A stretch of 64,000 nucleotides of DNA, taken from positions 9,920,001-9,984,000 of the forward strand of contig NC_090349.1 of assembly GCF_035084215.1 (NCBI RefSeq). Reading direction: 5' to 3'. The notes beneath the pieces are model-generated. The model was not told where the DNA came from and searched no databases. It saw nothing but the letters and a program-made list of their open reading frames with translations. Shown here in pieces: positions 1 through 64,000 of the stretch (position 1 is its first letter; each line of letters starts with the position of its first letter). A program made the translations under genes and the position numbers. Source of the stretch: Heptranchias perlo. Taxonomy: Eukaryota.

Positions 1-1811
1 GAGGCCGGCAGGTCCTCTGATGAATTGCCCTCTGCCATCACAGCGGTCACTGAAGGCGCTGTAAAAGTAGAGAAGGCAATATTAAGTATCATCACAGATG
101 TGTCATGTTGCGATGAGTATAATGCAGTGCTGAAGATGGCAAGGCATGTTAACATCAATTCATATTGTGTGTGCTGAATGTTAAAGTTCTGTCACCAGTT
201 GTTTGTCCAGCACCTCCTGCTCGGCATCTGTGAGGATGACAATTTGATGCATCCCCCCTCCGGTCCTTGCCCTCTCCCATCCATTCTGAGCTCTCTTTTC
301 CTATAAGGGAAGAAAGTACAGATGCATGAGTGAGTGACGGTGAAGTGGCCAGCCGATGAATACATTGGCTTGGGTGCAGCTGACCGTGAAAGGGTTGCAT
401 CAGAGGGTGAGTATGAGATAGAGCCATGACATTGTATGACAATCGGGCTGTGTGGTAGTGGTGGGTTGAGTAATGGGGAGGTGAGGAAGTGCTGAGAAAG
501 TGCAGGTAAGTTGAGGATGAGCCTTAAGTGGGTGTGGGGAGTGATGTGATGGAGTAGTGTTGGCAGTGCAGAATGAGTTGGGGGTGAGGGCGGTGATGTG
601 GAAGAGAAAATGTGGGAGAATGAGTAAGTGTACTAACCTTGGCTGACCTCGTTAGGTCATTGAAGCGCTTCCTGCACTGGATCCAGGTGCGGTAGCTGCT
701 GCTGCTGGTGACCTCCTCTGCAACCTCGAGCCAGGCCTTCTCGGTGGCAGAGGCAGGCCACTTCTTCCAGTCGGCCAGGAAGAGGTTCTCTGACCTCCTC
801 CTCCCTGTCCTCCTCCTCCCCCTCCTCCTCGTTCCTCGTCCATCCTCATCCCTCCTTTTCGTTACTCGTCCCTCCTCGTCCCTCCTCCACGTTCCTCGTC
901 TCTCCTTGTCCCTCCTTCTCATCCCTCCTCGTCCCTCGTCCCTCCTCGTCCCTCGTCCCGCCTCATCCCTCATCCCTCGTCCCTCGTCCTCGTTCCTCGT
1001 CCTTGTTCCTCGTCACTCCGAGTCCCTCCTCCTCGTTCCTCGTCCCTCCTCCTCGTTCCTCGTCCCTTCTCGTCCCTCCTCCTCGTTCCTCGTCCCTCCT
1101 CGTCCCTTCTCCTCGTTCCTCGTCCATCCTCGTCCCTCCTCATCCATCCTCGTCCCTCCTCGTCCATCCTCCTCGTTCCTCGTCCCTCCTCGTCCCTCCT
1201 TCTCGTTCCTCGTCCCTCCTCCTCCCTCCTCCTCGTTCCTCGTCCCTCCTCCTCCCTCCTCGTCCCTCCTTCTCATCCCTCCTCCTCGTCCCTCCTCCCT
1301 CCTCCTCCCTCCTCCTCGTTCCTCGTCCCTCCTCCTCCCTCCTCCTCGTTCCTTGTCCCTCCTCCTCGTCCCTCCTCGTTCCTCGTCCCTCCTCCTCCCT
1401 CTTGCTCCCTTCTCGTCCCTCCTCCTCGTTCCTCGTCCCTCGTCCAGGTTTGTCGTCCCTCCTTGTCCCTCCTCCTCGTTCCTCGTCCCTCCTCATCCCT
1501 CCTCCTCGTTCCTCGTCCCTCCTCCTCGTTCCTCGGCCCCGTTCCTCGTCCCTCCTCCTCGTCCCTCCTCTTCGTTCCTCCTCCTCGTCCCTCCTCCTCA
1601 TTCCTCGTCCCGCCTCCTCGTCCCTCCTCCTCCCTCCTCCTCGTTCCTCGTCCCTCCTCGTCCCTCCTCCTCGTTCCTCGTCCCTCCTCCTCGTTCCTCG
1701 TTCCTCGTTCTTCCTCTTCCTCGTTCCTCCTCCTCCTCCTCCTCCCCCTACTCCTCCCCCTACTCCTCCCTCCTCCCTCCTTGGAGCAGTCTTTCCCCTG
1801 TGCTGCTCCAT
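1..1811 (-). pseudogene. Harbinger Myb/SANT-like DNA-binding protein gene (copy A), disrupted by a simple-repeat expansion
   Basis: Reads [11 protein letters not shown] from the ATG at 1809-1811, then repeat, then [49 protein letters not shown], then a GTTAGT donor near 638. The W..VA..V...RT..QCRKRFNDL motif is typical of Harbinger Myb-like proteins. Confidence 0.8.
795..1781. repeat. ~1 kb pyrimidine-rich compound microsatellite (CCT/CGT/TCCT units)
   Basis: Directly visible: cctcgtccctcctcctcgtt-type units with very few A on the + strand. Confidence 0.97.
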
Positions 1812-2072
1812 TGTGGTTTGTGTGTGTTTGCTCCAGGAGCAGCCATTCGAGGACCACCCCTTTAAATAGAGCTCTCCAGCTGAGAGCCTGTGATGGGGGT
1901 GCGCAGACCGCCCGCTGTGCAACTTTTGGACGGCAAACCGGGAAGTCACGTTAAGTGGCACCAATTGACCTGCGATCACGTGGGAAACGGACATATTTTA
2001 TTGGGCTCAATCACCGCCCAATCACCACCCCCCCTCCCCTGCTGCCTTCCCGCCTCCACTCTTATATCGGGG

Positions 2073-2170
2073 TGTAGCTTGGTGACAAATTTTGTTTGCT
2101 AATGCTCCTGTGAAGCGAATTAAGGCGTTTTACTACGTTAAAGGTTCTATATAAATTCAAGTTGTTGTTG
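2073..2170 (+). mobile_element. L2-clade LINE 3' tail (right half of the element split by the Harbinger)
   Basis: ttttactacgttaaaggttctatataaattcaagttgttgttg matches the tail of the L2 at ~62870-62910. Confidence 0.75.
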
Positions 2171-2171
2171 A

Positions 2172-2520
2172 AATTACTTCCGGTCTGAGTTGCTGCCCGC
2201 AGCACCTGCTTCAGTGTGAAGGATCGCTGAACAACGATAAAAGGAATCGAACCGGATTGAAAAATAAAATCTTGCAAAGTCAGAAATTGCAGCGCGAAAG
2301 GACCTGGACACTCAAAGCGGAGGCCGTCACATTTTGGTCCTGATTTTTTGTCAACAGATGATTTCGTAAAACTTGCACAATGTTCTTTCAATTATTGTCA
2401 GAAACACACGGACACACAGTTCAGCCGGTTCCCCACACCGATAGAATTTTAAGAAATCTGGTCCAAAAAAATATACTGTACGATTTATTTCACGAAATTC
2501 CCAACTAACAGATATCCATC
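2172..2520. promoter_or_regulatory. Candidate Ig 3' enhancer block downstream of C exon 1 (paralogs ~22423-22775, ~39961-40260, ~54410-54700)
   Basis: Non-TE block retained downstream of all four C exons. Ets ACTTCCGG at 2176-2183, E-box CACCTG at 2203-2208, EICE-like GGAATCGAAC at 2243-2252, C/EBP-like TTGCACAA. Function is inferred only. Confidence 0.35.
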
Positions 2521-2629
2521 GTGTCTGTAATCTCACTGATCAGACTGATTTCACTGACTTTACATAAAATGTGCAGAACGTCACAAAGAAGACCTCAATC
2601 ATCAGTTGCTGGAGATTGGAAGAGTCATT

Positions 2630-3728
2630 TTATTGACGGTAAGGATTGATGAGGGTAGTGTGGTTGATGTGTTTTTGGGCTTTAAAAAGGCCTTTGATAC
2701 ATTGCCACATAATAGACTTATCAGCAAAATTAAAGCTCATGGGATTAAAGGGACAGAGGCAGCGTGGATACAACATTGATTAAGGGACAGAAGTAGTGAT
2801 GAACGGTTGCTTTGCAGATTGGAGGGAAATATACAGTGGTGTTCCCCAGTGGTCCGTATTCGAACCACTGCTGTTTTTGACATGTATTAATGCCTGGACT
2901 TGAGTATAGAGGGTATCATTTCAAAGTTTGCAGATTACACGTAACTTGGAAATGTAATAAACAATTAGGCGGATAGCAACAGACTTCAGGAAGACATGGA
3001 CAGATTGGTGAAATAGGCAGGCACATGGCAGATGAAAAAGTAGTGTGATGTGATATATTTTGGTCGGAAGAATGGGGAGAGGTAATATAAAGTAAATGGT
3101 ACAATTTTAAAGGGGTTGGAAGAACAGAGAGACTTGGGGTGTGTGTACACAAACCTTTGAAGGTGGCGGAACAAGTTGAGAAGAGAAGTTGAGAAAAACA
3201 AGAAAGTTCTGCTAAATCTTTATAAAACATTGGTTAGGCTTCAGCTGGAGTACTGTGTTCAGTTCTGGGCACCACACTTTAGGAAGGACGTCAAGGTCCT
3301 TGGGCGGGTTCAGAAGAGATTTACTTGAATGGTACAAGGAATGAGGGACTTCAGTTTTGTGGAGAGACTGGAGACGCTGGGTTTGTTCTCCTTAGAGCAG
3401 TGAAGAATAAGAGAAGATTTACTAGAGGTGAACAGTGCTGTTACAGTAAATGAGGAGAAACTGTTTCCAGTGGCAGGAGCGTCGGTAACCGGATTTAAGG
3501 TGATTAGCAAATGAACCAGAGGCGATATGATGATGCACTGCCTGAAAGGATATGGGAAGCTGATTCAATAGTAACTTTCAAAAGGAAATTGGAAAAATAC
3601 ATGAAGGGAAAACAGGGCTACGGGGAAAGAGCAGGCGAGTGGGGCTAAAAGGATAGCTCGAACCAAGAGCAGGCACTGGCATGATGGGCCGAGTGGCTTT
3701 CTTCTGTGCTAATGTTATGATTCTATGA
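2630..3728 (+). mobile_element. Decayed CR1 LINE 3' portion
   Basis: Degenerate RT-coding motifs (gtgttccccag..., ctggagtactgtgttcagttctgggcaccacactttaggaagga) and a tatgattctatga tail. Confidence 0.85.
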
Positions 3729-3841
3729 TGAAACTGCGGCATTTGTAACCGCCAGCGGGTTAACGCGGGCAAACTGCACATCTGTTGTTGTAATTTGAAA
3801 TGTTCCACTTGAAATCAAACAGGTAATATCTGAATCCTGAA

Positions 3842-3847
3842 TTTATT
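3842..3847 (-). terminator. Polyadenylation signal AATAAA, cluster 1
   Basis: tttatt on +, about 44 nt past the C stop; same position in all four clusters. Confidence 0.8.
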
Positions 3848-3890
3848 TTTAAACAGAATGTATAACAGATCAATACATAAGATTCTTGAA

Positions 3891-4213
3891 TCAGATACAG
3901 CTGGATCTCGCGATACTTGTTTGAAGCGGGTTTGTCTGAGTTTCATGTTTAACCAGGCAGGAGTAAAGCTCGTGTGAGTTCCAGTCTGAGGCTGCCAGAG
4001 TCAGATAACTGCTCACACTGAACGTGTTGTCCGTCTCCTGCTGGACCCGACTGGTCTCAACATCATTCCCTCTGACACTGCCATCGACAGTCCACTCAAT
4101 CTCCACAGCGCCCGGGTTAAAACCGCTCACCAAACACACCAGGGTCGCCTTGTTCTTTTCCGTTATTTGATCCAATGAAGGCGGAAGGACGGATACGGAG
4201 GGGGCCCGCGGAT
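3891..4213 (-). CDS. IGLC: Ig lambda (type II) light-chain constant exon, cluster 1 (gene = complement join 7699-7651, 7517-7170, 4213-3891)
   Basis: ttttcag acceptor, phase 1. (N)PRAPSVSVLPPSLDQITEKNKATLVCLVSGFNPGAVEIEW...YSCLVKHETQTNPLQTSIARSSCI*: C1-set Cys/Trp/Cys plus penultimate interchain Cys. Confidence 0.97.
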
Positions 4214-4598
4214 CTGAAAAATAAAGACAAATGAAAGAAGATCCAATCTTAATTGACATAAAAAGCCGTAATCAATGTTTTCATTTCTTCAAATCGTTTA
4301 AAATTCGGATATACTCTACAACGGTATGAGGAATGTAACACAACGGAACCTCATTAGCATCAATTGTACAATGACAGGAGCCCGCAGTTATAGAAAATAT
4401 AGAACCTGAGAATGTTTTCCTATTTTTCGTAAATGGAAAGGAAAAATAAAATTATTTAAATGAAATACAATCTAATCTCATTGAATACACTATAATATGA
4501 ATTTAATGGCACCCTTCAAAGACATATTCCTTTCAATTTTTGTGCCATTTCCTTTTCCCATTAAAGTTTAACACGTCACTAAGAATATTTCCACATTT

Positions 4599-5085
4599 CA
4601 TAGAATCTTACAGCACAGAAGGAGGCCACTAGGCCCATTGTGCCTGTGACGCTTCTTTTAAAGATCCATCCAATTAATCCCACTCCCTTGCTCTGTTCCC
4701 AAAGCACTGCAATTGTTTCCTTTTCAAGTATATATCCAATTCCCTTTTGAACGATGCTGTTGAATCTGCTTCCACCACCCTTTCAGGTAGTTCATTTCAG
4801 ACCATACCAGCTGGCGGTGTAAAAAAATCCTCCTCACCTTCCTTGGTTCTTTTGTCAATTATCTTCAATCTGTGTCCTTTGGTTATCGACCTGCTTGCCA
4901 GTGAAATCGTTTTCTCCCTATCTACTCTATCAAAACCCTTCAAATTTTGAACACCTCTGTTATATCCCCCCTTAACATTCTCTGCTCTAAGGAAAACAAT
5001 CCCAGTTTCTCGACATAACTGAAATCCCTCATCCCTTGTACCATTCCAGTAAATCTCTGCGCCCTCTCCAAGGACTTGAAATCAC
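4599..5085 (-). mobile_element. Decayed CR1 LINE 3' end in the J-C intron (orthologous relics ~24853-26430, ~41980-42410, ~56410-56845)
   Basis: catagaatc tail on +. Minus-strand translation SLERAQRFTGMVQGMRDFSYVEKLGLFSLEQRMLRGD. Confidence 0.8.
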
Positions 5086-5686
5086 ATTTGTGAAAGAAAG
5101 GGGTTAGAAAGTAATAAAAACATAAAAATAACACTGGGACACATTATTGCATTCAAATGTCGGATGCAATCTGTCACAGACATTGCTGATGATTTAAATG
5201 AAACGTAAAAAGCAATAAATCAGAAATTGGGGAAAATATTGGAACCAATGTTGACTAGGAAGATACTGTAATAATCAGCTGAAAACGCTCGATTCTAATC
5301 GATTGAATGTTAATCTCGATTGTTTGCTTCTGTCTCCAGTTTGCACTACTTTTGACGGAAGTGGTACATTTTCGACTAATATTTGGATTTCTGTACAATC
5401 ACTGCCACGGCCGCTCTGCTCGGCTCATCGTTTCCACGAGGTTTCTCTCCCCTGTCCGACGGTGACTATCTTGTGTAAAACTTTAAAAGACTGTCGGGAT
5501 AAATAGACCACAATCTAAATACGCAGTTTGGAGACATCTCTGGGGTCAGAGTGTCACAAGAGATACTTTTTCACTGAAGAGAAACAGTTTCCAACAAGTA
5601 AGGTATGTTACTGGTAAAAATTATATCTATATTATATAATAATATCCCAACAATAACCTCAACGTGAAAGTAATAATGCCCAAAAT

Positions 5687-5905
5687 GTCCCTGCCAGTAG
5701 TTATCCCTCAACCAACACCACTAAAGCAGATGATCTGGTCATTATCCGACTGCTGCATGTGGGATCTTGCTGTGCTCAAATTGGCTGCCGCCAATTGCTA
5801 ACATTACAAGAGTGACTATACTTCAAAAGTACTTCCTTGGCTGTGAAGCGCTTTGAGACGTCCTGAGGCCGTGGTAGGCGCTATTTCAATGCATGTTTGT
5901 TCTTT
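5687..5905 (+). mobile_element. SINE 3' half (probably Deu-domain/SacSINE1-like) in J-C intron 1
   Basis: gggatcttgctgtgctcaaattggctgcc...cttcaaaagtacttccttggctgtgaagcgctttgagacgtcctgagg...ggcgctat. Family assigned from memory, not by search. Confidence 0.6.
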
Positions 5906-7169
5906 CTTTTCTTTTTCATTATTAAATAGAAATATCCCAATGATAGTAACAATGAAATATAACCCAGTGTAAGAATGTTGAAGACGGAATGTCACAATCT
6001 CCTCTCTCTTTAAATGACAGTTCGCACCGACTACGAGTTACAAGCTCCAGCTGCCAATGACAAACCTCGGTAAAATGGTTTATGTAATGAAAGGCACGGA
6101 AGAAAAGGTTGAAACAATATTATTTTTTCAATCAGAGAATTAGAGGCTGGGCCGCTACAAATGGTTTTGGTATTGGGGTGTCGTGTCAGCTATAGCGGCG
6201 CGTCTAGCCTGTCCCAGGTTCGCCTGGGTCGGTTTAACAATCTCTTGCTATTCTGAATCTTTCGCCTTGGAACCGACAACTTCGCCCTCCTTTCTTTGGA
6301 GACTGAAATTGTGAGTAGTCCAAACAAGAGCCACCAACCCCCATTATTACAGTAAAATCTCCCTGCAGCACTCTGAGTTTGGCTGAAGTTTCTGATACTG
6401 AAATGTCTGGAGTCCCGTAGGATTATTGAGCAGGTTTTCCTGTCACTTTAAATTATTGTTTAAACGCCTAGAGTCTGACAGTGAACTCCCTTTACACTGG
6501 TTTGGACTGGGATTTGCAGCAGAGATAAATTCTTAATCGTACAGCTGATAATATAATCGAAGATTTTTGCTCTGTTATATCTTATGTTAGCCAATTTCAT
6601 CATGATGCAGACGAATAACCAAGTTAAAATAGCAATAGAGTATCCGCATTTTCTGTAATATTACGCCTCTCACTTCCGCAAATCACAGAACCCGCAGCAA
6701 AGCGCAACGGAGTGAGTACAAAAGTAGGTACAAAAATCTGAAAACCTATTCCGAGACTTCATTCGCACAAAATTGATCTGATAGGAAGATAATGAGCCCG
6801 TGACTTGTTAAAAATTAGACATCCGGCTAATCATTGATGATTATTACTGTGTGCAGAAAACCGATCAGTGTTAATGATTATTACTCGCAGACTCTGCGCA
6901 ACTTGATTTAAACGACCTCAATCTACCAAACAAATTATTTTAATATATGATTTTTGGTATTTCTTCCGTAATGTTGCCAATGTTAGGGGACAGTTTGGTG
7001 AGCGCTTTGGATACGGAATAGAGAAATAGTGATTGTCGCTGTAATCACCACGAGAGAGTCGGACACTGATATGTTTTGAACCAAGAATTTCGACTAAAAA
7101 AATTAAACCAAAAATCGAAAACTGGTAGCTGACAAATCCCAACTTGCACATTACGAATAATTTACTTAC

Positions 7170-7517
7170 TGCCCAGATTCAGCTTGGTTCCTCTCCCAAA
7201 AATGAATCTATCGATACTGCTGCTCCCCACACCACAGTAATAATCTGCGGCGTCCTCGGATTGTACGTTGGTGATGGTTAAATGCATCTTGTTGGTCGAC
7301 GAGTCCACAGATCCGGTGAAACGATCTGGAATCCCTGAAGCTGTACCGGAGCTCTCATACCAAACAAACACAGGGGCACTGCCGGGTTTTTGCCAGTACC
7401 AGCTCGCGAATAAGCTGCCGATATTGCCTCCGGACAGGGTACAGGTGATCTTGACGGTTTTGCCCGGGGTGGTTGAGATGGACGTTTCCTGATTCAGGAC
7501 TGGATCTGCGTTTGTAC
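7170..7517 (-). CDS. IGLV: Germline-joined V-J exon, Ig lambda cluster 1 (CDR3 GVGSSSIDRFI)
   Basis: Runs from a cag acceptor to an A|GTAAGT donor. TNA-DPVLNQETSISTTPGKTVKITCTLSGGNIGSLFASWYWQKPGSAPVFVWYESSGTASGIPDRFTGS...DYYC-CDR3-FGRGTKLNLG. Open frame, no RSS between V and J. Confidence 0.97.
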
Positions 7518-7650
7518 CTGGTGAAATAACAAGTTATTGATCAGTCACACTGGGAAATTCTGAATATTCTGATCTGTTCAACACAAAAAATAACAAAAAA
7601 TCAGGGCAATGTAAAAAACACCAATATTGAAGGTTAAGCCGTGTACTTAC

Positions 7651-7699
7651 TGTGGAGACAGAGCATCAATGCGGCGAGAACTCGAACCCATTCAGTCAT
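7651..7699 (-). CDS. IGLV: Leader exon, cluster 1 (MTEWVRVLAALMLCLH)
   Basis: ATG at 7697-7699, 49 nt, phase-1 GTAAGT donor, hydrophobic signal peptide. Confidence 0.95.
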
Positions 7700-7769
7700 G
7701 GTGAAGGTTTCGGTGACGGTCAGAAGCAAAATGTTTCCTGACATGAACGTGGTTCTGGGCTCTTTCTGA

Positions 7770-7890
7770 ACATCCTTAAGAAGTTTCAAACATTAGAACG
7801 TCACTGCGTATTAATTATTCATGCAAATCTCCCTCCACGTAACACGGCGCTGTTGGATCCCAGGTACTCGGCTGACTACTATTTGCATAA
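7770..7890 (-). promoter_or_regulatory. Ig light-chain promoter, cluster 1: proximal octamer 7821-7828, inverted second octamer 7881-7888, CRE half-site ~7798-7803
   Basis: + strand atgcaaat is sense ATTTGCAT (light-chain orientation), ~120 bp upstream of the ATG. A second perfect octamer in the opposite orientation lies 60 bp further upstream. Confidence 0.88.
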
Positions 7891-10109
7891 TGCTCATAGA
7901 ATACAACACGGGGATGTTTGAATACAGCAAAAGAAAAGCTGCGGTGAAATCGGGGGGAGCGATTAGGTGACTCCAGGCTTGGGTTTCGGAAGCCTGAAGT
8001 TTGCAATAGAGAGGAAAGGCTGTGGGCGGAATGATGTTGAATAGCTTAGGGGTCCTCAGAAAGATTGAATTAGAGGAGAGCGTGAGAAGAGTTTGGATTT
8101 GAACACAATGAAGAGTTAAGGAGGTGGAACAGCGCGCAGGGGGGTGTATTTGGGATTTAGGGGAACAATTTCGGAAAGTTCGCACTTGCCTTCTTTCACA
8201 CATGCGACCATATATTCAAAGTATCCCTTGAAATTTGGAAGTTCAGTTGTTTCTGCATACAGCGTTGAGCGTTGACTTCGTTCACACCAAGGGACGGGTA
8301 TGTCAAAACAGCATCATTTTCAACAATTTTAAAACAACGATCAAACATGAGTGAATAATTGATTGACTATTCTGCAGACACGCGCTGACATTTCATGCCT
8401 CCACAATCATTATTCCAACATGTAGATTATCACACTCAGCGGCGCAATTTATGAGAGCAGCTGAAATAACCGACATTTCCCTAAAAATAATTGATCGATC
8501 CGAGTTTGAATCCCGCCCAACCTGAAGGGATCAACGTATGCTCTCTGCTGACCCGAAGCATATGACTTGTACCGTGTTAGGAGTTGTTTGGTGCACTCGT
8601 TAGTGAGCTGAATCAACAGCAAAAGTAGACCATGACAAGACAAATTATAACGACATTGACAATCTCTCCCAGAGACCCAAAAGACTTTTGGAAATTATAA
8701 ATGCCACATTAGTGCAGTAGAGATACTGCTATGACGTTGGTTTAGAATACGGGAGGGTAATAATTCCCTTGGTCGTCTTTTTGTAGCAACATTAGGTTGA
8801 AAGTTCTGTACGTTTTTATTTTTCAGAGAAATCAGAAATGAATCTCATTTAGAACCTGCTTAGAATTTACTGGAAATTACGGAGCTGATGAAATCTTCAC
8901 TGATACATTTACAATGTCGCTACAAATAGCTTAATTTATGGTTTGTAAAGTTACGCACAATACATTAACACCTTGCGTGAGAATTGCTCTGGTCGCAAAT
9001 GTTTGTGTCGAATTATTTCCTTTTTCTGGAAATACTGAACAAGGGAAATCTTCACCATTGTACTGAGCATCCCTTAAACATAGTGACCAGAGGAAGTGAC
9101 AACCCATAGTGTCAATAGGGTGCTTGAGCGACACCCAACGTTCACAAGAGCTGAACCTGAGGCCACCAATGCCACACTTCACAGGCCCACGTGAGCTGAT
9201 TTACGGATACTCCTACGTAATTATGCGGCATGTCGAACACAGATAGGACGAGGCTTATAACTGTTCGGTTGATCTAATTGGTTTAGGGATAATTGTCCAA
9301 TCTCACTGGCCTTGACGTGCATTCTTCTGTTATAACCTTTTATTTTCCACAGTTTGCTTTTAAAATGTGTAAACGACTGAGGAAATCAATCGACAAAGCA
9401 GGCGAATAGACATTTTTACACCAAGTTTATATATCAAGTTCAGTCAGCTTACATATGTTAACGTTGCGTGGTATCCCGGGAGGGGAGAAGTCACACAGTG
9501 ATTTTGTATGGCACTGTTGAGAGCTACATGGACGGAATTGTGGATTGCCAATGACGACACCCAACAGCGGATCTGCCTTCCTCTAGGAAACTGGGTGTGT
9601 CTTTATCTACCCAATATCTAGGAAACTGCAATGTGAGCCAGGGATTAACCAAAGCAGCCTTGTACCAGTACTGGCGTGACCTCCTAATCCGTTTGTGGGC
9701 CGATGAAAATACATTGATCTGAAATTAGCTCAGACTGTAAACTAACAGGCAAATTTATTTAACGTTAAACAGATAATTGTACAGTACTCAGCATTGATAC
9801 ATACAGCAGTTTACACATTCCCAGTCCTCCTCCAAGTCTTTTCCAGTGCGGCAGTCTGGATGCTCGCTTTAAACTCCATAACCGGCTTCTGAGAAAAAGC
9901 CAGCCTCATATATATTTAACATCCTTTGAAGCTATACGAAACAAAGAGCATTAAAAACCAAATATCTCTAATTATATTAGACTGACAGCATTCACAGGTT
10001 GTCATTAGGTAGGATTTTAGTTCACACAAATGCTTCTGCCAATACAAGTTTAAAACATTTTTTTCGGTCTGTCTGCCTGTACCTGGCCATTGTGTTCGGC
10101 TGACCCAGT

Positions 10110-10932
10110 TTTTATTAATTCGTTCATGGGGTGTGTGCGTCGCTGGCGAGGCCAGCATTTATTGCCCATCCCGAACTGCCCTTAAGAAGGTGGTGGTGAG
10201 CCGCCTTCTTGAACCGCTGCAGTCCATGTGGTGAAGGTTCGCCCACAGTGCTGTTAGGAAGGGAGTTCCAGGATTTTGACCCAGCCAGGATGAAGGAACG
10301 GCGATATATTTCCAAGTCGGGATGGTATGTGACTTGGAGGGGAACGTGCAGGTGGTGTTGTTCCCATGTGCCTGCTGCTCTTGTCCTTCTAGGTGGTAGA
10401 GGGCGCGGGTTTGGGAGGTGCTGTTGAAGAAGCCTTGGCGAGTTGCTGCAGTGCATCCTTTAAACTAGAACTAGGGGGCATAATCTTAGAATATGGGGCT
10501 GCTCTTTCAAAACTGAGATGAGGAGAAACTTCTTCACTCAGAGGGTAGTAGGTTTGTGGAATTTGCTGCCCCAGGAAGCTGTGGAAGCTACATCATTAAA
10601 TAAATTTAAAACAGAAATAGACAGTTTCCTAGAAGTAAAGAGAATTAGGGGTTACGGGGAGCGGGCAGGAAATTGGACATGAATTTAGATTTGAGGTTAG
10701 GATCAGATCAGCCATGATCTTATTGAATGGCGGAGCAGGCTCGAGGGGCCGATTGGCCGACTCCTGCTCCTATTTCTTATGTTCTTATGTTCTTTGGATG
10801 GTACACACTGCAGCCACAGTGCGCCGGTGGTGAAGGGAGTGAATGTTTCGGGTGGTGAATGGGGTGCCAATCAAGCGGGCTGCTTTGTCCTGGATGGTGT
10901 CGAGCTTCTTGAGTGTTGTTAGAGCTGCACTG
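10110..10932 (-). mobile_element. Non-LTR retrotransposon 3' end (RT C-terminus), interrupted by a CR1 fragment
   Basis: TTLKKLDTIQDKAARLIGTP...HHRRTVAAVCTI then MHCSNSPRLL...SKSWNSLPNSTVG...LQRFKKAAHHHLL, ending in an A-rich tail. Confidence 0.75.
10461..10791 (+). mobile_element. Short 5'-truncated CR1 3' end nested in the LINE above
   Basis: gagatgaggagaaacttcttcactcagagggt... with a cttatgttcttatgttc tail; it splits the host element. Confidence 0.8.
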
Positions 10933-10999
10933 GAGTTGAACAGAACAAAATGTAAATAGCTTCTGAGTGATACCGTTCTTATCTGGAACTGTAATATAT

Positions 11000-11510
11000 C
11001 ACAACAATAACTTGCATTTATATAGCGCCAATAAAATAGATAAATATCCCAAGGCACTTCATGGGGGCATGATGGAAAAATGGACACTGAGCCAAAAAGG
11101 AGAGATTAAGAAGCTTAGTCAAAGAGGTGAGTTTCAAGGAGGGTCTTGAAAGAGGAGAAAGTGAGGTGCCAAAGCGGAGGGGTTTGTTGAGGATTTCCAG
11201 GGAGTGGGACTTCGGAGGCTAAAGGCACAGCCACCAAGGTGGGGTAATGGGAAAGTGGGATGCATCAGAGGCGAGAGTCAGAGGAATAGGGAGCTAGAGG
11301 GGATTGTAAGGCTCGAGGAGGTTACAGAATTAGAGAAGGGCGAGGCTTGTGGAGGAATTTTTAAAAAAGAATTAAAGCAAGAGTTTTGGGTGAGCCGAAG
11401 TTTATGGAGGGTGGAGGATGGGAGGCCATCCAGGAGAGTGAAGTCATTGAGTCTGGAGGTGACGATCGCATATTTGAGGACTTCAGTGGCAGATGAGCTG
11501 AGGTAAGGTC
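11000..11510 (-). mobile_element. Decayed L2-clade LINE 3' fragment (paralog ~33000-33410)
   Basis: acaacaataacttgcatttatatagcgcc is the reverse complement of the L2 tail seen at ~62880-62910. Confidence 0.7.
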
Positions 11511-11837
11511 AGACACAGCTAACAGTATTCAATATTAACCCTTTGCGTACATTGACCAGGAATTAAGAAATCAATGGATAATTTTACAGAGAAAGATATT
11601 TTATTTTTGTCACATCATGCTTCATTATTGAAAGGTCCAATGCATTCCAACCCAGTGCCTTACTTGGAGGTTCCATGTACACTGTGCGTGACAGGCCATC
11701 CTGCCTGGCGATCATCCAATGGATCAGGATTCCATGGGCCACATGACAGCAGACATGGTAATTTTAAGCCTAGCCCGGGACAAGGTATGGTGTTGAACTA
11801 TTTTCGGACCATCTCTAAGCAGACAAGAGCATGTGTC

Positions 11838-13365
11838 GTAGGAAATTGCGGGTCCCCTAGCAGAGATATTTGAATCATCGACAGCTACAGGTGAGGTGCC
11901 TGAAGATTGGAGGGTAGCAAATGTTGTGCCTTTGTTTAAGAAGGGCGGCAGGGAAAAGCCTGGGAACTACAGACCGATGAGCCTGATATCTGTAGTGGGT
12001 AAGTTGTTAGAGGTTATTCTGAGAGACAGGATCTACAGGCATTTGGAGAAGCAGGGACTGATTAGGAACAGTCAGCATGGTTTTGTGAGGGGGAAATCAT
12101 GTCTCACGAATTTGATTGAGTTTTTTGAAGGGGTAACCAAGAAGATAGATGAGGGCTGTGCAGTAGAAGTGGTCTACATGGACTTTAGCAAAGCCTTTGA
12201 CAAGGTACCGCATGGTAGGTTGTTACATAAGGTTAAATCTCACGGGATCCAAGGTGAGGTAGCCAATTGGATACAAAATTGGATTGACGACAGAAGACAG
12301 AGGGTGGGTGTAGAGGGTTGTTTTTCAAACTGGAGGCCTGTGACCAGCGGTGTGCCTCAGGGATCGGTGCTGGGTCCGCTGTTATTTGTTATTTATATTA
12401 ATGATTTGGATGAGAATTTAGGAGGCATGGTTAGTAAGTTTGCAGATGACACCAAGATTGGTGGCATTGTGGACAGTGAAGAAGGTTATCTAGGATTGCA
12501 ACGGGATCTTGATAAATTGGGCCAGTGGGCCGATGAATGGCAGATGGAGTTTAATTTAGATAAATGTGAGGTAATGCATTTTGGTAGATCGAATCGGGCC
12601 AGGACCTACTCCGTTAATGGTAGGGCGTTGGGGAGAGTTATAGAACAAAGAGATCTAGGAGTACAGGTTCATAGCTCCTTGAAAGTGGAGTCACAGGTGG
12701 ATAGGGTGGTGAAGAAGGCATTCGGCATGCTTGGTTTCATTGGTCAGAACATTGAATACAGGAGTTGGGATGTCTTGTTGAAGTTGTACAAGACATTAGT
12801 AAGGCCACACTTGGAATACTGTGTACAGTTCTGGTCACCCTATTATAGAAATGATATTATTAAACTAGAAAGAGTGCAGAAAAGATTTACTAGGATGCTA
12901 CCGGGACTTGATGGTTTGACTTATAGGGAGAGGTTGGATAGACTGAGACTTTTTTCCCTGGAGCGTAGGAGGTTAAGGGGTGATCTTATAGAAGTCTATA
13001 AAATAATGAGGGGCATAGATAAGGGAGATAGTCAAAATCTTTTCCCAAAGGTAGGGGAGTCTATAACGAGGGTGCATGGATTTAAGGTGAGAGGGGAGAG
13101 ATACAAAAGGGTCCAGAGGGGCAATTTTTTCACTCAAAGGGTGGTGAGTGTCTGGAACGAGCTGCCAGAGGCAGTAGTAGAGGCGAGTACAATTTTGTCT
13201 TTTAAAAAGCATTTGGACAGTTACATGGGTAAGATGGGTATTGAGGGATATGGGCCAAGTGCAGGCAATTGGGACAAGCTAAGTGGTATAAACTGGGCGA
13301 CATGGACATGTTGGGCCGAAGGGCCTGTTTCCATGTTGTAAACTTCTATGATTCTATGATTCTAT
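11838..13365 (+). mobile_element. Young 5'-truncated CR1 LINE; uninterrupted reverse transcriptase ORF 11896-13341 (481 aa)
   Basis: PEDWRVANVVPLFKKG..PGNYRP, SQHGF, YMDFSKAFDKVPH, GVPQGSVLGPLLF, FADDTK; (TTCTATGA)n tail. The site is empty in the other spacers (~33670, ~48830). Confidence 0.95.
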
Positions 13366-14449
13366 AAAGTAGCTCTTTAAACTTGAACTGTGCCACAGGT
13401 TTGAGTTCTTTCTCTGCCGTTCCCCAATCCTTTGGATGTGGTCATTTAGCTGCACCTCCTTCCGTCCCACTTGCCTCCTATTACAGACTCGCAGGACAGG
13501 CAAATTCCAAATTAATTTGAAGGTCCAACCTGCTGCTCTGCAACTCTCCACTGTGCATGGACCTAACACAAGCTTGTAATCGGAAACTCCTCACTCTAGC
13601 TAAGTCGGTGAAATCTATGACAATGCCCCATACCATCAACAAATACCATAAGAGTCTTACCGACTAGCTGTTTTGCGTGATATTTTATGTTGCACTTACA
13701 ACAACTCGAAATGCTACGGGAACGCAACCCTACCCTTTCACTCTTTAAAATTTGTATAATAGCGTATTTAACACAACCATCCCACACAAATTTATGAGGT
13801 AGATCAACTGTGCCTTACCTACGAATCTCGCTGATGACATGCATCTTCCCAGTAGTTCAAGTATGCCAGTGCTCCTCCCCCGACCCACCCCCACCACCTT
13901 GAATTGCTAAGAAACCGACATTAGTGAGGCCGTGTAAGGCCAAATAGGGGGGCTGTCCTCAAATAAGATAGGCCATGCATTCCTCAAAGAAGCAAACAGT
14001 TTGTAAACAGAGATGAGAGCTGTGGTCTTTAGTTACATTATGTAAAACATCTTATCTTCAGTAGCTAATGTGGTTTCAGCACGGTGCGATGACTTACGAC
14101 TCGGCGATCAGACCAGAGATGCTTACATGCAGAACAACACTGCCAAATAGCATAAAGATAGGGCATGCTCCCTCCCAAAGGTTATAGGTCCCAAGAGGAC
14201 AGTCAGAAGTCGTCCACCCCAGGCCGCCACAGACGTCAGATTTGATCAATCTGATTCCTCGGGCAAACTAGGTTGTATTAATTGTTTGACATTTAATGTA
14301 ATCTGAAGACAGTTGTAGTATAACTTTAATACCGTTGTGAGTCAATCTATTAAAGCTTGTTGTTTAATAACCACTCAGGCGAGAAACAAGCAGAAGTTGT
14401 TGTTGAAGGATTAACAATAATTTTGTTGCCAGACAGTAACGGAAAAATC

Positions 14450-16714
14450 TGCTAACACAGGGCAATCCACACTGTCTATTGGCTGCCCGTCTGTTTTAGT
14501 GTGCGGGAGAGGTGAAGCCTAACGTCTTTGGTGCCACTTTGAGGCAGCCAACATGTCTTAAAGGGGAGGTGCACTCTGGCTGCAATGAGAGCTCAGGGAA
14601 ACTTCACAATAACGAGAAATGGCTACAACAGGTACAGATACAGCTCCCAGGTTCTCTGGTAGAGCTTTGGAGGGCCTGGTGCAGGTGTCAAATCCTGTAT
14701 CCTGAGGGGTGAGGGGGGTTGGGGGCGAGGGAGGGGGAAGGGGAGAGAGAGTCTTTGACGCAATACCTCTTCCGCCAATGGGAAGAGGTTGATGAGGAAA
14801 CCAATGCAAGGATCTTAGCTCCAAAGACATGGCTTTATTGCCAGAAAAGGTTCTATAACTTCATTAGAATTATCAATGATCAAAATCTTACCATTCACCT
14901 CGATGATTCTCTCCTCACAGCTGCAGAAAAACCACTTCCAACACTACACTCAGCCGGTTCCTTCAATTCTTTACAATCACTGCATCACATTTCACTCCAT
15001 CTCCTTCTCTTCCTACTCACACTCTGCACTTCCTAATCTCATCACTATTGCAAGCCTCACTTCCGAACAGCCCACATATTGCACACAGCATCTGCACTAT
15101 TCATTCATGAAAGACATATTCTCAAAGCAGCTCACAAGGCTGTCACAAACGCACTTCTTTCTAGCAAGAGAAACTCGTGCCAAACATGAGGCAGGAGGCA
15201 ACGACCATGGGAGGCCAGGCCCGCCTGTACACCATTTCCCCTCTCAAGAAAAATGTGCTGTCCTTCAAGGACAGTGGGAAGATATGTTCATGGCGAGTGG
15301 CAGTGCCGGAGGAGATGTCGTGCAGGATTTCTTCACCCCTTCTCCTATTTCCTTCTTACTTCCAACTTACCCTGCACACATTGCATGGCAAACTTCAATT
15401 GCTTTCAGAAGCTTCTCATCTCTCTCTGCTCTCCCTTCACACTAAAAAGTAACCCTTGTCCCTCTCTTTCATTTCAGGTGCTGAAAATATTATGACCCCA
15501 GTACTACTTTAGGAAGAGCAGGCCAGTGTTCCTGAAGATGCAGTGTTACTCAATCTGACCACGAGCACAGAGACTGGCACTACACACATTTTAGAGAATC
15601 GATTAAAGTAAGAGTCTTCAGGTGGTGAATCATCGGACACAAGTGTGCAGAAGCTAGGGCAGGGGGATAGGACGCCACAGGTGCCAGCTCCATGAACATG
15701 ACAGTGGGGCAAACTATGATGCAGCCTCTGCTGTCAGCTCTGACAGTCAACATAGCTTGGCTCTGCGGGCCGCTGTTGGCAGGGACTTCCAGATCATCAC
15801 TTCACTCCGGCACTCTGTCTCGTACAGGTGTAATGAGGTGCCATGTCAGGAGAGAAAATCTTGGCTTAAAAGGAGAAGCACCTAAGATCCTCTCTAAAGA
15901 CAACAGTATGCCTGCTCCCCTGCCAGTACTCTTGTTAGTGCCTTACAGCCAGCTCGGCCAGATTGCCCCGGTCCATGCTTGATGGCACCCACCACAGCCA
16001 TCTGAAGTATCTTCAATGGGAGCTCAGTTGCATTCCACCTTCGAAAATGTAACCACAGAGGGCACACGTCATAGCAACATGAGTATAGGTAAACATGCAC
16101 AGAACGCGGACACGAAGGGTGATTCTTAATTTTTCCGTTTAACTAATATACACATATGGAATTGATTTGTTGGAGGACTTTTTTCTGGATTTGTTGTTGT
16201 TGTAATGAAGTGAGGGCAAAACACATAGGGCTTGACTGTAGGAAGGCAACCAGATGGTGGTAGTAAGGACGGTGGTGATAAGGATTGTGGGACTGTCGGT
16301 GTATTGGGTATTGGGTGGGAGTTGCGGGGGGCAGGTGGCACACTTCTCGTTGCAGATCAGCTCTGTCTGTGCAAGGATTCCCGACAGGAGTTGTGTGCCA
16401 GGTCAGGAAGGGATACCCCTTGTCACCCAGAAGCCAACCTGTGACAGCATGGTTGGATTAAAGGCAGCACATTGGACTGCCTCATGATGAATGAATTATG
16501 ACTGCTGTCTGAAACTGGGCACAGACCTGCATGATGGCCTGTGATCGCAAACAAGTTGGATATGGTACGATTTGCAGTGAAGTGAAAGCTGCTCCACAGC
16601 GACCCCAATGGTGAGAGATAGGTATCTCTTTCAAGTACACTCAAACGGCAGTGATTTTAGTCAAAACTGCTTGCTGTCCACGGGAAACGCAGCTAAACGA
16701 ATAAAAATCCAATC
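14450..16714. mobile_element. Old degenerate Harbinger relic (Myb-like on +, transposase fragments on -)
   Basis: + strand from ~14619 reads MATTGTDTAPRFSGRALEGLVQ...CQKRFYNF. - strand near 16450-16520 reads SHNSFIMRQS, a HARBI1-type GSSHDSF motif. Confidence 0.65.
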
Positions 16715-16787
16715 TAATACAGAAATTATCGGCGTATGTTGAATTGGGAGGGACTAACTTTGCACAACTTGGAATTGTCGTTGAAAA

Positions 16788-17268
16788 TGCCAGTTACTTC
16801 TAGACTTGACGATTGCAATGCCCCCCTGGCTGGTCTCTCATCTTCCACCCTCCATAAATTTGAGCTTATCCAAAACCCTGCTGCCTGTATCCCAACTTAC
16901 ACCAAGTCCCGTTCACCCATCAGCCCTGTGCTCGCTGACCTACATTGACTACTGGTCCTGGAACGCCTTGATTTTAAAATTCTCATCCTTGTTTTCGAAT
17001 CCCTCCATGGCCTCGCCCCTCCCTAACTCTGTAACCTCCTCCATGTCTGCAATCCAACGAGATCTCTGCACTCCTCCAAAACATGCCCCTTGCACAACCC
17101 GATTTTAATCGCTCCACCGGGAGTGCCTTCAGCTGCCTAGGCCCCAAGCTCTGGAATTCCCTCCTTAAACTTCTCAGCCTCTCTAACTCTCTCTCCTCCT
17201 TTAAGACGTTCCTCGAAACCTAACTCTTTGACCAAACTTTTGTTCACCTGTCCCACTATCTCCTTGTG
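16788..17268 (+). mobile_element. L2-clade LINE 3' fragment, left half (right half 22101-22191); apparent 8-bp TSD GTTGAAAA at 16780-16787 and 22192-22199
   Basis: VTSRLDDCNAPLAGLSSSTLHKFELIQNPAA matches the L2 at ~62380-62530. Empty site visible at ~54170-54200. Confidence 0.8.
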
Positions 17269-17792
17269 CTTGATTTTCAGGTGAAGGAGCAGGTGCGTTG
17301 GGGCGGGGAGGGGAACTCCGAAAACCGCTGAAATCCCGAGCAGATTCAGAGCCCTCAACCCGCCGACTTCTGGGTTCCCCAGTGACGCGTCCGGGTGCAT
17401 GCACAACTCCCGAGTGCGGAAGTCGCGGGAGGATGACACTTTGCATAGATTGTCAGCTAGTTGAAGTAGTTGAAATACTTAATTGCCTCGACATTTTGTC
17501 AGAGCTATAATTTTGAAGGATCTTCAGCATGTTTCCTGCACTGTGTGAAACACTCCCTGTTGCAACAGACATGTTTCAGTCAGCACCCAGTGGGAAATGC
17601 AAATGCTTATTTGACAGTTGGGGAGAAAACGTCATTTATTGCAGCAGGGCACTTTGGCACTTAAGACAAAGTTTTGGCTGCAACACCTTTGTGTTTTCAC
17701 TCAAAATTCTTACTTTCCAACCAAAACTGTTCAAATATATTTAACTACTTTGTGGACTCTCACAAACTCACACCGTCAGGATCGGGGGTGCC

Positions 17793-18862
17793 ATGGCTGC
17801 ATTCACTATGACATCCGAGGACGAGCAACATCACCAGCCTCGCCAGGCACGACGTCCATCTCCACCACGTGGAGCTCCACAACACAGTGCTGCACCACAG
17901 GCACCTGTACAAGAGCAGAGAGGGCAACAACAGAGAGAGAGACGTCGCTGGAGGCACTACCCGAGCCACAGGGTCTAAAGACCAGCTTCCTGGCCAGCTT
18001 CCTGGACCTCTCTGAGGTGCGGTGCATATGGAGGTTCAGAGTTAGTCTCCAGGTAGTCGCAGACACCTGCAACCTCCTTCATGCCACGCTGCTCCCGGCT
18101 GGGCCGAGCAGCATCTCCTTACCTGTCGCTGTCAAAGTCACCACTGCTCTCAATTTCTTCACCTCCGGATCATTCCAGAGAGGCACAGCGGACATCACTG
18201 GGGTCTCTCAGTTTTCTGCACACAAGTGCATAAGGCAGGTCACCAAAGGCTTGTTACGACCTCAGCCAGATGGAGAGGGCAGTGGGATTCCACGCTGTGG
18301 CTGGCTTCCCACTGGTGCAGGGTGCAATCGATTGCACCCATACAGCAATACGAGCACCTCCACACGAGCCAGGACTGTTCATCAACAGGAAGGGCTATCA
18401 CTCCATCAACACTCAACTCATTTATGACCACCGCAAAAGATTCCTTCACATGTGCGCCGGATTCCCTGGCAGCTGCCACGATTCCTTCATCCTCGAGGAA
18501 TCCAAAAAGACGCTCCTCTTCCACGCACCAAGCACCTTTAAGGGTTGGCTCCTCAGGGACAAGGGACACCCCCTGCACACGTGGTTCATACACCTCTGAG
18601 GAACCACATCACCGAGCAACAGCGTCAATATAATGACAGCCACATCGCCACCAGGTCTACAATTGAGTATGCTATAGGGCTGCTCAAGATGTGTCTCAGG
18701 TGCCTTGATCATTCTGGTGGAGCACTTCAATACGCACCAGACAGAGTGGGACGCATTATAGTCATGTTTTGTGCCCTGCACAACATGGCACATCAGAGAG
18801 TGGTGCCGCTTGAGGAGGCCCCATCCACTTCTGCCACCCACATTGAGGAGGAGGAGGAGTAG
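17793..18862 (+). pseudogene. Harbinger (HARBI1-like) DDE transposase, frameshifted
   Basis: LPVAVKVTTALNFFTSGSFQ, GFPLVQGAIDCTH, NRKGYHSINTQ, FPGSCHDSFIL, WLLRDKG, YNDSHIATRSTIEYAIGLLK, CALHN, spread over several frames. Confidence 0.92.
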
Positions 18863-19318
18863 GAGGAGGAGCAGGAGCAACCCATGGGCAGAGCAGTGGC
18901 TCACCTGGCTGCGTGAGAGGCCAGGGAGTCACTGATATGTGAACAGTTCTCCAAACATCAGACAGTGTGAAGAGTCCAGTCGTCACACCATCTGGATAGA
19001 GCAGCGCCCACACCAGTCCTCCCCCACCCCTCCACCCCTCCCTGCACAAAACATTCCTGCAACTACACATACACCCACTGTAAAGTGACCCAATGGGTGG
19101 CATCAAGTGTCGGTGTTAATGGTGAACCTCATGAAAGGGCCTTATTACACAAGCCAGTCAAGAATGGCTAAGACGTGGCAGTAGTGGTGACAAGAAGAAT
19201 AATTAATGTGAGTTTAACAAAAAGCAAATATAAATAAAAAACATGATCAACCATTAAACACCCTTGTGCCCTTACAAAACACCCTGACAAAACCTTTGCC
19301 TTTCGCATTCAACTACTT

Positions 19319-21839
19319 CTAAGTTGGAGCAGAGGTGGTGGCAGGGTGTTCTTGTTCATGCCATGACTGATTAGATGCTTTGGGCCTAAGCCCTCTGGCT
19401 TTTGGTGCCCGTGAGAGCCCCTTCAAGGAATGCTCCACCTGCACCTGTGCAGGGGCAGACTCGGCCACCTGGAGAGCAGGCAGCATTGCGGGTACTGTTT
19501 GAGAGGGGGGAACGGGTGATATGTGGGAGTGCTTTGAGTGGCGTCCCCAGTTCCATGTCCCCATTCGCCATCACCCCCCCGCTGGGCCAGGCCCACGCCA
19601 TTCCTAACACTTTGTTGGACAACAGTTTGGAGGACATGTGTGAAGCCTTGTAAGGCCAATGCTCGTATATCTGCCTGTCTGTTGAAGGCGGCAGAATGTT
19701 ATTCACTGTGAATCCGAACGGCCGTTATCAGGGCCTGAATGGACTCATTTGTGAGCTGTGCTTGAAGCTCAATGGAGGCTAGCCTTCCCTCCATCGCAGA
19801 CATTTCCGCAAATACCCATGACAGTATCTCAGAGATGCTCTCACGTTCCTGTGACAGTATCTCAGAGATGCCCTCACGTCTCTATGTCAGTATCTCAGAG
19901 ATTCCCTCCTGTACCTGTGCCACTATTCCACTCATGCAGGAGTTGGACTCCTCCATCCTCTGTGCTATTGTGGAGAGTGTGCATGGCACCTGTTCCAGCA
20001 CCTCACAAATGTACTGCTGCCCCTCGATCATTCTCCTTTTAATGGATGGCCCCCAGGATTCAGCATCTGTGTCCAGCTGAGCAGAGCCTGGAGAGGAGTG
20101 CTCCCACTGATGTGGACTCTCCACAGATGCCGCTGCCACCAGTCTCTGCTTGTGCTCACATGTGTGTGGTAACTCACCATGTGTGACCCCAACTGACAGC
20201 AGACCAGGATCCACCAAGGTGTGAGTATCTGCGCTGGTGGATGGCTTCCTCAGATGTGACGGTGCACCCTCAGAGGCCGGCAGGTCCTCTGAGGAATCGC
20301 CCTCTGCCATCACAGCAGTCACTGAAGGCCCTGTAAAAGTAGAAAAGGCAATATTAAGTATCATCACAGATGTGTCATGTTGCGATGAGTATAATGCAGT
20401 GCTGAAGATGGCAAGGCATGTTAACATCAATTCATATTGTGTGTGCTGAATGTTAAAGTTCTGTCACCAGATGTTTGTCCAGCACCTCCTGCTTGGCATC
20501 TGTGAGGATGACAATTTGTTGCATCACCCCCCGCCCCCCCAACCTCCGGTCCTTGCCCTCTCCCATGCATTCTCGGCTCTCTTTTCCTATAAGGGAAGAA
20601 AGTACAGATGCACGAGTGAGTGACGGTGTAGTGGCCAGCCGATGAATACATTGGCTTGGGTGCGGCTGACCGTGAAAGAGTTGCATCAGAGGGTGAGTAT
20701 GAGATAGAGCCATGACATTGTATGACAATCAGGCTGAGTGGTAGTGGTGGGTTGAGTAATGGGGAGGTGAGGAAGAGCTGAGAAAGTGCAGGTAATTTAA
20801 GGATGAGCCTTAAGTGGGTGTGGGGAGTGATGTGATGGAGTAGTGTTGGCAGTGCAGAATGAGTTGGGGGTCAGGGCGGTGATGTGGAAGAGAAATTGTC
20901 AGAGAATGAGTAAGTGTTCTAACGTTGGTTGACCTCGTTTGGTCATTGAAGCGCTTCCTGCACTGGATCCAGGTATGTAGCTGCTGCTGCTGGTGACCTC
21001 CTCTGCAACATCGAGCCAGGCCTTCTCGGTGGCAGAGGCAGGCCACTTCTTCCAGTCCGCCTGGTAGAGGATCTCTGACCTGCTCCTCCCTGTCCTCCTC
21101 CCTCTCCTCCCTCTCCTCCTCCTACCTGTCCTCCTCCTCCTCCCTGTTGTCCTTCCTCCCTCTTGTCTTTCCTCCTCCTCCTCCCTCTTGTCCTTTGTCC
21201 TTCCTCCCTCTTGTCCTCCCTCCTCCTCCTCCTCTCTCTTGTCCTCCCTCCTCCTCCTCGTCCCCCTCCTCCTCGTTCCTCATCCCTCCTCCACGTTCCT
21301 CGTCCCTCCTCTTCCCACCTCCACGTTCCTCGTCCCTCCTCCACGTCCCTCCTAGTCCCTCGTTCCTCGTCCCTCCTCATCCCTCGTCCCTCGTTCCTCG
21401 TCCCTCCTCCTCATTCCTCGTCCCTCCTCCTCGTGCCTCCTCCCTCCTTGTCCCTCTTCCTCGTCTCTCCTCCCTCTTCCTCGTTCCTCATACCTCCTCC
21501 TCGTCCATCCTCCTCGTTCTCGTCCCTCCTCGTCCCACCTCCTCGTTCCTCGTCCCTCCTCCTCTTTCCTCGTCCCTCCTTGTCCCTCTTCCTCATTCCT
21601 CGTTCCTCCTCCTCATCCCTCGTCCCTCCTCCTCATCCCTCGTCCCTCCTCCTCATCTCTCCTCGTCCCTCTTCCCTCCTCCTCCCTCCTCCTCCTCCTC
21701 CCTCCTCCTCGTTCCATGTCCTTCCTCGTCCCTCCTCCTCGTTCCTTGTCCCTCCTCCTCGTTCCTCATCCCTCCTCGTCCCTCCTCCCTCTTCCCTCTT
21801 CCTCCTCCTTGGAGCAGTCTTTCCCCTGAGCGGCTCCAT
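19319..21839 (-). pseudogene. Harbinger Myb/SANT-like gene (copy B), multi-exon, disrupted
   Basis: MEPLRGKTAPR from the ATG at 21837-21839, then repeat, then TWIQCRKRFND. A later exon follows the ttttacag acceptor at ~20331 (GPSVTAVMAEGDSSED...), with an 11-aa repeated coiled-coil-like segment. Confidence 0.75.
21077..21809. repeat. ~730 bp pyrimidine-rich compound microsatellite (CCT/CGT), paralog of 795-1781
   Basis: Directly visible. Same flanks as copy A but different length and internal order. Confidence 0.97.
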
Positions 21840-22884
21840 TGTGGTTTGTGTGTGTTTGCTCCAGGAGCAGCCATTCGAGGACCACCCCTTTAAATAGAGC
21901 TCTCCAGCTGAGAGCCTGTGATGGGGGTGCGCAGACCGCCCGCTGTGCAACTTTCGGACGGCAAACCGGGAAGTCACGTTAAGTGGCACCAATTGACCTG
22001 CGATCACGTGGGAAACGGACATATTTCATTGGGCTCAATCACCGCCCAATCATCACCCCCCCTCCCCTGCTGCCTTCCCGCCTCCACTCTTATATCGGGG
22101 TGTAGCTTGGTGACAAATTTTGTTTGCTAATGCTCCTGTGAAGCGAATTAAGGCGTTTTACTACGTTAAAGGTTCTATATAAATTCAAGTTGTTGAAAAC
22201 TCTCAAGCTTTTTATTCTCAGCACATTTGAAGTTTGATCAATATTTATTCTTAGCAGTGAGTGCAACACAACATTACCGTGATATGTATGTGATTTCTTA
22301 CTGAGATCAGTCTGAACAAAGAACACTGAAGGGATACAGAGTTTGTGATTAGTGTAAAGGCGACTGTAAAAAGCGCGATTCTTTTTTGGACTGATTTCAG
22401 TAACAATTCTCAGTGAAAGTGTAATTACTTCCGGTCTGAGTTGCTGCCCGCAGCACCTGCTTCAGTGTGAAGGATCGCTGAACAACGATAAAAGGAATCG
22501 AACCGGATTGAAAAATAAAATCTTGCAAAGTCAGAAATTGCAGCGCGAAAGCACCTGGACGCTCAAAGCGGAGGCCGTCACATTTTGGCCCTGAATTTTT
22601 GTCAATGGATGATTTCGTAAATCTTGCGCTATGTTCTTTCAATTATTGTCAGAAACACACGGACACACAGTTCAGCCGGTTCCCCACACCGATAGAATTT
22701 TAAGAAATCTGGTCCAAAAAAAATACTGTATGATTTATTTCACGAAATTCCCAACTAACAGACATCCATCGTGTCTGTAATCTCACTGATCAGACTGATT
22801 TCGCTGACTTTACATAAAATGTGCAGAACGTCACAAAGAAAACCTCAATCATCAGTTGCTGGAGATTGGAAGAGTCATTTTATT

Positions 22885-23981
22885 AACGTTAAGGATTGAT
22901 GAGGGTAGTGTGGTTGATGTTGTGCATGTGGACTTTAAAAAGGCCTTTGATAAAGTACCACATAATAGACTTATCAACAAAATTAAAGCTCATGGGATTA
23001 AAGGGACAGAGGCAGCGTGGATACAACATTGATTAAGGGACAGAAGTAGTGATGAACGGTTGCTTTGCAGATTGGAGGGAAATATACAGTGGTGTTCCCC
23101 AGTGGTCCGTATTCGAACCACTGCTGTTTTTGACATATATTAATGCCTGGACTTGAGTATAGAGGGGATCATTTCAAAGTTTGCAGATTACACGTAACTT
23201 GGAAATGTAACAAACAATTAGGTGGATAGCAACAGACTTCAGGAAGACATAGACAGATTGGTGAAATAGGCAGACACATGGCAGATGAAAAAGTAATGTG
23301 ATGTGATATATTTTGTTCGGAAGAATGGGGAGAGGTAATATAAAGTAAATGGTACAATTTTAAAGGGGTTGGAAGAACAGAGAGACTTGGGGTGTGTGTA
23401 CACAAACCTTTGAAGGTGGCGGAACAAGTTGAGAAGAGAAGTTGAGAAAAACAAGAAAGTTCTGCTAAATCTTTATAAAACATTGGTTAGGCTTCAGCTG
23501 GAGTACTGTGTTCAGTTCTGGGCACCACACTTTAGGAAGGACGTCAAGGTCCTTGGGAGGGTTCAGAAGAGATTTACTTGAATGGTACAAGGAATGAGGG
23601 ACTTCAGTTTTGTGGAGAGACTGGAGACGCTGGGTTTGTTCTCCTTAGAGCAGTGAAGAGTAAGAGAAGATTTACTAGAGGTGAACAGTGCTGTTACAGT
23701 AAATGAGGAGAAACTGTTTCCAGTGGCAGAAGCGTCGGTAACCGGATTTAAGGTGATTAGCAAAAGAACCAGAGGCGATATGAGGATGCACTGCCTGAAA
23801 GGATATGGGAAGCAGATTCAATAGTAACTTTCAAAAGGAAATTGGAAAAATACATGAAGGGAAAACAGGGCTACGGGGAAAGAGCAGGCGAGTGGGGCTA
23901 AAAGGATAGCTCCACCAACGAGCAGGCACTGGCATGATGGGCCGAGTGGCTTTCTTCTGTGCTAATTCTATGATTCTATGA
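22885..23981 (+). mobile_element. Decayed CR1 3' portion (duplicate of 2630-3728)
   Basis: Near-identical to 2630-3728. Confidence 0.85.
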
Positions 23982-24094
23982 TTATACTGCGGCATTTGTA
24001 ACCGCCAGCGGGTTAACGCGGGCAAGCTGCACATCTGTTGTTGTAATTTGAAATGTTCCACTTGAAATCAAACAGGTAATATCTGAATCATGAA

Positions 24095-24100
24095 TTTATT
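24095..24100 (-). terminator. Polyadenylation signal AATAAA, cluster 2
   Basis: tttatt on +, conserved position. Confidence 0.8.
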
Positions 24101-24143
24101 TTTAAACAGAATGTATAACAGATCAATACATCAGTTTCTTGAA

Positions 24144-24466
24144 TCAGATACAGCTGGATCTCGCGATACTTGTTTGAAGCGGGTTTGTCTGAGTTTCATG
24201 TTTAACCAGGCAGGAGTAAAGCTCGTGTGAGTTCCAGTCTGAGGCTGCCAGAGTCAGATAACTGCTCGCACTGAACGTGTTGTCCGTCTCCTGCTGGACC
24301 CGACTGGTCTCAACACCATTCCCTCTGACACTGCCATCTACAGTCCACTCAATCTCTACAGCGCCAGGGTTAAAGCCGTTCACCAAACACACCAGGGTCG
24401 CCTTGTTCTTTTCCGTTATTTGATCCGCTGAAGGCGGGAGGACGGACACCGAGGGGGCCCGCGGAT
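24144..24466 (-). CDS. IGLC: Ig lambda constant exon, cluster 2 (gene = complement join 30198-30150, 30017-29673, 24466-24144)
   Basis: cag acceptor; PRAPSVSVLPPSADQITEK...SIARSSCI*; 323 nt, intact. Confidence 0.97.
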
Positions 24467-25062
24467 CTGAAAAATAAAAACAAATGAAAGATCCAATCTT
24501 AAGTGACATAAAAAAATCGTCATCGACGTTTTACTGTCTTCAAATGTTTTATAATTCGGCGATACTCTACGAAGTATGAGGAATTTATTACAACGGGACC
24601 TCATTAGTATCAATTGTACAATGACAGGAGCCCGCAGTTCTAGAAAATATATAACTTGAGAACATTTCCTATTTTCCTACATGGAAAGGAACAGATAAAA
24701 ATTATTTAAATGAAATTCAATCTAATCTCATTGAACATACTATAATACGAATTGAATAGCACTCCTCAAAGACATTGTATTTCTGTAATTTTTTGTGTCA
24801 TTTCCTTTCCCCATTAAAGTTGAGCATGTCACTAAGAACATTTCCATATTTCGTAGAATCATAGAATGTTACAGCACAGAAAGAGGCCACTCGGCCTGTC
24901 GTGCATGTGCGGGCTCTTTGAAAGATCTATTCAATTAATCCTACTCCCCTGCACTTTCCTCATAGCCCTGCAAATGTTTCTTTTTCCAATATATATCCAA
25001 TTTCCTTTTGCATGTTACTATTGTAACTGCTTCCATCTCCCTTTCAGTTGGTGCATTCCAGA

Positions 25063-26199
25063 TCATAGAATCATAGAATCATAGAAGTTACAACATGGAA
25101 ACAGGCCCTTCGGCCCAACATGTCCATGTCGCCCAGTTTATACCACTAAGCTAGTCCCAATTATCTGCACTTGGCCCATATCCCTCTATACCCATCTTAC
25201 CCATGTAATTGTCCAAATGCTTTTTAAAAGACAAAATTGTACCCGCCTCTACTACTGCCTCTGGCAGCTCGTTCCAGACACTCACCACCCTTTGAGTGAA
25301 AAAAATGCCCCTCTGGACCCTTTTGTATCTCTCCCCTCTCACCTTAAATTTATGTCCCCTCGTTATAGACTCCCCTACCTTTGGGAAAAGATTTTGACTA
25401 TCTACCTTATCTATGCCCTCATTATTTTATAGACTTCTATAAGATCACCCCTTAACCTCCTACTCTCCAGGGAAAAAAGTCCCAGTCTATCTAACCTCTC
25501 CCTATAAGTCAAACCATCAAGTCCCGGTAGCATCCTAGTAAATCTTTTCTGCACTCTTTCTAGTTTAATAATATCCTTTCTATAATAGGGTGACCAGAAC
25601 TGTACACAGTATTCCAAGTGTGGCCTTACTAATGTCCTGTACAACTTCAACAAGACATCCCAACTCCTGTATTCAATGTTCTGACCAATGAAACCAAGCA
25701 TGCCGAATGCCTTCTTCACCACCCTATCCACCTGTGACTCCACTTTCAAGGAGCTATGAACCTGTACTCCTAGATCTCTTTGTTCTATAACTCTCCCCAA
25801 CGCCCTACCATTAACGGAGTAGGTCCTGGCCCGATTCGATCTACCAAAATGCATCACCTCACATTTACCTAAATTAAACTCCATCTGCCATTCATCGGCC
25901 CACTGGCCCAATTTATCAAGATCCCGTTGCAATCCTAGATAACCTTCTTCACTGTCCACAATGCCACCAATCTTGGTGTCATCTGCAAACTTACTAACCA
26001 TGCCTCCTAAATTCTCATCCAAATCATTAATATAAATAACAAATAACAGCGGACCCAGCACCGATCCCTGAGGCACACCACTGGACACAGGCCTCCAGTT
26101 TGAAAAACAACCCTCTACAACCACCCTCTGTCTTCTGTCGTCAAGCCAATTTTGTATCCAATTGGCTACCTCACCTTGGATCCCATGAGATTTAACCTT
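25063..26199 (-). mobile_element. Young 5'-truncated CR1 inserted in an older CR1 relic within J-C intron 2
   Basis: The RT ORF 25411-26214 differs from the 11896-13341 protein at about 8 of ~265 residues. (CATAGAAT)n tail on +, and a 1-nt frameshift near 25417. Confidence 0.93.
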
Positions 26200-27056
26200 G
26201 CCGTGTAACAACATTTCTCCTCACCTCGTCTGGTTCTTTTGACAATTATCTTAAATCTGTGTCCTTTGGTTATCGACCCACCTGCAAGTGGAAACACTTT
26301 CTCCCTATCTACTCATTAAAACCCTTCACAATTTTGAGCACCTCTATCAAATCTCCCCTCACCCTTCTCTGCCCCAAGGAGAACAACCCCAGCTACACTA
26401 GTCTCTCGGCATAACTGAAGTCACTGTCATTAGGAATATTCCCACATTTGTGAAGGAGTGGGAACAGAAAATAATAAAACAGGAAAATAACACTAACAGT
26501 ATTACATTCAAATACACTCATGGGACTCAATCTGTCACAGACATTGAGTCCGAGGAGCAGAGGATCTAAAGAGAAAGTAAAAAGCAATAAATTCGAATTC
26601 GGGGCCAATATTGGAACCAATGCTGACTACAAAAATACAGTAATATTTCGCTCAAAACACTCGATTCCAATGAATTTACTGCTGATCTCAATTGTTTGCC
26701 TCTGTCTCTAGTTTCGTGCTGCTTTTGACGGAAGTGATAAATATTCGACCAATAATGGGGCTCATGGGCAAGCACTGCCACGGCCTCTCTGCTCGACTCG
26801 TGGTTTCATCAAGGTTTCCCGCCTCTGTCGGACGATGGCTATATTGTGCAAAAGTTCAGAAGACTTGGAATAATTCTTCCACACTCGAAATACGCTGTTT
26901 GGAGACAGATCCGGGGTCACGGTGTCTCAAAAAATATTTTTTAAATGAATACATTTTCCAATAAATAACGACTGTTATTGTAAACAATTAGTTCAATATT
27001 ATATAATAATATCCCCAAAAATAACTTCAATATGCAAGCAATAATGCCTAAAGTAG

Positions 27057-27285
27057 CCTGGCCAATATATATCCCGCAATCAACATCAGTAAAACAGATT
27101 ATCTGCTCATTATTACATTGCCGTTTGTGGGAACTTGCTGCGCATAACCTGGCTGCCGCGTTTCCAACATTACGACAATGACTTCATTTCAAAAGTATGA
27201 CTTCACTTCAAATTGGCTGTAAAGCACTTTGGAACGTCCTGAGGTCGCGAAATGCTATATCAGTGCAAATTCGTTCTTTCTTTTC
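27057..27285 (+). mobile_element. SINE 3' half in J-C intron 2 (ortholog of 5687-5905)
   Basis: Same sequence and flanks as in intron 1. Confidence 0.6.
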
Positions 27286-28880
27286 TTTCTGAATATTAAA
27301 TAGAAATATTCCCATGATAACGACGATGAAATATAACCCAGTGTAAGAATGTTGAAGCCTGACTGTCACAATCTCCTGTCTCTTTCAATGACTGTTCGCA
27401 CCGACCATGTGTTACAAGCACCAGCTGCCAATGGCAAACCCTCGTTAAAATGGTTTATGTAATGAAAGGCACGGAAGAAAAGGTTGAAACATTATTGTAT
27501 CTTTTTTCAACCGTAGAATTAGGTATCAGAGGCTGAGCCGCTACAAATGTTTTTGGAATTGAAGTGCAGTGTCAGCTACAGCGGCGCGCCTCACCAATAC
27601 CGCAGTTGCCCGGGTCGGTTTAACAATCTATTGCCATTCTGAGATGTTCGCCTTGGAACCTACAACGTCGCTTTGCTTTCTTTACATTATAAAATTTGGA
27701 GGCTGAATCTGCGAGTAAACCCGACAAGAGCCACCAACACCTAATTTCACAGTTGGTAATGTCCCTCTGCAACCCCCGGAGTATAGCTCAACATTCTGGT
27801 ATGAAATATTAGGAGTCATGTGGGATAATTGAGCAGGTTTTACTGTCATTTTAAATTATTGCCTAAATGCCAAGAGTTTGGCAGTGAACTCACTTTAGGC
27901 TGGTTTGTAATGTAATTTTTTTCCAGATACCAATTCTTAATGGAATAACTGAAAATATAATGGAAGATTCTTTCTGTGATCCCACCTTAATGTAGCTCTG
28001 GAACCAAGTTAAAATAGCGATGGAGTATCCGCATTTTCTGTAATATTACTCCTCCCACTGACACTAATCATAGAACCAGTAGCAAAGCGCAATGGAGTGA
28101 ATACAAAAGCAGGTACAAAAATCGGTAAACCTATTCTGAGACATTATTCACACAAAGTTGATCGGCTAGGAAGATAATGAGCGGATGACTTGTTACCAAT
28201 AAACATCCTGCCAATAATTGATATTTATTACTGTGTTATGCCGAACATCGATTCGTGTTAATTATTATTACTCGCTGAGCGAAGCGGACCGGTATGATTG
28301 CAATAGTCATCACAATGACTGAGAACCTTGTATTGAACGGTTTTCACTGAGTTTGGAGACGAGTGGAAGACATTTACAGCAACTCACTACACCATCCTCC
28401 CGTAGTCTCAGTCCGAGAATGGTTATTTATTCTCGGGAGTGCTTTATGGGGAATGAAAACTCTATCGTGTGAAACTTTTGAATTTGTGTGTTTAGCCTTT
28501 TCCAACCATTAATTCCAGGAGAGCTATAATGATAGGGTGTCAGCCACTCTGGAAGACTTCGTGGGATTCATAGAATGATCGAATTCTACAGCTCAGAAGG
28601 AGGGCGATCGCGCCCGCCCCAGCTCTTTGAAAGAGCTGTCCATTTAGTCCATTTCCGTTACATTTTTGTCCATTTTCCAATGTTTATCCACTTCCCTTTC
28701 AAACGCCACCATGGATTCTGCTCGACCACTCTTACAGGTAGAACACCACATGTCCTAACAGTCGCTTAGGTAAAGAAAATATCCAAAACTCTCCATTTGT
28801 CCTTCTCGTAATGATATTAGATTTATGGTCTTTGTTTACCAACCGACTGATCAGTAAAAATCGTTCTTTTTTAATTTGAC

Positions 28881-29578
28881 TGGCTGCCTTTTAAATATTA
28901 CAGGACGGTGATTCAGATGCTCTGTATAAATATTGTTAAGGACAATAATCTTGATTTACACAAACTTAATCTTGCAAGAAAATGATTTTAAGGGTTTTTT
29001 TGGTACTTCGATCGCAGCGTTGCAAACGTTAGGGGAGAGTTTGACGAGCGCTTTGGAAATCAAAATTTAGAAAGTGATTGTCGCTGTAATCACTATGAGA
29101 GACTCGGACACAGATATTTTTCGGTGAAAATATTTTTTTTAAGCTGCTGTAAGAAAATAATTCATAATTCCGAACATTTTCTGCAGAATACACCGCAAAC
29201 TTATAGTAAAAATAGCTTCTCTCGTCTCCTCTCATAAATAAAACCTCACAGTACGGATATCATCTTAATAAATGGCTCCTGTACCCTTCCCAAGGCCTTC
29301 ACACCCTCCCTAAAGTCGAGAGCCTCTTGTCCCTGGCTATCTCTTGAATATCACTGGACGCTGATTCACACGCTCTATATCAATATATTTTAAGGGCAAT
29401 AATCTTGATTTAAACGAACTCAATCTACCAAACAAATTATTTTAATATATGATTTTTGGTATTTCTTCCGTAATGTTGCCAATGGTAGGGGACAGTTTGG
29501 TGAGTGCTTTGGATACGGAATAGAGAAATAGTGATTGTCGCTGTAATCACCACGAGAGAGTCGGACACTGGTATGTTT
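28881..29578. repeat. Diverged ~240-bp direct repeat in J-C intron 2 (copies ~28881-29118 and ~29334-29578)
   Basis: Both copies contain caataatcttgattta...ttttggta...gtgattgtcgctgtaatcac...cggacac. Confidence 0.8.
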
Positions 29579-29672
29579 TGAACCAGGTAACTTCGACTTA
29601 AAAAATTGAACCAAAAATCGAAAACTGGTAACTGACAAATCCCAAGTTGCACATTGCGAAAAATTTACTTAC

Positions 29673-30017
29673 TGCCCAGATTCAGCTTGGTTCCTCTCCC
29701 GAAATTGAATGCAGCGGCACTGCTGAGCGTGGCACCACAGTAATAATCGGCGGCGTCCTCGGATTGCACGTTGGTGATGGTTAAATGCATCTTGTTGGTC
29801 GACGAGTCCACAGATCCGGTGAATCGATCTGGAATCCCCGAGCCTCTGGAGCTCCCATACCAAACAAACACAGGGGCACTGCCGGGTTTCTGCCAGTACC
29901 AGCTCGTGTAGTAGCTGCTGATGCTGCCTCCGGACAGGGTACAGGTGATCTTGACGGTTTTGCCCGGGGTGGTTGAGATGGATGTTTCCTGATTCAGGAC
30001 AGCATCCGCGTTTGTAC
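29673..30017 (-). CDS. IGLV: Germline-joined V-J exon, cluster 2 (CDR3 GATLSSAAAFN; CDR2 one codon shorter)
   Basis: TNA-DAVLNQ...CTLSGGSISSYYTSWYWQKPGSAPVFVWYGSSRGSGIPDRF...YYCGATLSSAAAFNFGRGTKLNLG; canonical splice sites. Confidence 0.97.
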
Positions 30018-30149
30018 CTGGTGAAATAACAAGTTATTGATCAGTCACACTGTGAAATTCTGAATATTTAGATCCGTTCAACTGAAGCACAATAAAAAAT
30101 CAGGGCAATGTAAAAAACAGCGATATTAAAGGTTAAGCCGTGTACTTAC

Positions 30150-30198
30150 ATTGGAGACAGAGCATGAATACGGCGAGAACTCGAAGCCATTCAGTCAT
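30150..30198 (-). CDS. IGLV: Leader exon, cluster 2 (MTEWLRVLAVFMLCLQ)
   Basis: ATG at 30196-30198; GTAAGT donor. Confidence 0.95.
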
Positions 30199-30269
30199 GG
30201 TGAAGGTTTTGGTGACGGTTAGCAGTAAAATGTTTCCTGAGAAGAACGCAGTTCTGGGCTCTTTCTAAA

Positions 30270-30390
30270 CCTCCTTAAGAAGTTACAAACATTGCAACGT
30301 CACTGAGTATTAATTATTCATGCAAATCTCCGTCCACGTGACATGGCGCCGTAGGATCACAGGTACTCCGCTGACTATATTTGTACAATG
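30270..30390 (-). promoter_or_regulatory. Promoter, cluster 2: octamer 30320-30327, E-box CACGTG, degenerate distal octamer (ATTTGTAC)
   Basis: Motifs read directly; positions homologous to cluster 1. Confidence 0.85.
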
Positions 30391-33300
30391 CACATTCCAG
30401 ACATTTAAACAAAATGAGTAACAATGAGTCAAAGTCATAGATTACAACACGGGAATGGTTGAATACAGCAAAACAAGTGCGGTGAAACAAGGGGGAGCGA
30501 TCAGGTGACTCCAGGCCTGGGTTTTAGAAACCTGAAGGTTGTAATAGCGAGGAACGGCTGTCGGCGGGAGAGTGTTGAATGGTTTAGGGGTCCACAGAGA
30601 GAATGAATTAGAGAAGGAGAGTTTGAAATGAGTTTGGATTTGTACACAGTGAGGATTTAAGGAGGTGGAACAGCGTGCAGAGGGGTGTTTTTTGGAGTGA
30701 GGTTAATAATTTAGGAAGTTCACATGTGTTTCTTTCACATATGTGACCGTACATTTAATGTATTCCGTTGAAATTTGGAAGTTCCGTTGCTTCTGCATAC
30801 AGGGCTGATTGTAAGCTTGATTCATACCAGGGAAGGGGGATGTCAAAACTGCATTATATTCAACAATTTTAATACGTGTTAACAAATATGAGTGAATCAT
30901 GTAGTGAATAATCGAGAGTCAAGCGTTGACATATCGTGCCTCCACATTCATTATTTGGACGTGTAGATTATCACATCCAGCGGCACACTTCTTGGGGGCC
31001 ATCTGAAATAATTGACATTTCCCGAAAGGAATTGATTGAACCGAGTTTTCATCCAGCCCAATCTGAAGGGATAAATATATTCTCTCTGCTGACTCGAAAC
31101 ATCTGACTTGTATTGTGTTAGGAGCTGTTTGGCCCACTTGTTCGTGAGGTGAATTAACAGCAAAAGCAGCGCGTGATTCAACACAAATTATAATAAAATT
31201 GTCAGTCTCACTCAGAGACCCAAAAGAAGTTTGGGAGTTATAAATGCCACACTAGTGCAGTTGGGATGCTGTTATGAGGCTGATTTAGAAGGCACGAGTG
31301 CAATAATTCCTATGATCGCTTTTTTTGTAGCAACAAAAGGTCGAAGGCTCTGTACGTTTTTACATTTCCGCGAAACCAGAAGTGCATCGCGTTTAGAAAG
31401 TGCTTAGAATTTCACTGGACACATCGGAACAGAAGGAATCTTCACCTATACATTTAGAATGTCGCTACAAATAGCTTAATTTATGGTTTGTAAAGCTAGG
31501 CGCGATACAATAACACCTGGCGTAAGAATTGCTTTGGTCGCAAATGTTTGTGAAGAATTCTTTATATTTTCTAGAAATATTGAATACGAGAAATCTTCAC
31601 CAATGTATCGAGCACCCGTTGCACATAGTGACCAGAGGCAGTCTCAATACATAGTGCATCATGTTGCCTGAGCGACACCCAGCGTTCACAAGAGCTAAAC
31701 CTGGAGCCACCAATGCCACACTTCACAGGCCGCATTAGATGAAATACGGTCACTCCCACATAGCAATTATTGCGCATATAGGGCGACGCTCAGTGCTATA
31801 TGGTTGATCTCATTGGTTTATTATCATCGTCGAATCTCACTGATTTTATTCAATATCTTGCATCGCACTCTACACTGGGCGTTGATGAACATATTTCTGT
31901 TATAACCTCTAATTTTCCATGGTTTGCTTTTCAAATGTAAAAAGGACTAAGGAAATCAATCGACAAAGCATGCGAATAGCCAGTTTTGCACCAAACATTT
32001 TTCAGGTGAAGATGAAGATTGTGCTGCAGTTTGATCCATCTCTACCGGCAAACTGATTAAAATCTTCTGAATTTGGCACTCTTGTATTTTCATTCTTCTT
32101 AAATTAAACCTACATTTATATATCGGATTCACTCAGCCGACATGTGTTTACATTCCGTGGTATCGGGGGAGGGGAGAAGTGACTTTGTCTGGCGCTTTGG
32201 AGAGGCCAAATGGAGGGTATGGTGGACTGCCGCATGGCGCTCTGCGAGGTTCAGGCTGCTGCTTGTTGCCGGTTGGTATTTTCACACTACACATACTCCT
32301 TGGATTCAATGTCAATGACGACACCCACGAACGGATCTGCCTTCCTCTCCGAACGAGGATGTGACTTTATCTGCTCAATATGAAGGAAAACACAATGTGA
32401 TCCAGGGATTGACCAATGCTGCCTTTTATATGCGCTGGCCTGACCTCCTAATCTTTTTGTATCTGAAATAAGCTCAGATAGTAAACCAACAGACACATTT
32501 ATTTAACGTTTAACATATAATTGAACAGTACTGAACATAAATACATACTACAGTCTGCACACTTCCCCAACCTCCATGTTTTCTCCTGTGCGATCTCGGA
32601 ACATAAAATTGATCCTGTAAACACCGTCGTTCACTTCTTTAGCGGCGAAACACCACCAGATAGCTAGATCTATCTCATTCTGAATGCTGGCTTTAAAATC
32701 GCTCACTGACTTCTGGGGAAAAGGCAGCCTCATATATATCATTTAACATCCTTTGAGGATATACTGAAACAAAGAGCATTAATAATCAAATCTTTCTAAT
32801 TATATTAGACTAACATCATTCACAGCTTGTCAGTAGGTGGGATGTTAGCCCACACAAATGCCTCTGCCAATATAATAAATTTCAATCGAACTCTTTGTTC
32901 TGTGTGCCTGTACCTGGCCATGGTGTCAGGTTAATGTAGTTGAACAGAAAAACATTTAAGTAGCTTCTGAGTGATACCTTTCGCATCTCAGGCTGTAATA
33001 TATAACAAAAACTTGCATTATATAGGACCTTTAAAATGGAAAAAAGTTCCAAGGCCCTTCACAGAGGCATGATGGAAAAATGGATACAGAACCAATGAGG
33101 AGGGATTGAGAAGATTGGTCAAAGAGATGAGTTTCAATGAGGGTCTTAAAAGAGGAGAAAGAGAGATGGCGAGGCGGAGGGGTTTAGCGAGAAATTCCAG
33201 CGAGTGGGACTTCGGTGGCTAAAGATACGGCCACTAAGGCTGGGTTGATGGGAATGTGGGACGCACAAGAAGCCGGAGTCAGAGGAAAGGGAGCAGGAGA

Positions 33301-34223
33301 GGGGGTCGTAAAGCTCAAGGAGGTTCCAGAGATAGGGAAGGGCGAAGCCATGGAGGAATTTAAACACAAGCATGATAACTTTAAAATTGAGGCGTAAGGG
33401 GAAGGGGAGCCAATAGTATAACAGAGAACGATGCCTTCTTGTCACATCACGTTTCATTTTTGAAAGATCCTTTGCATTCGAGACCTCTGCCTTTCTTGGG
33501 AGTACCATGTAGAGTGTGGTGACATACCACCCTCCCTGGCGATCATCCAGTGTGTCAGGATTCGATCGGCTACATAAAGCAGACGTTCCAATCCAAACCC
33601 TGGCCCGGAACGTTACATGGTGTAAAACGATCTTCTGGCCATTCCTAAGCAGATAAAAGGTTGTTTCCTGGATATAATGTCTCTTTTAACATGGACTGCT
33701 CTACAGGTTTGAGCTCTTTCTCTGCCATCCCCGAATCCTTTGGATGCGGTCAATTTGCTGCACCTCCTTCAGTCCCACTTGCAGGATAGGGGTATCACAG
33801 AGTTATTTGCAGGTACAACCTGCTGCTCTGCATGCGTCCACTGTGCATGGACCTAACACAAGTCTGTCATCTGACATCCCGCTGGGCTCCTCACTCTATC
33901 CAAGAGGATGAAGTCCATGATCGTGCATCAACTGTTCCTTCACCTATCAGTCTCGCTGATGAAATGCTCTTCCTTATTAGTTCAAGTGTATGTCAGTTTT
34001 CCTTCACCGAACCGCGAATTTTTATGGAACGACGATGTGTTGACATCAGTGTAGAAATTCGATCACGCCCAAAAACTAACGCGCAGGCGCCAAGTGCGCG
34101 CTGCACGAGCCTCTCCACGTCGACTGAAGAACAATGTTAAATTCGTGCAGGCAGGTCATTAAAATGAGTAACGGTTTCCCTCACTGCTTATTGGCGTCCC
34201 GCCTGTTTTCGTAGTGGGGGACA

Positions 34224-34270
34224 GTGTGTGTGTGTGTGGCGGGCGGGTTGGTGGTGGTGGTGGTGGTGGG
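34224..34270. repeat. (TG)n plus (GGT)n microsatellite
   Basis: gtgtgtgtgtgtgtg...ggtggtggtggtggtggtgg; absent from the paralogous site at ~49350. Confidence 0.9.
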
Positions 34271-36462
34271 TAGGTGTTACTGAGAGTCGGGCGTCGTCGG
34301 CGCCGCTTACAGGCAGCCAGCACCTCCTCAAGGGGAGCTGCAGCCAGAGTTCAGAGTAACTTCACAATATCGACAAATGGCTGCATGAGGTACAGTGAGT
34401 GCAGACACATTCTCTGCTATCGCATTGGGGGCCTGATCTCGGCTTCAAATCTTGATTGGGAGGGGTGGGGGGAGGAGAAAGCCCTTTAGGCAACATCTCT
34501 GCCACCAGTGGGAAGAGATTCCCGAGGAGATCAATGCCAGGAGCTTAGCTCCAAGTCTGTGGCTTTAATACCATGACCCCACCAAAATTATGGGGGGTTA
34601 CCTCTTACCTCTCACCTCAATTATTCTCTCCCCATACCTACAGCCAAACGACCCTCCCCCGGTTCCCTTCAATCTTTTCGGATCACTGCATCAATTTCAC
34701 TCCACCTCCTTCTCATCCTACTCAAACTCTGCACTTCCCAGTCTCACCACTATTGCAACCCTCACTTCTCTACACACATGCTGCACACAGCATCAACACA
34801 TTCGCAAAAGATCTCACCAGGCTGTCACGAACACACTTCCTTCTTTCATGCAGGAAAAGGGCACACACAACACGAGGCAGCAGGCAGCGACCATAGGAGG
34901 CCAAGGCCGCCTGTGCACTCTTTCCCCACTTGAGGATGACAGGCTGGCCGTCAACGGGAGCAGGCGAGACATGGCCATGAGGACTGGCAACGCTGGAAGT
35001 GATGTCGTCAGGGATTTCTTCATCCCTAATCTTTTTCCCTTCTTCTATCTTATCCGACACACTGCATGGCTACCTGTGGTTGTTTTCACCAGCCACTCAT
35101 CTCTCTCTTCTCTTCCTTCACACGTAAAGATAACCCTTCCATTGCTACTCACACGGCTGACATGTTGGCTCTGGGGACACAGAGCCATCGGAGAGATGAG
35201 GCATAGTCCCAGGACAGTGGTCTCAGCTGAGTGGGAGAAGCACGTGCTCCTGCACCACCCTTCCAGCCAGTGTTCTTCTTAGTGCCACGTAGCCAGTTGG
35301 CCCAGACATCCTTGGTCCACACCAAGCTGCTGCAGTCTGTAGCTGAGCCCTCAAGGCCCAGAGCTGTTTGAGGGCACCGACCACACCCTGCTGAAGTGTG
35401 CTTAGTGGAAACTCTGCGGCTTTCCAGCTACGAAGCTGCAGCCGATGGGGATATACCCAATAGCAGCACAGCAAAGTAAACCAGCACAGAAGACAAAAAC
35501 TAAGGGGTTGAACAAGGGTGATTCTTAATTTTTCCTGTTAACTCTCGTCCACTTTTGAATTAGAGTTGTTGGAGTAATTTTTCTACGGATTTGGTGTTGG
35601 TGTTAATGAAGTGATAGCAAGACCCATAACGTTGGACTGAAGGAACACAATCAGATGGTGGTAGTAAGGGCAGAGGCGATAAAGATTGAACGACTGTTGG
35701 TGTATTGTGGATGGGAGAGCTGTTTCAGCGAAAACTTTCTTGGATGAATCAGTGTCCGAGAGCTCTGGCAGTTAGGGGCACCAGTGGTTTATGCTGCTCT
35801 TGCTGTTCCTCCTCCAAGTGGTGCGAAGAGCTGCTCCCTCAGTATTGCAAAGTTATGCAGCTCACGACCACAAATCTGGAATCACAGCCAGGGCTGTGGT
35901 GCAGAGCTTCCCCCGAACTGTGCAGGCTGCAGACGCGATGCTTAGCACACTGAAGATCCGCCCAATTATATTTCTGGTCGTGGCATGGCTCGCGTTGTCG
36001 GCCAGCTCTTTGTCTGTACACGGGTTCTCGACAGGAGTTTTGAGCCACGTTTGAAGGGGATATTCCTTATAGCCCAGTAGCCAGCGTGTGCCCTGGCAGC
36101 CTGGTTGAATTAAAGGCAGCAGAGAGGACTGGCACAGGATGAAGGAATCATTACTGCTGCCAGAAACCTGGGCACGGACCTGCATTTTTCCCGTTAACTA
36201 TTATGCACTTATGGAATAGAGTTGTTGGAGCAATTTTTCCTGGAATTGATGTTGTTGTAATGAAGTGAGGGATAAACCGATAAAGCTTGACTGAAGGAAA
36301 GTAATCAGGTGTTGGTACAAGGGACAGTGGTGATAAGAATTGCGGGACTGTTGGTGCATTGGGTATGTAGGAAGGGGATGATTGAGCTGATCGGTCGCCC
36401 AAAGCCTTGACAGGTAGGGGCACTGCTGGTCGATGCTGCTCCTGCTTTTCCTCCTCCTCCCC

Positions 36463-38974
36463 GCATGCAAGAACGGTACTACTATAAACATGGGTGACTT
36501 TAATCTACATATAGATTGGTCAAACCAATTTAGCAATAATACTGTGGGGGAGGAATTCCTGGAGTGTGTACGTGATGGTTTACTTGACCAATATGTTGAG
36601 GAACCAACTAGAGAACAGGCGATCCGAGAGTGGGTATTGTGCAATGAGAAAGGATTAATTAACAATCTTGTTGTGCAGGGTCCCTTAGGGAAGAACGACC
36701 ATAACATGATAGAATTCCTCATTAAGATGGAGAGTGAAGTTGTTTGAATCCGAAACTTGGGTCCTGAATCGAAATAAAGGAAATTACGAAAGTATGAGGT
36801 GCGAGTTGGCTGTGATAGATTGGGGAACTTTACTAAAAGGGATGATAGTGGATAGGCAATGGCTAATATTTAAAGAAAGTATGCAGGAATTACAACATGT
36901 ATTCATTCCTGTCTGGCGCAAAAATAAAACAGGAAAGGTGGCTCAACCGTGGCTTACAAAAGAAATTAGGGATAGTATTAGATCCAAAGAGGAGACATAT
37001 AAAATTGCCAGAAAAAGTGTCAAGCCTGAGGATTGGGAGCAGTTTAGAATTCAGCAAATGAGGACAAAGAGATTGATTAAGAGGGGAAAATAGAGTATGA
37101 GAGTAAACTAGCAGGGAACATAAAAACTGACTGTAACAGCTTCGAAAATATGTCAAGAGAAAAAGATTAGTGAAGACAAATGTAGGTCCCCTACAGTCAG
37201 AAATGGGGGAAATTATAATGGGGAACAAAGAAATGGCAGAACAATTAAACACATACTTTGGTTCTGTCTTCACAAAGGAGGACACAAATAACCTCCCAGA
37301 GATGTTATGGAACCAAGGGTCTAGTGAGAGGGAGGAACTGAAGGAAACCAGTATTAGTAAAAGAATAGTGCTAGGGAAATTAATGGCTGACAAATCCCCA
37401 GGGACTGATAATCTACATCCCAGGGATCTAAAGGAAGTGGCCATGGAAATAGTGGATACATTGGTGATCATCTTCCAAAATTCTATAGATTCTGGAACAG
37501 TTCCGACAGATTGGAGGGTGGCAAATGTAACCTCACTATTTAAAAAAGGAGGGGGAGAAAAAACAGGGAATTACAGACCAGTTAGCCTAACATCAGTAGT
37601 GGGGAAAATGCTGGAGTCTATTATAAAAGATGTGATAACAGAACACTTGGAAGGCATTAACGGGATTGGACAAAGTCAGCATGGGTTTATGAAAGGGAAA
37701 TCATGCTTGACAAATTTACTGGAGTTTTTTCAGAATGTAACGAGTAGAATAGATCGGGGAGAACCAGTGGATGTGGCGTACTTGGATTTTCAGAAGCCGT
37801 TTGATAAGATCCCACACAAGGGGCTCGTGTGAAAAATTAAAGCACATGAGATTGGGGGTAATGTACTGGCATGGATTGAGAATCGGTTGACAGACAGGAA
37901 ACAGAGAGCAGGAATAAACGGCTCCTTTCCCGGGTGGCAGGCAGTGACTAGCGGGGTACCGCAGGGATCAGTGCTTGGGCCCCAGCTATTTCCAATATAT
38001 ATCAATGATTTGGATGAGGGAACGAAATATAAAATTTCCAAATTTGCAGACGAGACAAAGCTGGGGTGGAATGTGAGCTGTGAAGAGGATACAAAGAGTC
38101 TCCAATGTGATTTAGACAAGTTAGATGAATGGGCAAGAACATGGCAGATGCAGTATAACGTGGATAAACGTGAGGTTATCCACTTTGGTTGTAAAAACAG
38201 AAAGGCAGATTATTATCTGAATCGTGATAGATTGAGAAAAGGGGAGGTGCAAAGGGACCTGGGTTTCCTTGTACACCAGTCGCTGCAAGTGAGCATTCAG
38301 ATGCAGCAAGCAGTAAGGAAGGCGAATGGTATGTTGGCCTTCATTGCAAGTGGATTTGAGTTCAGGAGTAGAGATGTCTTACTGCAGTTATACAGGGCCT
38401 TGGTGAGACCACATTGGAGCATTCTGTGCAGTTGTGGTCTCCTTCTCTGAGGAAGAATATCCTTACCACGGAGGGAGAGCAACAAATGTTTACCAGACTG
38501 ATTGCTGGGATGGCAGGACTGACGTATGAGGAGAGTTTGAGTCGACTCGGCCTATATTCACTAGAGTTTAGAAGATTGAGAGGTGATCTCATCGAAACAT
38601 ATAAAATTCTAACAGGACTAGACAGACGAGATGCAGGGAGGATGTTCCCGATGGCTGGCGAGTCCAAAACTAGGGATCACAGTCTCAGGATACGTGGTGT
38701 GCCATTTTGAACCGAGATGAGGAGAAATTTCTTCACTCAAAGGGTGGTGAATCTATGGAATTCTCTACCACAGAAGGCAATGGAGGCCAATTCGTTAGAT
38801 GTATTCAAGAAGGAGATAGATATATTTCTAAATGCTAAAGGGACCAAGGGACATGGGGAAAAAGCGGGAACAGGGTACTGAGTGAGACGATCATCCATGA
38901 TAATTTTGAATGGCGGAGCAGTCCCGAAGGGCCGAATGGCCTACTCTTGCTCCTATTTTCTATGTTTCTATGTT
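36463..38974 (+). mobile_element. 5'-truncated CR1 LINE (partial endonuclease plus RT), decayed
   Basis: MGDFN...DQYVEEPTR, KSPGTDNLHPR, DWRVANV, NYRPVSLTS, GVPQGSVLGP, with stops and frameshifts; ttctatgtttctatgtt tail. Confidence 0.93.
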
Positions 38975-39658
38975 AAATCTTGATGCCCAAGTCGTGGTAA
39001 GGGTTGGTCCCTCATTATTGCAAAGTTGTGCAGCACACGACCACAAATCTGGAAACGTAGTCAGGACTGCAGTGCCGAGCTCCTCACGAACGGTCCAGGC
39101 AGCAGAAGCGATGCTTGTGCACACCGGCGGTCTGGCTAATTATATTATTGGTAGTGGCATGCTTCTCGTTGTAGATCAGCTTTGTTCAAGCGATCCTGTC
39201 AGAAGTCATGTGCCATGTCGGGAGGGGCTACTCCGTGCCACCCAGTTGCCAACGCTGTGACCTGTCAGCCTGTTTGGAATAAACGCAGAGCAAAGGACTG
39301 GCTCAGGTTGAATTAATCATGTCTGCTGCCTGAAACTGGGCACAGCCCTGCATGATGTCGTGCATGTGATCACAAACAAGTTGGACATTTTCCGATTTGC
39401 AGTTTCGTGAAATCTGCTCCACAGCGACCCTGCTGGTGAGAGAAGGGGCTTCTCTTTCAAGTGCACTCAAACGGCAGTGAATTCAATCAAAACTGCTTGC
39501 CGTCCTATTATGCACCGGAAATGCCGCAAAAATAATTAAAATGTAATCTAATACAGGGATTATCGGCGTATGTTGGGTTGGGAAGAACTAACTTTGTACA
39601 ACCTGGAATTGTCTCTGAAATCTCCTGAACTCATTGTTCTCAGCACATTTGAAGTTTG

Positions 39659-39759
39659 TAAACAATTTTACAACACCAAGTTATAGTCCAGCAATTTTAT
39701 TTTAAATTCACAAGCTTTCGGAGACTTCCTCCTTCCTCAGGTAAATGTTTGTTATTTGT
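39659..39759 (-). mobile_element. 101-bp Penelope-like element terminus with a 13-bp flanking direct repeat CATTTGAAGTTTG (39646-39658 and 39760-39772)
   Basis: Empty site at ~54208-54222. The insert carries a minimal hammerhead motif typical of Penelope pseudo-LTRs. Confidence 0.75.
39706..39746 (-). ncRNA. Minimal type I hammerhead ribozyme-like motif
   Basis: Sense AUUUAC-CUGAGGA-A-GGAG(GAAGU)CUCC-GAAA-GC-UU-GUGAAU. Stem I is AUUUAC/GUGAAU, core is CUGANGA plus GAAA, stem II is 4 bp, and palindromic AGCU replaces stem III. Confidence 0.7.
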
Positions 39760-40344
39760 CATTTGAAGTTTGATTAATATTATTCTTATCAGTGAGTGTC
39801 ACACCACATTACCATGATCTGATACCATGTGATTTCTTAAGGAGATCAGTCTGAATAAATAACATTAAAGGGATACAGAGTTTGTGATGAAGGTGAATGT
39901 GAATGTAAAAAGCGTGACAATTTGCTGGACTGGTTTCAGTAAAAAATGTTAATGGAATTGTAATTACTTCCGATCCGAGTTGGTGCCCGTCGCACTTGCT
40001 CCAGTGTTAAGAATCGATAAACAAGGGTAAAAGGAATCGAATCCCATTGAAAAATAAAATCTCGCAAAGCCAGAAATTGCAGCGCCCAAATACCTGGACA
40101 ACCAAAGCAGAGGCTGTCACATTTGGGACCTGAATTTGTGTCACCAGATGATTTAGTAAAACTTACACGAGGTTCTTTCAATTATTGTCAGAAACACACG
40201 GATACACAGTTCAAACGGTTCCCTACACCGATAGAATTTAAAGAAATGCGGCTTAAAAAATATAGTACCACTGTACATATCTGGCAACTACCTGAACGTC
40301 TACTCTCTTGGTACCTCTTTATATATTGACTCACTCTCACAGAC

Positions 40345-41042
40345 CCTTCTTCCTACACAAATCTTTGAAGGTGACAGGTCAAGTTGAGAAGGCTGTTAAA
40401 AAAGCAAATGGGTTCCTGGGCTTTATCAATAGAGGCATAGACTACAAAAGCAAGGACGTTATGTTAAACGCTTAGAAAGCAAAGGTTAGGCCTAAGTTGG
40501 AGTATTGTGTTCAGTTGAGGGCATCACACTTTAGGAAGGATGTCAAGACCTTAGAGAGGAATCAGAAGAGGTTTACTAGAATGGTACGAGGGATGAGGGC
40601 CTTCAGTTATGTGGAGAGATTGGAAAAGCTGGGGTTGTTCTCCTGAGAGCAGAGAAGGTTAAGAGGGGATTTGATAGAGGTATTCAAAATCATGAACGGT
40701 TTTAATAGAGTAAATAAGGAGAAACTGTTTCCAGTGGCAAAAGTGTCGGTGAAAAAAAAGATGAGCTTTCAGGTGATTGGCAAAAGAACAAGAGGCGGCA
40801 TGAGGAAAAATAAAATTACGCCGCGAGTTGTTGTGATCGGGAATGCACTGCCTGAAAGGGTAGTAAAAGCAGGTCCAATAGTAATTTCCAAAAGGGTATT
40901 GGATAAATGCTTGAAGGGAAAAATACAGGACTATGGGGAAAGAGCTAACGAGTGGGACTAATTAAATAGTTTTACCAAAGAGCTGGCACAGGCACAATGG
41001 GACGAATGGCCACCTTCTGTGCTGATTCTAGGGTTCTATGAT
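40345..41042 (+). mobile_element. Decayed CR1 3' portion downstream of C exon 3 (paralog ~54795-55482)
   Basis: LEKLGLFS..RRLRGDLIEVFKIMNGFNRVNKEKLFP-type translation. Confidence 0.85.
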
Positions 41043-41201
41043 TACACTGCGTTATTTGTAAAGTTACAATGAAGCTTTCACCAAGTCAATGTGGACACAC
41101 TGAAAGATAGAGCCAGTGGGCTAAAGCGCGCAAACTGCACATCTGATGTTGTGATTTAAATGTTCCACTTAAAATCAAAGAGGTAATATCTGAATACGAA
41201 A

Positions 41202-41207
41202 TTTATT
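41202..41207 (-). terminator. Polyadenylation signal AATAAA, cluster 3
   Basis: tttatt on +, conserved position. Confidence 0.8.
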
Positions 41208-41250
41208 TTAAAAGAGAATGTATAACAGATCAATACATAAGATTCTTGAA

Positions 41251-41573
41251 TCAGATACAGCTGGATCTCGCGATGCTTGTTTGAAGCGGGTTTGTCTGAG
41301 TTTCATGTTTCACCACACAGGAGTAAAGCTCGTGTGAGTTCCAGTCTGAGGCTGCCAGAGTCAGATAACTGCTCGCACTGAACGTGTTGTCCTTCTCCTG
41401 CTGGACCCGACTGGTCTCAACATCATTCCCTCTGACACTGCCATCTACAGTCCACTCAATCTCCACAGCACCCGGGTTAAAACCGTTCACCAAACATACC
41501 AGGGTCGCCTTGTTCTTTTGCGTTATTTGATCCGATGAAGGCGGAAGAAGGGACACCGAGGGGGCCCGCGGAT
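41251..41573 (-). CDS. IGLC: Ig lambda constant exon, cluster 3 (gene = complement join 45616-45568, 45435-45094, 41573-41251)
   Basis: cag acceptor; PRAPSVSLLPPSSDQITQK...YSCVVKHETQTNPLQTSIARSSCI*. Confidence 0.97.
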
Positions 41574-43043
41574 CTGAAAAGCAGAAAAAAATGAAAGAAG
41601 ATCCAATCTTAATTGACATAAAAGTCGTAATCAATGTTGTACTTTCCCAAATCTTTTAAACTTCGGCGTTACTCCACAAATGTATGAAGAATATCTTTGG
41701 TTTGAAGAATACAACGGAACCAAATTAGTGTCAATTGTACAATGACAGGAGCCCGTAGTTCTAGAAAATATATAACCTGAGAACTTTTCCAATTTTTCAT
41801 ACGTGGAAAAGAACAAATAACAATTATTTAAATGAAATACAATCTAACTTATTGAATATACTATGATATGAATTTAATAGCATTCTTCAAAGTCATTATA
41901 TTTCTTTCATTTTCTTCTGCTATATCCTTTCCCCATTAAAGTTTAACATGTCACTCAGAATATTTCCATATTTCGTGGAATCATAGACTCTTACAGCACA
42001 GAAGGATCCGTGCCTGTGCGGGCCCTTTGAAAGATCTGTCCAATTAATCCCACTTCCCTGCTCTTCCGCCATAGCTTGGCAAATGTTTCCTTTTCAAGTA
42101 TATATCCAATTCCCTTATGAACGTTGCCAATGAATCTGCTTCCACCCCATTTCAGGTAGTGCAATCCAGATGATACCAACTTGCGGTGTAAGAACATTTC
42201 TCCTCACCTCCCCTTGTTCTTTTGCCAATTATCTGAAATCCGTGTCCTTTGGTTATCAACCCACGTGCCAGTGGGAAGAGTTTCACCCTATCTACTCCAT
42301 CAAAACCCGTCACAATTTTGAACATCTCTATTAAATCTCCCCTCAACTTTCTCTGCCCTAAGGAGAACAATACCAGCTACACTCGTCTCTCGGCATAACT
42401 GAAGTCGCTGTCATTAGGAATATTTCCGTATTTGTGAAGGAATGGGGTCAGAAAATAATAAAACATAAAAATAACACGGCACACAGTATGGCATTCAAAT
42501 GTACCGGTCGGACTCAATCCGTTACAGACATTGTGTCCGACGAGCAGTGGATTTAAAGCGAAAGTAAACAGCAATAAATTCGAATCAGGGGTCAATATTG
42601 GAACCAATGCTGACTACAAAAATACAGTAATATTTCGTTCAAAACACTCGATTCTAATAAATCTACTGCTAATTACGATTGTTTGCTTCTGTCTCTAGTT
42701 CCGCGCTACTTTTGACGGAAATGGTAAATATTCGACTAATATTTGGGCTTGTGTACAAGTACTGCCACGGCCGCTCTGCTCGGCTCGTCATTTCTACAAG
42801 GCTTCTTGCCCCTATCGGACAAGGAGTACATTGTGTAAAAGTTCAAAAGACTGTTGGAATAATTCTACCACACTCGAAATACGACATGTGGAGATAGATC
42901 CGATGTCAAAGTGTCACAAAGTTAATTTTTCACTACAGACAAACAGTTTCCAACAGGCAACGACTGTTATTGGAAACAATTATATCAATATTATAAAATA
43001 ATATTCCCAAAGAACCTCAATATGAAAGCACAATGGCAAAAAT

Positions 43044-43260
43044 GTCCTGGCCAATATATCCCTCAATCAACATCATTAAAACAGATTATCTGCTCATTAT
43101 CACATTGCCGTTTGAGGGACCTTAATGTGCGTAACTTGGTTGCCGCGTTTCCAATATTACAACAGTGATCATTTCAAAAGTGTTTCATTGGCTGTAAAGC
43201 ACTTTGGAACGTCCTGAGATCGTGAAAGGCGCGATATCAGTAAAAATTCGTTCTTTCTTT
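43044..43260 (+). mobile_element. SINE 3' half in J-C intron 3
   Basis: Ortholog of 5687-5905. Confidence 0.6.
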
Positions 43261-45093
43261 ACTTTGTGACTATTAAACAGAAATATTCCCATGCGAATGA
43301 CAATGAAACATAACCCAGTGTAAGAATGTTGAAGCCGGACTGTCACAATGCCCTGTCTCTTCAAATGACTCGAACCCTAACCCTAATGCAGCGTTCGCAC
43401 TGACCATGTGTCACAAACACCAGCGACCAACGGCAAACCCTCGGTAAAATTGTTTCTGTCGTGAAAAGCGTCAAAGAAAAGGCTGAAATATTAATATCGT
43501 TTTCAATGGTAGAATTAGGTATCAAAGGCTGGAAATGTTTCTGGTAACGACGTGCCGTGTCAGGTAGAGCAGCGCGTTTCACAATGCCGGGTTTGTCCGG
43601 GTCGGTTTAACTATCTATTGCCATTCTGAGACGTTCGCCTTGGAACCTACAACATCCCCTGGCTTTCTTTACATTATAATTTGGAGGCTGAAACCACGAG
43701 TAGTCCCGACAATAGCCAACGTCCCCTCTTGTCACAGTTGGTAAAGTCCTTCTGCAACATCCGGAAATTAGCTTAACATTCTCGTATGAAATATCGGGCG
43801 TCCCGTGGGATATTAAGCAGATTTTACTGTCATTTTAAATTATCGTCTAAACGTCAAGTGAACTCCCTTTACATTGGTTTGGTATGTAATTTTTTCAGAT
43901 ATAAATTCTTAATGGAACAACTGATGATATAATGGAAGATTTTTGTCTGCTTAATGTCCCATGCTAGCCGGTTCCACCCTGATGTAGCCGAATAACCAAG
44001 TTAAAATAGCAATAGACTGTTCGCATCTTATGTAATATTCCTCCTCTTGCTGACACTAATCACAGAACCAGCATTAAAGCGCAATGGCGTGAGAATGAAG
44101 CAGGCACAAAAATCGGAAAGCTTATTCTGAGACATTATTCACACAAAATTAATCGCATAGGAAGATAATGAGCCCGTGTCTTGTTAAAAATAGACATCCT
44201 GCCAATAATTGATGTTTATTACTGCGTTATGCCGAAAATCGATCAGTGTGAATGATTATTACTTGCTGAACTGAGCTCAACAGTATGATTGCTATAGTCA
44301 TCCGGGATTCATGCGAAATGTAGGACTGAGAACCTTGTACTGAATGGTTATTATATCCCGGGAGTGCTTTAAAGGGAATGAAAACTCTATCGTGTGAAAC
44401 TTTTGAATTTGTGCTTTTAGCATTTTCCAGCAATTAATTCCAGCGGGGCTATAATGATAGGGTGTCAGCCATTCTGGAAGACTTCGTGGGACTCATATAA
44501 TGATAGGATTGTACAGCTCAGAAGGAGGGCGATCGCGCCCAACCACTTTGTCCATTTCCAATACACTTTTCGTCCATTTTCCAATGTTTATCCACTTCCC
44601 TTTCAAACCCTACCACGGATTCTGCTCCACCACTCTTACAGGTCGAAAACTACCCGAACAGTCCCTTAGGTAACGAAAATATCCAAACCTCTCCCTTCGT
44701 CCTTCTCGTAACGATATTAAATTTACCAACTGACTGATCAGTGAAAATCGTTCTTTTTTAATTTCCTGGCTGTCTCTTAAATATCACTGAAAGTTGATTC
44801 ATAAGCTCAGTATAAATGTTATTAAGGACAATAATCTTGATTTTCACTAACTTAATCGACCAAGAAAATAGTTTTAAGGGTTATTTTGGTATTTCGCCCG
44901 CAATGTTGCAAATATTGGGGCACAAGCGCTTTGGAAACCGAAATTTTAAAAGTGATTGTCGCTGTAATCACCATGAGAGGTGCGGACACTGATATGTTTT
45001 AATCCAGGGAATTTCGACTGAAAGCATTAAACCAAAGTTCGAAAACTGGTAGCTGACAAATCCAAAGTTGCACAATGCGAATAATTTACTTAC

Positions 45094-45435
45094 TGCCCAG
45101 ATTCAGCTTGGTTCCTCTCCCGAAGGTGACTATTCCGCTCTTCGCCACAGCACAGTAATAATCGGCGGCGTCCTCGGATTGTACGTTGGTGATGGTTAAA
45201 TGCATCTTGTTGGTCGACGAGTCCACAGATCCAGTGAATCGATCTGGAATCCCTGAAGCTGTACCGGAGCTCTCATACCAAACAAACACAGGGGCACTGC
45301 TGGGTTTCTGCCAGTACCAGCTCGTGTAGTAGCTGCCGATGCTGCCTCCGGACAGGGTACAGGTGATCTTGACGGTTTTGCCCGGGGAGGTTGAGATGGA
45401 TGTTTCCTGATTCAGGACAGCATCCGCGTTTGTAC
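45094..45435 (-). CDS. IGLV: Germline-joined V-J exon, cluster 3 (CDR3 AVAKSGIVT)
   Basis: TNA-DAVLNQETSISTSPG...GGSIGSYYTSWYWQKPSSAPVFVWYESSGTASGIPDRF...YYCAVAKSGIVTFGRGTKLNLG; canonical splice sites. Confidence 0.97.
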
Positions 45436-45567
45436 CTGGTGAAATAACAAGTTATTGATCAGTCACACTTTGCAATTCTGAATATTTAGATCTGTTCAAC
45501 TGAAGCACAGTAAAAAATCAGTGCAATGTAAAAAGCAGCGATATTAAAGGTTAAGCCGTGTACTTAC

Positions 45568-45616
45568 TTTGGAGACAGAGCATGAATACGGCGAGAACTC
45601 GAAGCCATTCAGTCAT
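45568..45616 (-). CDS. IGLV: Leader exon, cluster 3 (MTEWLRVLAVFMLCLQ)
   Basis: ATG at 45614-45616; GTAAGT donor. Confidence 0.95.
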
Positions 45617-45689
45617 GGTGAAGGTTTTGGTGACGGTTAGCAGTAAAATGTTTCCTGAGAAGAACGCAGTTCTGGGCTCTTTCTAAATC

Positions 45690-45810
45690 TCCTTAAGAAG
45701 CTTCAAACATTGCAACGTCACTGAGAATTAATTATTCATGCAAATCTCCGTCCACGTGACATGATACCATAGGCTCCAAGGTACTCCACTGACTATATTT
45801 GTATAATGCA
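45690..45810 (-). promoter_or_regulatory. Promoter, cluster 3: octamer 45738-45745, E-box CACGTG, degenerate distal octamer (ATTTGTAT)
   Basis: Motifs read directly. Confidence 0.85.
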
Positions 45811-48800
45811 CATTCCAGACATTTTTTAAAAGTTGAGTAACAATGAGTCAAAGTCATAGAGTACAACACGGGAATGGTTGAATACAGCAAAATAAAAGGT
45901 GCGGTGAAACAAAGGGGAGCGATCAGGTGACTCCAGGCTTGGGTTTTGGAAACCTGAAGTTTGTAATAGCGAGGAACGGCTGTCGGCGGGAGGATGTTGA
46001 ATGGTTTAGGGGTCCACAGAGAGAATGAATTAGAGAAAGAGAGTTTGAAATGAGTTTGGATTTGTACACAGTGAGGAATTAAGGCGGTGGAACAGCGCGC
46101 AGAGGGGTGTATTTTGGGGTTAGGTGAATAATTTAGGAAAGTTCACATTTGTTTCTTTCACATATGTGACCATACATTTAATGTATCCCTTTGAAATTTG
46201 GAAGTTCCGTTGCTTCTGCATACAGGGCTGATTGTAAGCTTGATTCATACCAGAGAAGGGGAATGTCAAAACTGCATTATTTTCAACAATTTTAATACGT
46301 GTTAACAAATATGAATGAATCATGTAGTGAATAACCCAGAGTCAAGCGTTGACATATCGTGCCTCCACATTCATTATTTGGACGTGTTGGTTATCCCGTC
46401 CAGCGGCACACTTCTTGGGGGCAACTGAAATAATTGACATTTCCCGAAAGGAATTGATTCAACCGAGTTTTCATCCAGCCCAATCAGAAGGGATAAATAT
46501 ATTCTCTCTGCTGACTCGAAACATCTGACTTGTATTGCGTTAGGAGCTGTTTGGCCAACTTGTTCGTGAGGTGAATCAACAGCAAAAGCAGCGCGTGATT
46601 CAACACAAATTATAACACAATTGTCAGTCTCACTCAGAGACCCAAAAGAAGTTTGGGAGTTATAAATGCCACACTAGTGCAGTTGGGATGCTGTTATGAG
46701 GCTGATTTAGAAGGCACGAGTGTAATAATTCCTATGATCGCTTTTTTTGTAGCAACAAAAGGTCGAAGGCTCTGTACGTTTTTACATTTCCGCGAAACCA
46801 GAAGTGCATCGCGTTTAGAACGTGCTTAGAATTTCACTGGACACATCGGAACAGAAGGAATCTTCACCGATACATTTAGAGTGTCGCTACAAATAGCTTA
46901 ATTTATGGTTTGTAAAGCGACGCGCGATACAATAACACTTGGCGTAAGAATTGCTTTGGTCGCAAATGTTTGTGAAGAATTCTTTATATTTTCTAGAAAT
47001 ATTGAATAAGAGAAATCTTCACCGAGCACCCGTAACACATACTGACAAGAGGAAGTCTCAATACATAGTGCATCATGTTGCCTGAGCGACACCCAGCGTT
47101 CACAAGAGCTAAACCTGGAGCCACCAATGCCACACTTCACAGGCCGCATTAGATGAAATACGGTCACTCCCACATGGCAATTATTGCGCATTTAGGGCGA
47201 CGCTCAGTGTTATATGGTTGATCTCATTGGTTTATTATAATCGTCCAATCTCACTGATTTTATTCAATATCTTGCATCGCACTCTACACTGGGCGTTGAT
47301 GAACATATTTCTGTTATAACCTCTAATTTTCCATGGTTTGCTTTTCAAATGTAAAAAGGACTAAGGAAATCAATCGACAAAGCATGCGAATAGCCAGTTT
47401 TGCACCAAACATTTTTCAGGTGAAGATGAAGATTGTGCTGCAGTTTGATCCATCTCTACCGGCAAACCCTTTAAAATCTTCTGAATTTGGCACTCTTGTA
47501 CTTTCATTCTTATTAAATTAAACCGACATTTATATATCGGATTCACTCAGCCGACACGTGTTTACATTCCGTGGTATCGGGGGAGGGGAGAAGTGACTTT
47601 GTCTGGCGCTTTGGAGAGGCCAAATGGAGGGTATGGTGGACTGCCGCATGGCGCTCTGCGAGGTTCAGGCTGCTGCTTGTTGCCGGTTGGTATTTTCACA
47701 CTACACATACTCCTTGGATTCAATGTCAATGACGACACCCACGAACGGATCTGCCTTCCTCTCCGAACGAGGAAGTGACTTTATCTGCTCAATATGAAGG
47801 AAAACACAATGTGATCCAGGGATTGACCAATGCTGCCTTTTATATGTGCTGGCCTGACCTCCTAATCTTTTTGTATCTGAAATAAGCTCAGACAGTAAAC
47901 CAACCGACAAATGTATATAACGTTAAACATATAATTGAACAGTACTGAACATAAATACATATAGCAGTTTGCACACTTCCCCATCCTCCTCCGTGTTTTC
48001 TCCTGTGCGCTCTCTGGACATAAAATTGATCCTGTAAACACCGTCGTTCACTTCTTTAGTGGAGAAATGCCACCAGAGAGCTCGCTCTATCTCAGTCTGG
48101 ATGCTGGCTTTAAAATCGCTTCGTGACTTCTGAGGAAAAGGCAGCTCATATATATCATTTAACATCCTTTGAGGATATACTGAAACAAAGAGTATTAAAA
48201 ACCAGATCTCTCTAATTATATTAGACTAACCACATTCACAGCTTGTCAGTAGGTGGGATGTTAGTCCACACAAATGCCTCTGCCAATATCATAAATTTCA
48301 GAAGAATTCTTAGGTCTGTCTGCCTGCACCTGGCCATGGCGTCAGGTTAACGTAGTTGAACAGAAAAACATGTAAGTGGCTTCTGAATGATACCTTTCGC
48401 ATCTCAGGCTGTGATCTATGACGAAAACTTGCATTTACATAGTCTGGTGGTGCGAACGGCACGTTTGAGGGTTTCAGTGTCAGATGGGCTGAGATAGGGT
48501 CTGAAAGGCCTTGCAGTACTCAATGTTAATCCTGTACGTAAATTGACTGGGAATTAAAGAATCAGTGGTTAATTTTAATGAGAATGATGCTTTCTTTTGG
48601 TCACAGCACGCTTAATTTTTGAAAGGTTCTTTGCATTCGAGGCCTGTGCCTTTCTTGGGAGTACCATGTACAATGTGGCGACATACCACCCTCCCTGTCG
48701 ATCATTCAGTGTGTCATGATTCGATCGGCTACATAAAGCAGGCGTTTCAATCCAAACCCTGGCCCGGAACGTTACATGGTGTAAAACGATCTTCTGGCCA

Positions 48801-49193
48801 TTCCTAAGGAGATGAGAGGATGTTTCCAGGATAAAATGTCTCTTTAAACATGGACTGCTCTACAGGTTTGAGCTCTTTCTCTGCCATCCCCTAATCCTTT
48901 GGATGCGGTCAATTTGCTGCACCTCCTTCAGTCCCACTTGCAGGATAGGGGTATCACAGATTTATTTGTACGTACAACCGGCTGCTCTGCATGAATCTAT
49001 CACAAGTCTGTCATCTGAAATCCCGCTGGGCTCCTCACTCTATCCAAGTGGATGAAGTCCACGATCGTGCATCAACTGCTCATTCACCTATCAGTCTCAT
49101 TGTTGAAATGCTCTTTCCTTTTAGTTCAAGCGTATGTCAGTTTTCCTTCACCCAACCGTGAATTTTTATGGAACGACGATGTGTTGACATCAG

Positions 49194-52100
49194 TGTAGAA
49201 ATTCGATCACGCCCAAAAACTAGCGCGCAAGTGCAAAGTGCGCGCTACACGAGCATCTTCACCTACGCTGAAGAACAGTGTTAAATTCGTGCAGGCAGAT
49301 CATTACAATGAGTAAAGGCTACCCTCACTGCTTATTGGCGTCCCTCCTGTTTGTGGGGGAGGTGGGTGTTATTGGGAGTCGGGCGTCGTCGGCGCCGCTT
49401 ACAGGCAGCCAGCACCTCCTCAAGGGGAGCTGCAGCCAGAGTTCAGAGTAACTTCACAATATCGACAAATGGCTGCATGAGGTACAGTGAGTGCAGACAC
49501 ATTCTCTGCTATCGCATTGGGGGCCTGGTCCAGGCATCCAATCTTGATTGGGGGGGGGGGGAGCTGGAGGAGGAGAAAGCCCTCCAGGCAACATCTCTGC
49601 CGCCAGTGGGAAGAGATTGCCGAGGTGATCAATGCCAGGAAATTAGCTCCAAGTCTGTGGCTTTAATACCATGACCCCACCAAAATTATGGGGGGTTACC
49701 TCTTACCTCTCACCTCAATTATTCTCTCCTCACACCGACAGCCAAACTACCCTCCCGCGGTTCCATACACTCCTTTAGGATCACTGCATCACATTTCACT
49801 CCACCTCTTTCTCCTCCTACTCAAACTCTGCACTTCCCAGTCGCACCACTATTGCAACCCTCACTTCTCTACACCCATGCTGCACACAGCATCAACACAT
49901 TCGCAAAAGATCTCACCTGGCTGTCACTAACACACTTCCTTCTTTCATGCAGGAAAAGGGCACACACAACACGAGGCAGCAGGCCGCGACCATCGGAGGC
50001 CATGCCCGCCTGTGCACACTTTCCCCACTTGAGGATGACAGGCTGGCTATCACCGGCAGCATGGTGACTGGCAACGCTGGAAGTGATGTCGTCAGGGTTT
50101 CTTCATCCCTCATCTTTTTCCCGTCTTCTATCTTATCCGACACACTGCATGGCTACTGTAGTTGTTTTCACCAGCCACTCATCTCTCTCTTCTCTTCCTT
50201 CACACGTAAAGATAACCCTTCCATTGCAACTCACACGGCTGACATCTTGACTCTGGGGACACAGAGCCGTAGGAGAGATGAGGCATGTCCCAGGAGAGTG
50301 GTCTCAGCTGAGTCGGAGAAGCACTTGCTCCTGCACCACCCATCCAGCCAGTGCTCTTGTTAGTGCCACGTAGACAGCTGGCCCAGGCATCCTTGTTCCA
50401 CAACAAGATGCTGCAGTCTGTAGCTGAGCCCTCAAGGCCCCGCTCACCACCACAAACCTGGAATCACAGCAAGGACTGTAGTGTAGAGCTTCCCCGGAAC
50501 TGTTCAGGCTGCAGACGCGATGCTTAGCACACCGAAGATCTGTCCAATTATATTTCTGGTAGTGGCATGGCTCTCGTCGTAGGCCAGTTCTGTGTCTGTG
50601 CACGGGTTCTCGACAGGAGTGTTGAGCCGCGATTGAAGGGGATATTCCTTATCGCCCAGTAGCCAGCGTGTGCCCAGGCAGCCTGGTTGGATTAAAGGCA
50701 GCATAGAGGACTGGCACAGGAAGAAGGAATTATGACTGCTGCCAGAAACCTGGGCACGGACCTGCATTTTTCCCGTTAGCTATTATGAACTTATGGAAAA
50801 GAGTTGTTTCGGCAATTTTTTCTGGATTTGGTGTTGTTGTAATGGAGTGAGGGTAAACCGATAAAGCTTGACTGAAGGAAAGCAATCAGGTGTTGGTACA
50901 AAGGGCGGTGGTGATAAGAATTGCGGGACTGTTGGTGCATTGGGTATGTGGGAAGGGGGTGATTGAGCTGATCGGTCGCCCAAAGCCCTGACAGCGAGGG
51001 GCACTGCTGGTCGATGCTGCTCCTGCTTTTCCTCCTCCTCCACGCATGCAAGAACGGTACTACTATAATCATGGGTGACTTTAATCGACATATAGATTGG
51101 TCAAACCAAATTAGCAATAATACTGTGGGGGAGGAATTCCTGGAGTGTGTACGTGATGTTTTTCTGGACGAATATGTTGAGGAACCAAGTCGAGAAAAGG
51201 CGATCCTGGACTGGGTATTGTGCAATGAGAAAGGATTAATTAACAATCTTGTTGTGCAGGGTCCCTTCGGGAAGAGCGACCATAACATGATAAAATTCCT
51301 CATTAATGTGGAGAGTGAAGTAGCTGAATCTGAAACTAGGTTCCTGAATCTAAATAAAGGAAATTACAAAAGTATGAGGTGTGAGTTGGCTATGATAGAT
51401 TGGGGAAATTTACTAAAAGTGTTGACGGGGATAGGCAATGGCTAATATTTAAAGAATGTGTGCAGGAATTACAACATTTATTCATTCCTGTCTGGCGCAA
51501 AAATAAGACAGGAAAGGTGGCTCAAACGTGGCTTACAAAAGAAATTAGGGATAGTATTAGATCCAAAGAGGAGACATATAAAATTGCCAAAAAAAGTGGC
51601 AAGCCAGAGGATTGGGAGCAGTTTAGAATTCAGCAAAGAGGACAAAGAGTTTGATTAAGATGGGAAAATAGAGTATGCGAGTAAACTAGCAGGGAACATA
51701 AAAACTGACTGTAACAGCTTCCATAAATATGTCAAGAGAAAAAGATTAGTGAGGACAAATGTCGGTCCTTTACAGTCAGTAATGGGAGAAATTATAATGG
51801 GGAACAAAGAAATGGCAGAACAATTAAACACATACTTTGGTTCTGTCTTCACAAAGGAGGACATAAATAACCTGCCAGAAATGTTAGGGAACCAAGGGTC
51901 GAGTGAGATGGAGGAACTGAAGGAAACTAGTATTAGTAAAAAAATAGTGCTGGGGAAATTAATAGCTGACAAATCCCCAGGGCCTGATAATCTACATGCC
52001 AGAGTACTAAAGGAAGTGGCCTTGGAAATAGTGGATGCGTTGGTGATCATCTTCCAAAATTCTATAGATTCTGGAATAGTTCCTACAGATTGGAGGGTGG

Positions 52101-54110
52101 CAAATGTAACCCCACTATTTAAAAAGGAGGGGGGTGGGAAACAGGGAATTACAGACCAGTTAGCCTCATGTCAGTAGTGGGGAAAATGCTGGAGTCTATT
52201 ATAAAATATGTGATAACAGAGCACTTGGAAGGCATTAACGGGATTGGACCATGTCAGCATGGGTTTATGAAAGGGAAATCATGCTTAACAAATCTACTGG
52301 AGTATTTTGAGAATGTAACTCGTAGAATAGATCGGGGAGAACCATTGGATTTTTAGAAGGCGTTCGATAAGATCCCACACAAGAGACTAGTGTGCAAAAT
52401 TAAAGCACATGAGATTGGGGGGAATATACTGGCATGGATTGCGAATCGGTTGACAGACAGGAAACAGAGAGTAGGAATAAACGGGTCTTTTTCCGGGTGG
52501 CAGGCAGTGACTAGTGGGGTACCGCAGGGATCAGTGCTTGGGCCCCAGCTATTTACAATATATATCAATGATTTGGATGAGGGAACTAAATGTAACATTT
52601 CCAAGTTTGCAGACGACACAAAGCTGGGGTGGAATGTGAGCTGTGAGGAGGATGCAAAGACTCTCCAATGTGATTTAGACAAGTTAGATGAGTGGGCAAG
52701 AACATGGCAGATGCAGTATAACGTGGATTGATGTGAAGTTATCCACTTTGGTTGTAAAAACAGAAAGGCAGATTATTATCTGAATGGTGATAGATTGGGA
52801 AAAGTGTCGGTGCAAAGGGACCTGGGTGTCCTTTTACACCAGTCGCTGAAAGTGAGCATTCAGATGCAGCAAGCAGTAAGAAAGGCGAATGGTATGTTGG
52901 CCTTCATTGCAAGTGGATTTAAGTAGAAGAGTAGAGATGTCTTACTGCAGTTATACAGGGCCTTGGTGAGACCACATCTGGAGTATTGTGTGCATATTTG
53001 GTCGCCTTATCTGAGGAAGAATATCCTTGCCATGGAGGGAGTGCAACAAATGTTTACCAGACTGATTGCTGGGATGGCAGGACTGACGTATGAGGAGAGA
53101 TTGAGTCGACTAGGCCTATATTCACTAGAGTTTAGAAGATTGAGAGGTGATCTCATCGAAACATATAAAATTCTAACAGGACTAGACAGACTAGATGCAG
53201 GGAGGATGTTCCCGATGGCTGGCGAGTGCAAAACCAGGGATCACAGTCTCCGGATACGTGGTATGCCATTTAGAATCGAGATGAAGAGAAATTTCTTCAC
53301 TCAAAGGGTGGTGAATCTATGGAATTCTCTACCACAGAAGACAGTGGAGGCGAAGTCATTAGATGTATTCAAGAAGGAGATAGATATATTTCTTAATGCT
53401 AAAGGGATCAAGGGATCTGGGGAAAAAGCGGGAACAGGCTACTGAGCGAGACGATCAGCCATGATAATTTTGAATGGCGGAGCAGGCCCGAAGGGCCGAA
53501 TGGCCTACTCTTGCTCCTATTTTCTTTGTTTCTATGTTAAATCTTGATGCCCAAGTCGTGGTAAGGGTTGGTCCCACAGTATTGCAAAGTTGTGCAGCGC
53601 ACGACCACAAATCTGGAAACGTTGTCAGGGCTGTAGTGCCGAGCTCCTCACGAAAGGCCCAGGCAGCAGAAGCGATGCTTGTGCACACCGGAGGTCTGGC
53701 CAATTATATTATTGGTAGTGGCATGCTTCTCGTTGTAGATCAGCTTTGTTCAAGCGATCCTGTCAGAAGTCATGTGCCATGTCGGGAGGGGCTACTCCGT
53801 GCCACCCAGTTGCCAACCTGTGACCTGACAGCCTGGTTGGAATAAAAGCAGAGCAATGGACTGGCTCAGGATGAATTAATCATGTCTGCTGCCTGAAACT
53901 GGGCACAGCCCTGCATGATGTAATGCATGTGATCAGAAACAAGTTGGACATTTTCCGATTTGCAGTTTCGTGAAATCTGCTCCACAGCGACCCTGCTGGT
54001 GAGAGAAGGGGCTTCTCTTTCAAGTGCACTCAAACGGCAGTGAATTCCATCAAAACAGCTTGCCGTCCTATTATGCACCGGAAATGCCGCAAAAATAAAT
54101 AAAATGTAAT
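49194..54110. mobile_element. Old degenerate Harbinger relic (duplicate of 34051-39548) split by a CR1
   Basis: QVSGSSHNSFFLCQSS...WLLGDKEYPL at 50504-50767; colinear with 34051-39548 apart from deletions. Confidence 0.7.
51044..53538 (+). mobile_element. 5'-truncated CR1 LINE, same insertion as 36463-38974 (co-duplicated)
   Basis: Same 5' junction (cctcctcc..gcatgcaagaacggtact) and 3' junction (tctatgtt|aaatcttgatgcc). Confidence 0.93.
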
Positions 54111-55632
54111 CTAATACAGGGATTATCGGCGTATGTTGGGTTGGGAAGAACTAACTTTGTACAACCTGGAATTGTCTCTGAAATCTCCCGAACTCATTGT
54201 TCTCAGCACATTTGAAGTTTGATTAATATTATTCTTATCAGTGAGTGTCACATCACATTACCATGATCTAATACCATGTGATTTCTTAAGGAGATCAGTC
54301 TGAACAAATAACACTAAAGGGATACAGAGTTTGTGATGAAGGTGAATGTGAATGTAAAAAGCGTGACAATTTGCTGGACTGGTTTCAGTAAAAAATGTTA
54401 ATGGAATTGTAATTACTTCCAATCTGAGTTGCTGCCCGTCTCACTTGGTTCAGTGTTAAGAATTGCTAAACAAGGATAAAAGGAATCCAATTGAAAAATA
54501 AAATCTTGCAACGCCAGAAATTGCAGCGCCCAAATACCTGGACAATCAAAGCAGAGGCTGTCACATTTTGGACCCCAATTTGTGTCACCAGATGATTAAG
54601 TCAAACGTAAACGAGGTTCTTTCAATTATTGTCAGAAACACACGGATACACAGTTCAGACGGTTCCCTACACCGTTCGACTATAAAGAAATCCGGTTTCA
54701 AAAATATGGTACCACTGTACATATCTGGCAACAACCTGAACGTCGACTCTCTTGGTACCTCTTTATATATTGACTCACTCTCACAGACCCTTCTTTGTGC
54801 ACAAATCTTTGAAGGTGACAGGTCAAGTTGAGAAGGCTGTTAAAAAAGCAAATGGGTTCCTGGGCTTTATCAATAGAGGCATAGACTACAAAAGCAAGGA
54901 CGTTATGTTAAACGCTTAGAAAGCAAAGGTTAGGCCTAAGTTGGAGAATTGTGTTCAGTTCTGGGCATCACACTTGAGGAAGGATGTCAAAACCTTACAG
55001 AGGGTGCAGAAGAGGTTTACTAGAATGGTACGAGGGATGAGGGACTTCAGTTATGTGGCGAGATTGGAAAAGCTGGGGTTGTTCTCCTTAGAGCAGAGAA
55101 GGTTAAGAGGGGATTTGATGGAGGTGTTCAAAATCATGAACGGTTTTAATAGAGTAAATAAGGAGACACTGTTTCCAGTGGCAAAAGTGTCGGTGACAAA
55201 AGGATGCAGCTTTAAGGTGATTGGCAAAAGAACGAGAGGCGGGATGAGGAAAAATAAAATTACTCCGCAAGTTGTTGTGATCGGGAATGCACTGCCTGAA
55301 AGGGTAGTAAAAGCAGGTCCAATAGTAATTTCCAAAAGGGAATTGGATAAATGCTTGAAGAGAAAAATACTGGACTATGGGGAAATAGCAAACGAGTGGG
55401 ACTAATTAAATAGTTTTATCAAAGAGCCGGCACAGACACAATGGGAGGAATGGCCACCTTTGCTGATTCTAGGGTTCTATGATTACACTGCGCTATTTGT
55501 AAAGTTACAATGAAGCTTTGACCAAGTCACTGAAAGATAGAGCCAGAGGGCTAACGCGCGCAATCTGTACATCTGTTGTTGTGATTTGAAATGTTCCACT
55601 TAAAATCAAACAGGTAATATCTGAATACGAAA

Positions 55633-55638
55633 TTTATT
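55633..55638 (-). terminator. Polyadenylation signal AATAAA, cluster 4
   Basis: tttatt on +, conserved position. Confidence 0.8.
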
Positions 55639-55681
55639 TTAAATGAGAATGTATAACAGATCAATACATAAGATTCTTGAA

Positions 55682-56004
55682 TCAGATACAGCTGGATCTC
55701 GCGATGCTTGTTTGAAGCGGGTTTGTCTGAGTCTCGTGTTTCACCACACAGGAGTAAAGCTCGTGTGAGTTCCAGTCTGAGGCTGCCAGAGTCAGATAAC
55801 TGCTCGCACTGAACGTGTTGTCCGTCTCCTGCTGGACCCGACTGGTCTCAACACCATTCCCTCTGACACTGCCATCTACAGTCCACTCAATCTCCACAGC
55901 ACCCGGGTTAAAACCGTTCACCAAACACACCAGGGTCGCCTTGTTCTTTTGCGTTATTTGATCCGATGAAGGCGGAAGAACGGACACCGAGGGGGCCCGA
56001 GGAT
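55682..56004 (-). CDS. IGLC: Ig lambda constant exon, cluster 4 (gene = complement join 60273-60225, 60091-59750, 56004-55682)
   Basis: cag acceptor; PRAPSVSVLPPSSDQITQK...SIARSSCI*. Confidence 0.97.
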
Positions 56005-57477
56005 CTGAAAAGTAGAAACAAATGAAAGAAGATCCAATCTTAATTGACATAAAAGTCGTAATCAATGTTGTACTTTCCCAAATCTTTTAAACTTCGGCGT
56101 TACTCCACAAATGTATGAAGAATATCTTTGGTTTGAAGAATACAACGGAACCAAATTAGTGTCAATTGTACAATGACAGGAGCCCGCAGTTCTAGAAAAT
56201 ATATAACCTGAGAACTTTTCCTATTTTTCATACGTGGAAAGGAACAAATAACAATTATTTAAATGAAATACAATCTAACTTATTGAATATGCTATGATAT
56301 GAATTTAATAGCATTCCTCAAAGTCATTAAATTTCTTTCGTTTTTTTCTGCTATATCCTTTCCCCATTAAAGTTTAACATGTCACTAAGAATATTTCTAT
56401 ATTTCGTGGAATCATAGACTCTTACAGCACAGAAGGATCCGTGCCTGTGCGGGCCCTTTGAAAGATCTGTCCAATTAATCCCACTTCCCTGCTCTTCCGC
56501 CATAGCTTGGCAAATGTTTCCTTTTCAAGTATATATCCAATTCCCTTATGAACGTTGCCAATGAATCTGCTTCCACCCCATTTCAGGTAGTGCAATCCAG
56601 ATGATACCAACTTGCGGTGTAAGAACATTTCTCCTCACCTCCCCTTGTTCTTTTGCCAATTATCTGAAATCCGTGTCCTTTGGTTATCGACCCACGTGCC
56701 AGTGGGAAGAGTTTCACCCTATCTACTCCATCAAAACCCGTCACAATTTTGAACATCTCTATTAAATTTCTCCTTAACTTTCTCTGCCCTAAGGAGAACA
56801 ATACCAGCTACACTCGTCTCTCGGCATAACTGAAGTAACTGTCATTAGGAATATTTCCATATTTGTGAAGGAATGGGGTCAGAAAATAATAAAACATAAA
56901 AATAACACCGCACACAGTATGGCATTCAAATGTATCGGTCGGACTCAATCCGTTACAGACATTGTGTCCGACGAGCAGTGGATTTAAAGCGAAAGTAAAC
57001 AGCAATAAATTCGAATTTGGGATCAATATTGGAACCAATGCTGACTACAAAAATACAGTAATATATTTCATTCAAAACACTCGATTCTAATAAATCTCCT
57101 GCTAATTACGATTGTTTGCTTCTGTCTCTAGTTCCGCGCCACTTTTGACGGAAATGGTAAATATTCGACTAACATTTGGGCTTGAGTAGAAGTACTGCCA
57201 CGGCCGCTCTGCTCGGCTCGTCATTTCTACAAGGCTTCCTGTCCCTGTCGGACAATGAGTACATTGTGTAAAAGTTCAAAAGACTTTTGGAATAATTCTA
57301 CCACACTCGAAATACGATATTAGGAGACTGATCCGATGTCAAAGTGTCACAAAGTTAATCTTTCACTACAGACAAACAGTTTCCAACAAGTAACGACTGT
57401 TATTGGAAACAATTATATCAATATTATAAAATAATATCCCCAAAATAACCTCAATATGAAAGTACAATGGCAAAAAT

Positions 57478-57695
57478 GTCCTGGCCAATATATCCCTCAA
57501 TTAACATCACTAAAACAGATTATCTGCTCATTATCACATTGCCGTTTGTGGGACCTTGATATGCGCAACTTGGTTGCCGCGTTTCCAATATTACAACAGT
57601 GACCATTTCAAAAGTGCTTCATTGGCTGTAAAGCACTTTGAAACGTCCTGAGGTCGTGAAAGGCGCTATATCAGTGCAAATTCGTTCTTTCTTTT
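57478..57695 (+). mobile_element. SINE 3' half in J-C intron 4
   Basis: Ortholog of 5687-5905. Confidence 0.6.
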
Positions 57696-58194
57696 CTTTG
57701 TGAATATTAAGCAGGCATATTCCCATGGTAATGACAATGAAACATAATCCAGTGTAAGAATTTTGAAGCCGGGCTGTCACAATGCCTTGTCTCTTTAAAT
57801 GACTCTCACCCTAACCTGAATGTCGCGTTCCCACTGATCATGTATCACATGCACCAGCGACCAATGATAAACCCTCGGTAAAATTGTTTATGTAGTGAAA
57901 AGCGTCGAAGAAAAGGCTGAAATATTAATAACGTTTTCAATCGTAGAAATAGGTATCAGAGGCTGAGCCGCTACAAATGTTTCTGGTACCGTGTCAGGTA
58001 GAGCAGCGCGTTTTACAATGCCGGGATTGTCCGGGTCGGTTTAACTATCTATTGCCAGTCTGAGACGTTCGCCTTGGAACCTACAACATCCCCTTGCTTT
58101 CTTTACATTATAATTTGGAGGCTGAAACCACAAGTAGTCCCGACAATAGCCAACATCCCCTATTGTCACAGTTGATAAAGTCCCTCTGCAACAC

Positions 58195-59111
58195 CCGGAA
58201 ATTAGCTTAACATTCTCATATGAAATATCGGGAGTCCTGTGGGATTATTAAGCAGATTTTACTGTCAATTTAAATTATTGTCTAAACGTCAAGAATTTGC
58301 CAATGAACTCCCTTTACATTGGTTTGGAATGTAATTTTTTCAGATATAAATTCTTAATGGAACAACTGATGATATAATGGAAGATTTTTTTCTGTTTGAT
58401 GTCCCATGCTAGCTGGTTCCACCCTGATGTAGTCGAATAACCAAGTTAAAATAGCGATAGAGTGTTCGCATCTTCTGTAATATTCCTCCTCTTGCTGACA
58501 CTAATCACAGAACCAGCATTAAAGCGCAATGGAGTGAGTACAAAAGCAGGTACAAAAATCGGAAAGCCTATTCTGAGACATTATTCACACAAAATTGATC
58601 GCAGAGTAAGATAATGAGTCCGTGTCTTGTTAAAAATAGACATCCTGCCAATAATTGATGTTTATTACCGCGTTATGCCGAAAATCGATCAGTGTGAATG
58701 ATTATTACTTGCTGAACTGAACTCAACAGTATGATTGCTATAGCCATCCGGGATTCATGCGAAATGTAGAAATGAGAACCTTGTACTGAACGGTTTTCAC
58801 TGAGTTTGGAGACAAGTGGAAGTGAGTTACACCAAGTGGTCACACCATCCTCCCACGGCCTCAGCCCGAGAATGGTTATTATATCTCGGGAGTGCTTTAA
58901 GGGGAATGAAAACGCTATCGTGTGAAACTTTTGAATTTTTTTTAGCCTTTTCCAACAATTAATTCCAGCGGGGCTGTAAGGATAGGGTGTAAAGGGAGTT
59001 CACTGGCAAACTCTTGACGTTTAGACAATAATTTAAAATGACAGTAAAATCTGCTTAATAATCCCACGGGACTCCCGATATTTCAATCGAGAATGTTAAA
59101 CTAATTTCTGG
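58195..59111. repeat. ~120-bp inverted repeat in J-C intron 4 (58195-58318 vs 58988-59111)
   Basis: aaagggagttcactggcaaactcttgacgtttagacaataatttaaa... is the reverse complement of ...tttaaattattgtctaaacgtcaagaatttgccaatgaactcccttt. Confidence 0.92.
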
Positions 59112-59749
59112 AAGACTTCGTGGGATTCATAGAATGATAGTATTATACGGCTCAGAAGGAGGGCGATCGCGCCCATCCACTTAGTCCATTTCCGATACAC
59201 TTTTTTCCATTTTCCAATGTTTATCCACTTCCCTTTCAAGCCCTACCACAGATTCTGCTCGACCACTCTTACAGGTACAACACTACCCTAACAGTCCCTT
59301 AAGTAACGAAAATATCCAAACCTCTCCCTTCGTCCTTCTCGTAACAAGATTAAATTTATGGCCTTTGTTTACCAACTGACTGATCAGTGAAAATCGTTCT
59401 TTTTTAATTTCCTGGCTATCTCTTAAATATCACTGAACGCTGATTCATAAGCTCTGTATAAATAATATTAAGGACAATAATCTTGATTTACACTAACTTA
59501 ATCTACCAAGAAAATGATTTCAAGGGTTTTTTTTTGGTATTTCGCCCGCAATGTTGCAAATGTTAGGGGAGAGTTTGACGAGCGCTTTAGAAACCGAAAT
59601 TTAAGAAGACATTGTCGCTGTAATCACCATGAGAGACTCGGACACTGATATTTTTTGAACCAAGGAATTTCAACTCAAAGAATTAAATCAACGATCGAAA
59701 ACTGGCAGCTGACAAATCCCAAGTTGCACAATGCGAATAATTTACTTAC

Positions 59750-60091
59750 TGCCCAGATTCAGCTTGGTTCCTCTCCCGAAGGTGAATATTGGGTTTTTCC
59801 ACACACCACAGTAATAATCGGCGGCGTCCTCGGATTGCACGTTGGTGATGGTTAAATGCATCTTGTTACTCGATGAGTCTACAGATCCGGTGAATCGATC
59901 TGGAATCCCCGGCCCTCTGGTGGAGCTCTCATACCAAACAAACACAGGGGCACTGCCGGGTTTCTGCCAGTACCAGCTCGTGTAGCAGCTGCCGATGCTG
60001 CCTCCGGACAGGGTACAGGTGATCTTGACGGTTTTGCCCGGGGTGGTTGAGATGGACGTTTCCTGATTCAGGACAATATCCGCGTTTGTAC
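59750..60091 (-). CDS. IGLV: Germline-joined V-J exon, cluster 4 (CDR3 GVWKNPIFT; extra Cys in CDR1)
   Basis: TNA-DIVLNQ...GGSIGSCYTSWYWQKPGSAPVFVWYESSTRGPGIPDRFTGSVDSSSNK...YYCGVWKNPIFTFGRGTKLNLG; canonical splice sites. Confidence 0.97.
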
Positions 60092-60224
60092 CTGGTGAAA
60101 TAACAAGTTATTGATCAGTCACACTCTGTGCAATTCTGAATATTTAGATTCGTTGAACGGAAGCACAATGAAGGTTAGGGCAATGTAAAAAGCAGCGACA
60201 TTGAAGGTTAAGTCCTGTACTTAC

Positions 60225-60273
60225 TGTGGAGACAGAGCATCAATACGGCGAAAACTCGAACCCATTCAGTCAT
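60225..60273 (-). CDS. IGLV: Leader exon, cluster 4 (MTEWVRVFAVLMLCLH)
   Basis: ATG at 60271-60273; GTAAGT donor. Confidence 0.95.
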
Positions 60274-60344
60274 GGTGAAGGTTTTGGTGACGGTCAGAAG
60301 CAAAATGTTTCCTGACACGAACGTAGTTCTGGGCTCTTTCTAAA

Positions 60345-60465
60345 CCCCCTTAAGAAGTTTCAAACGTTACAACGTCACTGTGGTATTAATTATTTATGCA
60401 AATCTCTAGCTAGGTTACATGGCGCTACAGGGTCCTAGGTCCTGCGCTGACTGATATTTGCATAA
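60345..60465 (-). promoter_or_regulatory. Promoter, cluster 4: octamer 60396-60403 and inverted octamer 60456-60463
   Basis: Two perfect octamers 60 bp apart, as in cluster 1. Confidence 0.88.
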
Positions 60466-61319
60466 TGCACATTCCAGCCATTTTTTTAAAATTGAGAAAC
60501 AGATTGTTAAAGCCTTAGAATAGAATACGAGAATGGTTGAATACAGCAAAATAAAAATTCCGGTGAATCACGGGGGAGCGGTTAGCTGATTCCAGGCTTT
60601 AGAAGCTAGAAGATTGTAATAGAGAGGAAAGTCTGAGGGTGGTAAGAAGCTGAATAGCTATGGGGTCCTCAGAAAGAATTAATTACAGAAGGAGAGTGTG
60701 AGATGAGTTTGGAATTATGCACAGTAAGGAGTTAAGGAGATGGAACAGCGCGCAGAAGGTTGTATTTTGGGGTTCGCGGACAATTTAGGAAAGTTGGCAC
60801 TTGTTTACTTTGACATATGTGACCATACATTCAATGTATCCCGTTGAAATTTGGAAGTTCCGTTGCTTCTGCATACAGCATTGAGCGTAGACTTCACCAA
60901 TACGGTCTAACAAATATGAGTGAATAATGAATTGATTATTCCTCAGTCACACGTTGAGATATCGTGTCTCCAGATTCATTATTCGGAATGTAGATTATCC
61001 CGCTCAGCGGCTCACTTCATGAGGACAGATAATTGACATTTCCCGAAAAAAAACGATCGATCCGAGTTTTAATCCTGCCCAACCTGAAGGGATAAACATA
61101 TGCTCTCTGCTGACTCGAAACATTTGAGCTGTTTGGCCCATTTGCTAGTGAGGTGAATCAACAGAAAAAGCAGGCCATGATTCAACACAAATTATAACCT
61201 AATTGACAATCTCACTCGGAGACCCAAAAGATGTTTGGGAGTTATAAAGTCCACATTAGTGCAGCAGAGATGCTGTTTTGAGGTTGGATTAGAACACACG
61301 TGGGTAATAATTCCTGTGG

Positions 61320-62915
61320 ACCTTCCAGCTCATCTTGACCATAAGATCTTGCTCCCTCGACCCTATTCCCACTAAATTGCTGACCACTAAACTTCCCTTT
61401 CTGGTCCCCATGTTAGCTGACATTGATAACGGTTCCCCTCCCTTTCAAATCTGGTGTCATCACCTCCCTCCTCTAAAAACCCACCCTTGACCTCTCTGTC
61501 CTTGCAAACTACCGCTCCATCTACAACCTCCCTTTCATCTCCAAAATCCTTGAACGTGTTGTCACCTGTCAAATCCATACCCATCTTTCCCGCAACTCGA
61601 TGTTTGAACTCCTCCAATCAGGTTTCTGCCCCTGCCACAGTACTGAAACGGCCCTTATCAAAGACACAAATAACATCCTATGTGACTGTGACCATGGTAA
61701 ATTATCCCTCCTCATCTTTCTCGACCTTTCTGCTGCCTTTGACGCGGTTGACCACACCACCATCCTCCAACGCCTCTGCTCCGTCGTCCAGCTGGGTGGC
61801 ACTGTACTCACGTGGTTCCATTCTTATCCATCCAGTCATAGCTGGAGAAGGGCCTGCAATGGCTTCTTTTCCAGCTCCTGCACCTTTACTCCTGTAGTCC
61901 CCCAAGGATTTATCCTTGGCCCCCTCCTATTTCTCATCTACATGCTGCCCCTCGGCGACATTATCTGAAAACACAACGTCAGATTCCACATGTACACTGA
62001 CAACACCTAGCTCTACCTCACAACCATCTCCCTCGACCCCTCCACTGTCTCCCATTTGTCACACTGCTTGCCTGACATCCAGTACTGGATGAGCAAAAAT
62101 TTCCTCCAATTAGCATTGGGAAGAACGAAGCCATTGTCTTTGGTCCCTGCCGCTAACTCTGTTCCCTAGCCATTGACTGCAACCCTCTCCCTGGCCACTG
62201 GCTGAGGCCGAACTAGACCTTTCACAACCTTGGCGTCCTATTTGACACTGAGATGAGCTTCCGACCACATATCTGCTCCATCACTAAGACCGCCTATTTC
62301 CACGTCCATAACATTGCCCGCCTCAGCCCCTGCCTCAGCTAATCTGCTGCTGAAACCCTCATCCATACCTTTGTTACCGCTAGACTGGATTATTCCAATG
62401 CCCTCCTGGCTATCCTCCCATCTTCCATCATCCATAAACTTGAGCTCATCCAAAACTCTGCTGTCCGTACCCTAACTTCCACCAAGTCCCATTCTTGCAT
62501 CACCCCTGTGCTTGCTGACCTACATTGGCTCCCAATCTGGGAACACCTGGATTTGAAAATTTTTATCCTTGTTTTTAAATCCTTCCATGGCCTCTCCCCT
62601 CCCTGTCTCTGCAATCCTCCAATTCTTGCCTCTTGAGCATCCCCGATTTTAATCACTCCACCATTGGCTTCAAGGCAGCTGAAGGCCTAGGTCCCAAGCT
62701 CTGCAATTCCCCTGTAACCTTTCTGCCTCTCTACCTCTATCTCCTCCTTTAAGATGCTCCTTAAAACCTATCTCTTTGACCAAGCTTTTGGTCATCTGTC
62801 CTAATCCCTCATTATGTGGCCCCGTGTCAAATTTTGTATGATAACGCTGCAGTGAAGCACCTTGGGACTTTTTACTACGTTAAAGGCGCTATATAAATGC
62901 AAGTTGTTGTCGTTT
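61320..62915 (+). mobile_element. 5'-truncated L2-clade LINE (RT plus 3' tail), inserted ~1 kb upstream of cluster 4 only
   Basis: QSGFCPCHSTETAL, FLDLSAAFDAVDH, VPQGFILGPLLFLIYM, with stops; tail ggcgctatataaatgcaagttgttg. Empty site in clusters 1-3 (e.g. ~8765). Confidence 0.9.
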
Positions 62916-63780
62916 TTGGTTGCTTTTTTGTAGCAGCATAAGGTTGCAGATTCTATACGTTATTAGTTTTCAGAGAAATCAGAAATGCATTTTGTTTAGA
63001 ACTTCCCTGGAAATTACGGAAGCGATGGAATCTTCACTGAAATATTTACAATGTCGTTGCAAATACATTAATTTATGATTTGTAAAGCTATGCACAATAC
63101 AATAACACCTGGCGTGAGAATTGCTCTGGTCGCAATTGTTTGTGAAGAATTCTTTCTCTTTTCTGGCAATATTGGACAACGGAAATCTTCACCAATTTAT
63201 TGAGCACCCCTCACACATAGTGATCAGAGGAATTCTAAACCCATAGTGCCAACATGTTGACTGATAAACACCCAACGTCCACAAGAGCTAAACCTGAAGC
63301 CACCAATGCCTCGCTTCACAGGCCCATATGAGATGAAATACCGTCATTCCTATGTAGCAATTATGAGGCATGTTCAACACAGATATGGCGAGGTTCGTTA
63401 CTGGTCCGTTGATCTAATTGGTTTGCGATAACCATCCAATTTCACTGGCCTTGACTTGCATTCTTCAGTTATAGCATTTTACTTTCCACAGTTTGCTTTT
63501 AAAATGTGTAAATGACTGAGGAAATCAATCGACAAAGCACGTGAATAGATATTTTTGCATTGTACATTTTGCAGGAGAAGATGAGGATTGTGCTGCTGTT
63601 GGATCCATCTCTACCAACAAACTGGTTAAAATTTTCTGTATTTGGCACTCGTATTTTAATTCTTCTTAATTAAATATATGTTTATATATCATGTTTAGTC
63701 ATCTTAAACATGTTTGCGTTGCCGAGAGGGGAGAAGTCACTCAATGATTTTGTGTGGGACTGTTGAGAGCTCACTTAGGA

Positions 63781-64000
63781 TCATAGAAACATAAGAACAG
63801 GAGAAGGTCATTTAGCCCCTCGCGCCTATTCTACCATTCAATGAGATCCTGGCTGATCTGTGACCTAACTCCACATACCCACCTTAGCCCCATATCCCTT
63901 AATATCTTTGGTTAACAAAAATCTATCAATCTCAGGTTTGAAAATAATAATTGAGCTCGCATCAACTGCCGTTTGCAGAAGAGAGTTCCAAACTTCTACC
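63781..64000 (-). mobile_element. CR1 LINE 3' end (continues beyond the window)
   Basis: catagaaacataagaacaggag...ccattcaatgagatc, a CR1 3' UTR pattern. Confidence 0.75.

Follow-up and report, generated by a model that had tools for sequence, protein, structure and literature searches.

How a light-chain family whose genes are all joined keeps its CDR3 variety without rearrangement is a long-open question, and a locus of the shark Heptranchias perlo allows it to be addressed. On the minus strand of the window, the whole stretch of 64,000 nucleotides analysed here, lie four intact VJ-C clusters of lambda (putatively type II) light chains, already joined in the germline. As listed in Table 1, each unit comprises a leader, a VJ and a C exon and has a matching H. 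perlo protein; the arrangement of a single V, a single J and a single C per cluster is repeated, and all four VJ exons are open, with an in-frame germline fusion of V and J. Neither strand showed an RSS between or beside V and J, the one loose match, at 61636, lying within an insertion. Four of the five non-Ig ORFs of the window that were tried had no Pfam match. Leader-V joints and C sequence following J were present in two runs, which are RNA only by guess, and were not assignable to a single unit.

Table 1. Features of the four units and of the tracts they share (window positions)
Feature	Positions	Strand	Details
Unit 1 C exon and 3' flank	1..4262		95-99% to 20273-24513 outside C/T-rich array
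C exon, unit 1 (C1-set)	3891..4213	-	protein match P0008
Unit 1 J-proximal intron	6902..7170		95.2% to unit 2 29404-29673; 98.2% over distal 167 bp
Joined VJ exon, unit 1	7170..7517	-	CDR2 ESSGTAS 7356-7336; CDR3 GVGSSSIDRFI 7233-7201
Leader exon, unit 1	7651..7699	-	
Promoter, unit 1	7821..7888	-	proximal ATTTGCAT 7828-7821; intact distal ATGCAAAT 7888-7881
Unit 2 C exon and 3' flank	20273..24513		partner of 1-4262
C exon, unit 2	24144..24466	-	protein match P0011
Duplication, unit 2 J-proximal intron	28880..29570		copy A 29332-29570, ~220-bp spacer, copy B 28880-29111
Joined VJ exon, unit 2	29673..30017	-	CDR2 GSSRGS 29856-29839 (shorter by one codon); CDR3 GATLSSAAAFN 29736-29704
Spacer S1	29858..44874		FR2 of V2 via promoter, intergenic DNA and C3 to near J3
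Unit 2 leader and promoter	30150..30327	-	leader 30198-30150; proximal octamer 30327-30320; distal octamer broken
C exon, unit 3	41251..41573	-	protein match P0004
Joined VJ exon, unit 3	45094..45435	-	CDR2 ESSGTAS 45274-45254; CDR3 AVAKSGIVT 45151-45125
Spacer S2	45276..59520		partner of S1; FR2 of V3 to near J4
Unit 3 leader and promoter	45568..45745	-	leader 45616-45568; proximal octamer 45745-45738; distal octamer broken
C exon, unit 4	55682..56004	-	protein match P0007
Joined VJ exon, unit 4	59750..60091	-	CDR2 ESSTRGP 59930-59910; CDR3 GVWKNPIFT 59807-59781
Unit 4 leader and promoter	60225..60463	-	leader 60273-60225; proximal octamer 60403-60396; intact distal octamer 60463-60456

The placement as lambda means likeness to chains named lambda; automatic 'lambda-1-like' names are not isotype calls. 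The related-protein set (n = 77) consisted of proteins of sharks, rays and chimaeras named lambda, light chain or unnamed Ig, and a sandbar shark chain named Ig lambda (P0023) was identical at 185 of 235 residues (79%). Sigma-2, considered at first, was dropped on the strength of these names and of that identity. Solved structures returned human-type antibody chains only, hence no isotype call, and a protein search limited to near lengths gave 3 matches.

The first-pass annotation had claimed that within about 600 bp these units support all three possible quartets. The letters behind this claim were found as described. Promoter, leader and FR1 set units 1 and 4 apart from units 2 and 3, with leaders WVRV..LMLCLH versus WLRV..FMLCLQ, ACG versus ACA in FR1, and an intact distal octamer ATGCAAAT only in units 1 and 4. 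In CDR2, units 1 and 3 are identical at 21 of 21 bases, and units 2 and 4 read AGA GGC TCG and AGA GGG CCG; the GTA/GTG difference in FR3 was also confirmed, and the CDR3s of units 1 to 4 measure 11, 11, 9 and 9 residues. The C-exon split of GND from GNG likewise reads as stated, but carries no evidential weight because its frequency, 1 of the 19 informative sites there, is in line with the intron background of 5 in 137.

We then counted the sites behind each grouping. Across 6147 well-aligned four-way columns there were 435 informative sites: 277, downstream, joined units 1+2 and 3+4, written (12)(34); 146, upstream, supported (14)(23); and 12 supported (13)(24). The annotation's own check, whether a single tree fits, came out against one tree in partition tests. 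The order of sites was non-random: they fell into 41 runs, where 20000 permutations averaged 210 and never gave fewer than 170. Region 5083-6400 entered the all-column test and the site totals and lay outside the partition tests; no informative site occurs from 5540 to 6400. The upstream flank favoured (14)(23) by 211 log units, and (12)(34) was favoured by the J-C intron (153 log units) and by the C/3' flank (376 log units). Within the ~600 bp alone support was weak: leader-FR2 did not reject (12)(34) (p-AU 0.31), and the CDR3-J partition rejected no topology (p-AU 0.11-0.24). The (13)(24) block amounts to 4 sites in 120 columns of CDR2-FR3, 2 of them silent (permutation p 0.0002-0.003; AU p 0.021, in a window picked after the block was seen), and four such sites arose in 40 and 47 of 3000 single-tree simulations. 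The three quartets are thus all represented, as claimed, but with very unequal weight, the big signals being kilobase tracts. Upstream identity was 96.1% for units 2 and 3, 82.5% for 1 and 4, and 81.3% for 1 and 2; the recent upstream pair is 2+3, and 1+4 is not a recent pair.

The longest of these tracts is the pair S1 and S2, of about 15 kb, which were 93.8% identical over 14000 columns, or 94.5% over 13200 without the gappy 32667-33724, and whose identity drops at a CDR2-CDR3 block at both ends. Divergence along the pair was uneven, each 500 columns holding between 8 and 45 differences (chi2 105.6, df 25), a pattern expected from several events of different age; rate variation is another possible source. 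Units 1 and 2 share a C/3'-flank tract, in which identity falls to ~80% some 50 bp into the J-C intron, and a J-proximal intron tract, which stops at a deletion identified by comparison with units 3 and 4, its junction being a loose end in four DNA runs. In the unit 2 duplication, copy A is unit-1-like, and copy B is 86.8% identical to unit 4 and 77% to unit 1. Unit 2 is unit-3-like through FR2 and unit-1-like right after J, so that its partner changes somewhere from FR2 to J. In unit 3 the upstream side resembles unit 2 and the downstream side unit 4. These changes of partner bear out germline exchange between clusters, with switch points inside the V exon as had been foreseen. The exchanged tracts comprise kilobases of promoter, intron and C region, and their divergence of 2-7% points to old events. 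These results confirm that the germline mosaic is real in the assembled sequence.

Chimeric assembly or the collapse of copies is a very improbable source of the mosaics. Contigs do stop at identical stretches (39 bp in J, at least 50 bp in FR3), and none of the contigs or reads examined links CDR2 to CDR3, or CDR3 to the intron. However, each putative parent differs by 4-6% over kilobases, so that no unit copies another. Contigs from the DNA runs, which represent one sample and possibly the assembly's own source, fit the flanks of unit 3 with 0 differences over 425, 353, 236 and 221 bases; those at 28700-29189, 29214-29319 and 29290-29396 cover the junctions of the unit 2 duplication, and an 88-base contig carries the FR3 end, CDR3 and J of unit 2 with 0 differences. 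Discord between CDR class and framework was, moreover, also found in proteins of other species. Separately, bins 29498-29611 had no contig cover at 97% likeness, and unit 3's own letter at position 45388 occurred in no DNA contig; we treat neither as evidence.

CDR3 differences were mainly replacements (11 versus 1 silent between units 1 and 2, 7 versus 1 silent between units 3 and 4), and FR3 differences among the units were mainly silent; at silent FR3 sites the counts were 3 of 23 for units 1 and 3, 2 of 23 for 2 and 3, and 3 of 23 for 1 and 2. With flanks at ~95%, unit 3 matched units 2 and 4 at 72% and 62% in CDR2 and at 48% and 70% in CDR3. Third-position identity in CDR3 was dropped as a sign of recent common descent; a single silent change among 7 sites is also compatible with an old split. 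Could the duplication of a 15.4-kb unit by one unequal crossover have turned unit 3 into a chimera of units 2 and 4, with CDRs that then diverged by strongly selected point mutation and (13)(24) as homoplasy? The high-identity tract does span nearly one repeat period, the replacement excess in CDR3 fits, and the four (13)(24) sites are matched in some of the simulations above. Yet the CDRs of unit 3 must then derive from unit 2 or 4, and they lie far below the flank identity; convergence onto motifs of distant sharks and rays is needed, and the two separate 1-2 tracts and the uneven divergence are left over. We consider a single crossover quite unlikely.

We then compared the four units with the 77 related proteins, which are 90% cluster representatives retrieved with unit 3 as query; the rows are related, some are cDNA-derived, and the CDR classes were drawn up after the alignment was seen. 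Leader, FR1 and C group by species, whereas the two types of CDR2 and the classes of CDR3 turn up again among sharks, rays and chimaeras. In a leader+FR1+C tree six H. perlo genes formed one clade (SH-aLRT 95), with a 5-residue-CDR3 gene as sister (95). The same six were scattered in the tree of the CDR2-CDR3 block (6 changes; shuffled mean 5.9). For this block, over 58 columns, a tree with all H. perlo genes in one clade was 34.8 log units worse but was not rejected by the AU test (p 0.149). The DNA-level comparison covers 4 of at least 8 H. perlo paralogues; their gene order as read from accession numbers was ambiguous, the series following protein length too, and neighbours were therefore not assigned. 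The CDR3 of unit 3 agreed with that of white shark P0010 at 8 of 9 residues, versus 4 of 9 with the CDR3 of the neighbouring unit, and other-species proteins supplied the best five matches to the unit 4 CDR3 and the best four to that of unit 2. Because units 3 and 4 each resemble a different cross-species class, their having CDR3s of the same length does not by itself mean shared descent. Across the family, CDR3 classes occur on differing lineage-specific frameworks: in the FR1-FR3 tree the 5-6-residue class is not a single clade (p-AU 0.043), and sawfish P0033 and P0045, 89% alike across FR1-FR3, carry different CDR3 classes. As a caveat, SG9 and short labels clustered on the framework tree only weakly or not at all (45 and 33 of 500 shuffles as low). 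Judged from these comparisons, the CDR2/CDR3 variants are probably much older than the flank tracts.

The annotation had gone further and proposed that framework recombination in the germline reassorts CDRs and so heritably takes the place of combinatorial V-J joining; in the strong form of this proposal the reassortment is free. The four genes indeed show all four combinations of CDR2 type and CDR3 length, which are also present in other cartilaginous fish (27, 5, 8 and 20 proteins); units 1 and 3 combine their shared CDR2 with different CDR3 classes, the V exon holds tract ends, and CDR3 swaps are seen in sawfish, catshark and chimaera proteins. Such swaps are nevertheless constrained, and free reassortment was not found: the CDR2 that accompanies the AVxxSGIxT (SG9) CDR3 is non-RG in all 15 such proteins, which come from 11 other elasmobranchs, the short class has an RG CDR2 in 0 of 7 non-H. 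perlo elasmobranch proteins, and the W class has one in 12 of 18 (pairing bias Fisher p 5e-5, rows not independent). Recent transfer of CDR2 is unsupported, units 1 and 3 being not unusually close at silent FR3 sites, and the paralogues found number 8. Free shuffling is therefore unlikely in our judgement, and 'substitute for V-J joining' is an overstatement that the sequences do not support, the kilobase tracts being 2-7% diverged and some CDR2-CDR3 pairings conserved. What the locus records is likely a slow germline mixing, not a stand-in for antibody gene assembly.

Taken together, these findings suggested, with a probability of roughly 0.68, that repeated ectopic gene conversion or unequal crossing-over homogenised the flanks around far older CDR2/CDR3 variants kept by selection. 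Adjacent units would mispair one repeat out of register, and the exchanges would likely resolve within near-identical framework, J and C exons. Exchanges erasing a distinct CDR2-CDR3 block would be lost, which would leave the entire spacer between two blocks as the longest surviving tract, and rarer breaks in FR3 or J would join a CDR3 to another framework and CDR2. As an outcome, promoter, leader, FR1, intron and C would evolve in concert, and the binding loops that they surround would be trans-species. Such exchange would act between generations, on an evolutionary time scale, and diversity inside one animal would come from somatic hypermutation instead. A further reading is possible, though we hold it tentatively: the CDR3s may be fossil V-J joints that predate the shark-ray split, a few trans-species cassettes which selection-filtered FR3/J exchange moves between frameworks, promoters and C regions. 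If so, the family would have a combinatorial repertoire over evolutionary time, in which only structurally compatible CDR2-CDR3 pairs survive. The locus thus suggests an answer to the question of CDR3 variety, in which old joints are preserved and their surroundings homogenised within each species, and which is testable with chromosome-scale shark genomes. It also carries a warning, as shark lambda trees that rest on C regions or on entire proteins will get gene ages and orthology wrong.

Tandem gene families, Ig and others, are known to undergo gene conversion in the germline and to evolve in concert, and a rabbit kappa paper reportedly deals with this subject. In the literature searched, mostly papers readable without subscription and their main texts, no description of such a mosaic in shark lambda genes was found. 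The genes are known, and exchange between ectopic copies within a tandem array is an ordinary process; this instance is apparently undescribed. Germline-joined lambda genes of cartilaginous fish (type II, NS3) likewise form V-J-C clusters with V and J fused, in several copies; as far as their available text goes, those accounts treat the joined state and gene numbers, whereas mosaic flanks and cross-species CDR3 classes are described here (PMC4279169, PMC5192425). The skate type I (sigma-2) family is all-joined, with at least 89 clusters, and resembles our locus in differences concentrated in the CDRs and in an excess of replacements; it is, however, another isotype, and its abstract is silent on exchange, the full text being indexed with 'gene conversion' twice (Anderson et al., 1995; PMC2192082). 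The germline-joined NS4 (kappa) genes were attributed to RAG acting in the germ cells (Lee et al., 2000; PMC2193156). There too distinct CDR3s may arise by independent joining events, which make CDR3 length prone to homoplasy; but NS4 joints are recent and have split relatives, whereas the H. perlo genes have no nearby split relative or RSS and their CDR3 classes look ancient. Tandem Ig families undergoing germline gene conversion similarly show homogenised tracts between neighbours that end in highly similar exons (PMC3308330). The H. perlo units differ in being whole pre-joined genes, so that a crossover or conversion within FR3 or J can carry a complete CDR3 with it. Finally, the somatic gene conversion of chicken Ig, as outlined in these sources, also yields patchwork V sequence, but it is somatic, uses pseudogene donors and acts per B cell, whereas in H. 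perlo the exchange is germline, kilobase-long and between intact genes (PMC2193156, PMC3308330).

Four light-chain clusters (units 1 to 4) lie head-to-tail on the minus strand of the window, each with an octamer promoter, a leader exon, an in-frame joined VJ exon and a C exon. Their V and C translations match the Heptranchias perlo proteins P0008, P0011, P0004 and P0007, respectively, comparison with which showed that the last residue of the V exon is completed via splicing. The search turned up four more H. perlo relatives, known here from their protein sequences alone. P0004 shares 185 of 235 residues with a chain of the sandbar shark that bears the name Ig lambda, and the isotype is probably lambda, judging by the names of relatives rather than by a tree with labelled references. 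In the accessible parts of two reviews (PMC4279169, PMC5192425), the lambda (type II, NS3) genes of cartilaginous fish are all germline-joined, and NS3 is called non-rearranging in a section of another paper (PMC2435157). A scan of the window for RSS returned a single loose match, well away from every V.

In order to compare the units, we aligned all four at full length and retained 6147 well-aligned four-way columns. Informative sites supported the grouping 1+2/3+4 at 277 columns, 1+4/2+3 at 146 and 1+3/2+4 at 12. The upstream flank favoured 1+4/2+3 (132:4:1), and the J-C intron (125:7:5) and 3' flank (123:0:0) favoured 1+2/3+4. These sites fell into 41 runs along the alignment, against a shuffled mean of 210, and likelihood tests chose opposite trees in the two flanks (211 versus 153 and 376 log units). 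A single tree for the four units is refuted. The first-pass annotation, whose sequence statements were all correct on re-check, had claimed such a three-way conflict; the conflict stands, but the three trees are unequally supported. Within the V gene, 1+2/3+4 was not rejected in leader-FR2 (p-AU 0.31), and no tree was rejected in CDR3-J. The 1+3/2+4 block comprises four sites across 80 columns of CDR2-FR3, two of them silent (permutation p = 0.0002 to 0.003). Its AU test gave p = 0.021 in a window chosen afterwards, and single-tree simulations with extreme rate variation yielded at least four such sites in 40/3000 and 47/3000 cases. GND/GNG, earlier counted towards this grouping, proved to be a single isolated site out of 19 informative ones in the C region, a frequency at the level of the intron background. 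The 1+4 grouping reflects old states in common (82.5%); the recent pair is units 2 and 3 (96.1%).

Spacers S1 and S2 were 94.5% identical over 13200 columns with one gappy kilobase dropped (93.8% when included), and divergence was uneven along the tract (chi2 105.6, df 25). In the 400-column windows immediately outside, which contain CDR2-CDR3, identity fell to 84.8% and 88.0%. Units 1 and 2 have two separate common tracts: the C exon with its 3' flank (95-99%, beginning roughly 50 bp away from the edge of the exon) and a 270-bp stretch that follows J (95.2%), with the J-C intron between them at 80.6%. The unit 2 intron carries a unit-1-like piece and then a second, unit-4-like copy (86.8%), a duplication that is likely the footprint of out-of-register exchange. 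Breakpoints had been predicted inside the V exon, and triplet scans indeed placed the unit 2 partner change between FR2 and J. The 1.15-kb insertion in this intron is presumably a young LINE fragment. The C/T-rich arrays sit in a GC-rich element that occurs close to each end of the unit 1-2 interval, and three ORFs at these arrays had no Pfam match.

Coordinates of features in the window
Feature	Position	Remark
C/T-rich tandem arrays	794-1781 and 21079-21809; 17763-20463	period 10-30
Inverted copy of 1.15-kb insertion	12219-13365	upstream of unit 1; 97.3% identical
1.15-kb insertion	25065-26212	unit 2 J-C intron; ATCATAGA repeat at one end
Contig differing among runs	28700-29189	4, 3, 4, 0 differences from window in sequencing runs X1-X4
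Spacer S1	29858-44874	FR2 of V2 to near J3
Reverse transcriptase fragment	37833-38447 (+)	RVT_1, E 1.5e-10; inside S1, partner in S2
Spacer S2	45276-59520	FR2 of V3 to near J4
Unit-3-specific site	45388	
Unit 4 CDR1 extra cysteine	near 59986	GSCYTS; absent from other three units
1.6-kb insertion	61315-62915	upstream of unit 4; absent from other units
Sole loose RSS-like match	61636	within 1.6-kb insertion

We observed the tracts, their ends and the conflicting trees directly; the remainder of our explanation we infer. With a probability of roughly two in three, flanks were copied between neighbours around selected CDR2-CDR3 blocks. Neighbouring units would pair out of register, and resolution of this pairing in the most similar exons would transfer flanks between genes, by conversion or by expansion-contraction. 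Distinct CDR2-CDR3 blocks would be retained by selection, so that surviving tracts stop beside them; rarer breaks within FR3 or J would relocate a CDR3. One duplication followed by convergence is an improbable source of the mosaic, since a single unequal crossover should have left unit 3 with a CDR2 and a CDR3 inherited from either unit 2 or unit 4. Against units 2 and 4, its CDR2 shows 72% and 62% identity and its CDR3 48% and 70%, with flanks at about 95%, and its CDR2 equals that of unit 1 (21/21). With differences at 3 of 23 silent FR3 sites, units 1 and 3 are no closer than other pairs, which leaves recent transfer of CDR2 from one to the other as a possibility at most.

Across species, 77 of 80 related proteins were aligned (length at least 199 residues). 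In the leader+FR1+C tree (72 rows; five left out because their ends were absent or irregular), six H. perlo genes formed one clade (SH-aLRT 95), joined by a gene with a 5-residue CDR3. The same six were scattered in the CDR2-CDR3 tree (74 rows), where an AU test did not reject a tree that kept them as one group (p 0.149), the weak point of the cross-species reading. Sharks, rays and chimaeras all include proteins with RG-type CDR2. The xAS type is shared by sharks and rays, and chimaera has a related non-RG type. The CDR3 of unit 3 agrees with white shark at 8/9 positions and with its neighbour at 4/9. Rays carry unit 4's tryptophan CDR3 class and unit 2's best CDR3 match; the batoid split is put at at least 200 million years in the available portion of Lee et al. 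(PMC2193156). Tentatively, the CDR3s may be ancient V-J joints kept as trans-species cassettes and moved between frameworks by selection-filtered germline exchange. Equal CDR3 lengths can come from independent ancient joins.

CDR2-CDR3 pairing is not free. Among elasmobranch proteins outside H. perlo, RG CDR2 was found in 0/15 of the AVxxSGIxT class, 0/7 short, 12/18 tryptophan and 9/15 long, in classes defined after the data were seen and rows related to one another. The two zeros make free adaptive shuffling of CDRs unlikely. The earlier reading is thus supported in part, for germline exchange with partner change in V, and not supported for free reassortment, since pairings are constrained. 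All four CDR combinations of the window occur elsewhere (27, 5, 8 and 20 proteins, chimaeras included), and chimaera proteins combine RG CDR2 with short and SG-like CDR3s. Sometimes CDRs do appear to reassort: the FR1-FR3 tree of 64 elasmobranch proteins marginally rejected the short-CDR3 class as a clade (p 0.043), and the sawfish pair P0033/P0045, 89% alike over FR1-FR3, differs in CDR3 class. In this pair and in catshark P0022 and P0032, AVxxSGIxT CDR3 is combined with CDR2-FR3 types elsewhere paired with 5-residue CDR3, likely CDR3 swaps at the FR3 end. P0006, an H. perlo protein encoded outside the window, is a protein-level mosaic, with leader resembling unit 1, FR2 unit 3, and CDR2-FR3-CDR3 class unit 4. 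Adjacent differences in FR1-FR3 numbered 15/26 versus 4.5 expected (units 1/4) and 10/20 versus 2.7 (units 3/4), and of the seven CDR3 codons that differ between units 1 and 2, five carried double changes. This excess recalls shark tandem hypermutation, confounded by codon selection and age; recent flanks likewise showed an about twofold excess.

Eight runs, all from one sample, cover the region as contigs. DNA contigs matched unit 3 flanks exactly over 425, 353, 236 and 221 bases, others covered the unit 2 duplication junctions, and one of 88 bases spanned the unit 2 FR3 end, CDR3 and J; among the eight runs, none linked CDR2 to CDR3, or CDR3 to intron. Assembly error is a very improbable origin of the mosaic: each putative parent differs by 4-6% along kilobases, which makes a copy-paste chimera unlikely. 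The contig differing among runs looks like heterozygosity. Two runs, guessed to be RNA, contained contigs in which the leader is joined to V or J is followed by C sequence, along with variant contigs in the thousands. This would fit expression and hypermutation, the latter being described for shark V regions in the accessible parts of reviews. Units 2 and 3 have promoters without the distal octamer. Even so, at the unit-3-specific site the guessed-RNA contigs mostly lacked the alternative letter, in 30-40% of depth, which hints weakly at expression of unit 3.

Collectively, both the gene family and the process have been described before; the available part of a review names recombination, duplication and gene conversion as forces acting on Ig loci. 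In the literature searched, with key older papers and supplements outside its scope, we found no account of shark lambda genes in which flanks homogenised within a species surround CDR classes that recur across species. The all-joined light chains of skate, of another isotype, likewise show a replacement excess focused on CDRs, according to the accessible part of that report (PMC2192082).
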